64,000 bases of DNA. Origin: Candidatus Thorarchaeota archaeon (GTDB lineage Archaea; Asgardarchaeota; Thorarchaeia; Thorarchaeales; Thorarchaeaceae). The stretch covers positions 1 through 64,000 of the forward strand of contig SDNP01000013.1 in assembly GCA_004524445.1 (NCBI GenBank). The letters run 5' to 3'. The position numbers were made by a program, and so were the translations under genes. Positions 1 to 64,000 of the stretch are shown piece by piece. Within the stretch, counting starts at the first letter, position 1; the number at the start of each line of letters is the position of its first letter. The notes beneath the pieces were generated by a model. The model was not told the DNA's origin. It searched no databases and saw nothing but the letters and a program-made list of their open reading frames with translations.

Positions 1-116
1 AGACGTTCGAGGAGTGCATTGTAGACGAACTACTACTCGCTTACAAGAATGACTCGGGTAGTTTTGCCATCTCCAGAAAGGAAGAGCGCGAGAGAGTGGC
101 ACGCTCAGCACGATAA
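1..116 (+). CDS. rps7: 30S ribosomal protein S7, C-terminal end (partial)
   Basis: Frame 3 reads TFEECIVDELLLAYKNDSGSFAISRKEERERVARSAR*, the conserved archaeal uS7 C-terminus. Confidence 0.92.
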   Translation, partial: TFEECIVDELLLAYKNDSGSFAISRKEERERVARSAR

Positions 117-126
117 ATTCAACTTA

Positions 127-162
127 GCGCGGGACCACTCCCGTGCAATCACTTTCTTTTTT
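127..162 (+). terminator. Hairpin plus U-tract after rps7
   Basis: GCGCGGGA-CCAC-TCCCGTGC stem followed by TTTCTTTTTT. Confidence 0.6.
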
Positions 163-257
163 GAAAATCCAGTTCCATTTTGATATCCTTCATTGTAACA
201 ATAGCTAGAGTACCGAAAGATGAATAACAGGCAATCGAACGCATTACCTGACGCACG

Positions 258-794
258 ATGAGCAAACATGTTTTGATTGCCTACGGTACACGGTATGGCT
301 CAACCGCAGAAATATCTGAACGCATGGGAGAGATTTTTACGGAGAAAGGCATGAAAACAGAGGTTCGTGATCTCAAGAAAGATGGTACACCAACAGATTT
401 GGATGAATATGATTTAGTTGTCGTGGGTAGCGGAATCTTAGCTGGCAGATGGACCAAGGAGCCTCTCAAATTCTTAGAACAGAACAAGGAAAAGCTCGCC
501 GAGAAGAGCGTGGCACTGTTTGTGGTTTCTGCTTATGCCGCTGACTCGGAAAAGCATGACCGAGTGTACGAAGACTATCTCGTTTCTGTGGCTGAAGATT
601 TGAAACCAATATCACCTGTATCAATGGGCTTCTTTGGAGGAGTCATCGATTTCAGCAAGTATAACTTCGCAGTTCGCATTCTGATGAAACGTATGGTCAG
701 CTCAAACGCTGGTGATAGGGAGGTTTCAGAGTACATGGACCTCAGAGACTGGGAGGAAATAGAAAGCTGGGCCAAGTCACTTGTTACAGAGTAG
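258..794 (+). CDS. Flavodoxin-domain protein (HemG/Flavodoxin_5-like)
   Basis: IAYGTRYGSTAEI FMN loop, YDLVVVGS, C-terminal DLRDWEEIESWA. Confidence 0.85.
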   Translation: MSKHVLIAYGTRYGSTAEISERMGEIFTEKGMKTEVRDLKKDGTPTDLDEYDLVVVGSGILAGRWTKEPLKFLEQNKEKLAEKSVALFVVSAYAADSEKHDRVYEDYLVSVAEDLKPISPVSMGFFGGVIDFSKYNFAVRILMKRMVSSNAGDREVSEYMDLRDWEEIESWAKSLVTE

Positions 795-852
795 CCTGTC
801 CATGCGGCACTCCAAAGAAACGCTTTTGAAACAATTCAGGCACAACTCGGAT

Positions 853-1668
853 ATGCCTGATTATCACGCCCTTCAGAAGGATGCCAAGAAGGATGTGGAA
901 ACTGCACTTGATGTCTGGTCTGATATTTTACAACATAGAATCGACATCAAAGTTCAGTATGCCTATGCCAAGGGCTCTTCTGTCAAGCCATGGGACTCGC
1001 CGGTGGATTACGTACCCGTAATCAGTGACCTGGACATTCACATAAGAACAGAAGATGGCAACTTGTTTCCGGAGGACGAGTCTTTCAAACAGGCCATGAG
1101 AATGTCTGAGGAATTTGAGAGTCAATTTCTAGGTAACCGTCCCAAATATCTACACATCCCACGAAATCAGATAATCTTGATGGGTAAATTGGAGCAATTG
1201 GATAACTACACTCCCCCACGGAAACAGGATGTACGAACACTCTTCGGAGCATACCAAGAGCCGCCCCTTCCCCCGGCTGCTAGGATACGTGCAATCGATC
1301 GAACAAATCTCCTCAATGAAGAAGCATATCTCCAAGAAATGCCAATGATGGTGTTGGACAAGACCGGCCTTGACTATTGGAATGTTATCCGAAAAATGAA
1401 TTGGCGGGTTTCGCCGGCGCCAATTCGGCTTCTGAATCAAACCTCAGACAATCCCATTGAAACATGGGCATGGAATCGATCAAGAATCATAGACGAACTC
1501 GAAGCCCAAAATCATCATGAATTAGCCAATCTCTACACTAGGTTCTATATGTCTTCTTGGACGCTCTTTCTGTCCAAATTCTCGGATCTACAAGCCTTCA
1601 GAGAAGTTGTACGTAGTGGTTATTACTTGCTACAAAGGTGTATCCAAGAGATGAAACACCCCTCTTAA
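853..1668 (+). CDS. Putative Pol-beta-superfamily nucleotidyltransferase-fold protein
   Basis: YAKGS...SDLDIHI (GS plus DxD motif); ATG at 853 preferred over the upstream start. Confidence 0.5.
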   Translation: MPDYHALQKDAKKDVETALDVWSDILQHRIDIKVQYAYAKGSSVKPWDSPVDYVPVISDLDIHIRTEDGNLFPEDESFKQAMRMSEEFESQFLGNRPKYLHIPRNQIILMGKLEQLDNYTPPRKQDVRTLFGAYQEPPLPPAARIRAIDRTNLLNEEAYLQEMPMMVLDKTGLDYWNVIRKMNWRVSPAPIRLLNQTSDNPIETWAWNRSRIIDELEAQNHHELANLYTRFYMSSWTLFLSKFSDLQAFREVVRSGYYLLQRCIQEMKHPS

Positions 1669-1707
1669 TACAGGACATGTTGCATTCTCCAGGAACGGAA
1701 TGGATAA

Positions 1708-2637
1708 ATGGCAGTCAACAGGAGAGATTTGGCTTGGCTGGCAATCTTATTTACAACGATTGTATGGGCCTCATCTTTGGTTCTTGCAAAGATTATCTAC
1801 CCTACGATCACACCTATTCTCTTTGTCGCTCTCCGATATACACTAGCCCTCCCATTTCTCCTTCTTCTGCTCTTCTTCAAGAAAGATGATGTTAAGGACA
1901 CCCAGCCCACCAAATGGAGCGTCATAATAATTGTTGGTCTAGCGGGGCCATTTCTTTCACAAATTCTTCAATACATAGGATTGAGTCTGACTTCTGCATC
2001 GGAGACTCTTCTCCTCCTAAATCTAAGCCCGGTCTTTGCCGTTATCCTTGCAGCGCCTCTAATCAAGGAAGAGATCACCCGTCAAAAACTGGTTGGATTG
2101 ATATTAGCAGTTTCTGGAGCAACTCTTATTGTGCTTGGGGACTTCGATTTCCAGATTGTGAGCTATACCAGAATACTGGGAGATCTCATAATCGTAGTAT
2201 CCACTCTTCTCTTTGCCATCAATGGTATTGCTGGAAAGGTCGCAATCAAGGCGTCTAGCTCGTTATCGGTCACCTCGTACAGTACTCTAGTGGCCGTTCC
2301 ATTTATCTGGCTGACCGCATTCTTATTCGAGGACATCACAATCCTATTCTCCGCTCCCATTCATGTGTGGATTATCATCTGCTGGGTTGCAATTGTAAAC
2401 ACAGCCATTGCGTTTCTATTCTATTATGAGTCTATGAAATACATCGAGGCATCAAAAGTCCAGATAGCGTTGAGTTTGATTGCTGTCTGGGGCGTCATCA
2501 TGTCATCTATCTTTCTTGGAGAATCAATCAGCTTTGCACAGATATTTGGAGGCATTGCAACTATTCTTGGTGTGATGGTAGTACAGCACAGAAGACGTCA
2601 AAAAGAGGCCATAGTGCCCGCCAAATCCATCCCCTGA
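1708..2637 (+). CDS. EamA/DMT family transporter
   Basis: About 10 TM helices, two EamA repeats (FVALRY, LIKEEIT, IFLGESIS). Confidence 0.92.
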   Translation: MAVNRRDLAWLAILFTTIVWASSLVLAKIIYPTITPILFVALRYTLALPFLLLLLFFKKDDVKDTQPTKWSVIIIVGLAGPFLSQILQYIGLSLTSASETLLLLNLSPVFAVILAAPLIKEEITRQKLVGLILAVSGATLIVLGDFDFQIVSYTRILGDLIIVVSTLLFAINGIAGKVAIKASSSLSVTSYSTLVAVPFIWLTAFLFEDITILFSAPIHVWIIICWVAIVNTAIAFLFYYESMKYIEASKVQIALSLIAVWGVIMSSIFLGESISFAQIFGGIATILGVMVVQHRRRQKEAIVPAKSIP

Positions 2638-2745
2638 GCTGGGTTTTCCAGCTCTTCGTAGTAACAATTTGTGACCTATTTGCGTGACCCCGAAACGTGG
2701 CTTTGCATTATATACTAACCTTGCTCACTATTTCTTAGAAACAAA

Positions 2746-2853
2746 ATGGCTCTAACATCCAACAACCGAGTTGTCCACGAGAAGAAGAACACCACGCGAA
2801 GTACCCAGTCAACAAACGCACTGGCCTATGCTTACCAATACATTGTGAGGTGA
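2746..2853 (+). CDS. Micro-ORF 1, 35 aa (MALTSNNRVVHEKKNTTRSTQSTNALAYAYQYIVR)
   Basis: Manual translation; TTATATA box about 30 nt upstream; resembles micro-ORF 2. Confidence 0.5.
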   Translation: MALTSNNRVVHEKKNTTRSTQSTNALAYAYQYIVR

Positions 2854-2860
2854 AAACAAA

Positions 2861-2947
2861 ATGGCTCTTGCTAAGGAAACCAAAACCAAGCATCCCAGGA
2901 AACCCCAATCTACTGAGGCAATCGCTCAAGTTTACTTCCGGAGATAG
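2861..2947 (+). CDS. Micro-ORF 2, 28 aa (MALAKETKTKHPRKPQSTEAIAQVYFRR)
   Basis: GAGGTGA SD 7 nt upstream; same AAACAAAATGGCTCT start context as ORF 1. Confidence 0.5.
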   Translation: MALAKETKTKHPRKPQSTEAIAQVYFRR

Positions 2948-2953
2948 AACGCG

Positions 2954-3064
2954 ATGATTCGTCAGAACACATCACCTCTCCTATCCGAAGAGTTCCTCTC
3001 TGAGTCATCCCGCAAAGATGACGAATTAACTGTAGATGAAGTGCTTGCGTTGGAAGCAACGTAG
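2954..3064 (+). CDS. Micro-ORF 3, 36 aa, acidic (MIRQNTSPLLSEEFLSESSRKDDELTVDEVLALEAT)
   Basis: GGAG upstream; starts 6 nt after ORF 2; followed by a CTCTTTTTT tract. Confidence 0.45.
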   Translation: MIRQNTSPLLSEEFLSESSRKDDELTVDEVLALEAT

Positions 3065-3193
3065 GCCCATCCCTCTTTTTTCTAACTATCTGCCTAATCC
3101 CATAGGTCTGCTCTCCTGCCCGCCAAGTGTTGCTTTATTATCGCCTTTCGACATGCTTATTGAACTGGTTTTGTACAGAATAGTTCGAATCCA

Positions 3194-3940
3194 ATGAGAT
3201 CCGAGTCAATTGATTGCCTTATCTTCGATATTGGAGGCACAATAAACGGTCCAAGCTTTGATGGAGTTGATTTTCTAAGCTATTTCTTAAAGGAGGCAGA
3301 CTTGGCAAATGCAAGCCGTTTACCTTCAGACAGACTTGGGGAGGCACAAGAGAAAGCATCATCTTGGCTTGATGATTACATGATCGAGAATAATGTACCT
3401 CCAAAGTGGGAGATGACATTCTCTGAGCAGATTCGTTATTCCAGCATGATCCTGGAATCATTGGGGGTTGACGAGCCCGCTGAGCGTCTTGCTACCGCAT
3501 ATGACAAGAAGCTGGAGTTTGCAGTGGAGGAGCTAGGTGCGGTCATGGCAGAAGACTGCAGGGGCGTCTTAGAAAACCTCTCTACCCGCGGTTACCATCT
3601 TGGAATCGCTTCAAACAGATTTGGTAATCCCTCCGGGTATTTCAGACGTCATAACATCGATCAATTCTTTGAAGCTGTTGAATACTCGCTAGTACCTGGC
3701 TATCGAAAACCCTCACCCTTTATGCTACTTGAAGTGGCTGGAACACTGTCAATCAATCCCCTGAAATGTGCTTACATCGGTGACTCGATCAAGTATGACA
3801 TAAGAGCTGCAAAACGGGCAGGAATGCTACCTATTCTTACCACTGAATTTCGGCAACCTTCTGATGCTATGCATTCCGATGAATGGTTAACCATCTCAAA
3901 ACTCTCTGATTTACTTGGTATCTTCACATCGGCAAAATAG
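3194..3940 (+). CDS. HAD-superfamily hydrolase
   Basis: FDIGGT motif I, IASN, RKPSP, YIGDSIKYDI. Confidence 0.9.
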   Translation: MRSESIDCLIFDIGGTINGPSFDGVDFLSYFLKEADLANASRLPSDRLGEAQEKASSWLDDYMIENNVPPKWEMTFSEQIRYSSMILESLGVDEPAERLATAYDKKLEFAVEELGAVMAEDCRGVLENLSTRGYHLGIASNRFGNPSGYFRRHNIDQFFEAVEYSLVPGYRKPSPFMLLEVAGTLSINPLKCAYIGDSIKYDIRAAKRAGMLPILTTEFRQPSDAMHSDEWLTISKLSDLLGIFTSAK

Positions 3941-4316
3941 AGGGCCTAATCACGAAACCGACCGTGGTGGCTGTGCTCTACGTGTCACCACGTAGACCAT
4001 ATCGGAGTCCGTAATCAGGCCCTGTATCATATTGCATCTTATTTGATAAATGTACGTTCTGGTGGAATTGAATCTTGTTTGCGCATTTTGTTCAGGAAAC
4101 TGGGTTATAGAATAGATGTTGTATTCATGACATTCGCAAAGGAGTGCTTGGCGGACAGAAAAGCGAAACTTTTTCCTCTAATACGTCTATGCCCCTCCTG
4201 TAGGCCATTTGGTTAAACGAACCTGTCGAAATTATTAAAAGCATCGCACAACGTGGCCTCAAAAAGCCTTGTCCACTCCTAGTGGTCAGGCCTTCAAAAA
4301 AACGTGGTGAATTAGA

Positions 4317-5633
4317 TTGAGTAATAAAGACAAAGAACACCTCAATCTGGTCGTCATAGGGCACGTCGACCACGGTAAAAGCACTATGACGGGCAGATTG
4401 CTGTACGAAACGGGTGCAGTAGACGAAAGGACATTCCAAGCACACAAAGCTGAAGCTGAGAAACTTGGTCGTCCCTCCTGGGCTTGGGCTTTCGCCCTTG
4501 ACAGGCTTAAAGAAGAGCGAGAGCGCGGTCTAACTATTGACATTGCGTTCTTCAAGTTCTTAACTGACAAGTTCTACTACACCATTATTGACGCTCCTGG
4601 GCATAAGGACTTTATCAAGAACATGATTACTGGAGCATCGCAGGCTGACGTAGCTCTGCTTGTTGTTTCAGCCAAGAAGGGAGAATTTGAGGCTGGAATC
4701 GGCCCTGGCGGCCAGACCAAAGAACATGCTTACCTTGCAAAGACACTCGGTGTCGATAACCTGATTGTATGTATCAACAAGATGGACGACGAGAGCGTTG
4801 ATTACAGTGAAGACCGTTACAAAGAGGTCAAGGAAGAGGTAATGGGCTTCCTGAAGAACATCGGATTCAAGACAGATCAAGTGGAGTTCATTCCCACGTC
4901 AGCTCTGTCCGCTGCTAACCTCAAGGAACGCACTCCGGACTTGACTCCCTGGTACGAAGGAATCAGCCTTCTCGAGGCCCTGGACACTATTGAGCTTCCA
5001 CCGAAGCCCATCGACAAACCACTGCGAATACCCATCAATGACGTCTACTCTATCAAGGGCGTTGGTACTGTTCCAGTTGGCCGTGTCGAAACTGGTGTCT
5101 TGAAGCCGGGAATGAAGGTCACATTCATGCCTCCCAACAAGACTGGTGAGGTCAAGACTGTTGAGATGCATCACGAGATGCTCGATCAGGCTGTCCCTGG
5201 TGACAACATAGGCTTCAATGTAAGAGGCGTCGAAAGAAAAGATCTCGGTCGTGGAGACGTTGCAGGACCTACTGACAAGCCACCAACAGTGGCTGCAGAC
5301 TATACGGGTCAAATCATGGTCATCCAACATCCAACCGCAATAACGGTCGGGTATACCCCTGTGATCCATGCTCACACTGCGCAAATTGCGTGCAGATTTG
5401 ATGAGTTGTTACAGAAGCTCGACCAGCGGACCGGTCAGGTCACACAGGAGAATCCTGACTTCGTCAAGAGGGGTGAGAGCATGATAGCAAAGCTAGTTCC
5501 TCTCAAGCCGATGGTGATAGAGCCGTACAAGGAGCTCCCACAGTTGGGTCGCTTCGCAGTTCGTGACATGGGAATGACAGTAGCTGTAGGCGTTGTCACA
5601 AAGGTCACTCCTCGCGAACCAGGCAAGAAATAG
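4317..5633 (+). CDS. tuf: Translation elongation factor EF-1alpha
   Basis: [34 protein letters not shown]; TTG start after GGTGA SD. Confidence 0.98.
5229..5633 (+). repeat. Left copy of 405-bp direct repeat (tuf 3' end)
   Basis: Colinear and gap-free with 10772-11176; 5526-5617 is identical to 11069-11160. Confidence 0.95.
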
Positions 5634-5650
5634 TACAATCGATAGAAAGT

Positions 5651-5683
5651 GGGTCCAATAACCGGACCCTTCTCTATTTTTCT
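5651..5683 (+). terminator. tuf terminator
   Basis: GGGTCC...GGACCC stem plus TTCTCTATTTTTCT. Confidence 0.6.
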
Positions 5684-6291
5684 AACCACATTTTCATCTT
5701 CGCTTTTTGATAGGCATATGAACTAACCGCATCAAATAAATGATTGAACGGATTCGTGACATCCCCATAATCTCATGAATCACATTTCAAGCGTTGTTTT
5801 GGCTACTCTAATTTCAACCTGCTCTATATGCCAATTCGCAATTGAAACTTTTTCTCTAAAGGCCACATCCCCCTCTGATGTAAGTCCCATGGAATCTCCT
5901 GTCCAAAACTGAAGCTCGATGCCCCAGCACTCCTGCTTCCCATCTGGGGTAGAGATACACGGAAACCGTATTCCTGCTTTGCCCCTATACTTCACTGAAG
6001 CCTTTCAAGGTCAAAACATCTGCCTCTGAACATAGCTAGAAGAATTGCCTTGCTCGTTGGGGATGTATCCTGGGCTTGAAAATGGTTGCTGTTGCCTGTT
6101 CTGGGAAGTGCTGACGGTTGCAATCATGGCAAAACTTGTGAGCATTGTCTTCTAGAGGATGCGAATTGAATACAGCAATTTCCCATTTCTGTTTACTGCA
6201 ATCATTTAGCGAACGTGGTGATTGAACACTTTGCAAAAAGAGTGATGAAAATAGAATACGCTGTCCGTGTCCAAGTTACACGATAATTCTT

Positions 6292-6421
6292 GTATGTTCA
6301 TTGCACTTCGGGCAATGCTTATTCATGACTGCAGGGACCTCATCACCGATTCATATTGCATGAGCTGTGTTCGCAAAAGCTCTTGCAGTCGGTTGGCTTC
6401 TCAATCTCATCGTTTTGCACA
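6292..6421 (-). pseudogene. Orphan fragment of rpl44e 5' leader plus first ~18 codons
   Basis: About 80% identical to 62880-63011; reads M(-1 nt)VPAVMNKHCPKCNEHT versus MKVPAVMNKYCPKCKTHT. Confidence 0.88.
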
Positions 6422-6833
6422 CTTATCATTTTGAATAGAACTCATAGAACATAACTCATCAAAAAGAGATCCTAGATTGAGATTTGATTTCTATAATATG
6501 GTGTTTAATTAGACGAAAAACAGTATAAATACAATAACACCTAGAAAACTCGTCCCTGTATGCCACTATAGACCGGATAGATGAGCATTTCACGAATAGG
6601 TGGCAGCGGAGCCATTTGTCGACTGTGGTAGGTTAATAGTCATTGGGACATGAACTACTAAAGTCAACCCCCGATAACTCCACTACCGTTTTTTCCAAAA
6701 GCGCATATACCTACAGATTACACTCCCAGTGTCAATTCCATAGTTACACAGGAGATAAGCACTTATGTTCTTGGAATTCTTAAAGAGAGAGAGAAGGACT
6801 GTAATATGCATCACGGGCCCTTCTTTATGCCTA

Positions 6834-7469
6834 CTATCCAGATACTGTGATTTCAGATATATCGAACTCAAACTGAGAAGGATCGGCAACTGAACCCGAC
6901 TCACTGAATGCATATCCATGCTTATAGAGTTCTACATAGACCTCTAATGCCGCGTAATATACTACATCATTCTGGCACGAGTAACTCCACGTTGTTTCAA
7001 GTTCGCCACTAGGGGTTCCCTTAGCATAATCTGTTACACCCGAAGATGAGCAGTACGCTCTATCGTCATAGACCTCGTCTGTATCTAGAGGATTATACGC
7101 ACTATTCATCAATACAAGGCGAATCGATAAATCTGAATAACCATATAGATACCCGTCAGCAATCAGGTTGTATGTTGCAGCATAATCAACTGTACAGGTA
7201 ACTTGTCCTGTATCGCCAGCAGTGAACTGCATTGCAATCCAAAATCTACCGTAATGCACCGCATCATACGGATTTGAGCCTCTAAACTGGATTTCACCTG
7301 TATCGGTTGACACAGAAATGAAATTGAAACACCATATAGAAGCCACATAGTCCCACGCATCATAATTCGATGCGTCATCTGCACTCTCTGACCAGGCATC
7401 GACACTATTTGCTCCAATTATCACAAATAGAATCAATACTGAAATCATATATAATTCATGCTTCTTCAT
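6834..7469 (-). CDS. Secreted hypothetical protein, beta-rich
   Basis: Signal peptide MKKHELYMISVLILFVIIGANSVDA; Tyr/Asp/Ser-rich mature part. Confidence 0.7.
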   Translation of the reverse strand: MKKHELYMISVLILFVIIGANSVDAWSESADDASNYDAWDYVASIWCFNFISVSTDTGEIQFRGSNPYDAVHYGRFWIAMQFTAGDTGQVTCTVDYAATYNLIADGYLYGYSDLSIRLVLMNSAYNPLDTDEVYDDRAYCSSSGVTDYAKGTPSGELETTWSYSCQNDVVYYAALEVYVELYKHGYAFSESGSVADPSQFEFDISEITVSG

Positions 7470-7656
7470 ACTATTGCTCCTACATGCTCCCTACCACGAA
7501 AGCAATGTGAGTATATATCACCTGTTCTGTCTATTAACTCTTTCTCCAAACAAAGCGATATGCCCCGCTGATGTCATAGATGTTGCTATATTGCCCTCTG
7601 CGTCCTCTACTTGCAGTTTGAGTTGCTAATTCTGCACATCCAAAGGGATTTAGAAG

Positions 7657-8163
7657 CTAACGCCTTAAGTTGTTTGCAATTAATTTCTTGATATCAATAT
7701 AAACCAAAAAACCGAATGCCACAAGCAAAACTCCTGATGCAAGAGGTCCTTGATTAGGGGTCGGTCTTTTTATTTCAATAGTCATAAATGAAATCGATTC
7801 ATTACTTGCAGGGGTTATTAAAACAATGTACCATCCTGTGGCAGGTATTGAGATGTGGGCAGTTGTTGAAGTCCTATTTATGAACTCATACATCACCGTC
7901 GCGTTCTTTAATGACTGGTCTTCAAAAGCACTAAGACCGTTTTCATAATCCATAAAATACGCTGAGAAAGGTTCTGCTTCTCTAGATATAATATGAATAT
8001 CAATATCACTGACACACTTAACAGCATATCCCCGGTAATAACCGTGGTTTATTCCGAAATATGTATCATAGGAAGGCTCAACAAACGGGCCAGCAAATGA
8101 GAGAACTATAAGAGTGATTCCAACAAGTAATATAAATCTAGCAAGACGTGATTTGTTTTTCAT
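7657..8163 (-). CDS. Membrane protein (TM, beta-domain, TM)
   Basis: N- and C-terminal hydrophobic helices; coupled to the ABC permease. Confidence 0.7.
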   Translation of the reverse strand: MKNKSRLARFILLVGITLIVLSFAGPFVEPSYDTYFGINHGYYRGYAVKCVSDIDIHIISREAEPFSAYFMDYENGLSAFEDQSLKNATVMYEFINRTSTTAHISIPATGWYIVLITPASNESISFMTIEIKRPTPNQGPLASGVLLVAFGFLVYIDIKKLIANNLRR

Positions 8164-8164
8164 T

Positions 8165-8986
8165 CTATAGTTCAACTCTTTCAAATAACCGAATACTCAG
8201 TAAGAATGTAACTAGTCCCAGCAGGAAAGAACCAATAATCGACACCAAGACATCCATAAAAACCACTTCTGTAAATTGGTAACCAAACATATTCCTATTG
8301 GTAAAGAAATACATAGCCAGATTTACTGGATTTAATGTGCCTCTTAACACTGTTGGAAAATGTGTAAACAAGGAAACACCGAGAAGCGTGAACCAAAGAG
8401 CCATGCCACCAATTGCTGATTTTGCAGAGCTTCCCGCGATGATTGACAATACGAACGATGTTGATAAAATTGCGAAAAAGAGAGACCAAAATGCTATCAA
8501 AATGACGATGACACCGATTCCAATGCTTAGTGAATTATATAATGATAAAATGACAAATACGCTAAGAGTTATGGGTACACAAGTTATGAGAGTTATTTGC
8601 ATGGCTTTGAGGATTAAAAGATGTAGCCTCTTAATTGGATAAGATAGAGTAATCCTAAACATATCATTTTCAAGTTGTCCAGCTACTCTAAATGCACTTA
8701 ATAGGGGTATCAGAGCCATGAGGAGAACTGTCATACTGACCAATGGCATGCCTAAGGAATAGAGGGCTGCCTGCCTGACATACTCTGAAACACGATCCAG
8801 CTCAATTTCAGACACCCATTGCGATGTTGGATTAATAAGAAACCCAATTTTGAATCCCTGTTGAATAATGAGAAGAGATGTGAGCGTTGTCAGTGTCATG
8901 AAGACTGCTTCCGCTGAAGGAAATGGAAATGAAACATCTAACTCAAACTCGAAGATAGCACGAACACGCTTAAGCAATCTATCCAT
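8165..8986 (-). CDS. ABC-2 type permease
   Basis: About 6 TM; 'ENDMFRITLSYPIKRLHLLILK' ABC-2 loop. Confidence 0.8.
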   Translation of the reverse strand: MDRLLKRVRAIFEFELDVSFPFPSAEAVFMTLTTLTSLLIIQQGFKIGFLINPTSQWVSEIELDRVSEYVRQAALYSLGMPLVSMTVLLMALIPLLSAFRVAGQLENDMFRITLSYPIKRLHLLILKAMQITLITCVPITLSVFVILSLYNSLSIGIGVIVILIAFWSLFFAILSTSFVLSIIAGSSAKSAIGGMALWFTLLGVSLFTHFPTVLRGTLNPVNLAMYFFTNRNMFGYQFTEVVFMDVLVSIIGSFLLGLVTFLLSIRLFERVEL

Positions 8987-9899
8987 TCCGCATTACCTCC
9001 ACAAATGCTTGCTCAAGTGAATGTGATTTTTCCATTTCATACACATTAACGCCCTTCAGTCTAGCACAACGCTCAATATCTGTTCTTAATTGCTTAGGAT
9101 TATTAGTTGTCACCATGATGGTTAATGTCTTTGCACCTGTAACTTCTACATGCATAACATCATTAATGGTCTGGAGGTCCTTACAAAGGATGTGAGGGTC
9201 AGAAACAACAACATTATACTGGTTTGATGAGTATTCATTAATTATCTCCTGAATAGGACCCTGAACAACCGTTTTGCCCTTATTGATGAATGCAACATTA
9301 TCACATACCCGTTCAAGTTCCGAAAGTACATGCGAAATGATACAAAAAGATACACCTTCATTTCTATGTACATCCCGTATAGTTCTCAGTAAATCTACTC
9401 GAGCCATAACATCAAGATTGGAGGTGGGTTCATCAAGGAACACCAATTCAGGCTTCCCAATTAGAGCTTGTGCAATACCAAGTTTTTGATGCATCCCTGC
9501 AGAAAGGGCACGAATTCTGCGCTCCTTAGCATTCAGGAGTTCCACTCGTTTCAACAGTATATCGATATCTTCACTCGTTTCGTAAAGGTTTGAAACGCGT
9601 TTGAGGAAATGGCCAACAGTTAGTGATGAGGGATATGTTGGACGTTCATGTAATACGCCTATTCGTTGTCTAATCTCAAAGGAGTGTGTAGCAGTATCCT
9701 GCTCTAGGACTATTGAGCTTCCCCCATCTGCTTCGATAAGACCTAAGAGAATTCTCAATAACGTTGTTTTCCCTGCACCATTTGGTCCAATGAGCCCAAA
9801 TACGCCATAATCCATTCTTAATGATAGTTTATCAAGTGCTATTATGTTTCCAAATCGTTTTGTAAGATTATGCACCGATACAATTGTATTGCCCTTCAA
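8979..9899 (-). CDS. ABC transporter ATP-binding protein
   Basis: GPNGAGKT, LSAGMHQ, FLDEPT, H-loop ISH; TTG at 9899 is the likely start. Confidence 0.93.
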   Translation of the reverse strand: MKGNTIVSVHNLTKRFGNIIALDKLSLRMDYGVFGLIGPNGAGKTTLLRILLGLIEADGGSSIVLEQDTATHSFEIRQRIGVLHERPTYPSSLTVGHFLKRVSNLYETSEDIDILLKRVELLNAKERRIRALSAGMHQKLGIAQALIGKPELVFLDEPTSNLDVMARVDLLRTIRDVHRNEGVSFCIISHVLSELERVCDNVAFINKGKTVVQGPIQEIINEYSSNQYNVVVSDPHILCKDLQTINDVMHVEVTGAKTLTIMVTTNNPKQLRTDIERCARLKGVNVYEMEKSHSLEQAFVEVMRNG

Positions 9900-10411
9900 T
9901 GCGGCCTCACCAAGACTTAAGCAGTAACTATACTGAATCCTATTATTTGTATCTTTTTTCCCATTGAATTGCGGATGAGAAGTAAGAGTAATCCAATGGG
10001 CTTTGTACACACACTTAATGAAAGGTTTTGGGAATCCTACAACAAACAGCTTGATGATTGGGCTGTCGTTCATGGGCTGCCATCAGACACTTCTCAGCTC
10101 TCTCAAATAGACCCTCTTCTTTGATAATCAGTCCAGCTTAGGTGACCTGTTCAACATGGCTGTCGAGGAAGAGATAATGACGGAAACAGCAGCAGGTGAG
10201 TTGTGGGGCGGTCCTGTCCGGATGAAAGCTATGTAGAACATCCTTTCAAAATCATATGAAGTCACGGGAGGAGTACTCAGTTTCAGCTATTACGGTGTCA
10301 TGATGTTTAAGCTGATGGTCGCATTCCAGTTCGCATCATATGCATTAATGGTTGGTGCAGTTGTAGGTGGACTGTGAAGGTACTGGAAGAGGAGTTCTCT
10401 TCAGCCACCTC

Positions 10412-10720
10412 CTACACTTTTTCAAGAAACTTGGTACTTGCAATTCGCGCCTCGACTTCAGTAGGCAGTGGAGTTTCAGGGTCATCACGGTTGTATCTCA
10501 TACCTTTTCTTACCCAGCTATTAAGCCAGTCCTCAAGCCCCCTTTCATTGAAGAGGTAGGAAACAACACCCCTCTTTGAGCTCTTTTCCATCAATATGAG
10601 TAATACTTCTTCCCCCTGCTCCCGCATTTGGTCCACTTGAGCAAGCATCTCATGCACCGCTTCCCACGTTGTAACAATCTCAGAGAAGTACCAGTCCTCG
10701 TATTTAGGGTTGTGAATCAT
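10412..10720 (-). CDS. Hypothetical protein
   Basis: 102-aa ORF with protein-like composition at the island's right edge. Confidence 0.5.
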
Positions 10721-10744
10721 CCTACTATATCATTCACGCTCCGG

Positions 10745-10767
10745 CTAGATAAAGCTAATTTATCTAG
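10745..10767. promoter_or_regulatory. Perfect 9-bp inverted repeat CTAGATAAA-GCTAA-TTTATCTAG
   Basis: Seen directly; 4 nt from the start of the tuf repeat and 25 nt upstream of ORF 10412-10720. Confidence 0.5.
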
Positions 10768-10771
10768 TGCA

Positions 10772-11176
10772 GTCGAAAGAAAAGACCTCGGTCGCGGTGA
10801 TGTTGCAGGACCAACTGACAAGCCTCCAACAGTGGCTGCAGACTACACAGGTCAGATCATGGTCATTCAGCACCCAACAGCCATTACTATTGGCTGCACA
10901 CCGGTCATTCACGCTCATACAGCCCAGATTGCCTGCAGATTCGATGAACTGCTGCAGAAACTGGACCAGCGCACCGGACAAGTGGTTGAGGAGAATCCTG
11001 ATTTTGTCAAGCACGGTGAGTCAATGATCGCCAAGCTTGTGCCACTGAAGCCCATGGTCATCGAGCCATACAAGGAGCTCCCACAGTTGGGTCGCTTCGC
11101 AGTTCGTGACATGGGAATGACAGTAGCTGTAGGCGTTGTCACAAAGGTCACTCCTCGCGAGCCAAGCAAGAAATAG
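10772..11176 (+). pseudogene. EF-1alpha 3' fragment (end of domain II plus domain III); right copy of the direct repeat
   Basis: 128/134 aa identical to tuf; no start or G domain; followed by its own hairpin and U-tract (11198-11233). Confidence 0.92.
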
Positions 11177-11312
11177 TTTAACCCATACTAGCAGAACCGG
11201 GCCAGCGCGGCCCGTGTTCCATTCTTCTTTTCTATCATATATTGAATATTCTACAGCGAAATATGGAAAACCTATAAGAAATCAGTTCCCTATATGACAT
11301 GAGAGAAGCAAA

Positions 11313-11510
11313 TTGCTAGGCATATATCTAGTATTCCTATTTGGGGGGGTTCTCTTATTGGCATGGTACCTGAGCCGTGATAAGAGAGTGAAGCACTCAA
11401 CAGATCCCGCATTCGAAATACAACAAATGGAACAAGAAGCACTTGAAAAGAGGATACGCTATTTACAGGATTATGTGGCGGCAACGAGTAGGAAAGCTCC
11501 CACAGAATGA
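11313..11510 (+). CDS. Small single-TM protein with coiled-coil-like tail
   Basis: N-terminal hydrophobic helix, then EIQQMEQEALEKRIRYLQDY. Confidence 0.5.
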   Translation: MLGIYLVFLFGGVLLLAWYLSRDKRVKHSTDPAFEIQQMEQEALEKRIRYLQDYVAATSRKAPTE

Positions 11511-11716
11511 ATACGATCAATTCTGTTTTATCCAGGACTAGAAAGAAACAGCGAATTATCTTGACTTGCACCTTGTTTTGAATCGTTCCAGGCTGCAATT
11601 CACAAAGCCTCCCAAAAATGGATTATTAGCTCCAAGAAGATAATCTAACATCGGCGCCTACCCAAGTCAACATTTAACTATATTTAACAAGAATATTTCG
11701 TAAGTGTGATGAAACT

Positions 11717-12349
11717 GTGATTGATGTTTCTCTGCTGCGGATACTGGCAGGAATCTTGCTGACTTCATCTTTTTTGCTGATCTATCAAGTGAACTCCGGA
11801 GGAAACAAAGATAGTGAAGGCTTTGATGTGAAGAAAGAGGTTATTGAGCCACCATCAATTCAGGTTGCGGGGAACATAGTGACCATTTTTGTACCGATGA
11901 TTGCCGTTGTCCTCCTGATTCTTTTCCCTGGGACAGTCTATGGAACAGTCCTAAACATCCAGTTCTATGGCAATACACTCATCCAAGTTCTGGGAGTAGT
12001 CATCTACCTTGCAGGGGCAATCCTTCTATTATGGAGTAGTAAGACTCTTGGCAAGTACGATACAGGGAGAATAGCGGTGGCTGAGGATCATATACTAGTT
12101 GACACAGGTCCGTATGCGAGAGTCCGTCATCCTGGATATGTTGCCACATTCATGTTAGCACTCTCTGTTTTTCTCATTTTGCTGAATATAATCCTCGTTC
12201 TCGACTTGATTGCGGCAGCAGCCTATTTCGTCTATAGGGCTCGGCTTGAAGAGGACCTTTTGTCTTCCGAAGAGAATCTTGGTGATCAGTATCGAACATA
12301 TATACAGCGAACCGGTCGATTCTTTCCTAGGTTGGGGAGAAACCCATAA
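11717..12349 (+). CDS. Isoprenylcysteine carboxyl methyltransferase/PEMT family membrane protein
   Basis: LVDTGPYARVRHPGY, RARLEED, YIQRTGRFFP. Confidence 0.88.
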   Translation: MIDVSLLRILAGILLTSSFLLIYQVNSGGNKDSEGFDVKKEVIEPPSIQVAGNIVTIFVPMIAVVLLILFPGTVYGTVLNIQFYGNTLIQVLGVVIYLAGAILLLWSSKTLGKYDTGRIAVAEDHILVDTGPYARVRHPGYVATFMLALSVFLILLNIILVLDLIAAAAYFVYRARLEEDLLSSEENLGDQYRTYIQRTGRFFPRLGRNP

Positions 12350-12351
12350 AA

Positions 12352-12690
12352 TTATGAGAAAATCACTTCTTCCCTGATTTTTGTGCGCATTTTGGACATT
12401 TTTGAAAAGAAATGAGCATAGGCCTTTGCTACCTTGTCTCTTTTATTATTGAGCAGCCAATCAAGTGATGAATAGTCGGGTACCCAAAAGACCCACATCG
12501 AATCCATATCTCCGCCTATACCGTCAGTCGCTGCGAAAATCCCATGTATCCAATCCGCCTCTTGGACAGCCTCATGAAGCTCGACTGCGGCATGAACTTG
12601 GTCTGGCTCTGTGTCACTAGTTGCCGGCCAACTAAATTCTACAATGAGATACAATCCGGGTGTCTGTTTATCGCATGTCATTCGTGTCAC
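12352..12690 (-). CDS. Hypothetical protein (alpha+beta barrel-like)
   Basis: 112-aa ORF, alternating beta/alpha pattern. Confidence 0.55.
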   Translation of the reverse strand: MTRMTCDKQTPGLYLIVEFSWPATSDTEPDQVHAAVELHEAVQEADWIHGIFAATDGIGGDMDSMWVFWVPDYSSLDWLLNNKRDKVAKAYAHFFSKMSKMRTKIREEVIFS

Positions 12691-12838
12691 CTGTTCTGCT
12701 TGCAGTTCACTTTATGCCATGTTCCCGAAAGAGATAAGGTAGCTACTTTCCTCACAGTTGATAGGTCCTATGGTTTATTTGTTCAAAATACTAATACTAT
12801 AATGAAGCCATAATTGGATATAGGTCATGGGATGAATA

Positions 12839-13078
12839 ATGATACTTTTGTACGGCATCATTGGTGCCATAATTTTTTTCATTCTTCTTTATCTTTACAG
12901 TACTACTTTGAGGAGCAGACACAGCACAAAGGGTGTTCTGGAGGAAAGCGACCCGCAAGATCATGTAGTAATGTTCACCCCTGAGAGGTATCATGGCGGT
13001 AAAACCGGCCCCTCAGACAACAAGTGGGTGGCACTAGGCGGAAAAGACCTCGGTTCCATCTATGACGATGATGATTAG
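12839..13078 (+). CDS. Small single-TM hypothetical protein
   Basis: N-terminal TM helix, acidic tail. Confidence 0.55.
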   Translation: MILLYGIIGAIIFFILLYLYSTTLRSRHSTKGVLEESDPQDHVVMFTPERYHGGKTGPSDNKWVALGGKDLGSIYDDDD

Positions 13079-13144
13079 CTCAAATATCGGTAGTCATGTC
13101 GAAGGAGTATTATTCAGTCACTAGCACCAGAAATACGATGGCAA

Positions 13145-13342
13145 ATGGCACAAGAAGCCTCCCCTAAGAATGTTTCAGAGGAGTATCGTAGAATCATTCT
13201 TCTCTTTTTGCTATTTTTGCTGGTGTCCCCTGGTGCTTTCATAATATTCATTGGCCCAGAAAACTTAGCTCCTGTCATCCTCCTTCTCTCAGTTCCCTTA
13301 TCACTATCAATCGTGTATTGGATAGTGAGAAGGAATAGGTGA
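13145..13342 (+). CDS. Small two-TM hypothetical protein
   Basis: Two hydrophobic helices flanked by Arg residues. Confidence 0.55.
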   Translation: MAQEASPKNVSEEYRRIILLFLLFLLVSPGAFIIFIGPENLAPVILLLSVPLSLSIVYWIVRRNR

Positions 13343-13410
13343 TGGCTCCAGCAATCGGCAATCATAAAGCAATATCTGGAAAAATGCACCAACGAGGTCT
13401 GTGTTCACTA

Positions 13411-13836
13411 ATGATTGATGAAGGGGAAAAGGGGCATGATGAATCCGGCTTGAATAAACGGTCAAGATGCTGTCGGTGGACTGTCTTTGGAGTAATTGGA
13501 GTATTAGCTATTATTACGCTCTTCTTAACATTCCTGTATTCCCCATTCGAAACAATTGTTCCCTTCTCCTTACTAGCTATCCCAATAGTTGTTTTCCTGG
13601 TGTATGTTGCATATCGGTGGGCATCTGGTAGCTCTGTATCAGGTTATAACAGCGGACAGGATGAAAGAATTCTCGAGAGCATGAGAAAGCATGCTCTTCG
13701 TGCAGAGAGAGTTGGTGATTTCGAAATGTACAGGTGCCCAGGCTGTCAAATCTCTTTTGAAATTGTTAATGCACTGCCAATTGAAGATGATACGGTGCTT
13801 TGCCCGCATTGTGGGACCCGCCTGTTAGTAGGATAA
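13411..13836 (+). CDS. Two-TM protein with C-terminal Zn ribbon
   Basis: CPGC...CPHCG. Confidence 0.65.
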   Translation: MIDEGEKGHDESGLNKRSRCCRWTVFGVIGVLAIITLFLTFLYSPFETIVPFSLLAIPIVVFLVYVAYRWASGSSVSGYNSGQDERILESMRKHALRAERVGDFEMYRCPGCQISFEIVNALPIEDDTVLCPHCGTRLLVG

Positions 13837-13955
13837 CATATCCTACTACAACAAAAAAATCTGCGGGGCCTTGAGTTCATGTAGTTTGGGCTCTTACCAT
13901 AAAAAAGAGAGTGTGGAGGTGGCTCAAATGAGGCCACCGTCTGCTGAGTTGTTGT

Positions 13956-14618
13956 CTACTCTATCTTGAGACTATCCTCGATTTCAATGACGCCTGCAGT
14001 GAATTCAGCTGCATTGATAGCAGCTCGATATGCAGACCAGCTGGGAACCGTGCCCGTTAGGGTCACTTCACCATTCTTGACTCTAACATCGACATCGTCA
14101 ACATCAACATTGAGATTTCGATCTAATGCCGAGGTGATGTCCTCTGCAATTGCTTTATCGACAATACTCTCTGTCGGAACTACAGCAAGCTCATTCTGAA
14201 TCTTTATGACTCCGTCAACATCGCTTGCCAGTTGTTTAGCACGAATTTTCTTCCAATATGCATCAACAGTTCCTTCTAACTGAACAAATCCAGCATCAAC
14301 TTTAGTATGCACATCTGTTGAGTCTATGTACGTATTCCATAGGAGTCGGTTGTCGATTTTCGTTTGAACTGTGTCATCTGTCGGTACCTTGTACGTCGTG
14401 GGAAATTCGACTTCAATTTCGTTTTCCACAGCGCTTACACCGTCAATAGTCCAGGCATCAAGGACTGCATCTTCTCGCGCCCTGTAGCTGGGCACATTGC
14501 CGGATAGTTTCACAGTACTGCCATGCACTTCGACACTTATGTCAGAAGCATCAACACGGTCGTCCCAATAGAGTTGGTCAACAACGCGTTTCTTGAGTGA
14601 TTCTTCTGTCCTGGTCAT
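13956..14618 (-). CDS. Triple BON-domain protein
   Basis: Three repeats of V.V..G.V.L.G.V...(A)...GV..V.N.L. Confidence 0.9.
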   Translation of the reverse strand: MTRTEESLKKRVVDQLYWDDRVDASDISVEVHGSTVKLSGNVPSYRAREDAVLDAWTIDGVSAVENEIEVEFPTTYKVPTDDTVQTKIDNRLLWNTYIDSTDVHTKVDAGFVQLEGTVDAYWKKIRAKQLASDVDGVIKIQNELAVVPTESIVDKAIAEDITSALDRNLNVDVDDVDVRVKNGEVTLTGTVPSWSAYRAAINAAEFTAGVIEIEDSLKIE

Positions 14619-14827
14619 CTTGAAAACCTTCAGGCAAGGAATCTCCTTGCACTAATGCTACATTATATACCCAACTTTTAAGAATTTGCATAATATGCAC
14701 CAATAAAATGTATAAATAGTGCAAAAAATAAAACGCATCCTAAATCGAATGTTGTCATGTACTGGAGTTCACCTTTCATATTATACATAAACACAGTCAC
14801 GCTATCACTACACAGAGGATAATTGAG

Positions 14828-15997
14828 ATGTCACAAACGAAAGTTATGGACATATACACGCAAGACTATGCATCGGTAAACGAAACTGATAATCTATCCA
14901 AGTGCATCAATCTCTTTGAGGAAAAACGAGTACCAGCTCTTGCTGTAAGAGGTGCAAATGGAAAGATTGTTGGAATGCTGAGTAGGAGATGGATACGGCG
15001 TTCAGCTCTTGACCCCTCATCGACCAAGGTCAAGACACTTACTCGTTCTCCACCAACAGTTGGAATTCATGACAACATCACGGAGGCAGCTCGATTGATG
15101 ATTGAGAACCAAGTAATGAGGCTGCCAGTGTATGATGGTGAGAAACTGAAGGGCTTTGTGACAGATGAAGACATATTCAATCATCTCGCGCAACAAGACT
15201 GGGGTAAAGCTCCAATTGACAAAGTAATGACTCGGGATCCTGAAACTGTTAACCATGATGATTCGGTAGCAAAAGTAATGACTCTATTTCGCGAGAATGG
15301 TTTTTCTCATGCACCTATTCTCAAAGACGGGCTTCTTGAGGGAGTTGTGAGTATTCAAGACGTAATTGATGTGGCGTATGGCCCACGAAAGAGACAAAGT
15401 CGTGGTGAGCGGGCTGGAGAGAAGATTGATCTATCAGGCATGTCAATTTCAAGCGTTTGGTCAACTCCCGTAGTAGAGGCTGAACGAAACGAAAAGCTAG
15501 CCAATGCTTGGAAAAGAATGAAACAGAACGACGTTTCGTGTCTAATCATAGCTGAAAATCGAATTCCCATCGGGATTATAACGAAAAAAGACCTGTTGGA
15601 GCCCATTGCACAAGAGTCAATGGAGTCTCGTCAGATGACTCTCCAGTTCTCGGTCAAACCTGATATCAAGATATCAGAGGGGGCACGCCAAGCAATACTC
15701 AAGGATTTTGACTCCTTTATTCGAAAATACAAGAAACACCTAGGATTGGGCAAGCTCTTTGTCTACATGAAGGGTCATGGATCCATGAAGAAGGGAGACC
15801 AACTTATTCACTGCAGGCTTCAATTCCATACAAGTGCTGCACAATTCTATAGCAAAGCAGAAGCTTGGAGTGCTGAAGAGGCATTCTCATTGGCGCTAGA
15901 CAGACTTGAGCGCAGAGTGATTCAGAGCAAAGAGATGAAACTGGATCCAAAGCAACGGTGGAAGCATTTCGACCGTTTCATGGAATCGGAACTCTAG
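14828..15997 (+). CDS. Four-CBS-domain protein with C-terminal HPF/RaiA-like domain (candidate ribosome hibernation factor)
   Basis: Four CBS repeats; C-terminal beta-alpha-beta-beta-beta-alpha ending AEEAFSLALDRLERRV. Confidence 0.78.
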   Translation: MSQTKVMDIYTQDYASVNETDNLSKCINLFEEKRVPALAVRGANGKIVGMLSRRWIRRSALDPSSTKVKTLTRSPPTVGIHDNITEAARLMIENQVMRLPVYDGEKLKGFVTDEDIFNHLAQQDWGKAPIDKVMTRDPETVNHDDSVAKVMTLFRENGFSHAPILKDGLLEGVVSIQDVIDVAYGPRKRQSRGERAGEKIDLSGMSISSVWSTPVVEAERNEKLANAWKRMKQNDVSCLIIAENRIPIGIITKKDLLEPIAQESMESRQMTLQFSVKPDIKISEGARQAILKDFDSFIRKYKKHLGLGKLFVYMKGHGSMKKGDQLIHCRLQFHTSAAQFYSKAEAWSAEEAFSLALDRLERRVIQSKEMKLDPKQRWKHFDRFMESEL

Positions 15998-16035
15998 GTC
16001 CACTGATGCTTGCTCACCAATTGTATTGTGTAAAA

Positions 16036-16186
16036 TGGCGCTGAGGGAGGGATTTTCCCGCCCATTGGAAGTCAATGAGGCTTTCGAACCCTCGCGCGCT
16101 CACGGCGCACCAGCTGTCAGCCAGCCCAATCTATCGGCGCAGAGCTGATAGCAGGCTGGCTCCATACCAGGCTAGGAGACCTCAGC
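16036..16186 (-). tRNA. tRNA-Ser(GCU) with two introns (33 nt at 37/38: 16116-16148; 30 nt in T-loop: about 16053-16082)
   Basis: Acceptor GCTGAGG/CCTCAGC, G73, encoded CCA, CCAGC/GCTGG anticodon stem, long variable arm; removing both inserts gives an 88-nt cloverleaf. Confidence 0.9.
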
Positions 16187-16314
16187 TCGAATCAGAGCGG
16201 TCAATACTAGTCACTTAAACATTATCGTCTGAAACTAGATATTCTCGGTTAAGCTTATAATTGGGCAGAGATTTGATATCGGAAAAAGTCCTACTATTGT
16301 ATCGGTGGCGAACG

Positions 16315-17007
16315 ATGAGCGACTTAACAACGGAGAGTGTTGTAAAACGATACTTGGCCTTTGCAGTGGCTTACTGTGCAACAACAGCAATCCTACTGCT
16401 GGGCCCTGTCTTCATACTAGAGGATAGACTAGTCGCGTTGATTTACTATCAGATGGGTGGATACGATATTCTAATACTATACCTGCTGGTCCTTCCATTC
16501 CTCACATTGTTTGCATCGAATTTCTATTCATTTGGCATGGAATTCGGAACCATCACCGAGAATAAATCCCGTGTTCTGTTAGGCATCATCATTAGTGTGG
16601 TTGTGGCCTCAGCAGAAATCTTCTTGGCCATCTGGGTAAACAATTCAATTCAAAGCGCTTATTGGGAGTCCATGACATATGTTGTGACGGGCGCTCTCCT
16701 CATTCTAACCCTAATCATGGCCCATACATTAGTCACTGTGATGGCATTCACGGATACACCTCGGAGAACAGCAAAGCGGATAGTGTCTGACCCCACTTTC
16801 TGGTTTGCCTTCCCTATCATTCTTGGTCTCTTGTTGCTATCTCTCTATCCGGTCTTTGAAGCACAAACACTAGAAGGTCTTCTCCCTCAACCGTTCCAAG
16901 ATGATTTCTGCCGGTCTATAGTGGAGCTCTTCCTTGTCATTCCCACCTGTTTCTTGATTCCTGCATTACCATGGATTATGCAACAAGCAGCTGCCCATGA
17001 AATATAA
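16315..17007 (+). CDS. Multi-pass membrane protein
   Basis: About 6 TM helices. Confidence 0.7.
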   Translation: MSDLTTESVVKRYLAFAVAYCATTAILLLGPVFILEDRLVALIYYQMGGYDILILYLLVLPFLTLFASNFYSFGMEFGTITENKSRVLLGIIISVVVASAEIFLAIWVNNSIQSAYWESMTYVVTGALLILTLIMAHTLVTVMAFTDTPRRTAKRIVSDPTFWFAFPIILGLLLLSLYPVFEAQTLEGLLPQPFQDDFCRSIVELFLVIPTCFLIPALPWIMQQAAAHEI

Positions 17008-17027
17008 GGCTCTGAATGAAAAGGAGG

Positions 17028-17342
17028 TGCGGCAGATCCACCTCATCGTATGTCGGTAGGCGCTGGACTGAACAGTGCGGTTCTCAGAGCAGCTACCTCC
17101 GGGGCTCCACAACCCCTCGTTAGTGCTGTTCCCGCCAGGACCTGACACGGTTCCGAGGATTAAGCTACTCACAGCAATCCTACGATTACTGCTGTAGCAG
17201 AAGCGGACTCCAGAGACCGCTCATCAACGTCCCGCAGCTGGGTCCAACGGTTTCCCGGTTCATTCTCAGTGGTGGTTACTGGCTCCGGCTATTGCCATAC
17301 CGGTTACAGGTCGCGGCAAACGACCCAGCCCTACCTGCCGCA
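17028..17342 (-). ncRNA. ffs: SRP (7S) RNA
   Basis: Terminal GCGGCAG/CTGCCGC helix; Alu helices 3 and 4 with UGUAA and complementary loops; helix 6 GUAG loop; helix 8 GUGUCAGGUCC-UGGC-GGGAACAGCAC. Confidence 0.9.
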
Positions 17343-17399
17343 GTTCAAGTTCAAGGCTGATAGCCCTAAAAACATTATCAATTGGATACAAACGGAGGC

Positions 17400-19181
17400 T
17401 TAAACAAAGGCGCCTGCATCACGCCTTATCCTGACAATCTCTTCTAGTACTTCAAGTTCTGATGGTGTCAAGTCCTCTTTGAATTTTTTACGTATTGCAA
17501 GGATGTGCTTGTCTGGCATGAATGTATAGAGCACTTCGTCGCTCTTGACCTGACGCCCAATTGTAGGTCCTCTTATTGAAACAGCGACCTCCATACCTTC
17601 AGTGGCCTCATCTATGTTAACACTGCGATCTTGAATCTGATTGATTATGCCGACTCTTTTTCCCTCACTATTCATCAGAGCTACTTTGGGACGTATAACG
17701 CCATGAACTTTGACTCCCACAATTGCAGGTTTACTCTGTCTGAATACATAATCCGGGATTAATTCAATCTTACCTGGCCTGATAATGGAGCCTAATGACT
17801 CCGCCTTCGCTTGCTCTCTCTTGACAATGAGCCATGCATTGTAGTCATCATAGAGTCGGTAAATGACATCGCTTAGAAAGACCTCAACACCATATTCTGC
17901 AGCCAGTTCTTCAATGTCTGGTGCGAATTTGACATTAAACCCTAGGACTACTGCATTTAATGGGTCTGTGTCCCCTGCTGCACTTGCCTCGATGATGTCC
18001 CTCTTTATAATGGGTCCAACATCAGCTAATCTAACCGGTACGTTCCGTTCTTGTAGGAATGTAGAAACCGCCTCCAAAGACCCAAGTGTATCCGTCTTCA
18101 ATACGACTCCAGACTTGTCAGTTTCTATCCTGATTGAGCTTACCTCATCCCGAATCTTTTGTTTCATTGGTTCTAGATTCTCTTTGTCCCAGACAGCATA
18201 GACTGGCGCCCCTGCAACAGCCCCCTCTAAATCTGGTGCCACAATCTTGACACCTGCTGCAGCATGTACCTCTGACACGTTTGTGAACCGTTCTCTAGGG
18301 TCGCGAATTTCATCGAGTTCTCTGGGCTGCAAGAGAGCCCTAATCTTAGCCACCACAACATCTTCGAGTCCTCCAACTACAATCGTGTCATTTTTACGAA
18401 GAACCCCATCATAGACAATCGTGTCCAATGTAAGCCCCAGTCCTGTTTCTTCACGTACTTCAAGAATGGCGCCCTTTGCAGGACCTGATGTGACCTGTAA
18501 CCGCTCTTTCAAGAACTGCTGAGTAAGACCAGATAATACCATTAGAAGCTCGGGGATCCCATCTCCCGTTATGGCGCTTGTTGGAACAATCGCCACGTTC
18601 TTTCTGAAATCTCTTACTCGATCAAATCTTTCCGACATAATGTCGTTTGCTGAGAGTGCCCCCACAATCTCGTATATTCTCTTATCAATCTCACTCTGAA
18701 CAGTCTTTGATTGTGCCTTCATTGCCTGTGCAAGGGCGAGATTTGGTTTAGGATTCCACCCCGGAATCTTGTCTAGCTTATTGGCAGCTATAAGAAAGGG
18801 GGTCTTCCCAGACCGGAGGATTTTGAGAGACTCGTAGGTTTGAGTAAGTGGCCCCTCCGTAATGTCAACAACTAGGATTGCTATGTCTGCGATTGCTCCT
18901 CCCCGTCGTCGAAGATTTAAGTATGCCTCGTGACCTGGCGTGTCTATAAAGAGCAAACCGTCAATTGTAAGTTCTCTCGCCAAATTTTTCAATAAGCCTC
19001 CACAAATTGACTTGATGGTATCTGTAGGGAAAAATGAGGCGCCAATATGCTGAGTAATTCCAGCAGCTTCACGACTTTGTACTCCTGTACCACGCATTTT
19101 GTCCAGTAACGATGTCTTGCCGTGGTCAATATGACCTAGTACAGTAACTATAGGCGAACGCAATTTGGTGTTCTCTGTCAA
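17400..19181 (-). CDS. infB: Translation initiation factor aIF5B (IF-2)
   Basis: LRSPIVTVLGHIDHGKT, GITQHIGA, DTPGHEA, NKLD. Confidence 0.97.
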   Translation of the reverse strand: MTENTKLRSPIVTVLGHIDHGKTSLLDKMRGTGVQSREAAGITQHIGASFFPTDTIKSICGGLLKNLARELTIDGLLFIDTPGHEAYLNLRRRGGAIADIAILVVDITEGPLTQTYESLKILRSGKTPFLIAANKLDKIPGWNPKPNLALAQAMKAQSKTVQSEIDKRIYEIVGALSANDIMSERFDRVRDFRKNVAIVPTSAITGDGIPELLMVLSGLTQQFLKERLQVTSGPAKGAILEVREETGLGLTLDTIVYDGVLRKNDTIVVGGLEDVVVAKIRALLQPRELDEIRDPRERFTNVSEVHAAAGVKIVAPDLEGAVAGAPVYAVWDKENLEPMKQKIRDEVSSIRIETDKSGVVLKTDTLGSLEAVSTFLQERNVPVRLADVGPIIKRDIIEASAAGDTDPLNAVVLGFNVKFAPDIEELAAEYGVEVFLSDVIYRLYDDYNAWLIVKREQAKAESLGSIIRPGKIELIPDYVFRQSKPAIVGVKVHGVIRPKVALMNSEGKRVGIINQIQDRSVNIDEATEGMEVAVSIRGPTIGRQVKSDEVLYTFMPDKHILAIRKKFKEDLTPSELEVLEEIVRIRRDAGAFV

Positions 19182-19372
19182 TTCTCGGCACCTCACAGAA
19201 GACTATTTTCGCTGAAAAATCCTAATCTTATGAAACTGTCGTTTGTGTAATCTCTTTCAACAAGAAAAATACATTGTCATAACGCTAAAATAAAAACAGG
19301 GTGGCTGGCTGAATTGAAGCCAAACATACTTTGTTCGAAGGCATTGCAAATAGAAACTATTGGTGACATAAA

Positions 19373-20029
19373 TTGGAACGATCTTTAGTAATCATAAAAC
19401 CCGACGCAACAGTTCGAAGGAGAATAGGAGCTCTTGTTATCAAAGCTCTCATGGACCGTGATTTGAAGGTAGTAGCATTCAAAGAGATGAATGTCCCTGA
19501 CTCTCTGGCGAAATTGCATTATGACGTCCATAAAGACAAGCCTTTCTTTCCTTGGCTTATTGATTTCATATCATCTGCTCCCGTTATTACAATGATTCTC
19601 GAGGGAGAAAATGCAATCGAAGATATTCGAGATGCATTGGGAGCCACATTCGTACAAAAAGCGGATTCCTCCTCATTGAGAGGAAAGTATGGTGTTTGGG
19701 CGGGAATTAATATTGCTCACGCATCAGATGCGCCCGATACTGCTACCAAAGAGATTATGCTTTGGAAAGAGGAGGGAGGACTTGAAGAAACCGACGACGC
19801 TCAAGAAATGGCACTTGATTATATCAGGAAATATAGCGCCAATAAGCGTGATTACACATCGGAAATTCGAAACACCGTCAATACTGCAATTGAAAGAGAG
19901 GACACCTCGGAAGATGTTTTACAGAGGCTAATCGATCTATTAAGCAAAGATGCCGAAGACATCACAGAAGAGGAAATCAACAATCTAGCAAGGGTAGTGT
20001 TTGATTACATCAAAGAAGAAGTTGAATAA
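19373..20029 (+). CDS. ndk: Nucleoside diphosphate kinase with C-terminal helical extension
   Basis: ERSLVIIKPD, HKDKPFF, SLRGKYG, NIAHASD. Confidence 0.9.
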   Translation: MERSLVIIKPDATVRRRIGALVIKALMDRDLKVVAFKEMNVPDSLAKLHYDVHKDKPFFPWLIDFISSAPVITMILEGENAIEDIRDALGATFVQKADSSSLRGKYGVWAGINIAHASDAPDTATKEIMLWKEEGGLEETDDAQEMALDYIRKYSANKRDYTSEIRNTVNTAIEREDTSEDVLQRLIDLLSKDAEDITEEEINNLARVVFDYIKEEVE

Positions 20030-20161
20030 TAGATGAAGCAGCAGGTTGGTCCCTTTAAGAGCAACCCTTGCTTTCCATCTAATGAAGATAAGAATTCATT
20101 GAAATTGGGTCTGTTTCATGTGCTTTTGTAGGGGTTGGAATGGACTGCCATCCAGATGAGC

Positions 20162-20350
20162 TTAGCTACCTTTCTCGAAATTTTCTGTCCATTTTGTATC
20201 TCGAGGCTTCATCCGGCGTTTCAACATGGCGGTTTTACATTTGTTAGAACAGAACCACTGCATTGTCCCATCCTTAGTACGGACAAAAGCGATACCCGTT
20301 CCTGGTTCGATGTCTTTTCCACAGAAATCGCATTTTTGGGTTCCGACCAC
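20162..20350 (-). CDS. rpl24e: 50S ribosomal protein L24e
   Basis: CDFCGKDIEPGTG...FCSNKC...KWT. Confidence 0.96.
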   Translation of the reverse strand: MVGTQKCDFCGKDIEPGTGIAFVRTKDGTMQWFCSNKCKTAMLKRRMKPRDTKWTENFEKGS

Positions 20351-20352
20351 TT

Positions 20353-20574
20353 CTAGCGCCTCCTCATCTTACGTGCTTCTCGTTCTGTTTCACGAAGGAT
20401 GAGTATGTCTCCTTGTCGGATGGGCCCTTTCACATTGCGAGTCAAGACTCGCCCTTTATCGCGCCCTTCCAGGATTTTGACTCTAACCTGCGTAATCTCA
20501 CCAGTAACTCCAGTTCTTCCCAGGAGCTGAATCACTTCAGCGGGGATTGCAGGTGTTGTGTCTGTATCACTCAT
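20353..20574 (-). CDS. rps28e: 30S ribosomal protein S28e
   Basis: [12 protein letters not shown]...[21 protein letters not shown]. Confidence 0.97.
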
Positions 20575-20593
20575 GGTTCTACTTCACCCGATA

Positions 20594-20968
20594 CTATTTC
20601 CTAAGTCCTGTAATTTTGTCGACGACATCCTCTACAAGGTCTTTGGCTTTTCCTTCAACAACAATTGAAACTGCAGCAGTTGGCCTCTCAATGCCTACTG
20701 CGCCGCCCAAATCCTGTTTGCTGGGCACATAGATGTAAGGTGCTTTCTTATCATCACATAATCCAGGCAGGAACATTGTTATCTCGGGGGGGTCTACATC
20801 CTCAGCTATCACAACGATTTTGGCATTACCTCTTTCAATGCTCTTTGTTGTCTCGTTAATCCCTTTCTTGACTCTGCCAGTATCTTTGGCAATTTCTAGG
20901 GCTTGGAGTGCTTTCTTTTGAAGCTCCTCGGGAGCTTCCCATTCTACAAAACTTGGTTTTGGCATCAC
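20594..20968 (-). CDS. rpl7ae: 50S ribosomal protein L7Ae
   Basis: KKGINETTKSIERG, AEDVDPPEI, SKQDLG. Confidence 0.97.
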   Translation of the reverse strand: MMPKPSFVEWEAPEELQKKALQALEIAKDTGRVKKGINETTKSIERGNAKIVVIAEDVDPPEITMFLPGLCDDKKAPYIYVPSKQDLGGAVGIERPTAAVSIVVEGKAKDLVEDVVDKITGLRK

Positions 20969-20972
20969 TGTC

Positions 20973-20997
20973 TACCTCAGTTTCTACTTCATTGGTA
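20973..20997 (-). promoter_or_regulatory. K-turn in the L7Ae 5' UTR overlapping the SD
   Basis: RNA UACC-AAU-GAAG-UAGAAA-CUGA-GGUA: C helix, 3-nt bulge, tandem G.A. Confidence 0.78.
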
Positions 20998-21099
20998 CTC
21001 AGCATTTACCTGAATACGAACTTGTCGCAACCATGGGGTTGCGTCCTTTTGCGCCTAGTCTAGAATTCTTTTAAAACTGTCGAACTGACAGAATGAATC

Positions 21100-22092
21100 C
21101 TAGTACCCTACCTTCTCAATGGCTAACAGCATGTCCTCGTGCTTTGCATGGACATGCTTGAGGACAGAATACCTATTGCGCTTATTCATGATTCTAATCG
21201 CATGATCGATATCATCGAGGAATAACTCCCTTGTTAAATCCATCTCATCAAAGGTAACAGGCATTTCTTCTCTCTTCATGAATCGCAGAATTTCTGTAGG
21301 GGAATATTTTCCATAGTCAGTCTGCTCCATAAAATGGAGACTAAATGGAGTTGCGAATGCAACTTGTATTCCATGGAGATTATGATTACGTCTGTCCATG
21401 GCGTGAGAGATTGCATGTTCAGTTCCAGAGCAAGGTCGTGAACTACCGAATTCACTCATTGCAATACCCGCATCAATTACCGACCCAACGAGTACCTCCA
21501 GTGAGCTGTTAGTTAATACCGCCTCCAAGGCAGCCTCAACGGTCGCATATACATCAGAATCATACTCCTCGTCAGCGTAATCTCTTGCAAGGCGCCACTC
21601 TGCAAGACTTGAAGCTTTACTAATGACGTCTCCCAATCCTGAGAGTCGAAGATGAGGTGGAGCATCGTCCATGATGTCCAAATCCGCCAGAATCAATTTG
21701 GGTCGTTTACATTTCTCTGAATAGCGATATCCGTTATGCATCACTGATGCCACTTCACTTGCTATGCCATCATGAGATGCTGCGGTGGGGATTGAAATCC
21801 ACTCGATGTGGGAATCTCTCGCCATAATTTTTGCTTGATCAATACTCCTCCCTCCTCCAAAGCCCAAAATAATATCTGCATCAATCATACTCTTGGTATT
21901 CTTAGCGATTCTATCATTAATGATTAACCACTCAAGCTTCTCACCTACAATTGATGAAACCAATTTGCTGTACTTCTCGTAAAGCAGTAAATCAGTCACA
22001 CAAATTGGTTTGTCATACCCTTCTAGAATGCCATCAAGTTTCTCTATCGCCTCCCTTGCAACGATTACTTTACTGGAACAATTGGAGGTCAT
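21100..22092 (-). CDS. egsA: sn-glycerol-1-phosphate dehydrogenase
   Basis: GGGRSID, PTAASHDGIAS, SSRPCSGTEHAISHA. Confidence 0.9.
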   Translation of the reverse strand: MTSNCSSKVIVAREAIEKLDGILEGYDKPICVTDLLLYEKYSKLVSSIVGEKLEWLIINDRIAKNTKSMIDADIILGFGGGRSIDQAKIMARDSHIEWISIPTAASHDGIASEVASVMHNGYRYSEKCKRPKLILADLDIMDDAPPHLRLSGLGDVISKASSLAEWRLARDYADEEYDSDVYATVEAALEAVLTNSSLEVLVGSVIDAGIAMSEFGSSRPCSGTEHAISHAMDRRNHNLHGIQVAFATPFSLHFMEQTDYGKYSPTEILRFMKREEMPVTFDEMDLTRELFLDDIDHAIRIMNKRNRYSVLKHVHAKHEDMLLAIEKVGY

Positions 22093-22289
22093 GAGTTGCA
22101 ATCCTTCTAATCATCATCACTGTCTGCAGTGAATTGTTAGCAGACGTGGTCGTTATTAACATTGACCAATAGAAGCCTTCAGAAACATATTACCATGGTA
22201 GGAAACAGAAAGCGAGTGTTACCTCTGAAATACTCTAGCTGATATGTCTGGAATGTTCCCTTTCCTATATACGAGAGGAGTCAACACAT

Positions 22290-22787
22290 ATGACCCGTTA
22301 TCTCAAGGTTGCGCTCATGGGTTCAGGATATGCAGGCAAATCTACCCTAATACGACTTCTAACCGATGAAACTACCAAATTAAAGACAAATTATACCCCT
22401 ACTGCCGGGATGGACTGCGGAACGATTACATTAGACAGTTCTACTAAGGTGACCCTCGTTGAGATGGGCGGACAAACGCACTTTGAGTTTATGTGGCCAG
22501 ATTTGCTGAAAGGAAGTAAAATGGTTGTTGTAGTTACAGAAAGCACACCCAAGGCTGTGTTAAGAACCCGACAACTTCTTCAAAAATACAGGAATGAACT
22601 TGAAGGAGTTCAAGTCATGGCGATTGCCAACAAGCAAGACCTTCCAGGTTCAATGAAACCGGGATCCGTACAGGACTTACTTGGAATACCCACTTATGGT
22701 ATGGTTGCAATTGACCCCAAGCAACGACTTCATGGCTACAAGTTGCTAGTAAGTGGGCTTAGAGATATGTGTGAAGTAGCGGCTTAG
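22290..22787 (+). CDS. Small Ras/Arf-like GTPase
   Basis: G1 GSGYAGKS, G2 PTAG, G3 EMGGQ, G4 NKQD. Confidence 0.88.
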   Translation: MTRYLKVALMGSGYAGKSTLIRLLTDETTKLKTNYTPTAGMDCGTITLDSSTKVTLVEMGGQTHFEFMWPDLLKGSKMVVVVTESTPKAVLRTRQLLQKYRNELEGVQVMAIANKQDLPGSMKPGSVQDLLGIPTYGMVAIDPKQRLHGYKLLVSGLRDMCEVAA

Positions 22788-22958
22788 ACTAATGGTCTGA
22801 TTCCATCAGTCTTATGATAACTCTTTTAAACTAACAAAGGTCTGGACGATTGCCCAGGACACGGGCGACAGAGCTGGTTGGAGCTTGCTCACCATCTAGC
22901 GAGTCCGTCCGGGACTAGTGTCTTTTGGGTGTAACTACCACCATGATTAGGTGAGAAT

Positions 22959-23759
22959 ATGGAGATTACAATCCTTCACAAAGATGAGAGAAAGGTCAAT
23001 TTCCTCTTAGAGGGTGTGGATGTGGCCTTTGCGAATGCACTTCGCAGAACCATGTTAACCCGTTTACCTTCAATGGCAATTGATGAGGTCCTCATACTCG
23101 AAAATACAAGTGTCATGTATGACGAGATGTTGGCACATCGACTTGGACTTGTCCCACTGACAACAGTTCTAGAGGACTACAACCTTCCAGAAGAATGCGA
23201 TTGTGAAGGAAAAGGATGTAGTCTCTGTCAGTGTACACTCACCTTGGAAATCGAGGCCGAAGATGATGACAAGATTGTCTACTCACGTGATTTGTCTTCT
23301 CAAGATCCGAAGGTAGTTCCAGCCTCAGGCGACATACCTCTTGTAAAACTAGCACCACGTCAACGGCTCATTATTGAAACATATGCAAAGCTTGGCAAAG
23401 GGGTTGATAATGCAAAATTCCAGCCCGTTGCAACAGTTTCATACAAGTATGTACCGCTTGTAACCGTTGATAAATCAAAGTGTGATCAGTGTGGAGACTG
23501 TGTAGAGGTATGTGCGAAGAATATTCTGAAGCTTGAGGATGATACAATTGTCACACAAAACACGCTAGATTGCAGTCTTTGTGAGGCATGTGTAGAAGAA
23601 TGCGAATCCGGGGCCATAACAATCGATACCAAAAAGAACAGCTTTCTGTTTAAAATAGAATCTACAGGTGCGCTTCCTCCAGAAGAGATAGTGGAGAAAG
23701 CTGCAGAACTGTTGATGGAACGAATTCAAGTGGCGCTTGACTTTGCTAATTCACTCTGA
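22959..23759 (+). CDS. rpoD: RNA polymerase subunit D (Rpo3) with ferredoxin-like insert
   Basis: ANALRR, LAHRLGLVP, CDQCGDCVEVC and CSLCEACVEEC. Confidence 0.96.
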   Translation: MEITILHKDERKVNFLLEGVDVAFANALRRTMLTRLPSMAIDEVLILENTSVMYDEMLAHRLGLVPLTTVLEDYNLPEECDCEGKGCSLCQCTLTLEIEAEDDDKIVYSRDLSSQDPKVVPASGDIPLVKLAPRQRLIIETYAKLGKGVDNAKFQPVATVSYKYVPLVTVDKSKCDQCGDCVEVCAKNILKLEDDTIVTQNTLDCSLCEACVEECESGAITIDTKKNSFLFKIESTGALPPEEIVEKAAELLMERIQVALDFANSL

Positions 23760-23769
23760 GGGAGCAAAA

Positions 23770-24132
23770 ATGGTAAGGACTGGACCAACTGACCCTAATA
23801 CACGCGCGTTAATTAATGCGCTTAGAAAGACTTCAACGAAACACGATACTGGAATTTGGAAACGAGTGGCTGAGCTGTTATCTGCACCAACTAGAAAACG
23901 GGCCACAGTCAATGTCAGCAAGATTCAGCGACATACCAACGATGGTGATGTCATCGTAATACCTGGAAAGGTACTGGGCTCAGGAATTCTAACGAACAAA
24001 GTCACAGTGGCTGCATTAAACGCATCAACATCTGCTAGGTCGATGATTATTGATGCTGGCGGTTCTCTAATTTCAATCCACGAGTTATTGAATCAGGCTC
24101 CCAGCGGAAAAGGAGTAACGATAATTACATAG
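23770..24132 (+). CDS. rpl18e: 50S ribosomal protein L18e
   Basis: IWKRVAELL, VNVSKI, PGKVLGSG. Confidence 0.95.
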   Translation: MVRTGPTDPNTRALINALRKTSTKHDTGIWKRVAELLSAPTRKRATVNVSKIQRHTNDGDVIVIPGKVLGSGILTNKVTVAALNASTSARSMIIDAGGSLISIHELLNQAPSGKGVTIIT

Positions 24133-24594
24133 GTGACTGAGATGAGCGACGATAGCGTAATAGTCTATGATGCCAAGAATATGGTTGCCGGCCGCTTAGC
24201 ATCGAAAGTTGCAAAGGCAGCACTACTCGGAAGGAACGTGGTTGTTGTGAATGCGGAAAAGGCCATCATCACAGGAGATAGAGATACTGTGGTCCAGGCA
24301 TACAAAGAGAAATCCAATATCAGGACTTCATACAATCCACAAAGAGGTCCATTTCATAACAGACGGCCCGACAAGATGCTGCGCCGTATAATCCGCGGAA
24401 TGCTTCCCTATCCCAAACCTCGGGGAAAGAAAGCATTCAAACGCATTCAAGTATACATGGGCATACCCTATGAATATGAGGAAGAAGAAAAGGTAATTCT
24501 CGAAGGTTCTAAGTATAGAAGTCTGACAATGAAATACATCACCATTTCCGATCTTTGCCATGAATTAGGTTGGAGAAATCCGGAGGTAGCATAG
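24133..24594 (+). CDS. rpl13: 50S ribosomal protein L13
   Basis: GRLASKVAK, NAEKAIITG, RGMLP. Confidence 0.96.
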   Translation: MTEMSDDSVIVYDAKNMVAGRLASKVAKAALLGRNVVVVNAEKAIITGDRDTVVQAYKEKSNIRTSYNPQRGPFHNRRPDKMLRRIIRGMLPYPKPRGKKAFKRIQVYMGIPYEYEEEEKVILEGSKYRSLTMKYITISDLCHELGWRNPEVA

Positions 24595-24595
24595 A

Positions 24596-24994
24596 ATGCG
24601 TGTAGTAGTATCAACAGGAAAGAGAAAAACATCGATTGCAAAGGCCACGGTAAAGGATGGTAGGGGGCAAGCTCGGATAAATGGGAAGCCTCTGGAGATA
24701 ATACAGCCCGAGGTTGCAAGAATGCGAATGATGGAGCCTCTTATGATGTTTGGAGATGCATGGAAGAATTACGATATCAAAGTCAGAGTAAGCGGTGGGG
24801 GATTCATGGGACAGGCTGATGCTGTACGAATGGCAATTGCCACAGGTCTAGTGAGGATGAGCCAAGACTTTGAGGCACGGTCAAAAATGCTTGAACACGA
24901 TAGAACCATGATTGTTGGTGACCCCAGACGAACCGAGTCAAAGAAGTTTGGAGGGCCATCAGCTCGGTCTAGATATCAGAAGTCTTACAGGTGA
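24596..24994 (+). CDS. rps9: 30S ribosomal protein S9
   Basis: [33 protein letters not shown]. Confidence 0.97.
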
Positions 24995-25007
24995 GGAGAG
25001 AAGAAGG

Positions 25008-25235
25008 ATGATTATTCCAGTTCGGTGCTTTACTTGTGGCAAAGTTGTTGCTGACAAGTATGAGCAATTCAAACGTGAAGTGCGGCAGGGAGAAGACCCA
25101 GCAGATGTACTTGATAAGCTAGGACTAGAGCGTTATTGCTGTCGTCGGATGCTTTTGTCCCATATTGACATTATTGACAGTTTCATAGCTTTTTCTACAA
25201 CTGAAGCTCGTGCGGAGGTAAAAGATTTTGATTAG
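25008..25235 (+). CDS. rpoN: RNA polymerase subunit N (Rpo10)
   Basis: [12 protein letters not shown]...RYCCRRML. Confidence 0.97.
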
Positions 25236-25866
25236 TGAGAGTGATTTGGGAGAGGTTGACCTTCTGACCCCGATGGACAAATATCTAGCAGCTGGTTGTC
25301 ATATCGGCACACAGGTTAAAACTCAGGACATGGAACCATTTGTGTACAGACAGCGCCCAATAGGTCTATACGTTTTGGATGTGAGAGAAACCGATGAGAG
25401 AATCCGTACAGCTGCCAAATTCATCTCTCGATTTGACCCAGACAAGGTTGTCGTTGTTTCTGGACGTGTCTACGGGAAACGACCAGTTGAAAGCTTTGCT
25501 AAATTCATTGGTGCTCATGCTTTCACCGACCGATTTGTTCCTGGGACATTAACCAATCCAAATATTGCAGGTCCACGAATTTACATTGAGCCTGAACTTG
25601 TTATCTTAACAGACCCTCGGACCGATGAACAAGCTCTATCAGAAGCTGCCAAAATTGGCATACCCGTGATAGCCCTTTGTGACACGGACAATAACACGAC
25701 TAATGTTGACCTTGTAATCCCTTCAAATAATCGTGGTCGCAAGGCACTTGCTCTGGTGTATTTCCTATTGGCAAGAGAGGTTCTAAGGGAACGGGGTGAT
25801 ATCCCTGTGGATGCAGAAGTCGCATTCAGTACAGAGGACTTTGAACCCCAACTACAGAGGATATAG
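25228..25866 (+). CDS. rps2: 30S ribosomal protein S2
   Basis: [26 protein letters not shown]. Confidence 0.97.
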
Positions 25867-25873
25867 TTTCACT

Positions 25874-26260
25874 CTAGCTAACAATGGAGATGACGCCCTC
25901 TGCGGCGTCAACTTCTACTTTCTGCCCCGTCTTTAATTTCTTGATATCTACTTTATCAACAGCAGGAATTTCTGATATTATACAGCCCACAGCCACAACG
26001 GGATCCGTTGACTCATTTATGATTGCTAATGGCGCCTTTCCAGCTTTACTAAGCGCGTAGAGTACATAAGAGCCTACAGTCGACCCTTTGCCCGTTGGGA
26101 AAGCCAGCACCTTTCCCGATACGGACTTGCCTTCCAGCTCATGCCCCTTCTCAACAATCACACCCGTTTCAGGATCACATCCCCCATAGAAGGAGATATC
26201 CTCCGAGGTCATCAGTACTTCTCCCCTGGCTTTCCCTTTGAATATCGTTCTCCCCTTCAT
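25874..26260 (-). CDS. Aconitase X swivel subunit (phosphomevalonate dehydratase small subunit, DUF126)
   Basis: ISFYGGCDPETG, GKGSTVGSY; ATGA overlap with the large subunit. Confidence 0.88.
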   Translation of the reverse strand: MKGRTIFKGKARGEVLMTSEDISFYGGCDPETGVIVEKGHELEGKSVSGKVLAFPTGKGSTVGSYVLYALSKAGKAPLAIINESTDPVVAVGCIISEIPAVDKVDIKKLKTGQKVEVDAAEGVISIVS

Positions 26261-27444
26261 TTGATTGCCTCCTCTAAACATTCTTCAACAGTCCGTATCT
26301 TGGTGCGAAAATCATTCTTACCTCGTGCATAGAAACAAGCTTTTGCAGAGTCTGTCATTAGGCCTGTGAAACGTCCCTTCAATGGCGCTACTGCACAACA
26401 CGCATCACTGACGAGATATGCGCCCGCATTCTCTATAATATCATAGTACCCCATCTTTCTTGCGAGGTCTTTAGTTGGACGCGCAGTGGTAATCCAAACT
26501 GTCTTGCCAGCGGCTATTTTCTTCCCCTTCAGTATTTCTGCTACGCGGGCAATTTCCTTTATGCTAGCATGCGGGCAACCAATGCTGATAAAATCGATAT
26601 CCGCATCCTCATCGTCAAGCTTAACTCTTGCCGACTCTAATTCGTCTTTTGTTACAATCTCAGTTTCTTCAGGAATAGTCGTTCTATTTGGCGTGATGCC
26701 CTCCATATGATAGATTGCCACCCCTCCGAATGTGGCAACAGATGCACCGAATGATTTCAATTCCTCAGTTGATGCATGTTCTATTCCTGTGATATACGGT
26801 ATCTTGTTCCCCGTTCGCTCACCGATAACCTGACCTAATAACCCAAAATCATCTGTTTCCTCAATGTTCGCTTCAATTTCATATGTAATCTGTGCGTTTC
26901 GATTCTTCTCCAAATGAAGACCATATTCAGCGGTTCTCCCAGTAAGGGCTGCTGCAAGTGCGCTTGGTCCGCCTTCTCTATTGGTCCGTGCTCCTATCAC
27001 CGAATTTGCAAAACACACTGCTGATGATTCAGCCCATGCAATATGTTCGCCATAATGGGGAAGATTACCAATTAGATACGGGGTACAAGTACAGGTGGTC
27101 ACAACTCCCATTTTGGAAAATGCATCAACCACCCGCTGTTGATTCTCAGCAAAATCTTCGCTTATGCCATGTTTTTTCCACTCTTCAAGATCCATACCTG
27201 CAGGATTAAGGGTTGTGAGTACTTGAGTCGTTCCATCCTCTGCCATTTCATCTAGGTACTCAAGTCCAGCCTCTCCGAGATTATGGTATGAAACCCCAGC
27301 AATCTGCACGCTTGAAATTGGTATCAAACGCTCAGCACCATAGATGGTACCCAGAGTTGTGATAATTTCCATGGCCTTTTTGGTAGCTATTCCATAATCT
27401 CCGTTCAGCATAGCTTTCTCTTCTGTGTTAAGCTCAAGTCCCAT
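26257..27444 (-). CDS. Aconitase X catalytic subunit (phosphomevalonate dehydratase large subunit, DUF521)
   Basis: TLNP, TCTCTPY, WAESSA, GARTNREGG, GCPHAS. Confidence 0.9.
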   Translation of the reverse strand: MGLELNTEEKAMLNGDYGIATKKAMEIITTLGTIYGAERLIPISSVQIAGVSYHNLGEAGLEYLDEMAEDGTTQVLTTLNPAGMDLEEWKKHGISEDFAENQQRVVDAFSKMGVVTTCTCTPYLIGNLPHYGEHIAWAESSAVCFANSVIGARTNREGGPSALAAALTGRTAEYGLHLEKNRNAQITYEIEANIEETDDFGLLGQVIGERTGNKIPYITGIEHASTEELKSFGASVATFGGVAIYHMEGITPNRTTIPEETEIVTKDELESARVKLDDEDADIDFISIGCPHASIKEIARVAEILKGKKIAAGKTVWITTARPTKDLARKMGYYDIIENAGAYLVSDACCAVAPLKGRFTGLMTDSAKACFYARGKNDFRTKIRTVEECLEEAIK

Positions 27445-27450
27445 TCACAG

Positions 27451-28755
27451 TCACCCCACATATTTGTCCAATTCTACTTCTGGAAATTCCGCCTTTTCAA
27501 AGCTCTTTCCTTTAGACTCCAGAACTTTTGTACAATCAAATCCAACTTTTGTCGTCATTTTCGTCCCGGGTTCAGCACTGGGATCGAGGGAACTTCCAGG
27601 TTCCTTGTCCTTGATGAGAAGGTCCACATCTGCCTGAAATCGTGTAGCCATAGCCCATTCACGCTCTTGTTCATTATAGATGTCAATGTCATCATCATAA
27701 ACCCAGACGTGTTTTGCACTTGTGTGTCCTTCAAAAGCAGCCTCCATGGCTTTAATGCCGTCATCTTCGTTCTTTTTATTGACCTTCACTGCAATGTGAA
27801 GCCAACTTGCACCGCCTGGTGTTATATTCACGTCAATCACTTCTACGCCGCGGTCCTTTACTTTCTTGTAAACCGTCGGCTCCCTAGGCATTCCCATCAG
27901 AATCTTGTGTTCTGCTCTTCCCGGTAGTAATGCTTGCCAAATCGCGTTTTTCCTGTGGGTTATTTTCTTTACATGAAATACTGGTTCCTGCCTCACAACA
28001 TCGACTGTTTCAGTGAGATCAATAAATGGACCTTCGTCATGTTTCTCTTCCAAATAGACAGTCCCTTCCAACACAAATTCTGCATCAGCAGGAATAAGCA
28101 AACTCGAGGTTTCTGCTTTTGTCACTCGAATCTTCCTAAGCGCATTGGCTATCTCTAATTCATTTACCCCGGTTTCTACTGACGTAGCAGCAGCAATAAG
28201 AATCTCTGGAGTATTCCCTATGCACATTGCTATGTCTACCTGTCCTCTTTTCTCGAGGAATTTCGAGAAGTCCCGCCCCCTAACGACTCTAATCACCATC
28301 TTGTCTTTATCAAACTGCATTCCGCGATGGAAATCTAAGTTCTGGCCATATTCTGGGTCCGACGAAACAACCACACCTGAAGATACGTACGGTCCCCCAT
28401 CAGCCTTGTTGTGGAGAAGAATGGGAATCATATCCAAGTCCACCTCTTTCTCCACAACTTCTTGACAAGGTGCATTATTCACTATCTCTGGTGAAGAACG
28501 ATTATCGATTGCCGCACTTAATGTAGGAATAATGTCTTCTTTCTCAATACCGAAGTATGATGCAACTTGACCTTTTGTGCAAAATAGATTTCCTGCCACC
28601 CTGTAGTCCGAATCGGTCAAATTCTCAAAAATCGCCGGTTTGGGCTCAAGAGCCTTCAATACTCCAGCAATCTCATATTTCTTCGATACCGGTTTTCCAA
28701 TTACGGTTAACTTCCCTTCTTTTTCTAGTTCCTTCATGTAGTTCTCCAAAATCAA
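27451..28755 (-). CDS. UbiD-family decarboxylase (probable anhydromevalonate phosphate decarboxylase)
   Basis: DGGPY, FHR, EGPF, SSLDPS; operon context. Confidence 0.88.
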   Translation of the reverse strand: MILENYMKELEKEGKLTVIGKPVSKKYEIAGVLKALEPKPAIFENLTDSDYRVAGNLFCTKGQVASYFGIEKEDIIPTLSAAIDNRSSPEIVNNAPCQEVVEKEVDLDMIPILLHNKADGGPYVSSGVVVSSDPEYGQNLDFHRGMQFDKDKMVIRVVRGRDFSKFLEKRGQVDIAMCIGNTPEILIAAATSVETGVNELEIANALRKIRVTKAETSSLLIPADAEFVLEGTVYLEEKHDEGPFIDLTETVDVVRQEPVFHVKKITHRKNAIWQALLPGRAEHKILMGMPREPTVYKKVKDRGVEVIDVNITPGGASWLHIAVKVNKKNEDDGIKAMEAAFEGHTSAKHVWVYDDDIDIYNEQEREWAMATRFQADVDLLIKDKEPGSSLDPSAEPGTKMTTKVGFDCTKVLESKGKSFEKAEFPEVELDKYVG

Positions 28756-28771
28756 TAATCATGCCTCCTCT

Positions 28772-29710
28772 CTATCCGAAAGTAGTTCGCAATACTGTCG
28801 CAGCTCCACGTCCTTCAAGTGCAGCCGCGATTTTGTCACCAGCAGGCTTGTCTGGTGGAAGTGAAATCATATTTCCGCCTCTGCCTGTACCCGTTAGTTT
28901 TGCACCCAAGGCCCCATTGGATAAAGCAATGTCAACAAAATTGTCGAGCTCTTTACATGAAACTGTTAGTTCCTGTAGTAGTTCGTGATTTCTACTCATT
29001 AGTTCGCCAACTCTCTTGAGGTCGTGCTGCTTTAGAGCCTCCAAACCATCTTGAACGAGTGATTTGTACTCATCAGCGATATTATCAAACCACTCAGGAT
29101 TCTCTTCTCTCTTTCGACGCACATCTCCGACCACTTCTGTCGTACTTGCAGTGCGACCGGTGGATGCGATAACAAGGCTCACAGGGTCATCTAACTCAAT
29201 TCTTTTGAAAGTTGGTGACCCGCCATCAAGATTTCTCTCATACCATACAAGTCCGCCATACGTGGATGCAGTGTTGTCAATTCCCGAGGGAGTTCCATGA
29301 TACCCTTTCTCCCCCTCATAAGCTGCTTCGTTTATTTTTTCATCATCTAAACCAAGGTCAAATTCATCATTCAGGGCGCGTGCAATGGCTACACAGCTTG
29401 CGGCGCTTGCGCCAATGCCCGACGCACAAATCAAATTTCCTCCAAGCTCGATGTGTATGCCTTGTTCCGAAATATCTAGTCCAACATGGTCAATGATGTT
29501 GTTTATCGAAATTTTCTGTTCATCAAGCTTCTTTTCCTTGTATCCTGGAGTAGCTGGTCTATCATCATCCAGACTCCATCCAGGCTTATCTTTTCTCGTG
29601 ACTTTCGCCACTGTTTCTGAATCTATACCTGCAGCTAATGCGGGCAAACCATATACAACAAAATGTTCACCAAAAAGGATGCTTTTTCCACGGCCTTTGC
29701 CAATTCCCAT
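28772..29710 (-). CDS. mvk: Mevalonate kinase
   Basis: KSILFGEHFVVYG, GIGASAA, HGTPSGID, GAKLTGTGRGG. Confidence 0.93.
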   Translation of the reverse strand: MGIGKGRGKSILFGEHFVVYGLPALAAGIDSETVAKVTRKDKPGWSLDDDRPATPGYKEKKLDEQKISINNIIDHVGLDISEQGIHIELGGNLICASGIGASAASCVAIARALNDEFDLGLDDEKINEAAYEGEKGYHGTPSGIDNTASTYGGLVWYERNLDGGSPTFKRIELDDPVSLVIASTGRTASTTEVVGDVRRKREENPEWFDNIADEYKSLVQDGLEALKQHDLKRVGELMSRNHELLQELTVSCKELDNFVDIALSNGALGAKLTGTGRGGNMISLPPDKPAGDKIAAALEGRGAATVLRTTFG

Positions 29711-29864
29711 GTTATCACACTCGATATATTGAGTCTGTCACTTGCCCGTAAATAATCGCCTCTTTTGAATTCTTCCTTCGACAAATCGCTAAATGTCTTT
29801 AAGGGGGCAGTGACTCATCTCTTGAGGAAAAAATATCTCATGCTATGGAGCAGGAACGTCAGAT

Positions 29865-30839
29865 ATGTCAGTTAAATTGGTGGACTTATTTTGTGGTGCA
29901 GGCGGTTTCTCAACAGGATTCGCTCAGCTGAAGCCGTCTCTGCATGTTGGCATTGATTATGACCAAATCGCCTTGGAAACCTTTTCTCGGAATCATCCTG
30001 ATGGAATAACATATCACACTGATATCAGTACGCTCCACGCCAATCATATCATCTCAATGCTTGATGGCCATCCTGACATTGTTTTGGCTTCTCCTCCATG
30101 TGAGGAGTTCAGTTTGGCGAATCCAAAGAGTGCAGAGTCTGCTATAAATCGTATCTACGGTGATGGTAGTGCACGGCTTATACTTGATGCAATTCGTCTG
30201 ATTGGCGATCTCAACCCCTCCGTTTTCATTATAGAAAATGTCGCGGCTGTTCTGAAAGGCGATGGAGCGAGTGTAATCAGGTCAGAATTAGAACGAATTG
30301 GGATGGACAGAATCCACTTCAATTTGATTAGGTGCCATCATCACGGGAACCCATCTAAACGGTTGCGGGTCTTCATCAGTAATAGAAAAATCCGGCTATC
30401 CAAAACAATTCCCTCCAGAGTTATAGATGTAATCGGTGATCTCCCTCCACTTGATGTGACTACCATTCTCTCACCACATAGGCATATGCCTAACCACGAC
30501 TATGTTCCTGTGAGCAAAGACAAACTAAAACGGATTCGACGGACACGTTGGGGCTTTGGAGCAAGACATGTACGTGTATCAAGGAGGCGCACCCTGAAGG
30601 ATTGGGTTCGTCTTCATCCCAAGCAGGTGTCCACATCAATAATTGGAAAGTCTAGATACATCCACCCCTATGAAAATCGACTACTAACAGTGAGAGAGCA
30701 TGCTCGATTGATGTCCTATCCCGATGAATATATTTTCAAAGGACATACCGATAGTCAGTTCGACCAAGTTGGAGAAAGTGTTCCCCCAGTAGTTTCACAG
30801 AAGATTGCAGAGGAGGTAATGAGACAAATTGACAAATAA
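29865..30839 (+). CDS. C5-cytosine methyltransferase (orphan)
   Basis: DLFCGAGG, SPPC, ENV, LTVREHARL, GESVPP. Confidence 0.9.
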   Translation: MSVKLVDLFCGAGGFSTGFAQLKPSLHVGIDYDQIALETFSRNHPDGITYHTDISTLHANHIISMLDGHPDIVLASPPCEEFSLANPKSAESAINRIYGDGSARLILDAIRLIGDLNPSVFIIENVAAVLKGDGASVIRSELERIGMDRIHFNLIRCHHHGNPSKRLRVFISNRKIRLSKTIPSRVIDVIGDLPPLDVTTILSPHRHMPNHDYVPVSKDKLKRIRRTRWGFGARHVRVSRRRTLKDWVRLHPKQVSTSIIGKSRYIHPYENRLLTVREHARLMSYPDEYIFKGHTDSQFDQVGESVPPVVSQKIAEEVMRQIDK

Positions 30840-31296
30840 TTATGATAACGTGTTTGTAGTATTGCATAACGTGCATGCGGTATCGAAGGTAATAGAGACC
30901 GCCCAAGTTGTCTATGGACTTGGATTCAAAAATTTTGTAGTATCTCGTGCTGCCGGTTCCGCGGCTCAGACAGGCGTCCCTGACGCAAATCGTTTAGCCC
31001 TGAAAATGAAACGTAACTTTATGGTTCTCCCTGACTTAGTTGATGTAAAGGAACTACTAGATATTGAACAGCCTGTTATCATTCCATCCCCTGTACTTAC
31101 CAAGGAGCGGCTCGACCTAGATACCGTTAGTAAAGACATCAAATCAGGGGAACGCATTGTTATTGTGGTATCAGGAAGCAATAGTTCGTTCTCCAGAAAG
31201 GAAATGGATATGGGTATCTGTCGTAGTTTACATGCTGATGTTGATATTGGGCCTGCGGGAACAATTGCAGTAATTCTGTATCACAGCTTAATCTGA
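30829..31296 (+). CDS. DUF2122/COG4080 SPOUT-like protein
   Basis: VVLHN...GSAAQTGVP...FSRKE...IGPAG. Confidence 0.7.
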   Translation: MTNNYDNVFVVLHNVHAVSKVIETAQVVYGLGFKNFVVSRAAGSAAQTGVPDANRLALKMKRNFMVLPDLVDVKELLDIEQPVIIPSPVLTKERLDLDTVSKDIKSGERIVIVVSGSNSSFSRKEMDMGICRSLHADVDIGPAGTIAVILYHSLI

Positions 31297-31301
31297 AGGT
31301 G

Positions 31302-32585
31302 TCAGAGAATATCTGGTATGAGTGCTCTTGACCCTCTTAATTTTGCCAACAGCAAAGCCTTGAGTGCTTTCCTCTTGGAAGGCACCATGTCCAATGGACT
31401 CACTCCCATTAGTTTGCATAATGCGGTGGTGGTGGCTGCAAGTCGATTACATGTGGGGCTAACAAATACATTCTCCCTTCCCAATTTGTTCTCAAGAAAC
31501 TGTTGTGTTTCTTTGATTGCACAATCGCCAGCAATCAATACTTGCTCATCAATGGACTCGAGCTCCTTCTTGTCAAATCCCTTGCCCATGACAATCGAGA
31601 AACCGCCCTTCCCATCATAGTCATAGTAGAGCAACTGGAGCAGCATTCTGACATTAAGGTCACATCCCTCTGCACATAGCTTCTCTCTGCCCCGAATAAT
31701 TCTCACATCCTCGGGCATCTGGTCCAGGATATCACAGGGATATTTCTTGTTGAAACGTTCAAGATTACCAATGACTTCGATCTCATCGAGTTTTCCTTCG
31801 CCCAAGCCATCTTCATAAACAAGTTTCAGATGTTTGACTTCCTCCAGATCATAACCCAGTATTCTGGATGCAACCACATCCGTTGCCAAGGTATCACGTC
31901 CGGCCACCAAGATACCAAGTTCCTCGATTGATTCACTCACAAACGTCTGCAAGGGATAATGACCATTAAACACAACATGTGTACCGTCAATCAGAGTATA
32001 ATCCGGCTGTACAAGTCTATAGAAATCAGCAAGTCTCCTGTGGAGATTATAGTTATGATGATATCCGCGATCCTTGTGACGTGGAAAGCCCATTTGGTTC
32101 TTCACACCAAGTGTCACGGTCGTCATTGAATGGGTCTTGAGTTTTGGTACTGATATGTAGGTATGATCCTCAGATTCCTCAATCAGTTTTTCAACAACAA
32201 CCGTGGGAAACTCAATAGGGTCTTCAAAATTATCCAGTGTTACTTCTTTTGTATCCATCTCATCCAAATAGAGTGGGTTTGCCCCTGTCCTGTTACAGAC
32301 ATCCTTGTAGCCTGTGAACTCATACACAATTCTGGTCATATTAGCTTGTGTCGAGTTTTCCATGAGGTAGATCTCTTCTGCCCCCTCCTCCTTCAGATGA
32401 TTGATTAGAAACTCGAGAACTCTGGGATCCGTAAATGCATAGGGCTGAAAATCTATGCCATTGGGCTTGATATATACCTCACCAGAGGATTTAATCAATC
32501 TGCGTGCTTCGATGGTGTCTTTGAATGCCTTAGCTATGGCTGCTTGAAGACTCTCTCCGATGTCTACTATTGTCACACGCGTCAT
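31302..32585 (-). CDS. DUF362 domain Fe-S protein
   Basis: IKPN, TDP, PKLKTH, TLGVKN, C-terminal Cys residues. Confidence 0.88.
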   Translation of the reverse strand: MTRVTIVDIGESLQAAIAKAFKDTIEARRLIKSSGEVYIKPNGIDFQPYAFTDPRVLEFLINHLKEEGAEEIYLMENSTQANMTRIVYEFTGYKDVCNRTGANPLYLDEMDTKEVTLDNFEDPIEFPTVVVEKLIEESEDHTYISVPKLKTHSMTTVTLGVKNQMGFPRHKDRGYHHNYNLHRRLADFYRLVQPDYTLIDGTHVVFNGHYPLQTFVSESIEELGILVAGRDTLATDVVASRILGYDLEEVKHLKLVYEDGLGEGKLDEIEVIGNLERFNKKYPCDILDQMPEDVRIIRGREKLCAEGCDLNVRMLLQLLYYDYDGKGGFSIVMGKGFDKKELESIDEQVLIAGDCAIKETQQFLENKLGRENVFVSPTCNRLAATTTALCKLMGVSPLDMVPSKRKALKALLLAKLRGSRALIPDIL

Positions 32586-32625
32586 GTATATTCAGTTTCT
32601 AAATGGTATCACGAGATGAAAAAGA

Positions 32626-32702
32626 TGGTGGGCCGGAGGCGATTTGAACGCCCGATCCCTTGGATCCGAACCAAGAATCATACCAAGCTAGACCACCGAC
32701 CC
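32626..32702 (-). tRNA. tRNA-Pro(CGG), intronless
   Basis: GGGTCGG/CCGGCCC acceptor, CTTGG-TTCGGAT-CCAAG, TTCAAAT T-loop, encoded CCA. Confidence 0.93.
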
Positions 32703-32745
32703 TTTGTTGAACCCAATCGATTTAACTAAGGATTTAATGATTTCG

Positions 32746-33588
32746 TTAAAGAAATGCCTCCGATAATCGGGTCTGAAGGTGCTCAACCGAACCAAGATTG
32801 ATACCATTGTTGCTATACGCAGTGGCAGACAGCAGATTACTACAGTTATTCTCGAAGATGGGTCCAAGGAACCGAGCATCAGGGCGATTAATCTGAATTC
32901 CTATGACAAGTTCGTTGAAACTAGGTAGCGTTACCATTGTTTGAAATCCCTTTTTATCGGACTTGGGCAGACCCGCGTTTCTTCTAACGCATTCCCTATC
33001 CAACTTTGACTTCACAAATACAGGAATTGACTTTGCAGATCGAAGTTTATCTCTTCTTCCAAGGTTAGGGGTGGAAACCACCTTGATTCGTTTGATTGAT
33101 GGATGATTATGACCCACAAGCATAAGCTTGCAGTTGAGAAGATCTGATGCAGGCCAAGCATGTCCATGAAGTAGAGCAATCTGCTCTTCTGATGTTTCAT
33201 GAATAACACCTCGTATACTTGACGATTCCACGCCCCGCGGCAGCAAGTTCTTCAAATCACCGTCGTGGTTTCCAGGAACTATGGTAAGACTGGCTAGTTG
33301 TGCCAATCTAGCGATGAACTGCGGAATGATACTCCAGTTGTAGTGCTTGTCTGGTGAAATCGTATGCTTAATATCACCAAGGAGATACAAGTCAGTCACA
33401 TCATAGGCATAGACTAGCTTTTCTATCCGCTCAATCATCGCCGCATTTTGTGGAGGAAAGCTGACATTGGTCTTTTCCGACAGCGCAACCTCGTAGCCGA
33501 GATGAATATCAGCAATGACTAAAGCCGTAGCTTCTTCTGAGCTAATTAACATGGCTCGGTCATCAAACAAGATATTCATTATACCCAA
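32746..33588 (-). CDS. Calcineurin-like metallophosphoesterase
   Basis: ADIHLG, GDIKH, GNHD, HGH, GHNHP, LPSFN. Confidence 0.9.
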   Translation of the reverse strand: MGIMNILFDDRAMLISSEEATALVIADIHLGYEVALSEKTNVSFPPQNAAMIERIEKLVYAYDVTDLYLLGDIKHTISPDKHYNWSIIPQFIARLAQLASLTIVPGNHDGDLKNLLPRGVESSSIRGVIHETSEEQIALLHGHAWPASDLLNCKLMLVGHNHPSIKRIKVVSTPNLGRRDKLRSAKSIPVFVKSKLDRECVRRNAGLPKSDKKGFQTMVTLPSFNELVIGIQINRPDARFLGPIFENNCSNLLSATAYSNNGINLGSVEHLQTRLSEAFL

Positions 33589-33642
33589 TTTCCTCTTTTC
33601 CAGATAGTTTTAAACCGCTTCTTTGTCAGTTTGTGTATATCA

Positions 33643-34029
33643 ATGATACTCTCTCCGTACGAAGAAAAACGGATTGGTAGGACCACACTCTCTCAGAGTG
33701 ATATTCAGTATTTTCGCAACCGTTATGGCAAGCGATTCATTCGTGCCTTGCGTGCTGTAGAAGAGGATAAAGTAGTACAGTATCATTTTTTTCCGAGCGA
33801 TTCTATCACATGGATTGTAAAGGGCAGTGCGCGACAATACTTGGTCATTCCAGATACCTATTGTACCTGTAGGAGCTTCTATCAAGATGTTGTTATTGCG
33901 GGCGCTTACAAGTTCTGTTACCATTTACTTGCACAATCGATAGCGGAAATCAGAAACCAATTCACCGCTAGAAAATCCAATGATGCTGAACGTCGAATCT
34001 TGTATGACAAATGGCGACGGACTGACTGA
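33643..34029 (+). CDS. SWIM zinc-finger protein
   Basis: YCTCRSF...CYHLLA. Confidence 0.8.
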   Translation: MILSPYEEKRIGRTTLSQSDIQYFRNRYGKRFIRALRAVEEDKVVQYHFFPSDSITWIVKGSARQYLVIPDTYCTCRSFYQDVVIAGAYKFCYHLLAQSIAEIRNQFTARKSNDAERRILYDKWRRTD

Positions 34030-34117
34030 CATGGTGTACTCTTTTTGTTCTGAAGATACATTTAAAACTCGCTTCAAAATTTACACGCTGACTGAGCAGG
34101 AAGGTCGCGACTAGCCA

Positions 34118-35212
34118 ATGATTAATCGTAAGAGAATTCCTAAACTACTCGCTGTGGCAATCACTCTAATGATATTCATATCCGGAGTCCAGTGTTCAGC
34201 AAAGGCTCAAGACACCGAGCTAGACCCCATTGTAGTGATGTACGAAGCCAGCCATGCTCCACAATTTTCTGCAGATAATGCTGAAGACGGGCTCAAATTA
34301 ATGTTGGATATGGTCAACGAGTCAACACGCTACCTTCTGCGGGTTAATCATGAACCCCTCAATGATACAATTCTTGAGGATGTTGATATTCTAATAATAG
34401 CGGAGCCCGATGAGAGTGCTGAGTTTGAACATGAAGAAATTCTTGCCATTGATGAGCTCTTAACTAATGGCAGTTCCCTTTTTATTTTAGGTGACCCCAG
34501 CATCGACCAAAACTCGGCATACTGGAGCAATCAGCAATTTAGAGATTTAGGTGAAAATGTTGCCATCAATACATTTCTAGATCAGATGAACATTACAACA
34601 GTAAGATTTGGTCTTAATGAATCAGCAACTGGTCGAATTTTTGGTGACACCATGTTTGATTACGAGCATTCGTTGAATTCATCGTATCCTTCAATTATTC
34701 AATTCGATTCCACTACGTGGGATACAAGCCACCCGATTTTCAAGGATATTAATACAGTAATATCCATGACGGCAACTCTCAAACCTATTGACCTGGTGAG
34801 TGGAATTGCCCATGGGTATGAGACCTCTTTTGCACAATACCGGCGTGGGCCAAACACATTCGGGAACCTTACGTTTCCCAATATGACTTTGGAAGAATTT
34901 CAAGAAGCTCCGAAATCATATTCCGCCATAAACGGGACATTCCCTCCATGGCTCTCTGCCTTTCGATATGGCAATAGCAGAATTGTTGTGGGAGGCTCCG
35001 CATTGATGTTTACGGGACGTAATCTCGACTTGCCGGAGAGTGAAGAAAAGTGGTTCTATCAGGGAGATAATTCTAGGTTATTCATGAACATTATGAGCTG
35101 GCTTTCATATGACTTTGTCAACCCTGAAAGTCCAATTCTTCCTATGTTGATTATCTCATCAGTAATCTTATTGATTGGGGTAGCATACTACCTCTTCAAG
35201 AAACTGAGATAG
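34118..35212 (+). CDS. Type I membrane protein with GldG/DUF4350/Wbp1(OST48)-like extracytoplasmic domain
   Basis: Signal peptide, YEASH, DILIIAEP...F...E..AI.E.L.NGSSLFILGD, DNSRLFMNIMSWL, C-terminal TM ending KKLR. Confidence 0.65.
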   Translation: MINRKRIPKLLAVAITLMIFISGVQCSAKAQDTELDPIVVMYEASHAPQFSADNAEDGLKLMLDMVNESTRYLLRVNHEPLNDTILEDVDILIIAEPDESAEFEHEEILAIDELLTNGSSLFILGDPSIDQNSAYWSNQQFRDLGENVAINTFLDQMNITTVRFGLNESATGRIFGDTMFDYEHSLNSSYPSIIQFDSTTWDTSHPIFKDINTVISMTATLKPIDLVSGIAHGYETSFAQYRRGPNTFGNLTFPNMTLEEFQEAPKSYSAINGTFPPWLSAFRYGNSRIVVGGSALMFTGRNLDLPESEEKWFYQGDNSRLFMNIMSWLSYDFVNPESPILPMLIISSVILLIGVAYYLFKKLR

Positions 35213-35216
35213 ATAC

Positions 35217-35837
35217 TCACCATTTGGGCAGTTTGAAATCCTGTTCTTGCAGGCTCTCTTGAATTGCTCGTTTCAGCTCTCCCACTCCTTCCTTTTTGCG
35301 AGCTGACATTGCTACAATATGTGGCATTTGCGTTGGAACTGCCTCATGCAACTTGTGGTACAAGAACGCAATTTCTTCATCTCGTCGTCTATGACTCACT
35401 TTGTCAATCTTGTTTGCGGCCACAATTACCTTCGGTGATATCTCCGAGAGAAAAGAATAGAATTCTATGTCTATCGGTATTTCTCCTCTCTCTTCCCAAC
35501 GCTCTACCAGTTCTCTGAAAATTGAAATATCTATAATCAATACGCACAGAGCAATTTGGTCGCTTCGCTTTTCAAGGTTTCTTACAATCCGGGTCTTGGT
35601 GTGATCAATGCGTCTCCTACTTTGGCCCGACATATGCCCAAAACCTGGAATATCGATAAAAAGCACATTACCCAAGTCTATGATTTGCTCGGTTCGAGTA
35701 CTACCAGGTTTTTTTCCGACTCGAATCCGAAGTCCTGTTAAAGCCCTAATTACGCTGCTTTTCCCAACGTTACTTCGGCCTGCAAAAATGACAAGCGGTT
35801 TTCCGGATTCAATCCCAGAAGGGTCGTGTACGCTCAT
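35217..35837 (-). CDS. engB: GTP-binding protein EngB/YsxC
   Basis: GRSNVGKSS, GKKPGST, DIPGFG, NKID. Confidence 0.9.
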   Translation of the reverse strand: MSVHDPSGIESGKPLVIFAGRSNVGKSSVIRALTGLRIRVGKKPGSTRTEQIIDLGNVLFIDIPGFGHMSGQSRRRIDHTKTRIVRNLEKRSDQIALCVLIIDISIFRELVERWEERGEIPIDIEFYSFLSEISPKVIVAANKIDKVSHRRRDEEIAFLYHKLHEAVPTQMPHIVAMSARKKEGVGELKRAIQESLQEQDFKLPKW

Positions 35838-38649
35838 ATTCTTGCTCCGCCTTTGCTATCGAATGCAACAGTGTAAGCCTATCGGTTTGCCCCGGTCTTA
35901 GAACTCTTGATGCAGTTGTCGGACCAATCCCTCTTCCTGCCAATGCCAATAACGCCTTTTTTCCATATTGTGCAACAAGACTCGCGGTAAGTGATGCATT
36001 TTCATATCTCTTTTTCTCCTCACCTGATAACATTTCTCCAGCCTTGACTTTTCGCAATATTGTAGGCAAATTTTTGACCCTCTCTCTGACGGCAGCAATC
36101 ATCCTTGAATTACAGATTGGACAGGTGATCTCATCATCAAGCGTAGATATAGTCCGTACAGAATTCCAGTCATTCTTCGCCATGCAGATCAGTCTAAATT
36201 TTCTAGACAATAATCGCTCTTCCAAGAAACGTAAGACCTCATCTTCATCACTTATCTCCCCCATAACCTCAAAGCGTGTCTTCTCCTCAATGATGAGTCG
36301 GGCAAGCAAGGAGGGTTGTTTCCGTTTAGAAATTACCGTTTGAATCTCTCCCGTGTCGATTTTTTCGAAAACCTCGAGCATACGATTCTCATCAAGCTTC
36401 TCTCTAAGTATTTCCTTCATGGCTTCATCGAAGACTGGTGACGACTCAAAGACATCGATTAGCCGTCTAGATGGTATTTCCTTAAATTTGGCAGTCCTTC
36501 GAATAATTCCCATTCTTCTTCCTACATGAATGAAACGTGACGCAAATGTTTGTGTCTGCCTTACTGCTAATCTCAAAATGGTGGAAATTTGGGCACCTTG
36601 ATAGCTACTAAAGACATCTAGTAAATACTGGGCATCAATTCCGCCGCTGGCGGTGAGAAGGATTCTATAGGGGTCAGTTTCCACAGCCACCTCCTTTCCC
36701 AACCTAGTTGTGAGTAATGCCGCTAGAACAACTCCAATTGTGTCATTTGTTTTCGTTCCGAAAGGGGCGTGAAATACAATCCCGTCCGGGATAGTTTCGA
36801 TTATGAGGTGAGTTTCTGTAGGTATCGAACCTAGTTGTTCCTTCGCAGTTGTGACACTCTCAACGAGATAATTTGATGACGTTTCATTCATCATATAATT
36901 TGTTTCCAACCAACTTGATGCTTCATATGATAAATCCCCAAGACGTTCCCAAACATCGGCCACTTCAGTTGCCACCTCAAATGGAACCGGTATCATTTCC
37001 CCTATCCATCTTGGTGCCTCAACCTGAGTGTCAGTCACAGGAGCACAAAGAACCTCTTCACGTTCTTCATCAATTGATACAACCCGCCAGGGCCTTCCTC
37101 TGATAACGAATATAAATCCGGTTTCTACACTCTCAGTGACAAAATCTTCATCAAGAACTCCTATTCCTGTTCTCGTGGCAATGTCTACAGCTCTGACTTG
37201 TTGCACATCGGGTATTGTACTCAGATGTTCATAGTAGTAGGGCAACGTACCACCATATCGCTTGATTAGGTCGTCTTCTATGAGAAGAAATCGACGTCTA
37301 ACCATGAAGTCCAACAATCTGTCGAGTTCTTTTTCATTAACCTCTCTGAAAGGATATGCGCCTTTTATAATCCTCAGCAATTCACTCTTGCGGATTTCTC
37401 CTGTATCCAGTAACACTCCGCTTACTTGCTGACAAAGGACATCCCAGGTCTTCTGGGGAATATCAGCGGGTTCTACCTTGTTGATTCGAGCTCGTTTCAG
37501 TATTACGGCAGACTCCGTGATATCATCCACATTCATTGTAGAAATGATTATACCTTTGGAAACTCTCCCGACCCGATGTCCCGATCTACCGATTCGTTGA
37601 ACCGCTCTAGATACTTCTCTGGGTGAAGAATACTGGATTACTAAATCCGCCAACCCAATATCTATTCCCAACTCAAGACTAGATGTCGCAATAATTGCCT
37701 TTGACACGCCTCTTTTCAGCCTATCTTCGGCACTCAATCTCACTTCTTTTGAGAGTGATCCATGATGCACATCAAACTCAAACGGTGGTGAAATCGTACG
37801 CATCTTTGCTCCCAAAACCTCTGCAAAGGAACGCGTGTTTGTAAAAACAATCGTGGTCTGGTGGCTTTCAATAAGATCCTTGATTCTTTCTAGCCTAGCG
37901 GCAGAATGTGGTGGATAGGAAATTTGCCTACCTAGTTCTATATGTTGGCTGTTAGGCTGAGGCATTTCCACCTTGAGATGTATTTGCCTCTCTTGATATC
38001 CCGCCCATAATGTATGGATTTTTTTCCCACTGCCTCTAAGAAGGAATGCTATTTCATTGGCATTTCCCACTGTAGCGGATAGTCCAACTCTTTGAATCTT
38101 ATTGCCAATCCAATGGACTAATCGTTCCAATGCAAGTGATAGTTGGGTTCCTCGCTTGCTTCCTGCCAACTCATGTATTTCATCAACAATTACTGCCATA
38201 ACTGAGCGAAGATGATATTTCATCCGTTTTCCAGGTAGAATTGCCTGAAGCGTTTCTGGTGTTGTGATGAGTAAATTTGGAGGCGTTATTGCCTGCTTGC
38301 GTCGGAAATACTGAGTAGTGTCTCCATGGCGTACGGCAACAGTGATTCCCAAGTGCTCACAGAGGTCTTCTATCCTGCGAAAGACATCCCGATTTAATGC
38401 GCGCAGCGGCGTAATATAGAGTATGTATATACCAAATAACTCATCATGTAACTTTCTTTCGTAAAGGTTACTCAGAAGTGGCAATATTGATGCCTCTGTC
38501 TTTCCACTTCCCGTGGGCGCAAGGAGCAGTGCAGAACCTCCACTACGAATCCTGGGAATCGCCTTCTCTTGAATCTCTGTTGGTTTAGTAATGCCTTCTC
38601 TAGTGAGATATTCAACTATGTCCGCATGAAGCGACTCGAATCCATTCAT
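35809..38649 (-). CDS. Lhr-family ATP-dependent helicase
   Basis: APTGSGKT, TPLRALNRD, DEIHE, HHGSLS, QRIGRSGH, C-terminal Zn finger/HhH. Confidence 0.92.
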   Translation of the reverse strand: MNGFESLHADIVEYLTREGITKPTEIQEKAIPRIRSGGSALLLAPTGSGKTEASILPLLSNLYERKLHDELFGIYILYITPLRALNRDVFRRIEDLCEHLGITVAVRHGDTTQYFRRKQAITPPNLLITTPETLQAILPGKRMKYHLRSVMAVIVDEIHELAGSKRGTQLSLALERLVHWIGNKIQRVGLSATVGNANEIAFLLRGSGKKIHTLWAGYQERQIHLKVEMPQPNSQHIELGRQISYPPHSAARLERIKDLIESHQTTIVFTNTRSFAEVLGAKMRTISPPFEFDVHHGSLSKEVRLSAEDRLKRGVSKAIIATSSLELGIDIGLADLVIQYSSPREVSRAVQRIGRSGHRVGRVSKGIIISTMNVDDITESAVILKRARINKVEPADIPQKTWDVLCQQVSGVLLDTGEIRKSELLRIIKGAYPFREVNEKELDRLLDFMVRRRFLLIEDDLIKRYGGTLPYYYEHLSTIPDVQQVRAVDIATRTGIGVLDEDFVTESVETGFIFVIRGRPWRVVSIDEEREEVLCAPVTDTQVEAPRWIGEMIPVPFEVATEVADVWERLGDLSYEASSWLETNYMMNETSSNYLVESVTTAKEQLGSIPTETHLIIETIPDGIVFHAPFGTKTNDTIGVVLAALLTTRLGKEVAVETDPYRILLTASGGIDAQYLLDVFSSYQGAQISTILRLAVRQTQTFASRFIHVGRRMGIIRRTAKFKEIPSRRLIDVFESSPVFDEAMKEILREKLDENRMLEVFEKIDTGEIQTVISKRKQPSLLARLIIEEKTRFEVMGEISDEDEVLRFLEERLLSRKFRLICMAKNDWNSVRTISTLDDEITCPICNSRMIAAVRERVKNLPTILRKVKAGEMLSGEEKKRYENASLTASLVAQYGKKALLALAGRGIGPTTASRVLRPGQTDRLTLLHSIAKAEQEYERTRPFWD

Positions 38650-38903
38650 TTTTTCTTCTGTCCAGCGACGAGATGTCTTCTTTCATTGAGCAAAATATTG
38701 ATATCAGTTCGGATGGTAGCATCAGCATCTTTTGAAATTTTACTCAACTCACTACGGATTCGTCAATGGGCCGTCAATCGATTTTCAGCTTATTTACTAT
38801 GATTTTTACTTGATGAAGATTAGAAATATGAGATACTATGTTCTCGTAGGCTAATTGGAGTAATTCATTAGTTTTGATGGGTTCTCCATCCTTTTCAACT
38901 ACT

Positions 38904-39023
38904 CTATTCTTCCCCGCGTTCTTCTCCATATACAGAATATGCAAGGATTATGACCAAGGCTATGATGCCCAGTGCGTTCAATAGGATAAAGAGCACCGAT
39001 TCGATGAAGGTTGTTGATTGCAT
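38904..39023 (-). CDS. 39-aa single-TM micro-protein, OST4-like (MQSTTFIESVLFILLNALGIIALVIILAYSVYGEERGEE)
   Basis: Manual translation; ATTATAAG TATA about 30 nt upstream; E..L.I..N.LG.........Y pattern. Confidence 0.6.
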   Translation of the reverse strand: MQSTTFIESVLFILLNALGIIALVIILAYSVYGEERGEE

Positions 39024-39090
39024 GGGAATCGCTTCTGCACATTTGGGCTGGTCTTATAATCATTGCTGAAGAGATGGACTTGTACTAGTC

Positions 39091-39345
39091 CTATGCAGTG
39101 CCCGCTTGCCGGGCCTCATAAAATCTATCAATAAATGAACCGTATATATCAACAGGTTCAGTCAGCTCGTTGACTTCGTCGATTGTCATCTCTAGTCCGC
39201 AAGATCCGCACTTGACAGTTGCCATCACTTCTTTACGATACAAGTCAATTTTGATGGCAGTATTTCCGCATGAAGGACAAGGATAAACATCAGGAATTCT
39301 CTTCTGCGGCCTTCTTCTGGATTTTTGTCTTCGTCTTCTTCCCAC
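39091..39345 (-). CDS. elf1: Transcription elongation factor Elf1
   Basis: MGRRRR, CPSC...CGSC, EPVDIYGSFID. Confidence 0.9.
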   Translation of the reverse strand: MGRRRRQKSRRRPQKRIPDVYPCPSCGNTAIKIDLYRKEVMATVKCGSCGLEMTIDEVNELTEPVDIYGSFIDRFYEARQAGTA

Positions 39346-39499
39346 TGTTTGTCACCAAACTTGCCTATTTCACACTTAGAGCTCAAGTCTAGGTAGAAAC
39401 AGAGCAGTTGGACCCTCGAGGGTGTTGATTTAAAGATTATGATACCTATTTAGCTCAAAGAGCAAAGCTTTCATATTAGAGTCCTATGCCGATTGCTTA

Positions 39500-39733
39500 A
39501 TGTCAGATTTATCGAAGAATGCCAAATGCGTCTTGATGATCTTAGAAAGAGAAGGATCACTGACCACATCAGAGATCCTAGAAGTCGCGAAACAAGAACC
39601 TTACTCACAGTACTGTTCAGACTGTGCAGGTGGAGACTCTTTTGTGGCGGCCGCTAATCATTTAGTGAACGAAGGCTTAATCGAGAGGAAGTTTGGCAAA
39701 GGCGGCTACCGCTGGGAACTTGTTAAGGAATGA
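39500..39733 (+). CDS. Small winged-helix-like protein with CxxC
   Basis: LTTSEIL...CSDC...LVNEGLIERKFGKGGYRW; overlaps the desulfurase start. Confidence 0.6.
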   Translation: MSDLSKNAKCVLMILEREGSLTTSEILEVAKQEPYSQYCSDCAGGDSFVAAANHLVNEGLIERKFGKGGYRWELVKE

Positions 39734-40980
39734 TTAGAATGAACAAATGGGAAACAATCAGAGAAGAGTTTCCGGCTCTTCAGCGTACAATAAATGGCAG
39801 GAAGCTGGTGTATCTTGACAGTGCATGCATGTCATTGAAGCCTAATTCAGTAATTGAGGCGATGGACGAATACTACATGAAGTTTCCCGCGTGTGGTGGC
39901 AGAAGTATTCATCACCTTGGGGAGGAGGTTTCCAATGCCTATTCAGCGGCAAGAGATAAATTTGCCCGCTTCATAAATTCGCCCGAACCAAAACAAGTCA
40001 TATGGACCCGAAATGCCACCGAGTCATTGAATATAGTTGCACGATGTATTGACCTTCCCAAAAAATCAAAGATAGTTACCACAACTCTTGAGCATCATAG
40101 CGGGTCTCTCCCGTTTGTTGAACGGGCTCAGAGAGATAGTCTTGATATCGAGATTATTCCAGCTAATGATGATGGAACCTTCGATATTGAGGACTGGAAG
40201 AAGGCCATCGATAACAAAACAAGACTGGTATCCGTAGTGCATTCATCCAACGTCACGGGAACTGTGGCCCCTCTAAGAGAGATAATTGAGATTGCACATG
40301 ATAGAGGCGCACTTGTTGTGTCAGACGATGCACAATATGCCCCCCACCACCCCTTGAATGTTAGGAAATTAGATGTTGATTTTTCCGCCATATCGGTACA
40401 CAAGATGTGCGGTCCTACAGGCATGGGTGTGCTATATGGCAAGGAAGAACACTTGGATGAAATGGATATGCTCCTTCACGGTGGAGATACTGTCAGCAAT
40501 GTCCGTCTTGAAAATGGAAAAATAGTGCCCGAATATCTACCTCCTCCGGAGAAATATGAAGCAGGTTTGCAGAATTATGCTGGAGCAATAGGAGCGGGGG
40601 CCGCAGCTGAGTTCCTTCAATCTATTGGAATGAAGGCTATCGAAAAGCACGAACGCTCCATCTTGACTGATGTTTTATCCCAGATGCAAGATATGGAACA
40701 TGTGCATATTATTGGGACAGATAACATCGACATAAAGACCGGTCTTGTGACTTTCTATGTCGACACAGTCGAATCTGCCCATGATGTTGCTACATTTCTT
40801 AGTGAAGAATTTGCAGTAATGATTCGAAGTGGGGCACATTGTACCCATCCATTCCATTATCAATTAGGTCTCTCTTTGACAAAGGGTACCGCTCGGGCAA
40901 GTTTCTATCTGTATAATAATAAGCAAGACGCCAAGATGTTCATTGATGGTCTAAACACGCTAATAGATGCAAGTACTTAG
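39730..40980 (+). CDS. Cysteine desulfurase (SufS/CsdA-like)
   Basis: YLDSA, EHHS, DDAQ, SVHKMCGPTG, RSGAHC, RASFYLYN. Confidence 0.9.
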   Translation: MIRMNKWETIREEFPALQRTINGRKLVYLDSACMSLKPNSVIEAMDEYYMKFPACGGRSIHHLGEEVSNAYSAARDKFARFINSPEPKQVIWTRNATESLNIVARCIDLPKKSKIVTTTLEHHSGSLPFVERAQRDSLDIEIIPANDDGTFDIEDWKKAIDNKTRLVSVVHSSNVTGTVAPLREIIEIAHDRGALVVSDDAQYAPHHPLNVRKLDVDFSAISVHKMCGPTGMGVLYGKEEHLDEMDMLLHGGDTVSNVRLENGKIVPEYLPPPEKYEAGLQNYAGAIGAGAAAEFLQSIGMKAIEKHERSILTDVLSQMQDMEHVHIIGTDNIDIKTGLVTFYVDTVESAHDVATFLSEEFAVMIRSGAHCTHPFHYQLGLSLTKGTARASFYLYNNKQDAKMFIDGLNTLIDAST

Positions 40981-42755
40981 CCCAATAGATCCTCTATACT
41001 TGCCTTCATCTTCTTCACTTCTTCCACCGGATTGGCGAAGGAAAGACTATTCGCCCCAATGTCTAAGGATTCTCTATATCGATTAACACGTCCTCTAACA
41101 ACAACATAGGTTCCTAACATCTTGTCCATCTTCTCATCAATCGGTGCTCGTTCATTACTGGTCTTCTGAATTAGATCTTGAGCCTCTTCAGCCGTCATCT
41201 CCAGAAGCTTCTCACCTGCTTCCCCAAAAAGTGTGGTTCTAATCGAACCAGTGCCATCATCCACCGTTATTTTGTATAGCATTCGATATTCCGGTTGTTC
41301 CACTTCTTCGCCGCAACTCTTGCAGGTGTAGTTCCCTCTCTCTCCCACATCGAGTTTTTTCTTACAGCTTGGACATGCCGGATATACGGGACTAATTTGC
41401 CCTACTCCCACGATTATGCCACACACTTCAACATTCTGTCCTTCAACTGCTTCGTCAATGTCAACAATAGCTGTCCTATCTGCTGCCCCCGTTGGTCTTG
41501 AAGGCGCCTCCGGAAGCTCCAAATCCTCAATCTCAGAATCATCCGGATCGATTGATATGTCAGCAAATTTTCCTACTCCAAATTCTACGGCATCTCTGTA
41601 CCCCTTCTTTACATATCCGTGTTCAATACGGATTATGTCTCCCTCTTTCAAACTCTTAATCTTTTCAACATCATCATCCCAGAATGCTGCACGGATAGAC
41701 TGTCCAGACTCATCCACCACTATGATATTCTGTACTCGTCCAGTTGAATCATCACGATCGAACTCAGTAACGGGGAATATGCGGAAGACTTTTCCCTCCA
41801 AATCAACATCCCTCATGCCCACATTCATCTCATCTATAGTCTTTCTGCCAAGAGGTTCTCTGCGAGGTGTTTCAACCGACACCGCATCAATCTCCTCATC
41901 GAGATTTCTCTCAACTTTTGAAGAGCGCCCACTATGAACTTCCAGTTCGTCTGATCGTCCCTTTCTCGTGTAAGCCCCCCTTATTCGAATTACCTCTCCC
42001 TCTTCAATACCATCCATTTGCTCAGCAAGGTCATCCCAGAAGACTAACCGAATGCTCCCAGTTTCATCAGCGACAATCATACTCATTACTTTCCCCTCAC
42101 TACTGTCTGACTTACGAGTGAATGTAGAAAGCGGGAATACCCTCTTGGTTTCAACAGTCAGGGTGACATCATATTGTCTTTCCTCTAGGCTTTCAATCTT
42201 CAACGAATCCGGTGCATCAATATCAAAGTCCAATTCGAGCTCCTCTATTTCATAGTCTTCCAGTATGCGCAGCCCGCCCATTCTACCAAGATTCAGTTCG
42301 ATTTGATCTCGAAGCCCTTTCTTTGCATATGCACTTCTGAGTTGTACTACATCACCGATGCTTACAGCCCCCTCAGAAACTGCTTTTGTGACATCATCCC
42401 ACAATGCCACTCGAATGCTTCCAGTCTTATCTGCTACAACCATGCTAGCAACTTTGCCTTCTCCGGCATCCTTCCGGGAGAACTTACGAACCGGCCCAAT
42501 ATGAACAACTTTAGCTGTAAGTGTTACATTTCGAGTGTTCTCTGAAATGTCCTCAATCTTTTGGCGCGATCTCGGAGAAACCTGTTGCAAATCAATGCCC
42601 AATTCACGTGCCACAATCATTGCTGCAGACTCTTCATTGATAATTTCAGGACCCAATTCTTGCCGTTTTTCCTCAATCAAATTGAGGACTTCTTTTCTAT
42701 CATACTCCGGCAAATGCTTTAGTATTGCTTGAATGGTTTCCTCCAGTGTTATCAT
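40977..42755 (-). CDS. rpa: Replication protein A (multi-OB fold plus Zn finger)
   Basis: Repeated D.TGSIR..LWDD OB folds; CPSC...CKSC. Confidence 0.9.
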   Translation of the reverse strand: MITLEETIQAILKHLPEYDRKEVLNLIEEKRQELGPEIINEESAAMIVARELGIDLQQVSPRSRQKIEDISENTRNVTLTAKVVHIGPVRKFSRKDAGEGKVASMVVADKTGSIRVALWDDVTKAVSEGAVSIGDVVQLRSAYAKKGLRDQIELNLGRMGGLRILEDYEIEELELDFDIDAPDSLKIESLEERQYDVTLTVETKRVFPLSTFTRKSDSSEGKVMSMIVADETGSIRLVFWDDLAEQMDGIEEGEVIRIRGAYTRKGRSDELEVHSGRSSKVERNLDEEIDAVSVETPRREPLGRKTIDEMNVGMRDVDLEGKVFRIFPVTEFDRDDSTGRVQNIIVVDESGQSIRAAFWDDDVEKIKSLKEGDIIRIEHGYVKKGYRDAVEFGVGKFADISIDPDDSEIEDLELPEAPSRPTGAADRTAIVDIDEAVEGQNVEVCGIIVGVGQISPVYPACPSCKKKLDVGERGNYTCKSCGEEVEQPEYRMLYKITVDDGTGSIRTTLFGEAGEKLLEMTAEEAQDLIQKTSNERAPIDEKMDKMLGTYVVVRGRVNRYRESLDIGANSLSFANPVEEVKKMKASIEDLLG

Positions 42756-42971
42756 ATTCAATCTCATTCCTGAGGCAAGATGGTGGTGTACCTCACTACT
42801 AGTGATAATCGTATATGCTTTAAAGCTCACTACTCGTAAAAAGAGAGAAACACAATAAGTGAAGAAAACTTACAGGCCGGCATGGCAACTCTAAAAAACA
42901 GACACCCATATCAAGAATCAAAACGTCCGAAAGATAGAATATGAATCCTACAATAACAAGAGTGAATAGAA

Positions 42972-45900
42972 GTGAATGATTCACGACCTCCTCTTCCAAA
43001 GCATAGTGTCAGCTACAAAGAATACTTCGACTCTCTTAGTGAACAGATAGATGAGATATACAAAGTGGCTGAAAAAGCTAGAGCTACAGGATGGGATCCC
43101 GCACCAAGGGTAGAAATACCAAAAGCCCATGATGTGGCCGCGCGTGTGGAGGCTACTCTTGATGGTCCTACTGGTGTAGCTAGCCGCATACGGGAGCTAC
43201 AGGAACAAAACTCTCGAGAAGAGGTAGCGTTTCAAGTCGCTAAGGAAATCGCCCAGGGAACTCTAGGAAACATTACTGATATGGAAAAAGCGGCTGATAA
43301 GGCGGTACGTGTTGCCTTGGCTATTCTCACAGAGAGTATCACTGCAGCCCCTCTTGAAGGGATCTCCAAAGTGCGGATCCATGACCCCAAGGGAACTCCT
43401 TATTTGGCCCTTTATCTTGCGGGACCCATCAGGGCTGCAGGCGGTACAGAGGCGGCCGTAACAGTCTTGGTTGCTGATTATGTTAGACAAGTTCTTGGTC
43501 TACCTGCATTCGTTGCTACAGAAGAAGAAGTTGAGCGATCGTTGGAAGAAGTTGAGCTGTATGCTCGGTCTGTTCATCTTCAGTACCCCGTTCATCCCGA
43601 GCTTGTGCGATTTGCGGCTTCAAATCTGTCTATAATGCTGACTGGTGATCCAACTGAAGAGTTCGAGGTGTCTGCTGGACGCAACCTAGATAGAATTGAA
43701 ACCAATAGAGTTCGGGGCGGATCAGTTTTAGTCTTGAATGATGGTGTGGTAGGCAGGGCATCAAAACTAGCTAAGATTGTACATAGCCTCAAGATATCTG
43801 GCTGGGAGTGGCTGGATGAACTTGCCGCAAAGATGTCAAAAGCTGATGCTAGCGAATCCGAAGAAACATCCACGAAGGAATTGGAACCCAAATCTGACTA
43901 TCTCGCGGATGTGATTGGTGGCAGACCCGTATTTGCTCATCCCTCCAGAATTGGAGGATTTCGTCTTCGATATGGGCGGTCAAGAAACACAGGTCTCGCT
44001 GGAGTTGGGGTTCATCCTGCAACTATGCTCTTGGTTGACGAATTTCTGTCCCCTGGAACGCACATTCGCACAGAACGCCCTGGTAAGGGTTCAATCGTAG
44101 CTCCAGTTGATACCATTGAGGGGCCTATAGTTTTGCTAGAAGGCGGAGAAGTTCGGCAGATATTTTCATATACAGAGGCTAAGAAAGTAGCAGATAAGGT
44201 TCAAAGAGTTCTATATCTGGGGGACATTCTTATCGCTTTAGGCGAATTTTTGGAAAACAACCATCCACTTGTGCCATCGGGTTACTGTGAGGAATGGTGG
44301 TCCCATGATTTGGAGAATGCGTATACTGGACTAAGTAGCACTGAGTCGGAAAAGATTCTTCATGATAAATCCGTTTCAATTGATGAAATCAATGCCCTAA
44401 TCGAATCACCACTCTCTCTGATTCCTCGTCCCGAGAAGGCTCTTGATATCTCTCTGGCACTTGATATCCCTCTTCATCCAAGATACACTTGGCGGTGGCA
44501 AGCTCTTTCAGTTAACGAATTTCTCGAATTGAGGAGCTGGATTTTATCTTCACTTACAGAATCAAAAAACAAGAAAGAAGATTCCATCACTTTGCCCCAC
44601 CACCTCGAAAACAAGAAACTTCTAGAAAAGATGGGAACTCCTCATTCCCTAGATGATGAAAACAATCTATTGATTACAGCAGCTCTAGATGTGATATTGG
44701 CTCAGTTGGGTGATAGTAAATCGACTCCAATCGGAGAAACCCCTCTTGAAGCCGTCAATTCGGTATCAAAAGTCGAGATTCGAGACCGAGTCGGTTTCTC
44801 TATTGGAGCTCGCATGGGTCGCCCTGAAAAAGCTGAAGTTAGAAAAATGCGCCCAGCAGTTCATGTACTATTTCCGGTGGGCCGTGCAATGGCCAGTGAG
44901 CGTCGAATCGAGCGAGTTGCTGAGGGCGTTGAATCTGTGGCAAAACTAGACTCATTCCATATAACTGACCGTCAAGATCGGGCACCCACAAAAGAAAAAC
45001 AAAAATCTGGTATTGAGGTCGAGCTCGTAAATAGGCAGTGCCCCGAGTGTGGGGAGAAAACCTTCAAAGCTAAATGTCCGGCATGTGGGACACATACAGA
45101 AACCCAACTCTTTTGTTCTCATGTCGATTCTCGTGGGGAAAAATGTGATCTTCCTCTTGACAAATCAAAGGGCACCTGTCCCCGCGGACATGATCTCAAT
45201 CTGTTACTCTCAACGGATAGAGTATTTGTTGACATTCAGGATGAGCTGAATCAAGTCAAAATGATGCTAAACGAGCCACAGACTTATGACTTGAGAGGCG
45301 TTCTTGGCCTGACCAATGATCTCAAAATTCCCGAGTTCTTAGGTAAAGGGGTGTTGAGGGCGAAACACGATGTGTACTGCTATCGCGATGGGACAGCACG
45401 GTTCGATGCCACTGATGCACCTTTGACACATTTCACGCCAAACGAAATCGGTGTACCCTTCTGGAGACTAAGAGAACTGGGATACCATTCCGATTATGAT
45501 GGCGAACCACTGACTTCTGATAACCAGACTCTTGAGTTGAAAGTTCAAGATATTATCATTCCTGAGAAATGTGCAGAATACATGATACGAGTCGGAAATT
45601 TTGTCGATGATTGTTTAGATAAGATATATGGTCTCGAACGGTTCTATAATTTCTCTGTGCCAGAAGACGTGATTGGACATTTAGTCATCGGCCTCGCTCC
45701 TCATACATCAGCTGGAATCATTGGACGAATCATAGGTTTTACTACAGCGAGTCTTTCATACGCTCATCCTTATTGGCATGCAGCCAAGCGCCGTAATTGT
45801 GACGGTGATGAGGATGCCATCATTCTCGTCATGGACGCATTAACGAATTTTTCAAGGCACTATCTTCCGAAGGGACGGGGCGGGTTCATGGATGCCCCTC

Positions 45901-46538
45901 TCGTTCTCTCAGTGATTCTAAACCCCTCCGAAGTCGATGATGAGAGCCACAATATGGAGGTATGCAGACGCTATCCAGCTCATTTTTATGAAATGGTCGC
46001 AGAGGCAAAGCATCCCAAGATTGTTGAGAATCTAGTAGATATCATTGCATCCAGATTGGATTCAGAAGCTCAGTATGAGGGCTTTGGATTCACTCACAAC
46101 ACTTCCAACTTTGATATGGGTCCTACAAACACCCGTTACAAGACTCTCGGCAGCATGGTTGAGAAACTTGAGGCGCAATTACAGCTTGCCACGCTTATTG
46201 ATGCAGTAGACTCAAAGGATGTCGCAGAACGAGTTCTCTCTCATCACTTTTTGCGGGACATTCGAGGCAATCTAAGAGCATACTCCACCCAGAAGACACA
46301 CTGTGTAAAATGCCACCGTGTATATCGTCGCCCTCCGCTCTCAGGCAAATGCGTCTGTGGTGAAACCCTATCCTTAACGGTGCGGGAGCGAAATATTAGC
46401 AAATATCTTGAGCTTGCCCAAGATGTGATTGATAATCATGGGCTTGGAGAATATCTAAAACAGCGGCTCAGCTTGATTAATCAATCACTTGATTCGCTTT
46501 TCGTTTCCGAACAGACACTACTTGAGGAATTTTTCTAG
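42972..46538 (+). CDS. polC: DNA polymerase D large subunit DP2
   Basis: AGPIRAAGGT, FRLRYGRSR, AKRRNCDGDED, C-terminal Zn finger; no intein seen. Confidence 0.97.
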   Translation: MNDSRPPLPKHSVSYKEYFDSLSEQIDEIYKVAEKARATGWDPAPRVEIPKAHDVAARVEATLDGPTGVASRIRELQEQNSREEVAFQVAKEIAQGTLGNITDMEKAADKAVRVALAILTESITAAPLEGISKVRIHDPKGTPYLALYLAGPIRAAGGTEAAVTVLVADYVRQVLGLPAFVATEEEVERSLEEVELYARSVHLQYPVHPELVRFAASNLSIMLTGDPTEEFEVSAGRNLDRIETNRVRGGSVLVLNDGVVGRASKLAKIVHSLKISGWEWLDELAAKMSKADASESEETSTKELEPKSDYLADVIGGRPVFAHPSRIGGFRLRYGRSRNTGLAGVGVHPATMLLVDEFLSPGTHIRTERPGKGSIVAPVDTIEGPIVLLEGGEVRQIFSYTEAKKVADKVQRVLYLGDILIALGEFLENNHPLVPSGYCEEWWSHDLENAYTGLSSTESEKILHDKSVSIDEINALIESPLSLIPRPEKALDISLALDIPLHPRYTWRWQALSVNEFLELRSWILSSLTESKNKKEDSITLPHHLENKKLLEKMGTPHSLDDENNLLITAALDVILAQLGDSKSTPIGETPLEAVNSVSKVEIRDRVGFSIGARMGRPEKAEVRKMRPAVHVLFPVGRAMASERRIERVAEGVESVAKLDSFHITDRQDRAPTKEKQKSGIEVELVNRQCPECGEKTFKAKCPACGTHTETQLFCSHVDSRGEKCDLPLDKSKGTCPRGHDLNLLLSTDRVFVDIQDELNQVKMMLNEPQTYDLRGVLGLTNDLKIPEFLGKGVLRAKHDVYCYRDGTARFDATDAPLTHFTPNEIGVPFWRLRELGYHSDYDGEPLTSDNQTLELKVQDIIIPEKCAEYMIRVGNFVDDCLDKIYGLERFYNFSVPEDVIGHLVIGLAPHTSAGIIGRIIGFTTASLSYAHPYWHAAKRRNCDGDEDAIILVMDALTNFSRHYLPKGRGGFMDAPLVLSVILNPSEVDDESHNMEVCRRYPAHFYEMVAEAKHPKIVENLVDIIASRLDSEAQYEGFGFTHNTSNFDMGPTNTRYKTLGSMVEKLEAQLQLATLIDAVDSKDVAERVLSHHFLRDIRGNLRAYSTQKTHCVKCHRVYRRPPLSGKCVCGETLSLTVRERNISKYLELAQDVIDNHGLGEYLKQRLSLINQSLDSLFVSEQTLLEEFF

Positions 46539-46539
46539 A

Positions 46540-47388
46540 CTACTCATTAACTGTGAGTTTCAAGAGCGTTTTATCTTCAATCATTCCAATCAGATTGCCT
46601 GTTGCCGATAGAACTGGTGCTTGGTCTATGTCATTCTTGCGAAGAACACGGACACACTCAGAAACCGTTGAAACCTCACTAACACTGATGATGCTTTCTG
46701 TCATAACTTCCTTTATGGGCACGTTTGGCAGCTTCAGGAGGCGTTTGGTTACTACAAGAAAGTCTTTGGAGGTCCAACCCCAGTCGACCTTCTTGTCTGT
46801 TCCACTATAAGTAGTAGAAACATTGTCCTCTATCTCCACCTCCGAGAGTCGGATATAATCACTTACAGAAATGAGACCAGAAATGCCGCCTGCAGTATTC
46901 ACAACAACCAGTGCATTCTTATTGGCCATTTCCATTATCAGATAGGATAGCGGCAGGGGCGTTTGATCCCACACTGAAACTATTTGTCTGGAAACAAAGT
47001 CCTTGATACTCATTGATTGGTATTTTTCGTCGCCCTCCAATAATGCACCAAGAATATCTGGAATCGATATCAGTCCCACAAGCTCCTCATCTTCAACAAC
47101 AGGTAATCTTCTATATCCCCTTTCCAGCATCATTTTGGCGGCTGTTTTCGCATGAGTTCTTGGCGTTACAGTATCCGGGTCTCGTACCATAAGCATCGCA
47201 AGCTGATTCTCATCAGCTTTCTGCAACAAGTCTGACCTGGTAACTATCCCTACCAATTTCTTGTTTTCTTTCTTCACAACGGGCAGTCCATTGATTTGCT
47301 TTTCAGCCATTATTTGTAGAACGTCCTCTCTAGTACCAGGTACTGAAACATATACAACATCTGATTGCATACAATCTTTTACTAACAT
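46540..47388 (-). CDS. CBS-domain protein
   Basis: Four CBS repeats. Confidence 0.88.
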   Translation of the reverse strand: MLVKDCMQSDVVYVSVPGTREDVLQIMAEKQINGLPVVKKENKKLVGIVTRSDLLQKADENQLAMLMVRDPDTVTPRTHAKTAAKMMLERGYRRLPVVEDEELVGLISIPDILGALLEGDEKYQSMSIKDFVSRQIVSVWDQTPLPLSYLIMEMANKNALVVVNTAGGISGLISVSDYIRLSEVEIEDNVSTTYSGTDKKVDWGWTSKDFLVVTKRLLKLPNVPIKEVMTESIISVSEVSTVSECVRVLRKNDIDQAPVLSATGNLIGMIEDKTLLKLTVNE

Positions 47389-47547
47389 TGCTGAGTACTC
47401 CTCTGCCAGATTAGGGTTGAACATAGCGTACCTCAATATATTCTTCAATGAGCACGCTTACTGCATAATTCTTCGGAACATGAATAGAGTGCTTGAGAGC
47501 CTTTTATGTGTATCCTTAGTTCAATCTCCGAACATATGGATGTAGTG

Positions 47548-48108
47548 TCACCAGGGGTTATCTTTTAGCCCTAGAAGAAAGCTGATTGCATTTGAGAACC
47601 AATGAACTCCCAAAGTCACACCAACAAGAATGATGACATAAATCGCAGCTGGTTGGATAATAGGTGATGCAAAGATAAGGGACATAATGATGAAACCAAT
47701 TTGATCCAAAACCGGTGCTGGATTACCACTCTTCACATCAATTCTTCTTTTCACAAATGATCCAATAAGGTCGCCCATAAGAGCGCCTAAGGAAAGAAGA
47801 AACCCCGTAATAGGGCCAATGAAGAGCAGGCTTTCCATCTCTGCAGTGACAACAACGTACTCCGTCAAGACTGGAAAAATAAGGGGCGCAATGCTGCTCT
47901 GAATAAAACCTGTTAGGGTCCCCAAGAGAACCCCAACTACAAAACCACGGATAGTCTTGCCATCGCCTAAAAGCCTATGCCCGTCACGAAATAGTGTGCC
48001 TCTGTCAATGGGCATACCCCCGCCAAAGATGACTGGTGTAGAATTTGCAATCCATGCTGGAAGGGCGAACCAAATGGCAATTTCCAGCAGAGCGATTTCT
48101 TCATACAT
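47548..48108 (-). CDS. carS: CDP-archaeol synthase
   Basis: ANSTPV, LLGDGKTIRG, GDLIGSFVKRR, LDQ, GLKDNPW. Confidence 0.92.
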   Translation of the reverse strand: MYEEIALLEIAIWFALPAWIANSTPVIFGGGMPIDRGTLFRDGHRLLGDGKTIRGFVVGVLLGTLTGFIQSSIAPLIFPVLTEYVVVTAEMESLLFIGPITGFLLSLGALMGDLIGSFVKRRIDVKSGNPAPVLDQIGFIIMSLIFASPIIQPAAIYVIILVGVTLGVHWFSNAISFLLGLKDNPW

Positions 48109-48158
48109 TCAGATTATGGCTCCTAAAATGATTCCACGTAAATTTCATTTCACTCTTT

Positions 48159-48854
48159 CTACTGCGTGTCGTTGGTAGACAGTCCATGACTAGTGATATT
48201 AACGAGCCCTTTTGATGGTTCACCATCAGGTACAAGCCTTTCAAGAAGCCGTTCTCCTCTTTGAGGACGAGTTCTCATTCTCACTACTACATCTGACCAG
48301 TAATCTAGGATATTACTTGCAACCGGCTCAAACCTATTTATGCCATTCATACTAGCTGTAACTTGATTTAATGCAAGCACAGCTACTCGCTTATTCCTAG
48401 CCAACCCCTTCAAGAACCCACAGTGCCTATTCAATTCGCGATGCGCCACATAATTGCTCTTCTTATCATCAAGAACCGTCCTGTACAATCTCGTTAAAGT
48501 ATCAAATACCAATAATTTCGTATTGGGTTTCATATATAGTTCCAAGTCTTCAATTAGTGTCCCCTGCTCATTAAAAGAATGGGGCATAAATATTTGGAAA
48601 TGCGATTTCATACTCTCCACATCCTTTCCTGCAATTTGCTCTAGCCTTTCAATAGGTGAGGAGCCTTCAGTATTGACATAAATGACTGCCATATCCAGCC
48701 GTATCGCACTCCTCACGAACTGAAGGGCAAACGTAGTCTTTCCCGATGCGGCTTCCCCGAATACGTGTGTAAGTAGTCCTCCACGAATTCCGCCGGCTAG
48801 AACTTTATCGATTACATTCACCCCAGACGGAAGAATCAAATTATAGGTCACCAC
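48159..48854 (-). CDS. radB: RadB-like recombination protein
   Basis: DKVLAGG, GEAASGKT, NTEG, LNQV. Confidence 0.8.
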   Translation of the reverse strand: MVTYNLILPSGVNVIDKVLAGGIRGGLLTHVFGEAASGKTTFALQFVRSAIRLDMAVIYVNTEGSSPIERLEQIAGKDVESMKSHFQIFMPHSFNEQGTLIEDLELYMKPNTKLLVFDTLTRLYRTVLDDKKSNYVAHRELNRHCGFLKGLARNKRVAVLALNQVTASMNGINRFEPVASNILDYWSDVVVRMRTRPQRGERLLERLVPDGEPSKGLVNITSHGLSTNDTQ

Positions 48855-48857
48855 GCT

Positions 48858-49676
48858 GTGAATTATACTGCCAGAGTGATAAGCCTAGCTAAGAAGGAAG
48901 CAAACGTGCAAAGATGTGATGTAACAATCGCGACACGAAACCCCAAGACATACTATCTTCTAATTAAAATTCTCAAAGCACTAAATTTGGAATTCGTTAG
49001 CTGTACTCCAGACTCTGGCTTAGCAAATGATGCTAGGGTGGTAGTGACGACCAAGGTAGAATCCGTGGATGGTGCCAATGGGACAGTAGTTTTGGTTGAA
49101 GAAGAACCAGATCCTATGACTGCATCCGTTAGAATAATGTGTGCATATTTCGGAATCAGTAATCCCAAAGAAGCAATAATCGGGGTCGATCCGGGTATGA
49201 GATTTGGTCTAGCCCTGGTAATAGATGGGAATGTTATCTATACCAAGACCGTAACATCTCCCCCCTCGGCAGCAAATCTTGCACAGAAACTGGTAAAACA
49301 CCTTGATTCACTTTTTCCCGAATCTGCACTATCCATTCGTTTGGGAACGGGTTCTCGACTTTATTCAGCACTATTCCTACGTAGTCTGGGCGAGCTGACC
49401 AAAAACACGAACATCGAGCTGGTGGATGAGAAGCATACCACTATCCCAAACGGATACACCAAAGATCAGCTCTCCGCTATCCTAATTTCAGGACGGCCGG
49501 GGCGGCCCCCATCACCAAAAGACACGCGTCTAACCAACAAGAGGGGCTACATTCGATCACTACGAAATCTTGTCAGACGTCTATCTGATAATAAGAAACG
49601 CATGAGCGTGAAGGAGGCTCGAAAAGTCTTGCAGGGAGAATCTTCTTTGGATGATTTCATTGACATCGACCCCTAG
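48858..49676 (+). CDS. Hypothetical protein with RNase H/YqgF-like domain
   Basis: IGVDPG..FGLA, LGTG, VDEKHT. Confidence 0.6.
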   Translation: MNYTARVISLAKKEANVQRCDVTIATRNPKTYYLLIKILKALNLEFVSCTPDSGLANDARVVVTTKVESVDGANGTVVLVEEEPDPMTASVRIMCAYFGISNPKEAIIGVDPGMRFGLALVIDGNVIYTKTVTSPPSAANLAQKLVKHLDSLFPESALSIRLGTGSRLYSALFLRSLGELTKNTNIELVDEKHTTIPNGYTKDQLSAILISGRPGRPPSPKDTRLTNKRGYIRSLRNLVRRLSDNKKRMSVKEARKVLQGESSLDDFIDIDP

Positions 49677-51598
49677 GAAGCAAAGAACTCAGAGATACGG
49701 TTAGATAGCATCTCAGGGCTATTTGGAATCACAGTTGTTACTTCTTCTAACCAGGATGGAAGAAATCTTCTTAGATAAGGCGTGGCAAATCGTTGATCAA
49801 GAAGAACAATTGCGCCTCGGTCGTTGAGTCGCCTAACCGGTCTTCCAGCAGCTTGGGTAGCTCGTGTAACAGCAGGCAAGACATAGGCATAGTCACGCCC
49901 ACGATTATTGAAGCGTCTATCATAATAGGCAATCAAGGCATCAATACGGGGCATTGGTTTTGCATAGGGTACACCTACTACCACCACACATTCCATGGTT
50001 TCACCAGGGAAATCGCCCCCTTCAGAATTTCTTCCCCCTTGTACCCCGAGAAGAACTGCGCCTTTGCCTGTAGCTCTGCTCTTGAATTCGTTTATCATCT
50101 TGTCATTCTCTGAGCTTTTCATTCCCTGCTCTTCAAGGAAGAGCTTTTTCTCTAGCTTCTTCTCTAGACCCATTTTTAGGAGGCTTCGACCTATATGGTA
50201 ACTTGTTGTAAAAATGCCTGTATTTCCCGGAGTTGCATTTGCTGCTGCTGCACAATGTTCAGCCATTTGTGTGTATACGTCCTGTCCTCTAGATTTATAG
50301 GATGTATCAACTCCGTCTACAATAATGCCAATTCTATTTTTCAGAGCAAATGGGCTTCTAAATGATGCTCTCACGGCTGAGTTCTCGAATCCCAACATTT
50401 CCGAATATGCCTCAAGAGGGGAAAGAGTTCCTGAAATTGCCACAGATCCCCTAATCATGGATAAGATTGGTTGAGTTACCGATGTTGGATCCAATGCATG
50501 AAGGTCCAACGATACTCTTCGACTACTTCTGCGGATTTCCGATTTCAAGAGAAATGCATAATCAACACGGTCACTATGACTAACCCATCTTTGCATGAAT
50601 TTAGCAACACGAAATATCGTTGAACGTGGAAATTTCCCTGCCTTAAGCAGCCCTATTTTGATTTTTGCTCCGAGGTCTTCCATGTGTGCCAGCGGTTGCT
50701 CCTCTCGCTCCACCCCTGAATTTTCCAACGCTGCAGACATTATCCCCTCGGGCTTCAGGATCATCTCTTCATTATCTCCCATCTCACTTGAGAGGTCTAG
50801 GACACTCTTGGCGAGCCCTCGACAGAATTGCTTACCAAGCGTATCATTGTATTTGTTCGCTTCTCTCATTGCCTGCCTGATTGTTCCCAGAGTCAAGGAG
50901 TCGCTGGCTGAGTCTAGTGCGGTAGAAGGTACATTATGAGCCTCATCCTGAACGAGAATCACATTCGAAAGCCGAGTTTCAATCTCTGGAATGAATGTTG
51001 ACATTATGAACGGGTCGAAGACATAAAGATATGATAGAGCAACCACATCTACCACTTTTGCAAGTTTTTTAGCCAACTCATAAGGGCATAACTTTCTCTT
51101 CTTTGCTACTTTGATGATTTGAGGGGCACTCAGTACTGAAATAGCAATTTTATCAAGAAAATCATATGGATCCAATCCACGTAGTCTCTCATAGAATGGA
51201 CAGCGGTGTTCCGCCTTTAGCTGACCACAGACTTCACTTAGTGGTATTGAGGAATCCATGTTCTCCATTATGAATGGATTAATGCACATGTGTCTTCGCC
51301 CGCGAAAGGACACTCCTGAAACTACACGTTCACCATCATCAATTGCTGAGAGCTCTTCGATGACCCTATCAAGCTGCTTGTGAGTTCTCGCACAGTATAA
51401 TACCTTTCCTTCATTTTCTTTAACCCATGGCAGAACGCCCGCTAGTGTGACACAGGTCTTCCCGAATCCATTGGGTGCTTCGCAGCATATATTACGTCCC
51501 TCTCTCACTACCTGATTTATTGTCTGCATCATGTCCTCTTGGCCTTCGCGTGGTGCATCATAAGGGAAGAAATCAATATAGGAAAGCTCGTCGGTCAT
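49673..51598 (-). CDS. xpd: XPD/Rad3 Fe-S helicase
   Basis: FFPY, APNGFGKT, Fe-S Cys residues, DEAHN, SGTL, QAAGRPVR. Confidence 0.93.
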   Translation of the reverse strand: MTDELSYIDFFPYDAPREGQEDMMQTINQVVREGRNICCEAPNGFGKTCVTLAGVLPWVKENEGKVLYCARTHKQLDRVIEELSAIDDGERVVSGVSFRGRRHMCINPFIMENMDSSIPLSEVCGQLKAEHRCPFYERLRGLDPYDFLDKIAISVLSAPQIIKVAKKRKLCPYELAKKLAKVVDVVALSYLYVFDPFIMSTFIPEIETRLSNVILVQDEAHNVPSTALDSASDSLTLGTIRQAMREANKYNDTLGKQFCRGLAKSVLDLSSEMGDNEEMILKPEGIMSAALENSGVEREEQPLAHMEDLGAKIKIGLLKAGKFPRSTIFRVAKFMQRWVSHSDRVDYAFLLKSEIRRSSRRVSLDLHALDPTSVTQPILSMIRGSVAISGTLSPLEAYSEMLGFENSAVRASFRSPFALKNRIGIIVDGVDTSYKSRGQDVYTQMAEHCAAAANATPGNTGIFTTSYHIGRSLLKMGLEKKLEKKLFLEEQGMKSSENDKMINEFKSRATGKGAVLLGVQGGRNSEGGDFPGETMECVVVVGVPYAKPMPRIDALIAYYDRRFNNRGRDYAYVLPAVTRATQAAGRPVRRLNDRGAIVLLDQRFATPYLRRFLPSWLEEVTTVIPNSPEMLSNRISEFFAS

Positions 51599-51739
51599 GT
51601 GGGATTCATATTTTGGTTCTATCCAACATTGATAATCATGTTGTTTTCCTCGTTGCTTTGTTTGCCCGCCCGAGCACATATCCTAATGCAAACCAAGACA
51701 TTTTTCTCCAAAGTAATGCAAGTTTCAAGAGTGAATACC

Positions 51740-52084
51740 ATGCCTTTCGATGACATTGACGAATTTGAGAAGGAATTCTCTGAAGGCAAACTCAAAATTA
51801 GAATTGTAGAGCTAGAAAATGGTTTGCTCATTCTCCTATCTGACTCCGAAAAATATCGGATGGGGCATTCAGCAGCAGCAATACCCCCCAGCCATACAAG
51901 ACCACAACCAACCTCAACGGGTCTCTTTTCTACCGGCCCAGATTCTGTTCTGGTCCGCACCTTAGCAGAACGAGTTGCAGACATAACGAAGCAAATGGTC
52001 ATGATTGTTGCGGGAGTTCAAGACTTGAACCCAAATACTATGATAGAATTAATGCAACTGCTCAAGAATCATTTTGTTCAATAA
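51740..52084 (+). CDS. Proteasome assembly chaperone 4 (PAC4)-like protein
   Basis: LENGLLILLS...MG..A.AIP...TSTGLF...LAERVA..TKQMV resembles PSMG4. Confidence 0.65.
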   Translation: MPFDDIDEFEKEFSEGKLKIRIVELENGLLILLSDSEKYRMGHSAAAIPPSHTRPQPTSTGLFSTGPDSVLVRTLAERVADITKQMVMIVAGVQDLNPNTMIELMQLLKNHFVQ

Positions 52085-52286
52085 GATACACTACAACCTC
52101 TCTAGCCCAATCTCCAAGGTTCTCCTCGCCCACCACTTTCTCCAGATACTCTTCCCATCCAATCCCATATGCCCGTTTCCAAGCCGCAAATGCCCACTCC
52201 AGACTATGTTTCGCTTCGGCATGATACTCGCAAAGACTACATTGTTCTAGAACAGGCCTTGAGCATATATCACACTCTTTGGTCAC
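52062..52286 (-). CDS. Small Zn-binding protein coupled to topA
   Basis: CDIC...C..H, then WKRAYG.WEEYL; overlaps the topA stop. Confidence 0.65.
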   Translation of the reverse strand: MTKECDICSRPVLEQCSLCEYHAEAKHSLEWAFAAWKRAYGIGWEEYLEKVVGEENLGDWAREVVVYLIEQNDS

Positions 52287-54397
52287 TTTTCATCCTCTCC
52301 TTTCTTCCCACGTTGTTTCTCTAGCTTCCTGAGGTCTTCCTGCCTACCGGGGCAATCCGCCCAGTTGACGCAGGTTTCCCAGGCACGTCTCCCAGAAACT
52401 ATCTTCAACATTTGATAACCGCAATGGGGGCATTCCTTCTCAAGTGGAACAATACGCCCCTTTTGAGGGAGTGGGTACGTCTGGGTGCAATTACCCTCCT
52501 TGTAGTTGGAACAACCTATGAAACGTTTTCCACTTTTTGGCGACCTGACTATGATGAGAGTACCATCTCCGCAACTGGGACAGGGCCCAATCTCCCGCTT
52601 TTCCTTCCAATACCCTCTAAGTCCTCTGACCAGCTTCTCACCAATTTCCTCCTCACTCTTCTGGAATGGTTCCAGCAATCTCAGCAGTTCTCTCTTTGCC
52701 TTTGATAATACAATCTCTTTCTCGATGTCGTTTCGTTGTATTTTGTCCATGTCTGTTTCTAAATTTCTTGTAAACTCGACGGATAGCAAGTCAGGCACGT
52801 AGTCCTGCATGGTTTCAAATACCGCATATCCTAAGTCGGACATCTCAAAACGGTCAGTTAGAGTATACCCCCTTGATTTCACTGAGTCTACAATGCCGGC
52901 TCTTGTAGCCTTTGTTCCCAACTCCTCTTTTTCTAGCTTCTTCAGTAATGAAGATGGATTATACCTGGACGGCGGATTCGATCTCTTTTCTTCCTTTCTC
53001 ACATCAATTATTTGCACGACATCTCCCTTTTTTAAATTTGGAACGAAAGTATCTTTCTCAATAATAAACGGCTTATAGATTCTCAACCAACCATCCTGCA
53101 AAACACGCGATCCTCTTGTGAAGAGTCGATGATCTCCACAGACAAAATCAACGCGCATACTCTCCTTGTCAGCATTCCTATCGCAAGAAGCAAGAAACCT
53201 TCTCACAATCAAATCATAGATTTTTTTCTCGGCAGCCTTTAGTTTGCGTTCTGGTTGATCCCCAGTGGGATGAATTGCTGGATGCGCCGGATCCTTCTTC
53301 TTACCCTGTTGGGGAGCAACTCGTCCAGCGACCAATAATGAGCTGACTATCTTACTATATGTCCTCTGTTTCCCAAGATTCGTGATGATTTGCTTAACGT
53401 TAATGGAATCAGGAATCTGCTGACTGCTGGTTCGTGGATAGGATACTAGTGCGTCCAAGTATAGTGCTTGGGCGATGGCAAGCGTCCTGCTGGGTTTGTA
53501 GCCAAAATGGCGGAATGCCTCTCCTTGGAGATCACTCAGATTGAATGGCGACGGTGGAGGACGCTCATATGTTCTTCTATTTACTTCATTGACTTCTGCG
53601 CTCTTCTCACGTAATGCGTTAGTAATAGACGTGGCATTTTCCAAAGTTTCAATTTTTTTCTTGATGTATTGTAGCTCAAACTCCTCCCCCTCATGACTCG
53701 CCTTTACATCAATATGCCAGTAGGGTTCCGGGACAAATATTTTGATTTGACGGTCCCTCCCGGCAACGAAGGCCAGACTCGGGCCCTGAACTCGTCCTGT
53801 TGATATTATCTTAAACCAGCCTGAAGCAGCCTTCACAGATAATGTGAGAGCACGAGTTAGGTTGATTCCATATAGCCAATCAATACGATGTCTTATCTCC
53901 CCAGCATCAATCATTGGGAAATTAAGGTTCGGAAGGGCGTTTTCATACGCTCTTTGTATGTCTTTTTTTGTCAATGCGGAAAATATCATTCTCTTGGCTG
54001 TGTTTGGTTCTACACTGCATGCATATTTCAAGATGAGATAACCTATCAAGCTCCCCTCAATATCATAATCACATGCAACAACAAACTTGTCAGACTTGGC
54101 CGCCAAATTGCGCATCAGTGTTATCAGATGTTTTGATTTTTTGTCTTTCTTAGAAACCTCATACTTCGGGACCCATTCCATCTCTAATCTGGGATATTTC
54201 CACCCCTTTTCTGTCTGCTTCAGCTCATAGAGGTGACCTAGCCCATAGGCAACCACCAGAACATCACCATCACGATGGCTCTGAAAGTACGACCCTCCGC
54301 GTTTCTTGACCTCTTCAGGATCACCGTCTTCGTCCAGTGCTTTCGCAAGGCGTTTCGCCGCCGTTGGCTTTTCAGAGATTATCAATATCTGTGACAA
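52283..54397 (-). CDS. topA: Type IA DNA topoisomerase
   Basis: ISEKP, DYDIEG, GRVQ, SYPRT, AHPAI, GTKATR, Zn ribbons. Confidence 0.96.
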   Translation of the reverse strand: MSQILIISEKPTAAKRLAKALDEDGDPEEVKKRGGSYFQSHRDGDVLVVAYGLGHLYELKQTEKGWKYPRLEMEWVPKYEVSKKDKKSKHLITLMRNLAAKSDKFVVACDYDIEGSLIGYLILKYACSVEPNTAKRMIFSALTKKDIQRAYENALPNLNFPMIDAGEIRHRIDWLYGINLTRALTLSVKAASGWFKIISTGRVQGPSLAFVAGRDRQIKIFVPEPYWHIDVKASHEGEEFELQYIKKKIETLENATSITNALREKSAEVNEVNRRTYERPPPSPFNLSDLQGEAFRHFGYKPSRTLAIAQALYLDALVSYPRTSSQQIPDSINVKQIITNLGKQRTYSKIVSSLLVAGRVAPQQGKKKDPAHPAIHPTGDQPERKLKAAEKKIYDLIVRRFLASCDRNADKESMRVDFVCGDHRLFTRGSRVLQDGWLRIYKPFIIEKDTFVPNLKKGDVVQIIDVRKEEKRSNPPSRYNPSSLLKKLEKEELGTKATRAGIVDSVKSRGYTLTDRFEMSDLGYAVFETMQDYVPDLLSVEFTRNLETDMDKIQRNDIEKEIVLSKAKRELLRLLEPFQKSEEEIGEKLVRGLRGYWKEKREIGPCPSCGDGTLIIVRSPKSGKRFIGCSNYKEGNCTQTYPLPQKGRIVPLEKECPHCGYQMLKIVSGRRAWETCVNWADCPGRQEDLRKLEKQRGKKGEDEK

Positions 54398-54504
54398 ATT
54401 ATATCCTCTCTAGGTGTTGGATACACGATTTTGGGTGGTACACTTCTGCATATCACGATATTCTTAAAAGCAGACCGCCGAAGGAAGCGTCTTGTGGTCC
54501 TAAC

Positions 54505-54936
54505 ATGAAGCTATGGTGGCCAAGAAGAATCATAAGACCTCGAGTCAGACTCAAGAGACCGAGATTTACCACTCCAACTCGACCTCCAGATGTGGTTCTA
54601 TTTGGAGTCCTGTTTATCGTCGTACTATTCATCCTTGGCGGTAATATCTATACCTTAGTTAGGTCCCCGCCAGCTATTGCTGGTGGTTCGGGTGGTTCTC
54701 CAATCCTGATTTCTCCTGGCATCGATTCACAATTAGGTTTGGAAGGTATTGTTGCCTCCGTCGTCATTCTAATGGGAACGATAGGATTGGGACTGATCTA
54801 CTACGCTTCAAAATATGTATTTCAACCAGGTTATGCCAACCGTCTTCTCTTGCTTGGCATGTTACTCAGTGGACTTTCTTTCCTCATATTTGGCTATCTC
54901 TTTGGGTACAAATTGGGTGCCTTTTCGCAAGGCTAA
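54505..54936 (+). CDS. OSTC/DC2 (OST3/OST6 TM-domain) homolog
   Basis: FILGGNIYTLVRSPP, Q.GLEGIVAS, GTIGLG, NRLLLLG, C-terminal YKLG. Confidence 0.8.
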   Translation: MKLWWPRRIIRPRVRLKRPRFTTPTRPPDVVLFGVLFIVVLFILGGNIYTLVRSPPAIAGGSGGSPILISPGIDSQLGLEGIVASVVILMGTIGLGLIYYASKYVFQPGYANRLLLLGMLLSGLSFLIFGYLFGYKLGAFSQG

Positions 54937-54962
54937 GATGACAATAATGGGGTAGTTCTTTG

Positions 54963-55676
54963 CTACCTCATAATTTCATATTTTACATCGGTTGTTTCCC
55001 AGAGATGACCAAGCAGACGCTGTGCAATTTCTAATTTCTTTCTTTTCTTCTCTGGCGCTCTAATATGGTCGATATACTCTGGTTTAGACCATTTCCCAAC
55101 CACATGTCCAAAATCCATCCCTGCGAGAACCAGCTTGGCTGGCTTGTAATGCGTTGCAAGATAACAACCCCTATCTCCATCTGTGAATCCTCCCCACAAG
55201 AATACATTAGGTTGTGGCTCGACTTGAGTGCTACCAATAACCGTTTTCAATGAAGGCAAAAAATCCTCAACAATATGCATATTGTCTCCGTGAGCATGTA
55301 CTATTGGTATTGCGCCTTGTTTTATTGCATTTTTAATATCACCTAAATCTCCATCTAGGTCAGTCACAATAATATCCACTTGAATTCCTTCCTCCAGTAA
55401 AGCCGAAGTGGCACCGTCAGCTGCAATAAATGTCAATCTCTCAGTTAGTTCTTGTCTTTCAATTCTCTCTAGATGATTCTTCAATGAAGGTCCCGCCCCA
55501 CAGACTACCACGATTCTCTCTCTAATCAGCACTCTCAATTCTTGTAACAACAAGCTGGAATTCCGTCCTATTAAAATCGAACTTAGAATCTGTGTTGCTC
55601 TTCTGTCCTCCTCAGGATTAAGTCCCAGCTCGCTTACAATTCCGTTGTACAATGGTTGCCATTCTGACCATTTCAT
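54963..55676 (-). CDS. mptE: 6-hydroxymethyl-7,8-dihydropterin pyrophosphokinase (MptE)
   Basis: GAGPS, AADGA, TDLDG, HAHGDN, GGFTDGDR. Confidence 0.9.
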   Translation of the reverse strand: MKWSEWQPLYNGIVSELGLNPEEDRRATQILSSILIGRNSSLLLQELRVLIRERIVVVCGAGPSLKNHLERIERQELTERLTFIAADGATSALLEEGIQVDIIVTDLDGDLGDIKNAIKQGAIPIVHAHGDNMHIVEDFLPSLKTVIGSTQVEPQPNVFLWGGFTDGDRGCYLATHYKPAKLVLAGMDFGHVVGKWSKPEYIDHIRAPEKKRKKLEIAQRLLGHLWETTDVKYEIMR

Positions 55677-55711
55677 TGAATCACCTTCAGAAGAATTACT
55701 CGACACCTATA

Positions 55712-56563
55712 TCATTCCGCTCTTCTCAGCTTCTTGCCAATCCTACATGCCACTGCTGTTTCCTTCACGTCGTGGGTCCTCACGATATCTGCCCCATTCG
55801 CTACTGCAATACTAGTCACCGCAATACTGCCCTCCAATCTATCACTAGGGTCCTTCTGGTCAAGAAAGAAGCCGATGAACGCCTTCCGGGAAACTCCAAT
55901 TAAGACGGGATGACCAAGGTATGTGAATCTCTCAAGTTCTCGGATTATGTCAAAATCTATGTTCGGGGCTTTTCCAAATCCTATACCGGGATCTACTATT
56001 ATCTTCGTCGGCTCTATATGTGCTCTCTTGGCGATATGAAGGCTCCTTTTCAATGAATGTAATGACTGCTTTATTGAGGTACATGTACTTGCACAGGAAG
56101 ACATCACCACGACAGGTACATTTCCATCTGAGATTATCTGCGCCATGTCTTTATCCGCTTGTAGCCCTGACACATCGTTTATCATGGAGGCCCCCAGTTC
56201 TAAGGCGCGCTCAGCCACTTGAGAAGATGTTGTATCAACAGAGATAGGCACGTTCACAGCGTCAGTAAGCACCTCCAAAGCATGTTCGATTCTTTCGATT
56301 TCAACTTCCGTTGAAACTTTTTTGGCATCATAGTAGGCAGCCGGTGCAGTGGAACTCCCACCAATATCTATAATATTTGCTCCTTCGTTTACCATTTCTC
56401 TGGCTTTTGCAACTATTTCCTCGCTTTGGACCTCTACTGACTCAGCATAGAATGACTCGGGTGAGATATTTAGAATCCCCATTACACGCACTGGAAATTC
56501 TTCACCTATGCCAAGTGTGCCAACGAGCACGGAATTCCTTAACAAACACAACAACTCCAACAA
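55712..56563 (-). CDS. folP: Dihydropteroate synthase
   Basis: MGILNISPESF, IIDIGG, INDVSG, DPGIGFGK, SRK, RTHDV. Confidence 0.93.
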   Translation of the reverse strand: MLELLCLLRNSVLVGTLGIGEEFPVRVMGILNISPESFYAESVEVQSEEIVAKAREMVNEGANIIDIGGSSTAPAAYYDAKKVSTEVEIERIEHALEVLTDAVNVPISVDTTSSQVAERALELGASMINDVSGLQADKDMAQIISDGNVPVVVMSSCASTCTSIKQSLHSLKRSLHIAKRAHIEPTKIIVDPGIGFGKAPNIDFDIIRELERFTYLGHPVLIGVSRKAFIGFFLDQKDPSDRLEGSIAVTSIAVANGADIVRTHDVKETAVACRIGKKLRRAE

Positions 56564-56635
56564 GACGAGGAACCCATAGAATGAAATAAAACCTACTTAC
56601 TGTTCTCCTGACCTACTGATACCAGGTGAATTCCA

Positions 56636-57781
56636 ATGAATAACAATTTCAGACGAACACAGCTTTATGAATGGCACAAGGAGCATGGCGATGTAATTCC
56701 TTTTGCTGGCTGGGAGATGCCCGTACGCTACACCGACATTCGAGAGGAGCATATGGCGGTACGAGATGCTGTTGGAATATTTGATACTTCACACATGTAT
56801 CGCTTCTTTATTGAAGGCCCCGACGCAGCGGATTTTCTGCAGACTCTTACTACAAACAATGTTCACAAGCTATCTGTAAATGATGGTCATTATTCAACGT
56901 GTTTGAATGAGAACGGCGGTACCCATGACGATTTGATGCTTTACCGAGTTGGTGAAGAGAAATACATCTGGGTTACCAATGCGGCAAATGGGCCCAAAAT
57001 TTGGAAGCACATGAATGCTCACACCGATGATTTTGAAGTAAGCGTAAATGACCGTTCAAGAGAGATAATAATGGTTGCAGTTCAAGGTCCAAAAGCCGTA
57101 GCACTATTATCCAAATTGGCCGGATCTGATGTTGCAGAATACTCACGCTTTACCGCAAATAGGGTCAAATTGGCTGGATTTGATACTTACCTTTGTAGAA
57201 CCGGATATACGGGTGAAGATGGCGGTGAGCTGTTGGTGCTGGACACGCCCTTAACAGAGAACGGCAAAGAACGGGCAATCAGCTTCTGGAATACGCTATT
57301 GAAACAGGGTAAGGAGTTTGGTATCAAACCCTGTGGGCTTGGAGCTCGTGATTCCACACGGCTCGAGGCTGGATTTGTCCTGTATGGACACGAACTTGAT
57401 GAAGAAACCTCACCGATTGAAGCGAGAATTCCCTATGCTGTAAAGTTCAAGGTCGACCCTCACTATATTGGATATGATGTGGTCAAGACACAAAAGAAGG
57501 AGGGTGTCGAACGAACACGCATTGGTTTTGAGATGATTGACAGAGGCATACCCCGAGAGGGCTATGACATCCTACTATCTGGCTCAAAAATTGGAGTGAC
57601 CACAAGTGGCGGTCTCTCACCTGTCCTCAATAAGGGAATTGGAATGGGATATGTTCCGCCAGATACGGTTGAAGAGGGTGATACTGTTGAGATTGATATC
57701 AAAGGCAGGGTCCGCAAGGCCAAGGTTACCAAATGGCCATTCTATGATTCTACCGAGTATGGCGCCACACGAACCGACTGA
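56636..57781 (+). CDS. gcvT: Glycine cleavage system T protein
   Basis: FAGWEMP, FDTSHM, TGYTGEDG, GARDSTRLEAG. Confidence 0.96.
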   Translation: MNNNFRRTQLYEWHKEHGDVIPFAGWEMPVRYTDIREEHMAVRDAVGIFDTSHMYRFFIEGPDAADFLQTLTTNNVHKLSVNDGHYSTCLNENGGTHDDLMLYRVGEEKYIWVTNAANGPKIWKHMNAHTDDFEVSVNDRSREIIMVAVQGPKAVALLSKLAGSDVAEYSRFTANRVKLAGFDTYLCRTGYTGEDGGELLVLDTPLTENGKERAISFWNTLLKQGKEFGIKPCGLGARDSTRLEAGFVLYGHELDEETSPIEARIPYAVKFKVDPHYIGYDVVKTQKKEGVERTRIGFEMIDRGIPREGYDILLSGSKIGVTTSGGLSPVLNKGIGMGYVPPDTVEEGDTVEIDIKGRVRKAKVTKWPFYDSTEYGATRTD

Positions 57782-57838
57782 CAGTTAGATGCATTTAAAG
57801 GGACTGAACAATCCCATTATATTCGTTGGTGGAAAAAG

Positions 57839-58237
57839 ATGTCCGAAGGTCAGGACGTAAGAAAAGACAGGTCTTATAGTAAGGAGCACGAATGGGCTAA
57901 AGTCGATGATGGAATTGTTGTAATCGGCATCAGTGATTACGCTCAGAACTCTCTGCATGAGATTACATATGTAGAAGTCACAGAGGTTGGAACAAAAGTC
58001 GAAAAGGGAGATGAATGCGGTCTGGTCGAGTCTATGAAAGCATCATCTGACATTTATACGCCAGTAAGCGGCGAAATAGTCGAAGTCAACGATAAACTTG
58101 AAGACGCTCCAGAGATTGTGAATGAATCGCCATATGACGAAGGTTGGTTACTGAAAATCGAACCGTCCAATCTTGACGATGATATGAATTCACTCATGAG
58201 TGCAGAAGAGTACGAAGAGTTCATTGAAGATCTTTAG
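57839..58237 (+). CDS. gcvH: Glycine cleavage system H protein
   Basis: HEW, GISDYAQ, VESMKAS lipoyl Lys, PYDEGW. Confidence 0.96.
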   Translation: MSEGQDVRKDRSYSKEHEWAKVDDGIVVIGISDYAQNSLHEITYVEVTEVGTKVEKGDECGLVESMKASSDIYTPVSGEIVEVNDKLEDAPEIVNESPYDEGWLLKIEPSNLDDDMNSLMSAEEYEEFIEDL

Positions 58238-58463
58238 AATAATACATCTGATCAATGCTTGGGACAATCGTCTGTAAAGAATACCACGGTTGTCCGAAGC
58301 TAACCTATTTTTTCTGGTCCGACCTAAAACAACCAAATGCTATTTGGCAGTTCATTTCGTCCCTCTTTTCTGGTTGGTACAGAAATGAATCTATCCGAAA
58401 CCCTTTTAGCGAATACGAGATTGCTCCGCTTAGCTTCGAGTCGGAATGGAGAGAGCACACCGA

Positions 58464-61223
58464 ATGTCCAAATTCAATAGATTCAAACGGTCCGCGGGTC
58501 GTTTCCTGAAAAGGGTCTTCCGAAGGCCAAAGGCAGAAATTAGTCGTGGGTCCGTAATGATAATGGTGGCATTAGCAATCATTTTCATATCTGCACTGGC
58601 TCTAAGGCTGGAACCATTAATCAATGCTCAGCCTGTTGTAAGAGCTTTTGACCCCTGGTTCCAGCTGCGAGTGACAGAATATGTGGCGGAAAATGGGTAT
58701 GCTGCATATTTCTCTTGGTATGATTATACAACATGGGTGCCTTTTGGACGTGATATGACACAAACTAGCTATGTCGGTGTGCCATTTACCACTGCTTTCT
58801 TCTATTGGGTCGTAAATCTATTCGGAATCGAAGTATCCGTAACCTATGTTGCAATAGTTCTCCCTGCATTCATGGGCGCACTGACCACTATTGTTGCATT
58901 CTTCTTCGGACGAGAACTATACAACAATACTGTTGGATTGTTGAATGCCCTATTCATGGCTTTCATGCCAGCATTTATCCAGAGAACAATAGTTGGATTC
59001 TTTGACAATGAGAGCATAGGAATCTTTGCGATTGTACTTACCATGTACCTATTCATTCGTAGTATTCGACGTGGTTCAAGCATTTCGGGAGTCGCTGCAG
59101 GTTTGTCCCTAGGGTATCTACTTGCGTCATGGGGTGCTGCTGATTTCATGTTGGGCCTTTTTGCTCTTTATGGCCTTATTATGCTCATGATAGGGCGATA
59201 CAGCAAACGATTGCTGAGCTCTTATCTATTGACATTGGCTCTAGGTATGTTCATTGGATGTCTTGTGCCGCGAAATGGTTTCGAGAGCCTTACGTCGTTT
59301 ACATACCTTGCCCCGATGGGTGTAGGAATTCTTCTTGCGGGGTATGAAGTCTGGCTGAGAATAGGTTCACTTAGGGACGCCACTGCGACAAGACTTGCAC
59401 CTCACTTGAAGTCAATTCTGGTTGGAATTATCGCCCCAGTCGCAGGAATGATCGCTTATGTGATTTACTCGAGTGGATTAGACCTCGCGATTGTTACCAC
59501 AGCATCGAATCCCTTTACAGTTATTGGAAATAAATTCCTTAGTGTAATTAATCCATTTTACCGTCTTGATCAACGGATATTTGCATCTGTGGCTGAGCAC
59601 TTACCAAGCCCATGGGGAAGTTTCTATCAGACATTGTTGATACTAATCTTTTTCCTGCCTCTAGGAATGTACTTCTTATTCCGAAGAGGTCGAGATGAGG
59701 ACTATTTGATTCTCCTCTTTGGCATCACAGCTGTATACTTTGCAGGAAGCATGATTCGACTTAGTTTGATTCTTGCGCCTGCAGCTGCAATTCTTTCAGG
59801 TATAGCAGTTAACGGAATATTGAGCCCATTCGCCAAGGTTGTAACTCAGGACTCGGTCTTTGAGCGAAGAAGATTCAGAATGAGTTCATCTCTGACATCC
59901 GAGCATGCCATTGCCGCATTCGGATTTGTTGGTCTGCTTCTATCTGTAAATCTGATTCTTGGCGTTTCTTATGTGACGAACTCGGTGAGCAATCCCGAAT
60001 TTGCGCCGTCTCAGATCACATCCGACCGCCAGTTTGCTGATTGGCAGACGTCGATGAACTATATCAGGAACGTTCTACCAGATGATGCAGTTATTGCTAG
60101 TTGGTGGGATTACGGCTACTGGATAAATGGGGCTGGTGACGGACAAACGATTGTTGACAATGCCACTTGGAATCGTACGCAAATTGCCTTAATGGGTTAC
60201 GCACTGATGGCGCTCAATTTAACAGAGTCACTAAAGACGTTCAAGCTCTGGAATGCCTCACATGTATTGGTCTATTGGGGTCATACCAGTTCCGGTGTTG
60301 GCGGTGATGAAGGTAAATGGCCCTGGATGGTAAGAATTGCGGAGGACCGCTTTGGCAGCTCAGTCATCGATGATGCAACTTATCTTGGTGACAATCCTGC
60401 TACCGACCAGGAGGAGTCAGAATACACCCAGGACGCATTCTTCCAGTCCACTATATACAAGCTTATGATGTACAACGAGCCAACATCATTAGAATCCGGG
60501 CAACAGAGGGGACTAACTAATGAGCGCTTGGGCTGGGATAGGCAGTACATCGAAAATCCAGATAAGCGCTGGCTTAATAATATTCCACAGACCCTTCACG
60601 GTGCCTTCAAAGAAGCCTTCATCAGCTATGCATATGGCTTTGTCAAGATTTACGAGATTGACTATACAATGCTTGAGCAGTACAACAACCGTACCAGTTC
60701 AGACTGGCGGCTGAGACAAGACTCACTATCTCAAGTATCAATTGATGGCAGCCTTTCCCCGCAAGAGGAGGACTTTCAGAGTTTCAATACGGTATTTGGT
60801 GGTGGCTACGACGCTACTGTCTACACACGGGCGAACTCAACCCATGTCTATTATGGGATACAGATGGATAACTACACTCTTGGAGAAGACGCCTTCGGAC
60901 TGCAGATATCTCCAATCGATACTACTTCAGTATCAGACATTCGAGTTGTTAACTACCAAGGGCAGGAGTATTTCGATGGACATATCGACTATTATGGCGA
61001 CTGGGTGGCTGATGCCCAAAGTGCAAACGAATCTGAGGCGGCAACTGGTGAAAATGTGATAGAGTTCCTGCTACCGTTGGAATCCGATGATCCAGATGAT
61101 ATACATCTTGCCCCTGGAAATAAGTACCAAATACGCTTCCTATTCTGGAACAATATGCAAACTGGTGAACCAACACTCAATAGTGACTGGACGGTCTTCT
61201 GGGTTCCTGTAGAGCTACATTAG
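58464..61223 (+). CDS. aglB: Oligosaccharyltransferase AglB/STT3 with C-terminal DOMON/CBM9-like extension
   Basis: FDPWF, FFDNE, SVAEH, WWDYG, DNATWNRT, DEGKWPWMVRI, VKIYE. Confidence 0.95.
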   Translation: MSKFNRFKRSAGRFLKRVFRRPKAEISRGSVMIMVALAIIFISALALRLEPLINAQPVVRAFDPWFQLRVTEYVAENGYAAYFSWYDYTTWVPFGRDMTQTSYVGVPFTTAFFYWVVNLFGIEVSVTYVAIVLPAFMGALTTIVAFFFGRELYNNTVGLLNALFMAFMPAFIQRTIVGFFDNESIGIFAIVLTMYLFIRSIRRGSSISGVAAGLSLGYLLASWGAADFMLGLFALYGLIMLMIGRYSKRLLSSYLLTLALGMFIGCLVPRNGFESLTSFTYLAPMGVGILLAGYEVWLRIGSLRDATATRLAPHLKSILVGIIAPVAGMIAYVIYSSGLDLAIVTTASNPFTVIGNKFLSVINPFYRLDQRIFASVAEHLPSPWGSFYQTLLILIFFLPLGMYFLFRRGRDEDYLILLFGITAVYFAGSMIRLSLILAPAAAILSGIAVNGILSPFAKVVTQDSVFERRRFRMSSSLTSEHAIAAFGFVGLLLSVNLILGVSYVTNSVSNPEFAPSQITSDRQFADWQTSMNYIRNVLPDDAVIASWWDYGYWINGAGDGQTIVDNATWNRTQIALMGYALMALNLTESLKTFKLWNASHVLVYWGHTSSGVGGDEGKWPWMVRIAEDRFGSSVIDDATYLGDNPATDQEESEYTQDAFFQSTIYKLMMYNEPTSLESGQQRGLTNERLGWDRQYIENPDKRWLNNIPQTLHGAFKEAFISYAYGFVKIYEIDYTMLEQYNNRTSSDWRLRQDSLSQVSIDGSLSPQEEDFQSFNTVFGGGYDATVYTRANSTHVYYGIQMDNYTLGEDAFGLQISPIDTTSVSDIRVVNYQGQEYFDGHIDYYGDWVADAQSANESEAATGENVIEFLLPLESDDPDDIHLAPGNKYQIRFLFWNNMQTGEPTLNSDWTVFWVPVELH

Positions 61224-61233
61224 ATCAGAAGGC

Positions 61234-61256
61234 GGCGGCTTTTCTTTCAAGCCGCC
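61234..61256. terminator. Hairpin between convergent aglB and nop10
   Basis: GGCGGCTT...AAGCCGCC. Confidence 0.5.
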
Positions 61257-61275
61257 CCATCTCCACTTTTAATAA

Positions 61276-61452
61276 TCAGTCGGATTCCAGTCTTTTTGCC
61301 TTTCTCTTGGCTTCGCGTCTGTATTTTCCATACTTGTCCTGAGGAGAAAATCTCGGAGGAGCGGGACCGGTTACTTGTCCCCCACAATAAGGGCATCCCT
61401 TTTGTTCGAGGGTGTATTTGTTGCATTCGGTGCATTTGAATAAAGGCGGCAT
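61276..61452 (-). CDS. nop10: Nop10 (58 aa; absent from the ORF track)
   Basis: MPPLFKCTECNKYTLEQKGCPYCGG...PPRFSPQDKYGKYRR; follows aIF2alpha. Confidence 0.93.
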   Translation of the reverse strand: MPPLFKCTECNKYTLEQKGCPYCGGQVTGPAPPRFSPQDKYGKYRREAKRKAKRLESD

Positions 61453-61461
61453 ATGAGCTAC

Positions 61462-62256
61462 CTACTTGCGAGTAAACTTGAAAGTACCATCTTTCTTCTC
61501 AATAATTTTTTTAACGGAGTCCAGTATCTCATCTAGCAAGTCCTCTGCTTCTTTATAATCCGGACTCACGATTCTAAGTTTGTATCTTGGGGAGCCAAGT
61601 GTATAGATCTCGACAGATGATTTATCCTGTTTTTTTCCGACTTCAAGTCCTTTTTTGAGGCCCTCTTTTATCACACTAACCCCTTCGGCTCCTGGAACAG
61701 TAATGGTCATTTCGCCATCTATTTCAATGGAAGGAATCTCTATTCTATCCTCTGCAAGTTCAGCTACCTGCTTAAGGTATTTTTTGGGCGCATCCACATC
61801 ATCGAAAACAGAAACATCTCCGTCTGCAGCTGCTTCAAGGCCCTTGTATATCTCTCCAAAATACTCTTGAATTGGCCATCCAATCTTCTCATAAGCCTCT
61901 TCCAGAGTCATATCATTTTCCTTAGCAACGAGCTCCAACAACCTCTCTGCTCTTTGTGCCCTCTTCCATTCTTCATTTTTTACTCTCTTGGCCTCTGAAG
62001 AAACTCGGCGAAGTGAACAATCAATATGTCCCTTGACTTCATCAACCTTAAGAACTCGTACAACCACCCGTTGGTTTTCTGCAATATGATTACGAATGTT
62101 CCTAACCCATGTGCTCGAGACCTCTGAAATATGAATGAAGCCTTCCTTGTCATCATATTCAGGAAGTGTAACATATGCTCCGTATGGGGCTACCTTAGTT
62201 GCTACTGCAACTACATATTCGTCAGGACTCGGCCATTCTGCTCGTTTCAAAACCAT
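61462..62256 (-). CDS. eif2a: Translation initiation factor aIF2 alpha
   Basis: S1 domain GAYV.L.EY...EGFIHISEV, KGHIDCSLRRV, GSPRY. Confidence 0.96.
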   Translation of the reverse strand: MVLKRAEWPSPDEYVVAVATKVAPYGAYVTLPEYDDKEGFIHISEVSSTWVRNIRNHIAENQRVVVRVLKVDEVKGHIDCSLRRVSSEAKRVKNEEWKRAQRAERLLELVAKENDMTLEEAYEKIGWPIQEYFGEIYKGLEAAADGDVSVFDDVDAPKKYLKQVAELAEDRIEIPSIEIDGEMTITVPGAEGVSVIKEGLKKGLEVGKKQDKSSVEIYTLGSPRYKLRIVSPDYKEAEDLLDEILDSVKKIIEKKDGTFKFTRK

Positions 62257-62294
62257 CTCGGGAACCTCCACTAGGACCTCTGGATTTCAGAATC

Positions 62295-62504
62295 CTATTG
62301 TAACGTTTCTACCTCTCTTGCGATTGGCTGGAGCTTTGTCTTCCCGCCAACAGGTTTTGCCAGAACTTTATCACACTTTAGACATTTTACTTCTGTAGAA
62401 GCATTGCCGAAAATAATCTGTTCATTCTCACAGTCTAGGCATTTTACCTTCAAGAATCGTGAGTTGGGTTGTTGAACTATCTCTCCTTTGGTCACTATTA
62501 CCAC
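62295..62504 (-). CDS. rps27e: 30S ribosomal protein S27e
   Basis: PNSRFLKVKC.DC.NEQIIF...C..C...PVGGK. Confidence 0.95.
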   Translation of the reverse strand: MVIVTKGEIVQQPNSRFLKVKCLDCENEQIIFGNASTEVKCLKCDKVLAKPVGGKTKLQPIAREVETLQ

Positions 62505-62650
62505 CAGTTTGTTCGAGGTTTCAGTACTGCCTTCACGGCAGAAAAAGGCCCAAACATATGGACACTTTAACGTCGGAACAGGGTTGCATTATAACTCTAT
62601 CGACACGCCATTTCGTTTGACGCCCTCAAGAACGTCTATGGGCTTATCTG

Positions 62651-62932
62651 CTAAACTCTGGAAATTTCAACCTTTTTGAGTCTCATACCATCGGTCTGAA
62701 TGGTATATCCACATTCTCGACATTTTAATTTGAGTACCGTCTTCTTTGTTGTCTTGGCGAATCGTTTCTGAATCTGCTTTGGAAATGAACCATACCCCTT
62801 TGTCTTTCTCTTCATCCGTCGAGCACCTTGGGCCATTGGGCTCTGTGCCCCCTTTTTGTAAATACTTGTGCTATGCTCAGTATGCGTCTTGCACTTGGGG
62901 CAATATTTGTTCATTACGGCAGGGACCTTCAT
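62651..62932 (-). CDS. rpl44e: 50S ribosomal protein L44e
   Basis: MKVP...YCPKCKTHT...GYG...KTTKK...CREC. Confidence 0.95.
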   Translation of the reverse strand: MKVPAVMNKYCPKCKTHTEHSTSIYKKGAQSPMAQGARRMKRKTKGYGSFPKQIQKRFAKTTKKTVLKLKCRECGYTIQTDGMRLKKVEISRV

Positions 62933-63121
62933 CATCAATTCACCTTTGCATGGAACGTGTTCGCTAAAGCTCTCGCAGTCGGTTGGCTTCTTAATCTTAT
63001 CGTTTTGCACAAAGGTAAGATCGAGATACCTAGACATGCGTTAGAATTTGAAAGACATTATGACGGTATTAATTCAAAGCATGGTATCAAAACTAGCCAG
63101 AACGAACACACCTTTTAGTTA

Positions 63122-63343
63122 CTAGCCCCAAAATTGAAGTTGTTGCCCAATATGGGAAACCACGGTAATGATTACTAAAATAGCTGCCATGACGACAACA
63201 AGGGTTGGTCCAACTTTTATTCCGGGAGTTTCATCTTCGAAGAACCTAATGAGCCCAGCGCCACCGGAGGGCATAGGACCGGAATCTCGGCTGCTACTCC
63301 GTCTTGTCTTTTTCTTCTTCTTCCTCTTAGCGGACTTTGGCAT
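63122..63343 (-). CDS. Sec61beta
   Basis: GAGLIRFFEDETPGIKVGP plus C-terminal TM. Confidence 0.9.
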   Translation of the reverse strand: MPKSAKRKKKKKTRRSSSRDSGPMPSGGAGLIRFFEDETPGIKVGPTLVVVMAAILVIITVVSHIGQQLQFWG

Positions 63344-63430
63344 TCCGTCTTTGCCTCCTAGGCTAGATGAGAATCAGTTTATTCAGTTTTTAATCCTTTC
63401 CTATTGCCATAAAGTTGAAGGCCATAATTC

Positions 63431-63718
63431 CTATTTGCAGGCACAGGGTGTTTGGAAACACTTCGGACAACCTTTCCCGTATTTCATCAAAAAGGCACGT
63501 GTCATATCAATTTTGAGCAAATTTGCTAGCGAGAGCAGCCAAGCAAATACGTCTGCTAGTTCATCCTGAATATCCTTCATAGTCTGATTCTTAGAAACTG
63601 CCTCACTCAGTTCTGCGAGTTCTTGAAAGGTGCGAATCAAGGTTCCATTCACCCCTCTCGTGTTATCTCTCTCGAGATATATTTCACGCATAAGATTCTG
63701 TCCGTCACTTATATCCAT
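63431..63718 (-). CDS. MazG-like nucleotide pyrophosphohydrolase
   Basis: ELAEL, DELADVFAWL, KY...CPKC...C.C. Confidence 0.85.
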   Translation of the reverse strand: MDISDGQNLMREIYLERDNTRGVNGTLIRTFQELAELSEAVSKNQTMKDIQDELADVFAWLLSLANLLKIDMTRAFLMKYGKGCPKCFQTPCACK

Positions 63719-63759
63719 AATAACACCTCAATAAAGAGGTGGCCCGATTTAACGGGCCT

Positions 63760-64000
63760 TTACTTGAAGCGGAGATGCTCGTAAGCAGGAGTCTCAGTGT
63801 CAAAGGCATAGTGTACCTTCTGATACTCCTTTCTGTATTCGGAAACCTCTTCTGCGACCTTTTTGACATCTTCTTCTTTCATGACTACACGATAGAGGAA
63901 ATCCGCAACATCCTCCATCTCGCCCTCTTTCAGTCCTAATCGAGTAACCTCACTAGATCCAAGTCGTATTCCGCCTGGTTTGCGATAATCACGACCCATC
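63760..64000 (-). CDS. glyA: Serine hydroxymethyltransferase C-terminus (partial)
   Basis: PGGIRLGSSEVTRLGLKEGEM..VA.F. Confidence 0.88.
   Translation of the reverse strand, partial: MGRDYRKPGGIRLGSSEVTRLGLKEGEMEDVADFLYRVVMKEEDVKKVAEEVSEYRKEYQKVHYAFDTETPAYEHLRFK

Follow-up and report, generated by a model that had tools for sequence, protein, structure and literature searches.

A probable displaced 3' end of the EF-1alpha gene behind inserted DNA in a Thorarchaeota genome, and displaced rps12 ends in a sister species

In the genome of a Candidatus Thorarchaeota archaeon (G000), the last 405 nt of tuf, the gene for EF-1alpha, recur about 5.5 kb downstream of the intact gene. This copy is probably a displaced former 3' end of tuf. 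With moderate confidence, we interpret the locus as a recombinase-free insertion that was anchored by homology in a conserved gene and was followed by gene conversion. The process appears recurrent in the genus, as seen in a species-specific cargo slot, a relic renewed at the same junction and three displaced rps12 ends. These results suggest that DNA is inserted time and again downstream of strongly conserved genes by recombination of the host itself.

Genomes compared

The window is a stretch of 64,000 nucleotides, and all coordinates refer to this stretch of the G000 contig. The main comparison was made with G001, an independent genome of a sister species in the same genus. Both genomes are metagenome bins, 90-94% complete; the G000 bin comprises 64 contigs with 5.4% contamination and contains one tuf and one relic only.

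The tuf gene and its probable displaced 3' module

The repeat search and a MAFFT alignment paired 5229-5633 with 10772-11176 without gaps, and by blastn the two copies were 83.7% identical over 406 nt. Translation of the relic gave six changes in 134 amino acids relative to the working module (V>I, Y>C in GYTP, T>V, Q>E, R>H and G>S), and the nucleotide differences were overwhelmingly synonymous (Sd 55 vs Nd 11). A sequence-only reading of this stretch, made before the present analysis, had described exactly such a gap-free duplicate with few amino acid and many synonymous changes. It had also assigned a different hairpin terminator to each copy, and both statements were confirmed: a hairpin with a T-run is located at 5651-5669 behind tuf and another at about 11195-11235 behind the relic. 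The features of the two copies are as follows.

4317..5633, plus strand: tuf (aEF-1alpha), intact working gene of 438 aa; protein 99% identical to that of the sister species
5229..5633, plus strand: left repeat copy, the 3' module of the working gene from codon 304 to codon 438 (repeat search, alignment)
5526..5617, plus strand: 92 nt that recur without change at 11069-11160, attributed to crossover or gene conversion (alignment)
5634..5692, plus strand: tuf-proximal tail with the hairpin 5651-5669; homologous to the G001 tail after tuf
10721..10771, no strand assigned: conserved spacer with a putative TATA box of the 102-aa gene; directly borders the relic's first codon and holds an in-frame TGA in G001
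10772..11176, plus strand: displaced tuf 3' module (relic), without a conserved start codon and with Y>C in the invariant GYTP motif
11177..11474, plus strand: relic-proximal tail with its own terminator; homologous to the tail behind the G001 relic

The 92-nt identical run lies in sequence that is otherwise 20% diverged, an arrangement expected by chance with a probability of about 2e-7.

The relic is conserved at the protein level in three genomes, as would be expected of a functional gene or of a 3' exon that serves as an alternative for EF-1alpha domain III. Nevertheless, we regard such a function as hardly credible, given the TGA directly 5' of the G001 module, the lack of a conserved start codon, and an upstream open frame that in G000 runs antisense to the 102-aa gene. 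Additionally, both relics have lost an otherwise invariant residue, that of G000 through Y>C and that of G001 through D>N. Translation of the relic was ruled out by the upstream stop in G001 together with the missing conserved start.

Inserted DNA and its cargo

In other genera of the family, the stretch behind tuf carries, within 0.1-0.5 kb, homologues of 13339-13836, the SRP RNA (17030-17340) and the 598-aa gene. Because tuf of these genera directly adjoins genes that are found here from 13339 onwards, the segment from about 5634 to 13300 is inserted DNA; the sequence-only reading had proposed an island at 5229-11233. Among the genomes compared, none of the genus had an empty tuf allele. The claim of AT-richer cargo with decayed remains was also borne out, as the GC content is 0.37-0.42 in the cargo vs 0.44-0.51 in the flanks and a piece of rpl44e is embedded in the segment. 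The features of the inserted DNA are listed below.

5693..10411, no strand assigned: G000-specific cargo, AT-richer, absent from G001
6301..6421, minus strand: orphan fragment, rpl44e 5' end and leader; decayed, 84% identical to 62889-63011
6834..7469, minus strand: ORF of 211 aa without family match
7657..8184, minus strand: 175-aa ORF, an accessory gene in the ABC-2 operon; shares 26% identity with a 168-aa gene in the paralogous operon on C33
8165..8986, minus strand: ABC-2 type permease, 273 aa; patchy across the family, at best 48% in genome G018
8979..10073, minus strand: ABC transporter ATPase, 364 aa; closest public relatives 85% and 82% identical, without an orthologue in G001
10412..10720, minus strand: conserved 102-aa gene; 64% identical in G001, in the same place
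11475..13193, no strand assigned: second G000-specific block, with an ICMT/PEMT-like methyltransferase at 11717-12349 and small ORFs; 370 nt in G001

Paralogues of the 102-aa gene adjoin rps12 ends and relics. The unknown cargo ORFs of both genomes matched no family in Pfam, PHROGs or NCBIfam, the ESM Atlas was equally uninformative on the 102-aa protein, and a metagenome search with the cargo ATPase returned distant relatives only. One of the two closest public relatives of this ATPase is named Thorarchaeota by NCBI, and the other comes from a JGI contig. A self-comparison of G000 for relics of core genes yielded the tuf and rpl44e cases only; the remaining same-contig repeats are small paralogous genes.

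Search for recombinases and element hallmarks

The sequence-only reading had reported no recombinase or transposase in the segment, and our searches agree. None was detected in the large ORFs of the inserted segment (Pfam, PHROGs, NCBIfam) or in 47 small ORFs (Pfam), and six-frame genome searches of G000 and G001 gave nothing above the cut-off for PF00589, PF16795 and PF00239. The tuf islands of both genomes contained no integrase or integrase remnant. In the rps12 islands of G001, testing covered roughly half of the ORFs of 100 aa or more, and none of these encoded a recombinase. Since both genomes are metagenome bins, a trans-acting recombinase could be unbinned.

The repeat search found no terminal inverted repeats at the insert ends. 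Cas1 is absent from G000, and in G001 it lies solely on contigs other than that of the island. The missing Cas1 in G000 and the missing inverted repeats argue against a casposon. A degenerate pattern built on the tuf C-terminus specific to the genus had no match in scans of viral contigs and metagenomes, and two papers on Asgard mobile elements mention neither elongation-factor targets nor such repeats.

The same locus in relatives

The tuf locus of G001 has the layout and the junction of G000 with different cargo, and it harbors an additional 98-nt tuf piece with a third terminator. A third relic, the public protein P0123, shares the junction and carries a different module, which equals the working-type module.

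These genomes also bear on the possibility of a chimeric assembly joined at the repeat, which the sequence-only reading had named as a refutation. Such an error is conceivable in a bin of many contigs with some contamination, where a short-read assembler might stumble over 92 nt of identical sequence. Assembly error was dismissed because G001 has the same layout and junction with different cargo and P0123 has the junction too. Moreover, the 5' junction of the relic to non-tuf DNA must be real DNA, the copy-terminator pairing is the same in the independent genome, where the identical tract lies elsewhere, and the third assembly shows the same architecture. We therefore consider a chimera very improbable.

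The identical tracts between the copies occupy different positions in G000 and in G001, which points to gene conversion. The start of both copies agrees within each genome (14 nt in G000; 30/32 nt in G001) and differs between genomes, e.g., AGA vs CGG.

Divergence history of the tuf module

The divergence between G000 and G001 jumps at the 5229 boundary from about 5% to about 17-20%. At third positions it rises from 0.12 over codons 1-303 to 0.45 over codons 304-438 (p = 2e-13), and the ratio after/before the boundary is 3.7 for tuf, against 1.3-1.7 in control same-genus pairs. The jump begins about 9 nt before 5229, and five differences fall within those 9 nt. Over the first 210 nt, the four modules are about 20% apart from each other, equal to their distance from other genera, and the quartet site counts are 3, 5 and 5; the copies are not sisters. 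The alignments support a history for the tuf 3' module that is distinct from that of the rest of the gene.

The two relics differ from each other by Nd 11 and Sd 80, with about 69 non-synonymous differences expected under neutrality; the tuf relics were apparently functional until recently. The modules are near synonymous saturation, yet their proteins differ by 1-4%, and they show fewer amino acid changes than host genes at a similar synonymous distance. As to which of the four modules is native, codon usage gave a weak hint only, the first 70 codons of the G000 working module being the least typical.

Plain duplication, the other refutation foreseen by the sequence-only reading, was rejected because the copies differ almost solely at synonymous sites, as a mosaic. 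Tandem duplication with neutral decay was ruled out, as the copies are not sisters and decay is uneven over codon positions; neutral decay of an ancestral relic was ruled out by the synonymous-only changes. Concerted evolution alone was ruled out by the first 210 nt, which show no within-genome similarity of the two copies. An old segmental duplication inside the lineage, kept similar by gene conversion and involving no foreign DNA, would account for the identical tracts within genomes, the working-type module of P0123 and the recurrence of paralogous 102-aa genes and ABC-2 operons in the region. Nevertheless, we judge it improbable: the quartet counts do not unite the copies, the divergence is synonymous rather than neutral, the AT-richer cargo is missing from the sister species, and at rps12 the vertical copy is the relic and not the working end.

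Displaced rps12 ends in the sister species

At rps12, G001 carries three successive displaced 3' ends and G000 represents the empty site. The nearest relic of G001 (relic 1) is 5.4% from the working 3' end of G000, whereas the working end of G001 is 13.8% from it. Because relic 1 matches the G000 working end and the G001 working end is diverged, the inserted DNA brought a new rps12 end and the native end was displaced downstream. At this gene, the vertical copy is the relic and not the working end. At tuf, we infer the same direction of displacement.

The 5' boundaries of the relics vary, starting at nt 913 and 1219 of tuf and at about nt 186, 213 and 234 of rps12. A 45-nt piece of an ABC-ATPase adjoins rps12 relic 3. 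The inserted DNA is probably foreign to the recipient lineage, as the cargo is absent in G001 and AT-richer, the permease is patchy and the rps12 relic is vertical.

Proposed mechanism and alternatives

According to the favored interpretation, DNA of a related Thorarchaeota lineage would enter the cell, and the conserved tuf would serve as a homologous anchor for the host recombination machinery. The incoming DNA would carry cargo behind a tuf 3' end and terminator of its own, and its far end would be joined at codon 304 of a tuf 3' end, moving the previously working end downstream. A site-specific recombinase would play no part; the enzymes at work would be those of RadA-type homologous recombination, with the other join made illegitimately or by a second homologous event. 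Afterwards, gene conversion between the two copies would produce the identical tracts. The recent and independent renewal of the relic at a fixed junction would take two steps, a tandem intermediate and then a deletion.

The sequence-only reading had envisaged island entry by Campbell-type homologous recombination, with the tuf 3' end as a long homology arm. The insertion, the separate history of the module and the lack of a detectable recombinase are supported; a single crossover of a circle and mobility of the island as a unit are conjectural. Direct repeats of the tuf arm do flank the entire insert, as a Campbell-type crossover requires. However, the foreign sequence begins inside the anchor genes, at the 9 nt before 5229 in tuf and near nt 100 in G001 rps12, about 86 nt upstream of the relic boundary, and variable relic starts and gene fragments at or near junctions are indirect signs of a far end that may have been joined at microhomology. 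The varying relic 5' boundaries and a foreign tract that starts upstream of them seem to fit linear DNA, anchored by homology on one side and joined illegitimately at the far end, better than a circle with a fixed arm.

Some observations run against the favored interpretation. The tuf relic junction is identical in three genomes and the first 14-32 nt of the copies agree per genome, as a fixed attachment core would give; and the low protein difference of the near-saturated modules is not fully explained. The first is what an integrative element of the e14/phage 21 type would leave. Such an element would carry a replacement 3' end beside an attachment site with its core near codon 304, the host end would become the far-side pseudogene, and the integrase would have been deleted or would reside on an unbinned element. 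The architecture matches that of icd/icdC around e14 (PMC13626634), and archaeal elements target the 3' ends of protein genes, EF-2 included (PMC6563490). On the other hand, neither the two tuf islands nor the tested rps12-island ORFs yielded an integrase or a remnant, the three recombinase families stayed below the cut-off in both genomes, and the cargo has no element-like genes. Additionally, the relic boundaries are unequal (405 nt vs 98 nt at tuf; three starts at rps12), two different target genes are used in one genus, and the foreign tract starts upstream of the relic boundary. We consider such an element unlikely, though a serious candidate.

A tentative variant is a self-perpetuating family of recombinase-free islands, moved between related species by host homologous recombination alone, to which we assign a low probability. 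The ends of such an island would be the synonymously diverged last domain of an essential gene and the junction to the previous copy, and every transfer would install the island's gene end as the working one and turn the recipient's end into a fresh relic. If true, this would account for the signs of protein-level selection on untranslated relics in three genomes, and for a coalescence of the tuf 3' module that is deeper than that of the species.

If the favored interpretation of homology-anchored insertion is true, it would show concretely, in sequence terms, how accessory genes can be acquired by Asgard archaea when classical mobile-element enzymes are lacking. Landing pads would be provided by the most conserved genes, and each event would leave a dated scar, the displaced gene end. 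The relic arrays of rps12 and tuf would then record successive acquisitions in an uncultivated group close to eukaryotes, and could serve to measure the rate, donors and tract lengths of between-lineage recombination. Caution is advised with marker genes, as the 3' parts of tuf and rps12 can be xenologous in these genomes.

Comparison with known systems

Homology-facilitated illegitimate recombination, in which a one-sided homologous anchor is used, has been shown experimentally in naturally transformable bacteria. It resembles the mechanism proposed for the tuf island in its conserved anchor, a far end without long homology, the lack of a dedicated recombinase, and variable insert sizes and joins. 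The tuf case differs in that it comes from genome comparison only and from an archaeon; moreover, the far join falls inside the anchor gene, so that the native end is kept as a relic, and the events stack into arrays.

Integrated elements and casposons of Thaumarchaeota insert into the 3'-distal part of an elongation factor gene (EF-2), preserving the frame, and also occur as tandem insertions (PMC6563490). These elements are characterized by an integrase or Cas1 of their own and by short attachment sites or target-site duplications, whereas the tuf repeat spans 405 nt and G000 has no Cas1.

The architecture matches that of e14 at icd, where the housekeeping gene runs into an insert that supplies its 3' end, the pseudogene icdC lies on the far side, the differences are mostly synonymous, and loss of the insert rebuilds a chimeric gene (PMC13626634). 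The e14/phage 21 insertions at E. coli icd and the tuf island are alike in that a hybrid working gene and a displaced C-terminal pseudogene flank the insert. However, e14 encodes an integrase and has a fixed core, whereas no integrase was detected in the tuf island and its relic boundaries vary. The duplicated piece at tuf (405 nt) is larger than that of e14. In contrast to e14, the gene hit in this Asgard archaeon encodes an essential translation factor, and the same genus has rps12 as a second affected gene.

Displaced copy of the tuf 3' end

The tuf gene (aEF-1alpha) is followed, after an AT-richer segment (the cargo), by an ungapped repeat of its last 405 nt: the working 3' end, hereafter the module (codons 304-438), lies at 5229-5633, and the displaced copy, the relic, at 10772-11176. 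Nei-Gojobori counting divides the 66 differences between the two (over 402 coding positions) into 55 synonymous and 11 non-synonymous. They give six amino-acid changes in the relic, including Y>C in the GYTP motif, which is invariant across the family. They share an identical 92-nt tract (5526-5617 = 11069-11160), a run with a chance probability of about 2e-7, and different hairpin terminators stand behind them.

Features of the tuf region
4317-5633, tuf (aEF-1alpha), intact, 438 aa
6301-6421, rpl44e 5'-end fragment, an orphan leader with the first codons, inside the island
8165-8986, minus strand, permease of an ABC-2 type operon, cargo
8979-10073, minus strand, ABC transporter ATPase of the same operon, cargo
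minus strand, 175-aa accessory gene of the same operon, cargo
minus strand, 211-aa ORF, cargo
10412-10720, minus strand, 102-aa gene, cargo
17030-17340, minus strand, archaeal SRP RNA (Rfam RF01857, 113.5 bits), close behind tuf in other genera of the family

The orphan rpl44e piece is 84% identical to the intact gene (62889-63011), 56 kb away, and the best matches of the cargo ATPase bear the name Thorarchaeota. The sequence-only reading, which had described the repeat, the separate terminators, the AT-richer cargo and the fragments, was right on all testable points. Additionally, module codon 17 (5277-5279, 10820-10822), residue x of TD-x-PP, is the sole hypervariable module position in the genus; working genes and relics carry K, Q, E or N there.

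Insertion relative to other genomes

G000, the metagenome bin to which the window belongs as contig C30, comprises 64 contigs, and a chimeric assembly had been named as a possible refutation. Such an artefact is contradicted by a same-genus sister species (G001), where a 267-kb contig carries the same arrangement, and by a third relic with the identical junction, known as the public protein P0123 encoded on a JGI/ENA contig of 9.3 kb. In G001, tuf is followed by a homologous 60-nt tail, 2.7 kb of unrelated cargo, a 98-nt tuf 3' piece carrying a third terminator, a 102-aa gene orthologous to that of G000 and then a 405-nt relic that starts at the same codon of tuf as the G000 relic and has a homologous tail. 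Extra tuf pieces were confined to this genus among the 86 family genomes compared. Since other genera carry homologues of 13339-13836, the SRP RNA and a 598-aa gene within 0.1-0.5 kb behind tuf, approximately 5634-13300 is inserted relative to the family, which bears out the description of the segment as an island. The tuf gene of another family genome (G015:C45:19594-23104) matched the query in three pieces separated by short gaps, and may hold small inserts or introns.

History of the module and its relics

Between G000 and G001, tuf identity is 93-99% up to about 5220 and 80-83% onwards, against 83-87% for neighbouring genes. At third positions, divergence rises from 0.12 in codons 1-303 to 0.45 in codons 304-438 (p = 2e-13), with 0.14-0.34 in neighbouring genes, and the 3'/5' divergence ratio is 3.7, compared with 1.3-1.7 in same-genus control pairs elsewhere in the family. 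Over module nt 1-210, the two working and two relic copies are mutually 37-48 differences apart, the distance to tuf of other genera, and informative sites number 3, 5 and 5 for the three pairings. No pairing is favoured, which argues against a plain tandem duplication of sister copies. Beyond nt 210 similarity goes by genome, and the identical tracts lie at different places (nt 211-300 in G001, nt 298-389 in G000), a signature of crossover or gene conversion in each genome. Judged by these comparisons, the module has a history of its own. At 4632-4811 the two genomes differ at 0-1 positions over about 180 nt, against about 5% in the rest of the gene, and a recent exchange between the lineages may be responsible.

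Although untranslated, the relics look selected at the protein level. An in-frame TGA lies directly upstream of the G001 relic module, no start codon is conserved, and the open frame upstream of the G000 relic corresponds to the antisense strand of the 102-aa gene. The relics differ from each other by 80 synonymous and 11 non-synonymous changes, far below the neutral expectation of about 69 non-synonymous, so they belonged to working tuf genes until recently; one or two invariant residues are changed in each (Y>C in G000, D>N in G001). In contrast to this recent loss of function, the sequences flanking them retain homology between species at roughly background divergence. In its junction region P0123 agrees with G000 in 37 of 40 residues, whereas its module is of the G000 working type with one change and departs from the G000 relic in seven residues; P0123 thus shows relic turnover at the same junction directly.

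The modules are near synonymous saturation with a protein difference of only 1-4%, against 6-13% for family genes at similar synonymous distance. One explanation would be strong compatibility selection acting on a pool of modules carried by islands. Such a pool is the basis for a further reading, which we consider rather unlikely: a self-perpetuating family of recombinase-free islands, ending in diverged gene-end copies and moved between related species by host homologous recombination. Only four genus-type EF-1alpha proteins occur among 5.8 billion public proteins, none with the 11-residue mid-segment of the G000 relic, and metagenome scans gave no useful match.

The rps12 locus and associated repeats

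In G001, one full rps12 and three successive 3' relics with different start points occupy C2:16705-35400.

Relics of rps12 in G001
C2:23537-23797, relic 1, begins at rps12 nt 186
C2:30250-30606, relic 2
C2:34849-35049, relic 3 (farthest), with a 12-nt deletion and a stop, adjoined by a 45-nt ABC ATPase gene piece

In G000, rps12 occurs once, with a native 102-aa paralogue behind it; this genome thus represents the empty site for the first island. Relic 1 is closer to the G000 working 3' end (5.4% difference) than the G001 working end is (13.8% difference; p = 0.0016), so the insert brought a foreign rps12 end and displaced the native one. The foreign tract starts near nt 100, upstream of the start of relic 1. 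Islands lie between the successive copies; the ORFs tested in them code for a subtilase, SBBP repeat proteins and ABC-2 transporters, and none for a recombinase.

Members of the approximately 102-aa family, which is genus-specific, lie directly beside rps12 ends or relics and beside the tuf relic; searches gave no family, PHROG or Atlas lead. Separately, a 196-nt stretch (2659-2854), overlapping a small-ORF cluster, is repeated at G000:C9:80800-80992 with 88% identity, and G000 holds a family of dispersed repeats, each about 200 nt long, with 80-88% identity.

Repeated elements
102-aa family, G000: 10412-10720 (minus strand); C33:141205-141483
102-aa family, G001: C2:17348-17599, 23817-24095, 35101-35361, 44812-45111
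Dispersed repeats, G000: C4:3567-3777, C7:15306-15519, C7:87252-87462, C29:49573-49754, C33:34360-34577, C41:4253-4386

Mode of insertion

Pfam, PHROGs and NCBIfam searches on the ORFs of both tuf islands found nothing element-like, and six-frame searches of G000 and G001 with PF00589, PF16795 and PF00239 gave no match above cut-off (best E = 0.19, on another contig), in agreement with the earlier claim of a recombinase-free tuf island. Cas1 occurred only on other contigs of G001. Because both genomes are incomplete bins, a recombinase may work in trans. Neither bin yielded a tyrosine recombinase above cut-off, hence not even a XerA-type enzyme, which could stem from bin incompleteness or divergent enzymes.

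We lean slightly towards a homology-anchored, recombinase-free insertion, in which DNA of a related lineage would enter through a homologous anchor in a conserved gene and gene conversion between the copies would follow. This is favoured because two very conserved genes are affected in one genus, relic boundaries vary, foreign tracts begin upstream of the relic boundary, the cargo holds stray gene fragments and no recombinase was found. The broad idea of recombinase-free homologous entry therefore stands, but the Campbell-type circle first proposed suits rps12 less well; a linear fragment with a one-sided homologous anchor appears to fit better.

The main rival, which we regard as improbable although it has points in its favour, is an integrative element that has lost its integrase. 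The tuf junction is identical in three genomes, the first 14-32 nt of both tuf copies agree within each genome, and archaeal elements are known that insert at protein-gene 3' ends, that of EF-2 among them (PMC6563490). Two publications on Asgard mobile elements describe nothing resembling the relic layout of tuf and rps12. The comparison system is the element of the e14/icd kind (PMC13626634), which bears its integrase, whereas here the integrase would be gone.

Follow-up and report, generated by a model that had tools for sequence, protein, structure and literature searches.

In the human oligosaccharyltransferase (OST) complex OST-A, DC2 helps to keep the enzyme beside the Sec61 channel. The STT3A-OST4-DC2/OSTC part of human OST-A (PDB 6S7O, 8B6L) and the yeast Stt3-Ost4-Ost3/6 subcomplex II (6EZN, 6C26) are the closest systems to the genes discussed here; eukaryotic Wbp1 belongs to subcomplex III and not to the STT3-Ost4-Ost3/DC2 subcomplex (PMC10307638). 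The OST/translocon toolkit of Asgard archaea has already been published: homologues of STT3, Ost1 and Ost3/6, and later of Ost2, Ost4, Ost5, Swp1 and Wbp1, are on record (Eme et al. 2023, PMC10307638), and Asgard OST and translocon homologues were also treated by Carilo et al. 2024 (PMC11417166).

We report on a window of 64,000 nucleotides from a Thorarchaeota-type Asgard genome, in which five genes within 30 kb had been proposed to represent an STT3A-like, multi-subunit OST-translocon set with STT3-like, DC2-like, OST4-like and Wbp1-like members plus Sec61beta. All five reading frames are present, and one of them is preceded by a promoter-like element:

34118..35212, + strand: GIFT-domain (GldG/IFT52/OST48-N fold) type-I membrane protein, 364 aa (PF09822, 1.4e-9)
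38904..39023, - strand: conserved single-helix micro-protein, 39 aa, with an acidic C-terminal tail; open frame kept across Thorarchaeia
39053..39069, - strand: promoter-like element TCAGCAATGRTTATAAG upstream of the micro-protein gene; TATA box at -36 to -31
54505..54936, + strand: DC2/OSTC-like membrane protein of the Ost3/6 family, 143 aa (PF04756, 4.5e-9)
58446..61223, + strand: STT3, eukaryote-type catalytic oligosaccharyltransferase, 925 aa (PF02516, 2.7e-46)
63122..63343, - strand: Sec61beta (SecG/Sss1-type translocon subunit), 73 aa (PF03911, 2.7e-13)

The explanation that we consider probable is that of a conserved housekeeping block holding a single STT3, its DC2-like partner and Sec61beta, with a small OST as the likely functional outcome, the GIFT-domain protein as a paralogue and the micro-protein as a conserved membrane protein in its own right.

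Gene order in the block

The five candidate genes occupy both strands and are interspersed with 17 unrelated genes, which agrees with their original description as scattered among core genes and not part of an operon. The neighbours encode Lhr, Elf1, RPA, PolD DP2, CarS, a RadB-like protein, XPD, a topoisomerase, MptE, DHPS, GcvT/H, eIF2alpha and L44e. The 22-gene order is intact in three of the five sampled Thorarchaeaceae genera and a fourth has 21 of the genes, lacking Lhr (the 39-aa gene was included in these counts by coordinates from a separate open-frame search of Thorarchaeia genomes). Moreover, in two other Asgard families CarS, RadB, XPD, DHPS, GcvT/H, eIF2alpha, L44e, Lhr, Elf1, RPA and CBS surround these genes. 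The ~30-kb grouping represents a housekeeping block of 22 genes, not an operon. Thorarchaeaceae share this block, and parts of it recur in other Asgard families; the conservation belongs to the entire block, not to the OST/translocon candidates specifically. As part of the explanation that we favour, the closeness of the five genes is probably a matter of inherited gene order and not of co-regulation. The distance between STT3 and the DC2-like gene (3.5-6.3 kb in three Asgard families) could reflect some functional linkage beyond inheritance; over 400 kb separate the two genes in family f13 (genomes G107 and G097).

STT3

The STT3-like gene was correctly recognised. Its product scores 159.4 bits against PF02516 (curated cut-off 24.5), and it is the only copy in the genome. 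The best solved relative is human STT3A (1.4e-91, aligned over residues 38-636), followed by STT3B (1.9e-82) and yeast Stt3 (4e-77); Pyrococcus AglB (4e-5) and PglB (5e-4) align through the C-terminal core alone. By these matches eukaryotic STT3 is a nearer relative of the predicted enzyme than either archaeal AglB or bacterial PglB is. All classes of catalytic and substrate motifs are intact, i.e. the first DxD-type motif, DNE, the SVSE-type loop, WWDYG and the DK motif, the definitions of which are well established; as read by eye, the translation has FDPWF, FDNES, SVAEH, WWDYGYW, DNATWN and DEGKWPWM. The protein also carries a C-terminal extension of ~240 aa. "STT3A-like" was dropped as a phylogenetic label because STT3A scores a mere 30 bits over STT3B and because the STT3A/STT3B split is a later, eukaryotic duplication.

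The DC2/OSTC-like protein

The second of the OST assignments to hold is the DC2-like gene. Its match to PF04756 (OST3_OST6; 36.6 bits, cut-off 27) covers profile positions 183-285 of 294, which is the membrane part only, and the AF2 model has three helices (28-53, 71-103 and 108-136) and no thioredoxin domain. In a single-sequence search human OSTC (6s7o_H) was the top solved match (E 7.4e-4), and with the family profile the E value is 3e-7, with 12-136 of 140 positions aligned to 15-142 of 149; the same profile, run against solved structures, matched no Ost3, Ost6, MagT1 or other OST chain at E<=10. The AF2 model is of low confidence (pLDDT 65), and OSTC as its first Foldseek row, a weak match (E 0.33), is taken as consistent with an OSTC identity.

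Homologues of 137-143 aa with 63-78% identity occur across Thorarchaeota, and 239 of the 301 Asgard genomes sampled have the protein, with frames mostly of ~140-190 aa among the matches listed. For the thioredoxin part of the OST3_OST6 profile the genome matches are solely separate small frames of ~150 aa. A split Ost3 was considered and rejected: the stronger of the thioredoxin-part matches, when read through, is an ordinary cytoplasmic thioredoxin without a membrane helix. On the profile matches, it is DC2/OSTC in particular that the short Ost3/6-family protein of Asgard archaea resembles, an affinity not singled out in the published Asgard OST papers that we examined.

We know of no role for OSTC/DC2 other than that of an OST-A subunit. 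A single-subunit AglB is the rule in archaea, and STT3 might likewise act alone while the DC2-like protein serves another membrane function, a reading with which the separation of the two genes in family f13 agrees. We consider it improbable, since the DC2-like protein is well conserved across Thorarchaeota and aligns over its full length with an OST-A subunit, and since the STT3 belongs to the eukaryotic type, which forms complexes. These comparisons give good support for homology of STT3 and the DC2-like protein to two members of the eukaryotic STT3A-OST4-DC2 subcomplex.

Sec61beta and other subunits encoded in the genome

The Sec61beta call stands as well, and the gene is genuine: it scores 50.2 bits against PF03911 (cut-off 27), and its product is tail-anchored with a length of about 70 aa. 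It adjoins the L44e gene, an adjacency that is kept in three other Thorarchaeaceae genera. On another contig (C20:18493-18672) the genome has an Ost5/TMEM258-like homologue over the Pfam cut-off. In the same genome, which is 90% complete, the best match to Ost2/DAD1 (PF02109) was sub-threshold (E 0.08), Swp1 (PF05817) gave nothing at E<=1 in a search run without a positive control, and the search for ribophorin I found none.

The 39-aa micro-protein

Of 86 other Thorarchaeia genomes, 85 have a match to the open frame of the micro-protein. Among 30 orthologues the product is 36-41 aa long with one helix, residues G19, A22, L23, Y29 and G33 are invariant, and all 30 loci have the gene order Elf1-peptide-Lhr. 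Per-site differences of 0.32, 0.13 and 0.63 at the first, second and third codon positions follow a coding pattern, and the frame is a real gene under purifying selection. Moreover, each of the 30 orthologous loci has a near-identical copy of the element TCAGCAATGRTTATAAG at 30-46 nt before the ATG, from which we infer that it acts as a promoter.

This frame had been called OST4-like, a label that came from its size and single helix only. No match to PF10215 (OST4) was detected at E<=10 in the whole genome or among 27 members of the micro-protein family, and the family profile reached none of the OST4 chains in the PDB at E<=10. With hhalign the micro-protein scored 10.7 against OST4. Of 200 full shuffles 24 and 26 scored at least as high, and of 200 core shuffles 81 and 38; the positive control, human against yeast OST4, scored 32.7, a value attained in 0 of 150 shuffles. 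By this measure the likeness of the micro-protein to OST4 is no better than that to shuffled OST4. Its C-terminal tail is acidic, in contrast to the basic cytosolic tail of OST4, and the His that follows the conserved Tyr in OST4 is absent. Homology to OST4 thus tests negative, and with OST4's size and shape the micro-protein is at most a candidate. A look-up of the 39-aa peptide in the ESM Atlas returned unnamed clusters only (<0.85).

Peptides so short may diverge past detection, and the micro-protein could be an OST4 counterpart. Under such a reading the genes would encode a three-subunit, OST-A-like subcomplex, in which an undetectably diverged OST4 is wedged between STT3 and the helices of the DC2-like protein. 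Length and the single helix agree with this reading, as does the in-register match LLNALGIIALVIILAY / FANMLGVSLFLLVVLY, which is the alignment that hhalign itself chose, and the gene is under purifying selection, near-universal in Thorarchaeia and equipped with its own predicted promoter. In addition, other Asgard lineages have short ORFs that combine LILAY with an acidic tail, one such ORF likewise lies upstream of Lhr, and Ost4 homologues have been published for most Asgard classes (Eme 2023, PMC10307638). Set against these points are the negative profile searches, a score within the range of shuffles, the acidic tail and missing His, and the conserved neighbours of the gene, which are Elf1 and Lhr and not STT3. 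We judge a three-subunit complex of this kind to be unlikely, if far from negligible.

The GIFT-domain protein

The 364-aa protein has a signal-like N-terminal helix and a single lumenal domain; residues 336-363 form a C-terminal helix, and there is a KKLR tail. In addition to PF09822 (ABC_transp_aux/GldG), Pfam returned a weak match to IFT52_GIFT (0.018), and OST48_N (PF03345) gave none at E<=10. Structural comparison was based on the AF2 model (pLDDT 77.8), on which all Z scores were computed: IFT52 scored highest (22.4, 21.8), human OST48 scored 19.7, 19.1 and 19.0, yeast Wbp1 17.8, 17.6 and 16.9, and generic GATase1 at most 16.1. The best OST48 superposition involves human residues 40-303 (226 aligned, rmsd 2.9). 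By these scores the protein is related in fold to the OST48 N-domain and slightly closer to IFT52. Because the GIFT domain stops near residue 333 and the membrane helix starts at 336, a counterpart of the OST48 middle domain cannot be accommodated.

Nine N-X-S/T sequons are present against 3.3 expected; seven of the nine recur in no fewer than 38 of 39 relatives, and the protein is probably N-glycosylated. In three genomes that carry an OST48_N gene (G099, G196 and G232), the GIFT profile finds its best match in another gene, and no Thorarchaeaceae genome has an OST48_N match over the cut-off. We interpret the protein as a paralogue of the Asgard OST48_N (Wbp1/OST48-related) genes and not as their orthologue. 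Two weak OST48_N matches elsewhere in the genome were rejected: one is an amidohydrolase-type enzyme, imidazolonepropionase-like as read by eye, and the other a large multi-GIFT surface protein.

Had the 364-aa protein been the Wbp1 equivalent, a four-part OST of STT3, the DC2-like protein, an OST4-like protein and Wbp1, coupled to Sec61, could be envisaged. Such an assembly would draw on Z scores to OST48 and Wbp1 well above those of generic GATase1, on an OST48-like type-I topology in which a short basic tail follows the C-terminal helix, on sub-threshold OST48_N matches in 23 of 80 remote relatives, and on a 2026 preprint in which additional Asgard structural clusters are reported to fall together with OST48. 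It nevertheless appears highly improbable: IFT52 scores higher than OST48, neither an OST48_N match at E<=10 nor a middle domain is present, OST48_N-bearing genomes have a separate gene closer to the GIFT protein, and Ost2/DAD1, Swp1 and ribophorin I were not found in the genome search. Wbp1 homologues have, moreover, been published from Heimdallarchaeia only (PMC10307638), and the seven conserved sequons would equally suit a glycoprotein substrate. Hence, of the Wbp1-like assignment, the fold superfamily and the membrane topology were borne out, while the OST48_N match, the middle domain, orthology and the partners Ost2/DAD1 and Swp1 were not. The homology tests for OST4 and Wbp1, which had been named in advance as able to refute the original prediction, gave negative or weak results.

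A putative small oligosaccharyltransferase

Returning to the housekeeping-block explanation, STT3 and the DC2-like protein most likely assemble into a small oligosaccharyltransferase of the cytoplasmic membrane, which the Ost5/TMEM258-like protein from the other contig probably joins. With its basic N-terminal segment and its three helices, the DC2-like protein would help to hold the enzyme beside the SecY/Sec61 channel. Assembly and channel docking are here inferred from eukaryotic structures, and the homologies themselves were shown in this study. The 39-aa gene would give a real, conserved membrane micro-protein expressed from its own promoter, and the 364-aa gene a surface-exposed GIFT-domain glycoprotein, paralogous to the Asgard Wbp1/OST48 relatives. 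For the proposed archaeal equivalent of the eukaryotic catalytic subcomplex this leaves the STT3 and DC2-like homologies in place, and removes that to OST4 and also Wbp1, which in eukaryotes is a member of subcomplex III.

A minimal OST-A-like, co-translational unit at SecY/Sec61, in which the micro-protein serves as a highly diverged or convergent OST4 counterpart next to STT3 and the DC2-like protein, we regard as rather unlikely. If true, a translocon-docked OST would predate the eukaryotes, and if the trio were complexed beside the Sec channel, translocon-coupled N-glycosylation of the ER type would already have been in place in Asgard archaea.

Comparison with known systems

The 364-aa protein shares the GIFT fold (Z 17-22) with the N-terminal domain of IFT52 (5FMR, 5FMS), the N-domain of OST48/Wbp1, GldG (PF09822) and the fourth domain of site-1 protease, and it has a C-terminal helix anchor as in OST48. 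It differs from OST48 in consisting of a single domain without the middle domain, and it falls in a clade apart from the Asgard OST48_N-positive genes.

Unlike in OST-A and yeast OST, the thorarchaeal STT3 has ~240 extra C-terminal residues, and ribophorin I, Ost2 (best Ost2/DAD1 E 0.08) and Swp1 were not found in the genome. In common with OST-A are a eukaryotic-type STT3 with all catalytic motifs and a three-helix, thioredoxin-less partner that aligns end to end with OSTC, and, in form, a single-helix protein of 36-41 aa. The Thorarchaeota set, i.e. STT3, an Ost3/6-family protein and Ost5, with no Wbp1, Ost2 or Swp1, fits the published Asgard distribution. The window bears out the published Asgard OST inventories, to which it adds a short Ost3/6 protein whose specific likeness is to DC2/OSTC, a 39-aa membrane protein with a putative promoter that is conserved throughout Thorarchaeia, and a GIFT protein that is a paralogue of Wbp1 and not Wbp1.

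Gene content and gene order

The genome containing the window comprises 2.79 Mb in 64 contigs (90% complete), in which the window corresponds to contig C30. Judged by the organisms from which its close homologues come, it belongs to Thorarchaeota, a lineage of Asgard archaea. The gene order between 33 and 64 kb of the window was derived from the open reading frame (ORF) listing and Pfam scans:

34118-35212, +: 364-aa membrane protein with a GIFT domain, first gene of the block; followed by GTPase and Lhr helicase
38904-39023, -: 39-aa ORF; followed by Elf1, cysteine desulfurase, RPA, PolD large subunit, CBS protein, CarS, RadB-like ATPase, XPD and topoisomerase
54505-54936, +: 143-aa membrane protein (DC2-like); followed by MptE, DHPS, GcvT and GcvH
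58446-61223, +: STT3; followed by eIF2alpha and L44e
63122-63343, -: Sec61beta, last gene

As originally predicted, the five genes of interest are dispersed among core genes and do not form an operon: according to the ORF listing and Pfam, all are present, on both strands, with 17 unrelated housekeeping genes between them. From the GIFT gene through Sec61beta, all 22 genes (counting the 39-aa gene, the coordinates of which came from a separate search for its open frame) retain their order and orientation in three of the five Thorarchaeaceae genera sampled; a fourth keeps 21 of the 22, without Lhr, and in the fifth the block is split. The same neighbours recur, rearranged, in two other Asgard families. 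In the first the order is DC2-like, CarS, RadB, XPD, STT3, eIF2alpha and L44e; the second has one block with RadB, CarS, DC2-like and then DHPS, GcvT, GcvH, STT3, eIF2alpha and L44e, and another with the peptide, Lhr, GTPase, RPA, Elf1, GIFT, CBS and Sec61beta. STT3 and the DC2-like gene are >400 kb apart in yet another family. Given the shared order in Thorarchaeaceae and the rearranged pieces elsewhere, the grouping is a block of core genes whose synteny is old, and the clustering is inherited. Moreover, since XPD, GcvT and other unrelated genes are as conserved in the block as the candidates, proximity adds little, in keeping with the caution first attached to it; linkage is hinted at only by the distance between STT3 and the DC2-like gene, which is 3.5-6.3 kb in three families. 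The block (window 34118-63343; loci L087-L094 and L095-L097) combines replication/repair, folate, glycine cleavage, translation and membrane genes, and synteny as long-lived as this is unusual for archaea.

STT3 and its probable DC2-like partner

STT3 is a single-copy gene, and its identification holds. Among solved structures, it is best matched by human STT3A (1.4e-91, residues 38-636), STT3B (1.9e-82) and yeast Stt3 (4e-77); matches to archaeal AglB and bacterial PglB structures are confined to the C-terminal core (4e-5 or worse). Because the translation carries the full eukaryote-style motif set (FDPWF, FDNES, SVAEH, WWDYGYW, DNATWN and DEGKWPWM), the predicted protein is very probably an active enzyme. 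Approximately 240 C-terminal residues, after position 686, are without counterpart in solved eukaryotic STT3 structures. This tail (window 60500-61223, residues about 690-925) is variable, as STT3 frames elsewhere in Asgard archaea have lengths between 727 and 1235 aa.

The DC2-like assignment was likewise borne out. The 143-aa protein matches the membrane part only of the Pfam OST3_OST6 profile, and in a single-sequence search human OSTC/DC2 was the solved structure that matched best (7.4e-4, over nearly the full length). With a profile built from 30 homologues the OSTC/DC2 match improved to 3e-7 (positions 12-136 of 140), and solved chains of Ost3, Ost6, Tusc3 and MagT1 were absent at E<=10. 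The homologues are 63-78% identical and almost all 137-143 aa, which supports the ATG at 54505. The AF2 model, of low confidence (pLDDT 65), has three long helices, with OSTC as the top, weak Foldseek match. Two matches to the thioredoxin half of the OST3_OST6 profile were detected in the genome, the stronger being a plain cytoplasmic thioredoxin. Of 301 Asgard genomes sampled, 239 carry the family. Most frames among the matches listed have about 140-190 aa, and the family is presumably the "Ost3" previously reported for Asgard archaea (PMC10307638). In one Thorarchaeaceae genome (G009:C15:60063-60470) the match lies inside a 336-aa open frame, which could represent a fusion or mere upstream read-through.

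The 39-aa micro-protein

A matching open frame for the 39-aa ORF is present in 85 of 86 other Thorarchaeia genomes, and it lies between Elf1 and Lhr in all 30 loci examined. The family has five invariant residues and an acidic C-terminal tail, and its differences per site (0.32, 0.13 and 0.63 for the first, second and third codon positions) follow the pattern of coding sequence; judged by its sequence, the ORF is a real gene. An element, TCAGCAATGRTTATAAG (window 39053-39069, - strand), 30-46 nt upstream of the gene, is nearly identical in 30/30 Thorarchaeia loci and, together with a conserved GATTCC immediately 5' of the ATG, resembles a strong promoter dedicated to this gene, followed by a short leader. 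Outside Thorarchaeaceae the matches are marginal; several are short ORFs with LILAY and an acidic tail, one again upstream of Lhr. Such ORFs, 38-45 aa long and with a hydrophobic helix that ends in LILAY, occur in other Asgard lineages (G256, G282, G142, G107 and G112) and may be remotely related to the micro-protein of Thorarchaeia.

The proposed homology with OST4 found no support. The Ost4 Pfam model gave nothing at E<=10 against the genome and 27 family members, and the family profile found no OST4 chain in the PDB. Aligned with human OST4 (sequence verified against PDB 2LAT/6S7O), the profile gave the same in-register alignment as that made by eye, LLNALGIIALVIILAY against FANMLGVSLFLLVVLY, at an hhalign probability of 0.9% and a score of 10.7. 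Full shuffles equalled or exceeded this score 24 and 26 times in 200 (human and yeast OST4, respectively), and shuffles of the helix core alone did so 81 and 38 times in 200; the positive control, human vs yeast OST4, scored 32.7, which 0/150 shuffles reached. Homology to OST4 is thus not supported at the sequence level, and the protein may still be a functional analogue of OST4.

The GIFT-domain protein

For the 364-aa protein, suggested to be Wbp1-like, Pfam gave ABC_transp_aux (GldG; 1.4e-9), a weak IFT52_GIFT match and no match to OST48_N. In its AF2 model (pLDDT 77.8), a single alpha/beta domain is flanked by a signal-like helix at the N-terminus and another helix at the C-terminus. In structure comparison the IFT52 GIFT domain ranked first (Z 22.4 and 21.8) and human OST48, the counterpart of Wbp1, second (Z 19.7, 19.1 and 19.0; 226 residues, rmsd 2.9), followed by site-1 protease (Z 18.4) and yeast Wbp1 (Z 17.8, 17.6 and 16.9). 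Since ordinary GATase1 folds reached Z 16.1 or lower, the fold-level resemblance to the OST48 N-domain is, as modelled, real. This part of the assignment survives; orthology does not. Because the domain extends to about residue 333 and the C-terminal helix begins at 336, the OST48 middle domain cannot fit. Remote relatives give mixed sub-threshold GldG, IFT52 and OST48_N matches, and seven of 301 Asgard genomes score above the cut-off for OST48_N, with no Thorarchaeaceae genome among them. Five of these seven were searched with the GIFT family: four gave a match (none in G088), and in three of the four the best match was a gene other than the OST48_N gene, which argues that the 364-aa protein is a paralogue, in agreement with the published finding that Wbp1 is restricted to Heimdallarchaeia (PMC10307638).

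The protein has nine N-X-S/T sequons (3.3 expected), seven of them conserved in 38 or more of 39 relatives, which suggests a heavily N-glycosylated surface protein and hence a likely STT3 substrate. A further member of the GIFT superfamily in this genome is a large secreted protein (C51:3476-5529, L004; >684 aa, running off the contig) with at least two GIFT/GATase1-like repeats.

OST repertoire and comparison with other Asgard archaea

One OST accessory gene was predicted by Pfam outside the window:

contig C20, 18493-18672 (L098:1498-1734), -: Ost5/TMEM258-like

It encodes a two-helix protein of about 70-78 aa (Pfam Ost5/TMEM258, 27.6 bits, just above cut-off). Searches of the 90%-complete genome did not recover Ost2/DAD1, Swp1 or ribophorin I (best DAD1 match E 0.08, sub-threshold). 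The OST set detected is thus STT3, a DC2-type Ost3/6-family protein and the Ost5-like protein, with no subcomplex III found. The five-gene observation is largely real, and its interpretation as an archaeal equivalent of the OST catalytic subcomplex is partly supported: the STT3 and DC2-type homologues remain, the OST4 and Wbp1 assignments did not pass the homology tests named at the outset as able to refute them. By homology, STT3 together with its DC2-type partner would most likely make up a small OST close to the Sec channel.

Asgard STT3, Ost1 and Ost3 homologues were known from earlier work. To these Eme et al. 2023 added Ost2, Ost4, Ost5, Swp1 and Wbp1; they reported Ost4 and Ost5 from most Asgard classes, and Wbp1, Ost2 and Swp1 from Heimdallarchaeia only (PMC10307638); parts of the Asgard translocon have been expressed and modelled (Carilo et al. 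2024; PMC11417166). The repertoire of this genome fits the published distribution (PMC10307638), and our result provides a further example of the published toolkit with modest added detail.

Follow-up and report, generated by a model that had tools for sequence, protein, structure and literature searches.

The DNA analysed here, referred to as the window, is a 64,000-nt stretch of contig SDNP01000013.1 from Candidatus Thorarchaeota archaeon, and it carries, between elf1 and the decayed second cistron that precedes an Lhr-type helicase gene, a very short gene whose product we call the micro-protein (Table 1). The 39-aa product, which is very hydrophobic, starts MQSTTFIES, runs into a hydrophobic stretch and ends in LAYSVYGEERGEE; residues 10-28 form its best 19-residue segment (mean Kyte-Doolittle 3.05), and a single-pass, one-helix membrane protein is predicted. 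In the micro-protein family both flanks of the helix are acidic and K/R residues are scattered, and the topology is not clear from charge. A sequence-only reading of the same DNA had pointed to this open reading frame as an uncalled gene resembling eukaryotic OST4. The frame itself was confirmed, on the minus strand and with its frame conserved, and the remark that such an ORF is small enough to escape gene callers was also correct, because the exact sequence is absent from a 15-billion-protein collection and the window's micro-protein is thus uncalled in public gene calls. Some orthologues are called in public databases, as 'hypothetical protein', and the family has neither a name nor a Pfam domain there. 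Pfam, PDB-sequence and language-model searches with the window micro-protein returned only noise, and a match to MrpC TM3 (E 0.57) was rejected as chance. An Rfam search of positions 38400-39600 found no RNA family. Fused longer forms of the micro-protein were searched for and none was found, hence no fusion names a partner.

Table 1. Features at the micro-protein locus and OST-related genes elsewhere in the window.
Feature	Position	Strand	Details
GldG-type ABC_transp_aux protein	34118-35212	+	364 aa; PF09822, E 1.4e-9
Small GTPase, fourth cassette gene	35217..35837	-	206 aa; MMR_HSR1; overlaps lhr end
Lhr-type helicase (lhr), third cassette gene	35809..38649	-	946 aa; DEAD, Helicase_C, WH_Lhr, DEAD_assoc
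ORF2, decayed second cistron	38646..38929	-	Profile match 38753-38875 with internal TGA
Micro-protein gene	38904..39023	-	39 codons + TAG stop; short N-terminal segment, one TM helix at about residues 10-32, acidic tail
Micro-protein promoter	39053..39068	-	BRE-like CAGCAATG + TATA box ATTATAAG
elf1 (Zn-ribbon Elf1), upstream neighbour	39091..39345	-	PF05129, E 1e-18
OST3/OST6-family protein	54505..54936	+	143 aa; PF04756, E 4.5e-9; 15.5 kb from micro-protein gene
STT3/AglB	58446..61223	+	925 aa; PF02516, E 2.7e-46; 19.4 kb from micro-protein gene

The gene is genuine and strongly conserved. A first search, which covered 40 relatives, showed an open frame in every one of the 24 genomes that belong to the same GTDB family, and a profile search with A1, the alignment of 20 Thor orthologues, found it open and single-copy in 84 of 85 Thorarchaeaceae genomes (E 1e-10 to 1e-20); a lack of conservation, which the sequence-only reading had named as a finding that would speak against it, was therefore not what we saw. 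Pairwise differences among the 20 orthologues amount to 0.40/0.22/0.66 per codon position, the other five frames of the locus accumulate 20-66 stops over the same set, and the comparison with the congener yields 4 synonymous and 2 conservative changes, a substitution pattern that is that of a coding gene. Within A1 the residues M1, Q2, L23, Y29 and G33 are invariant and G19, A22 and E38 nearly so, the Gly being 95% conserved, while the Asn site varies among N/D/V/S/T/A/E/L and the acidic residue is likewise variable. A scan of 1.84 billion representative proteins returned only 19 relatives of the micro-protein, nearly all of 29-54 aa.

The gene is preceded by a promoter of its own, as the sequence-only reading had noticed when it placed a TATA box about 30 nt upstream. 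The box ATTATAAG lies at 39060-39053 with CAGCAATG just before it, ends 29 nt ahead of the ATG and has its core centre about 34 nt ahead of it. It is present in 20 of 20 orthologous loci (TTATAAG in 19, TTTTAAG in one) at a fixed spacing of 29 nt, which argues for a very short or absent leader. Conservation across Thor genera also extends to the bases around the start, GATTCC.ATGCA(A/G) (8 nt before each ATG in L003-L022), which may represent an initiator or a leaderless start context. The elf1 gene forms a separate unit, its stop lying 67 nt before the micro-protein ATG with the micro-protein promoter in between.

Downstream, lhr begins 254 nt after the micro-protein ORF, and in most Thor loci this spacer holds a conserved ORF of 74-81 aa, ORF2, which is preceded by a GGGAGG box, starts 20-30 nt past the end of the micro-protein gene and extends up to or across the lhr ATG. 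Because the spacer is occupied in this way, we infer that the micro-protein gene is the first cistron of a conserved operon predicted to comprise the micro-protein gene, ORF2, usually lhr, and the GTPase gene. The gene order RPA, cysteine desulfurase, small wHTH, elf1, micro-protein, lhr is identical in 25 named Thor loci, the exceptions being cut contigs and one MAG (L073) without lhr. This Thor MAG (L073:6001-8102) and locus L104 of genome G025, from the sister family f2, have no lhr in the cassette; there the order is micro-protein, ORF2, GTPase, with a GldG-like gene in convergent orientation next, and lhr is thus common in the cassette but not obligatory.

ORF2 carries the motif AFENVAGH..NL ... 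VTLRTD.RIL.NE.RH (e.g., L051:6143-6376 and L061:6150-6377 in Thorarchaeaceae) and is predicted confidently to fold as a four-helix protein (pLDDT 94.5). Its only match is Pyrococcus furiosus PF2048.1 (PDB 6E4J/6NS8; E 5e-12, TM-score 0.78-0.84), a structural-genomics target without known function. The C-terminal helix of ORF2 is basic and the tail of the micro-protein acidic. In the window, ORF2 has no ATG at the usual place and contains a frameshift and a premature TGA (38774-38776) at which the N-terminal fragment ends; the C-terminal fragment (38747-38646) is read in a different frame, up to a stop that overlaps the lhr ATG. Both MAGs of the window's genus have a broken ORF2, with different indels, beside an intact micro-protein gene. 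By its sequence, ORF2 in this genus is a decaying pseudogene, so its product cannot be an essential partner of the micro-protein here; the four-helix protein is likely a facultative partner that is dispensable in this genus. P0102, a protein of 182 aa from a Jordarchaeaceae MAG that is labelled 'helicase-related protein, partial', combines an ORF2 profile match (E 6e-8) with Helicase_C; it represents a fusion of ORF2 with a helicase or else two genes merged in calling.

Weak profile matches in other Asgard families proved on inspection to be short ORFs that likewise encode a TM helix, (A/V/I)Y and an acidic tail. Members of the family, defined by alignments A1, A6 and A7, have in common a single TM helix with an invariant Tyr close to where it ends, an acidic tail and, in most cases, a small residue ten positions ahead of this Tyr; the non-Thor members measure 31-50 aa, and in several that were read closely the ORF is preceded by an SD-like GGAG box. 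Comparison of A6, the alignment of 25 non-Thor members, with the Thor alignment A1 by hhalign gave a probability of 96.9% (E 2e-10). A micro-protein gene stands directly upstream of an ORF2 homologue in eight GTDB families (f1, f2, f7, f8, f13, f15, f21 and f33), often overlapping it or at most 30 nt away, while the flanking genes change between families. The next gene after ORF2 is lhr in f1, f8, f15 and f33; in f32 the micro-protein gene is followed by lhr and ORF2 was not detected, nor was ORF2 found near the micro-protein gene in f18, f3, f9 and one f13 genome. Among 121 sampled Asgard genomes, ORF2 occurs in 37 and the micro-protein profile matches in 39, a profile that misses members revealed by position. 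The window protein shares the TM helix, the Tyr, the acidic tail and the position ahead of a PF2048.1-like gene or lhr, and these features make it the Thorarchaeaceae representative of a family that occurs in many Asgard lineages. Two kinds of variant were seen: the f9 members (L120:3998-4147 and L128:3998-4150, both on the minus strand) have 50 aa with an extra N-terminal hydrophobic segment, end IILAY/IILVY ... (R/K)(E/Q)E and have no ORF2 or lhr nearby, and the f18 members (L098-L101, L121) start with TTG after a GGAG box, bear a much longer acidic tail, NEEEEDLEEELEI, and have no ORF2 or lhr within 4 kb.

The proposed kinship with OST4 was based on an ungapped alignment to a human OST4 stretch, and this stretch proved exact (PDB 2LAT_A, residues 2-27). 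Among the residues said to be in register, the Tyr is invariant and the Gly 95% conserved in Thor, whereas the Asn and the acidic residue vary; the size and architecture are indeed similar, but the tail is acidic where that of OST4 is basic, and the His after the Tyr is missing from the Thor proteins, as had been stated. Pfam Ost4 (PF10215, curated cut-off 25 bits) found no match at E<=10 in the window protein or the 20 Thor orthologues. The six-frame scan with this model that had been suggested, run on the window's genome, matched only two other places, at noise level, and nothing at the micro-protein ORF, and the same scan of 400 Asgard genomes gave nothing over the 25-bit cut-off; when its best matches were read, they proved to be helices at the C-terminal end of long proteins or junk from the wrong frame of AT-rich DNA, and not stand-alone Ost4 genes. 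PDB profile searches never returned OST4, and a language-model search with the Thor protein found no Ost4 cluster. The sequence-only reading had also held that a score no better than that of random TM helices would tell against it, and this is what the Thor profile gave: it scored 2.5 and 0.8 bits on human and yeast OST4, respectively, values that 20% and 47% of 1518 TM windows of the same length, taken from the window's genome, equal or exceed.

The wider family behaves differently from the Thor proteins, in that Ost4 is the commonest weak Pfam match among its non-Thor members (4 of 25; best E 0.0058, 16.9 bits against the cut-off of 25). L118, a member from GTDB family f32, has Ost4 as each of its three closest named language-model clusters (0.88, 0.87 and 0.83; 210, 205 and 184 shared features, the best being 210 of 256). 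The comparison of orthologue profiles with OST4 that had been proposed came out mixed: the hhalign probability was only 4.7-5.9%, but the score of A6 against human plus yeast OST4 (14.8) lies in the 95th-99th percentile of 300 TM windows, and the register, Tyr to Tyr25 and Gly to Gly15, is the one that had been proposed. The A6 HMM gave 8.3 bits on yeast Ost4, within the top 0.7% of TM windows, and a median value on human OST4, while six of the 25 members fall in the top 5% of TM windows against an OST4 HMM. Many non-Thor members start MI.(D/E) and share with OST4 the placing of the Tyr (25-26) and the Gly (15-16). These matches are not independent evidence, because the members are related to one another; moreover, human and yeast OST4 compared alone reach only E 0.07, so sequence by itself cannot settle the affiliation of a 35-residue helix. 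The OST4 idea is not refuted, since the Ost4-ward signal of the wider family is weak but consistent. For the window protein, the real gene of an Asgard archaeon with its own promoter, the size and the Gly-x9-Tyr spacing stood, and the identity with OST4 found no Ost4 signal in Thor behind it.

The genes for an OST3/6-family protein and STT3 stand in the same window but are parted from each other and from the micro-protein gene by topoisomerase, folate enzyme and glycine cleavage genes. In other genomes, STT3 lies 59-375 kb from the micro-protein gene or on other contigs. A conserved link of the micro-protein gene to STT3, OST3/6 or a GldG/Wbp1-like gene was sought, and the 15-20 kb arrangement was found only in the Thor order. 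The GldG-like gene is convergent and two genes beyond the cassette in f1 and f2 and 8 kb off in f15, being near in these three families only; in genome G102 (f18), a GldG-like protein of 430 aa has a weak OST48_N match (23 bits).

Asgard Ost4 has a precedent in print. According to Eme et al. 2023 (Nature 618:992, PMC10307638), homologues of Ost4 and Ost5 occur 'in most Asgard archaeal classes' and were found by profile-profile methods without fixed cut-offs; the supplementary discussion of that paper names only Ost5 and Wbp1. The sequence-only reading, which knew of no Asgard OST4, was mistaken in its claim of novelty, and a claim to the first Asgard OST4 fails because that paper already reports one. 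What is new and unexplained is the conserved pairing of the micro-protein with a PF2048.1-like protein and Lhr.

Taken jointly, these observations are best explained by a real, conserved micro-protein with its own promoter, encoded by the first cistron and possibly serving as an accessory 'glue' helix on a larger membrane partner, an account drawn from sequence patterns whose chances we judge to be evenly balanced. Under this glue-helix account, the gene would be transcribed from its BRE/TATA promoter with almost no leader, the TM helix would dock on a larger membrane partner through the face formed by Gly19, Ala22-Leu23, Tyr29 and Gly33, and the acidic tail would sit at the membrane surface. 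The Stt3-Ost3/6 core would be the only specific partner candidate with any sequence support, all of it sub-threshold. Several observations count against the glue-helix account: the conserved G19/A22-L23/Y29/G33 face is generic for helix packing, charge gives no clear topology, the search for fused forms named no partner, and one would not expect a membrane-enzyme subunit to be paired so closely, and with translational coupling, with a DNA helicase and a four-helix protein that is soluble. A more specific reading, possible although on balance doubtful, makes the micro-protein a true orthologue of eukaryotic OST4 whose helix would lie between Stt3/AglB and an Ost3/6-like subunit and stabilise an Asgard OST complex; it would then probably belong to the same family as the Asgard Ost4 of Eme et al. 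2023, whose report (PMC10307638) itself speaks for such an orthologue. Orthology is favoured by the same size, architecture and Gly-x9-Tyr spacing, the MI.(D/E) start of many non-Thor members, the Pfam Ost4 matches in 4/25 of them, the all-Ost4 clusters of L118, the percentiles of A6 (95th-99th in hhalign, top 0.7% on yeast Ost4) and of six of the 25 members (top 5%), and the presence of STT3 and an OST3/6-family gene in the same 64 kb. Against it, no curated or statistical threshold is reached (25 bits; hhalign 4.7-5.9%), the Thor members lack any Ost4 signal, the score of human OST4 equals the median for random helices, PDB profile searches miss OST4, and public databases assign no Pfam domain. 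In addition, where OST4 has His26 and a basic tail there is an acidic tail, a cytosolic four-helix protein and a helicase take the place of OST genes among the conserved neighbours, and STT3 is 19 kb off here and 59-375 kb off or on other contigs elsewhere.

The pairing with ORF2 admits a further explanation, in which the main role of the micro-protein would be to tether the ORF2 protein, and through it Lhr, to the membrane, the acidic tail binding the basic last helix of ORF2. That the pair is kept, often overlapping, in eight families while flanking genes change, that the two charges are complementary in sign, and that ORF2 folds confidently (pLDDT 94.5) and matches PF2048.1 only are all consistent with tethering, but ORF2 has decayed in the window's genus where the micro-protein gene is intact, several families have the micro-protein gene without a detectable ORF2, and PF2048.1 has no known function, and we consider such a main role quite unlikely. 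A broader version, in which the micro-protein and the PF2048.1-like protein form a membrane-anchored module coupling an Lhr-type helicase (and the GTPase) to the membrane in many Asgard lineages, is unlikely as well; the 'Asgard Ost4' of the literature would then be a chance TM-helix likeness to the micro-protein family. A very short first cistron ahead of a long operon might also be read as a regulatory upstream ORF that serves the lhr operon as a leader peptide, or as a chance ORF; in neither case would it function as a protein. This is highly improbable, since the amino-acid sequence is kept between families although their Lhr proteins are only about 40% identical, the substitution pattern is of the coding type, and the micro-protein gene persists even where lhr has diverged or lies at another place.

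Should the family be a genuine counterpart of Ost4, the Stt3-Ost4-Ost3 subcomplex would predate eukaryotes, which fits the reported Asgard OST repertoire and has already been claimed in print. Our analysis adds a precise, testable family, described by its alignments, its invariant Tyr, its promoter and its operon, together with evidence for a divergent, mostly unannotated form in Thorarchaeaceae. Unexpectedly, the micro-protein gene is tied by position to those for a PF2048.1-like protein and an Lhr helicase and not to OST genes, a linkage that either questions the Ost4 reading or hints at a membrane-linked helicase module.

Among known systems, OST4, sarcolipin and KdpF are accessory helices in which a lone TM helix docks on a polytopic partner, and the way of working suggested by the glue-helix account could be likened to theirs, a likeness that says nothing on family membership. 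With sarcolipin/phospholamban/DWORF and KdpF, the micro-protein would share only this proposed way of working and has no sequence relation; isolated Pfam matches to Phospholamban (E 0.37), DWORF (E 0.52) and Sarcolamban (E 0.41) are at noise level. PF2048.1 of P. furiosus is the closest known relative of ORF2, not of the micro-protein. The Asgard Ost4 of Eme et al. 2023 and the micro-protein family are both widespread in Asgard archaea and the latter leans towards Ost4, the two being likened by description only. Eukaryotic OST4 (human PDB 2LAT; yeast Ost4 PDB 1RKL/6EZN; PF10215) is alike in its 34-39 aa and one TM helix, its G15-Y25 spacing equals the Gly-x9-Tyr of the micro-protein, and both have a short charged tail. 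Human and yeast OST4 both start MI(S/T)D.QL; the Thor proteins start MQ... instead, several other Asgard members have an MI.(D/E)-like start, and the Thor proteins differ further in four extra N-terminal residues, the lack of the OST4 His26, an acidic instead of a basic tail, and a gene that sits in a helicase cassette and not beside OST genes. In OST4 itself the Tyr lies near the cytosolic end of the helix, the N-terminus is outside, and the C-terminus is cytosolic with a basic tail. The weak Pfam, hhalign and language-model signals of the wider family nonetheless point to OST4 and to no other family.
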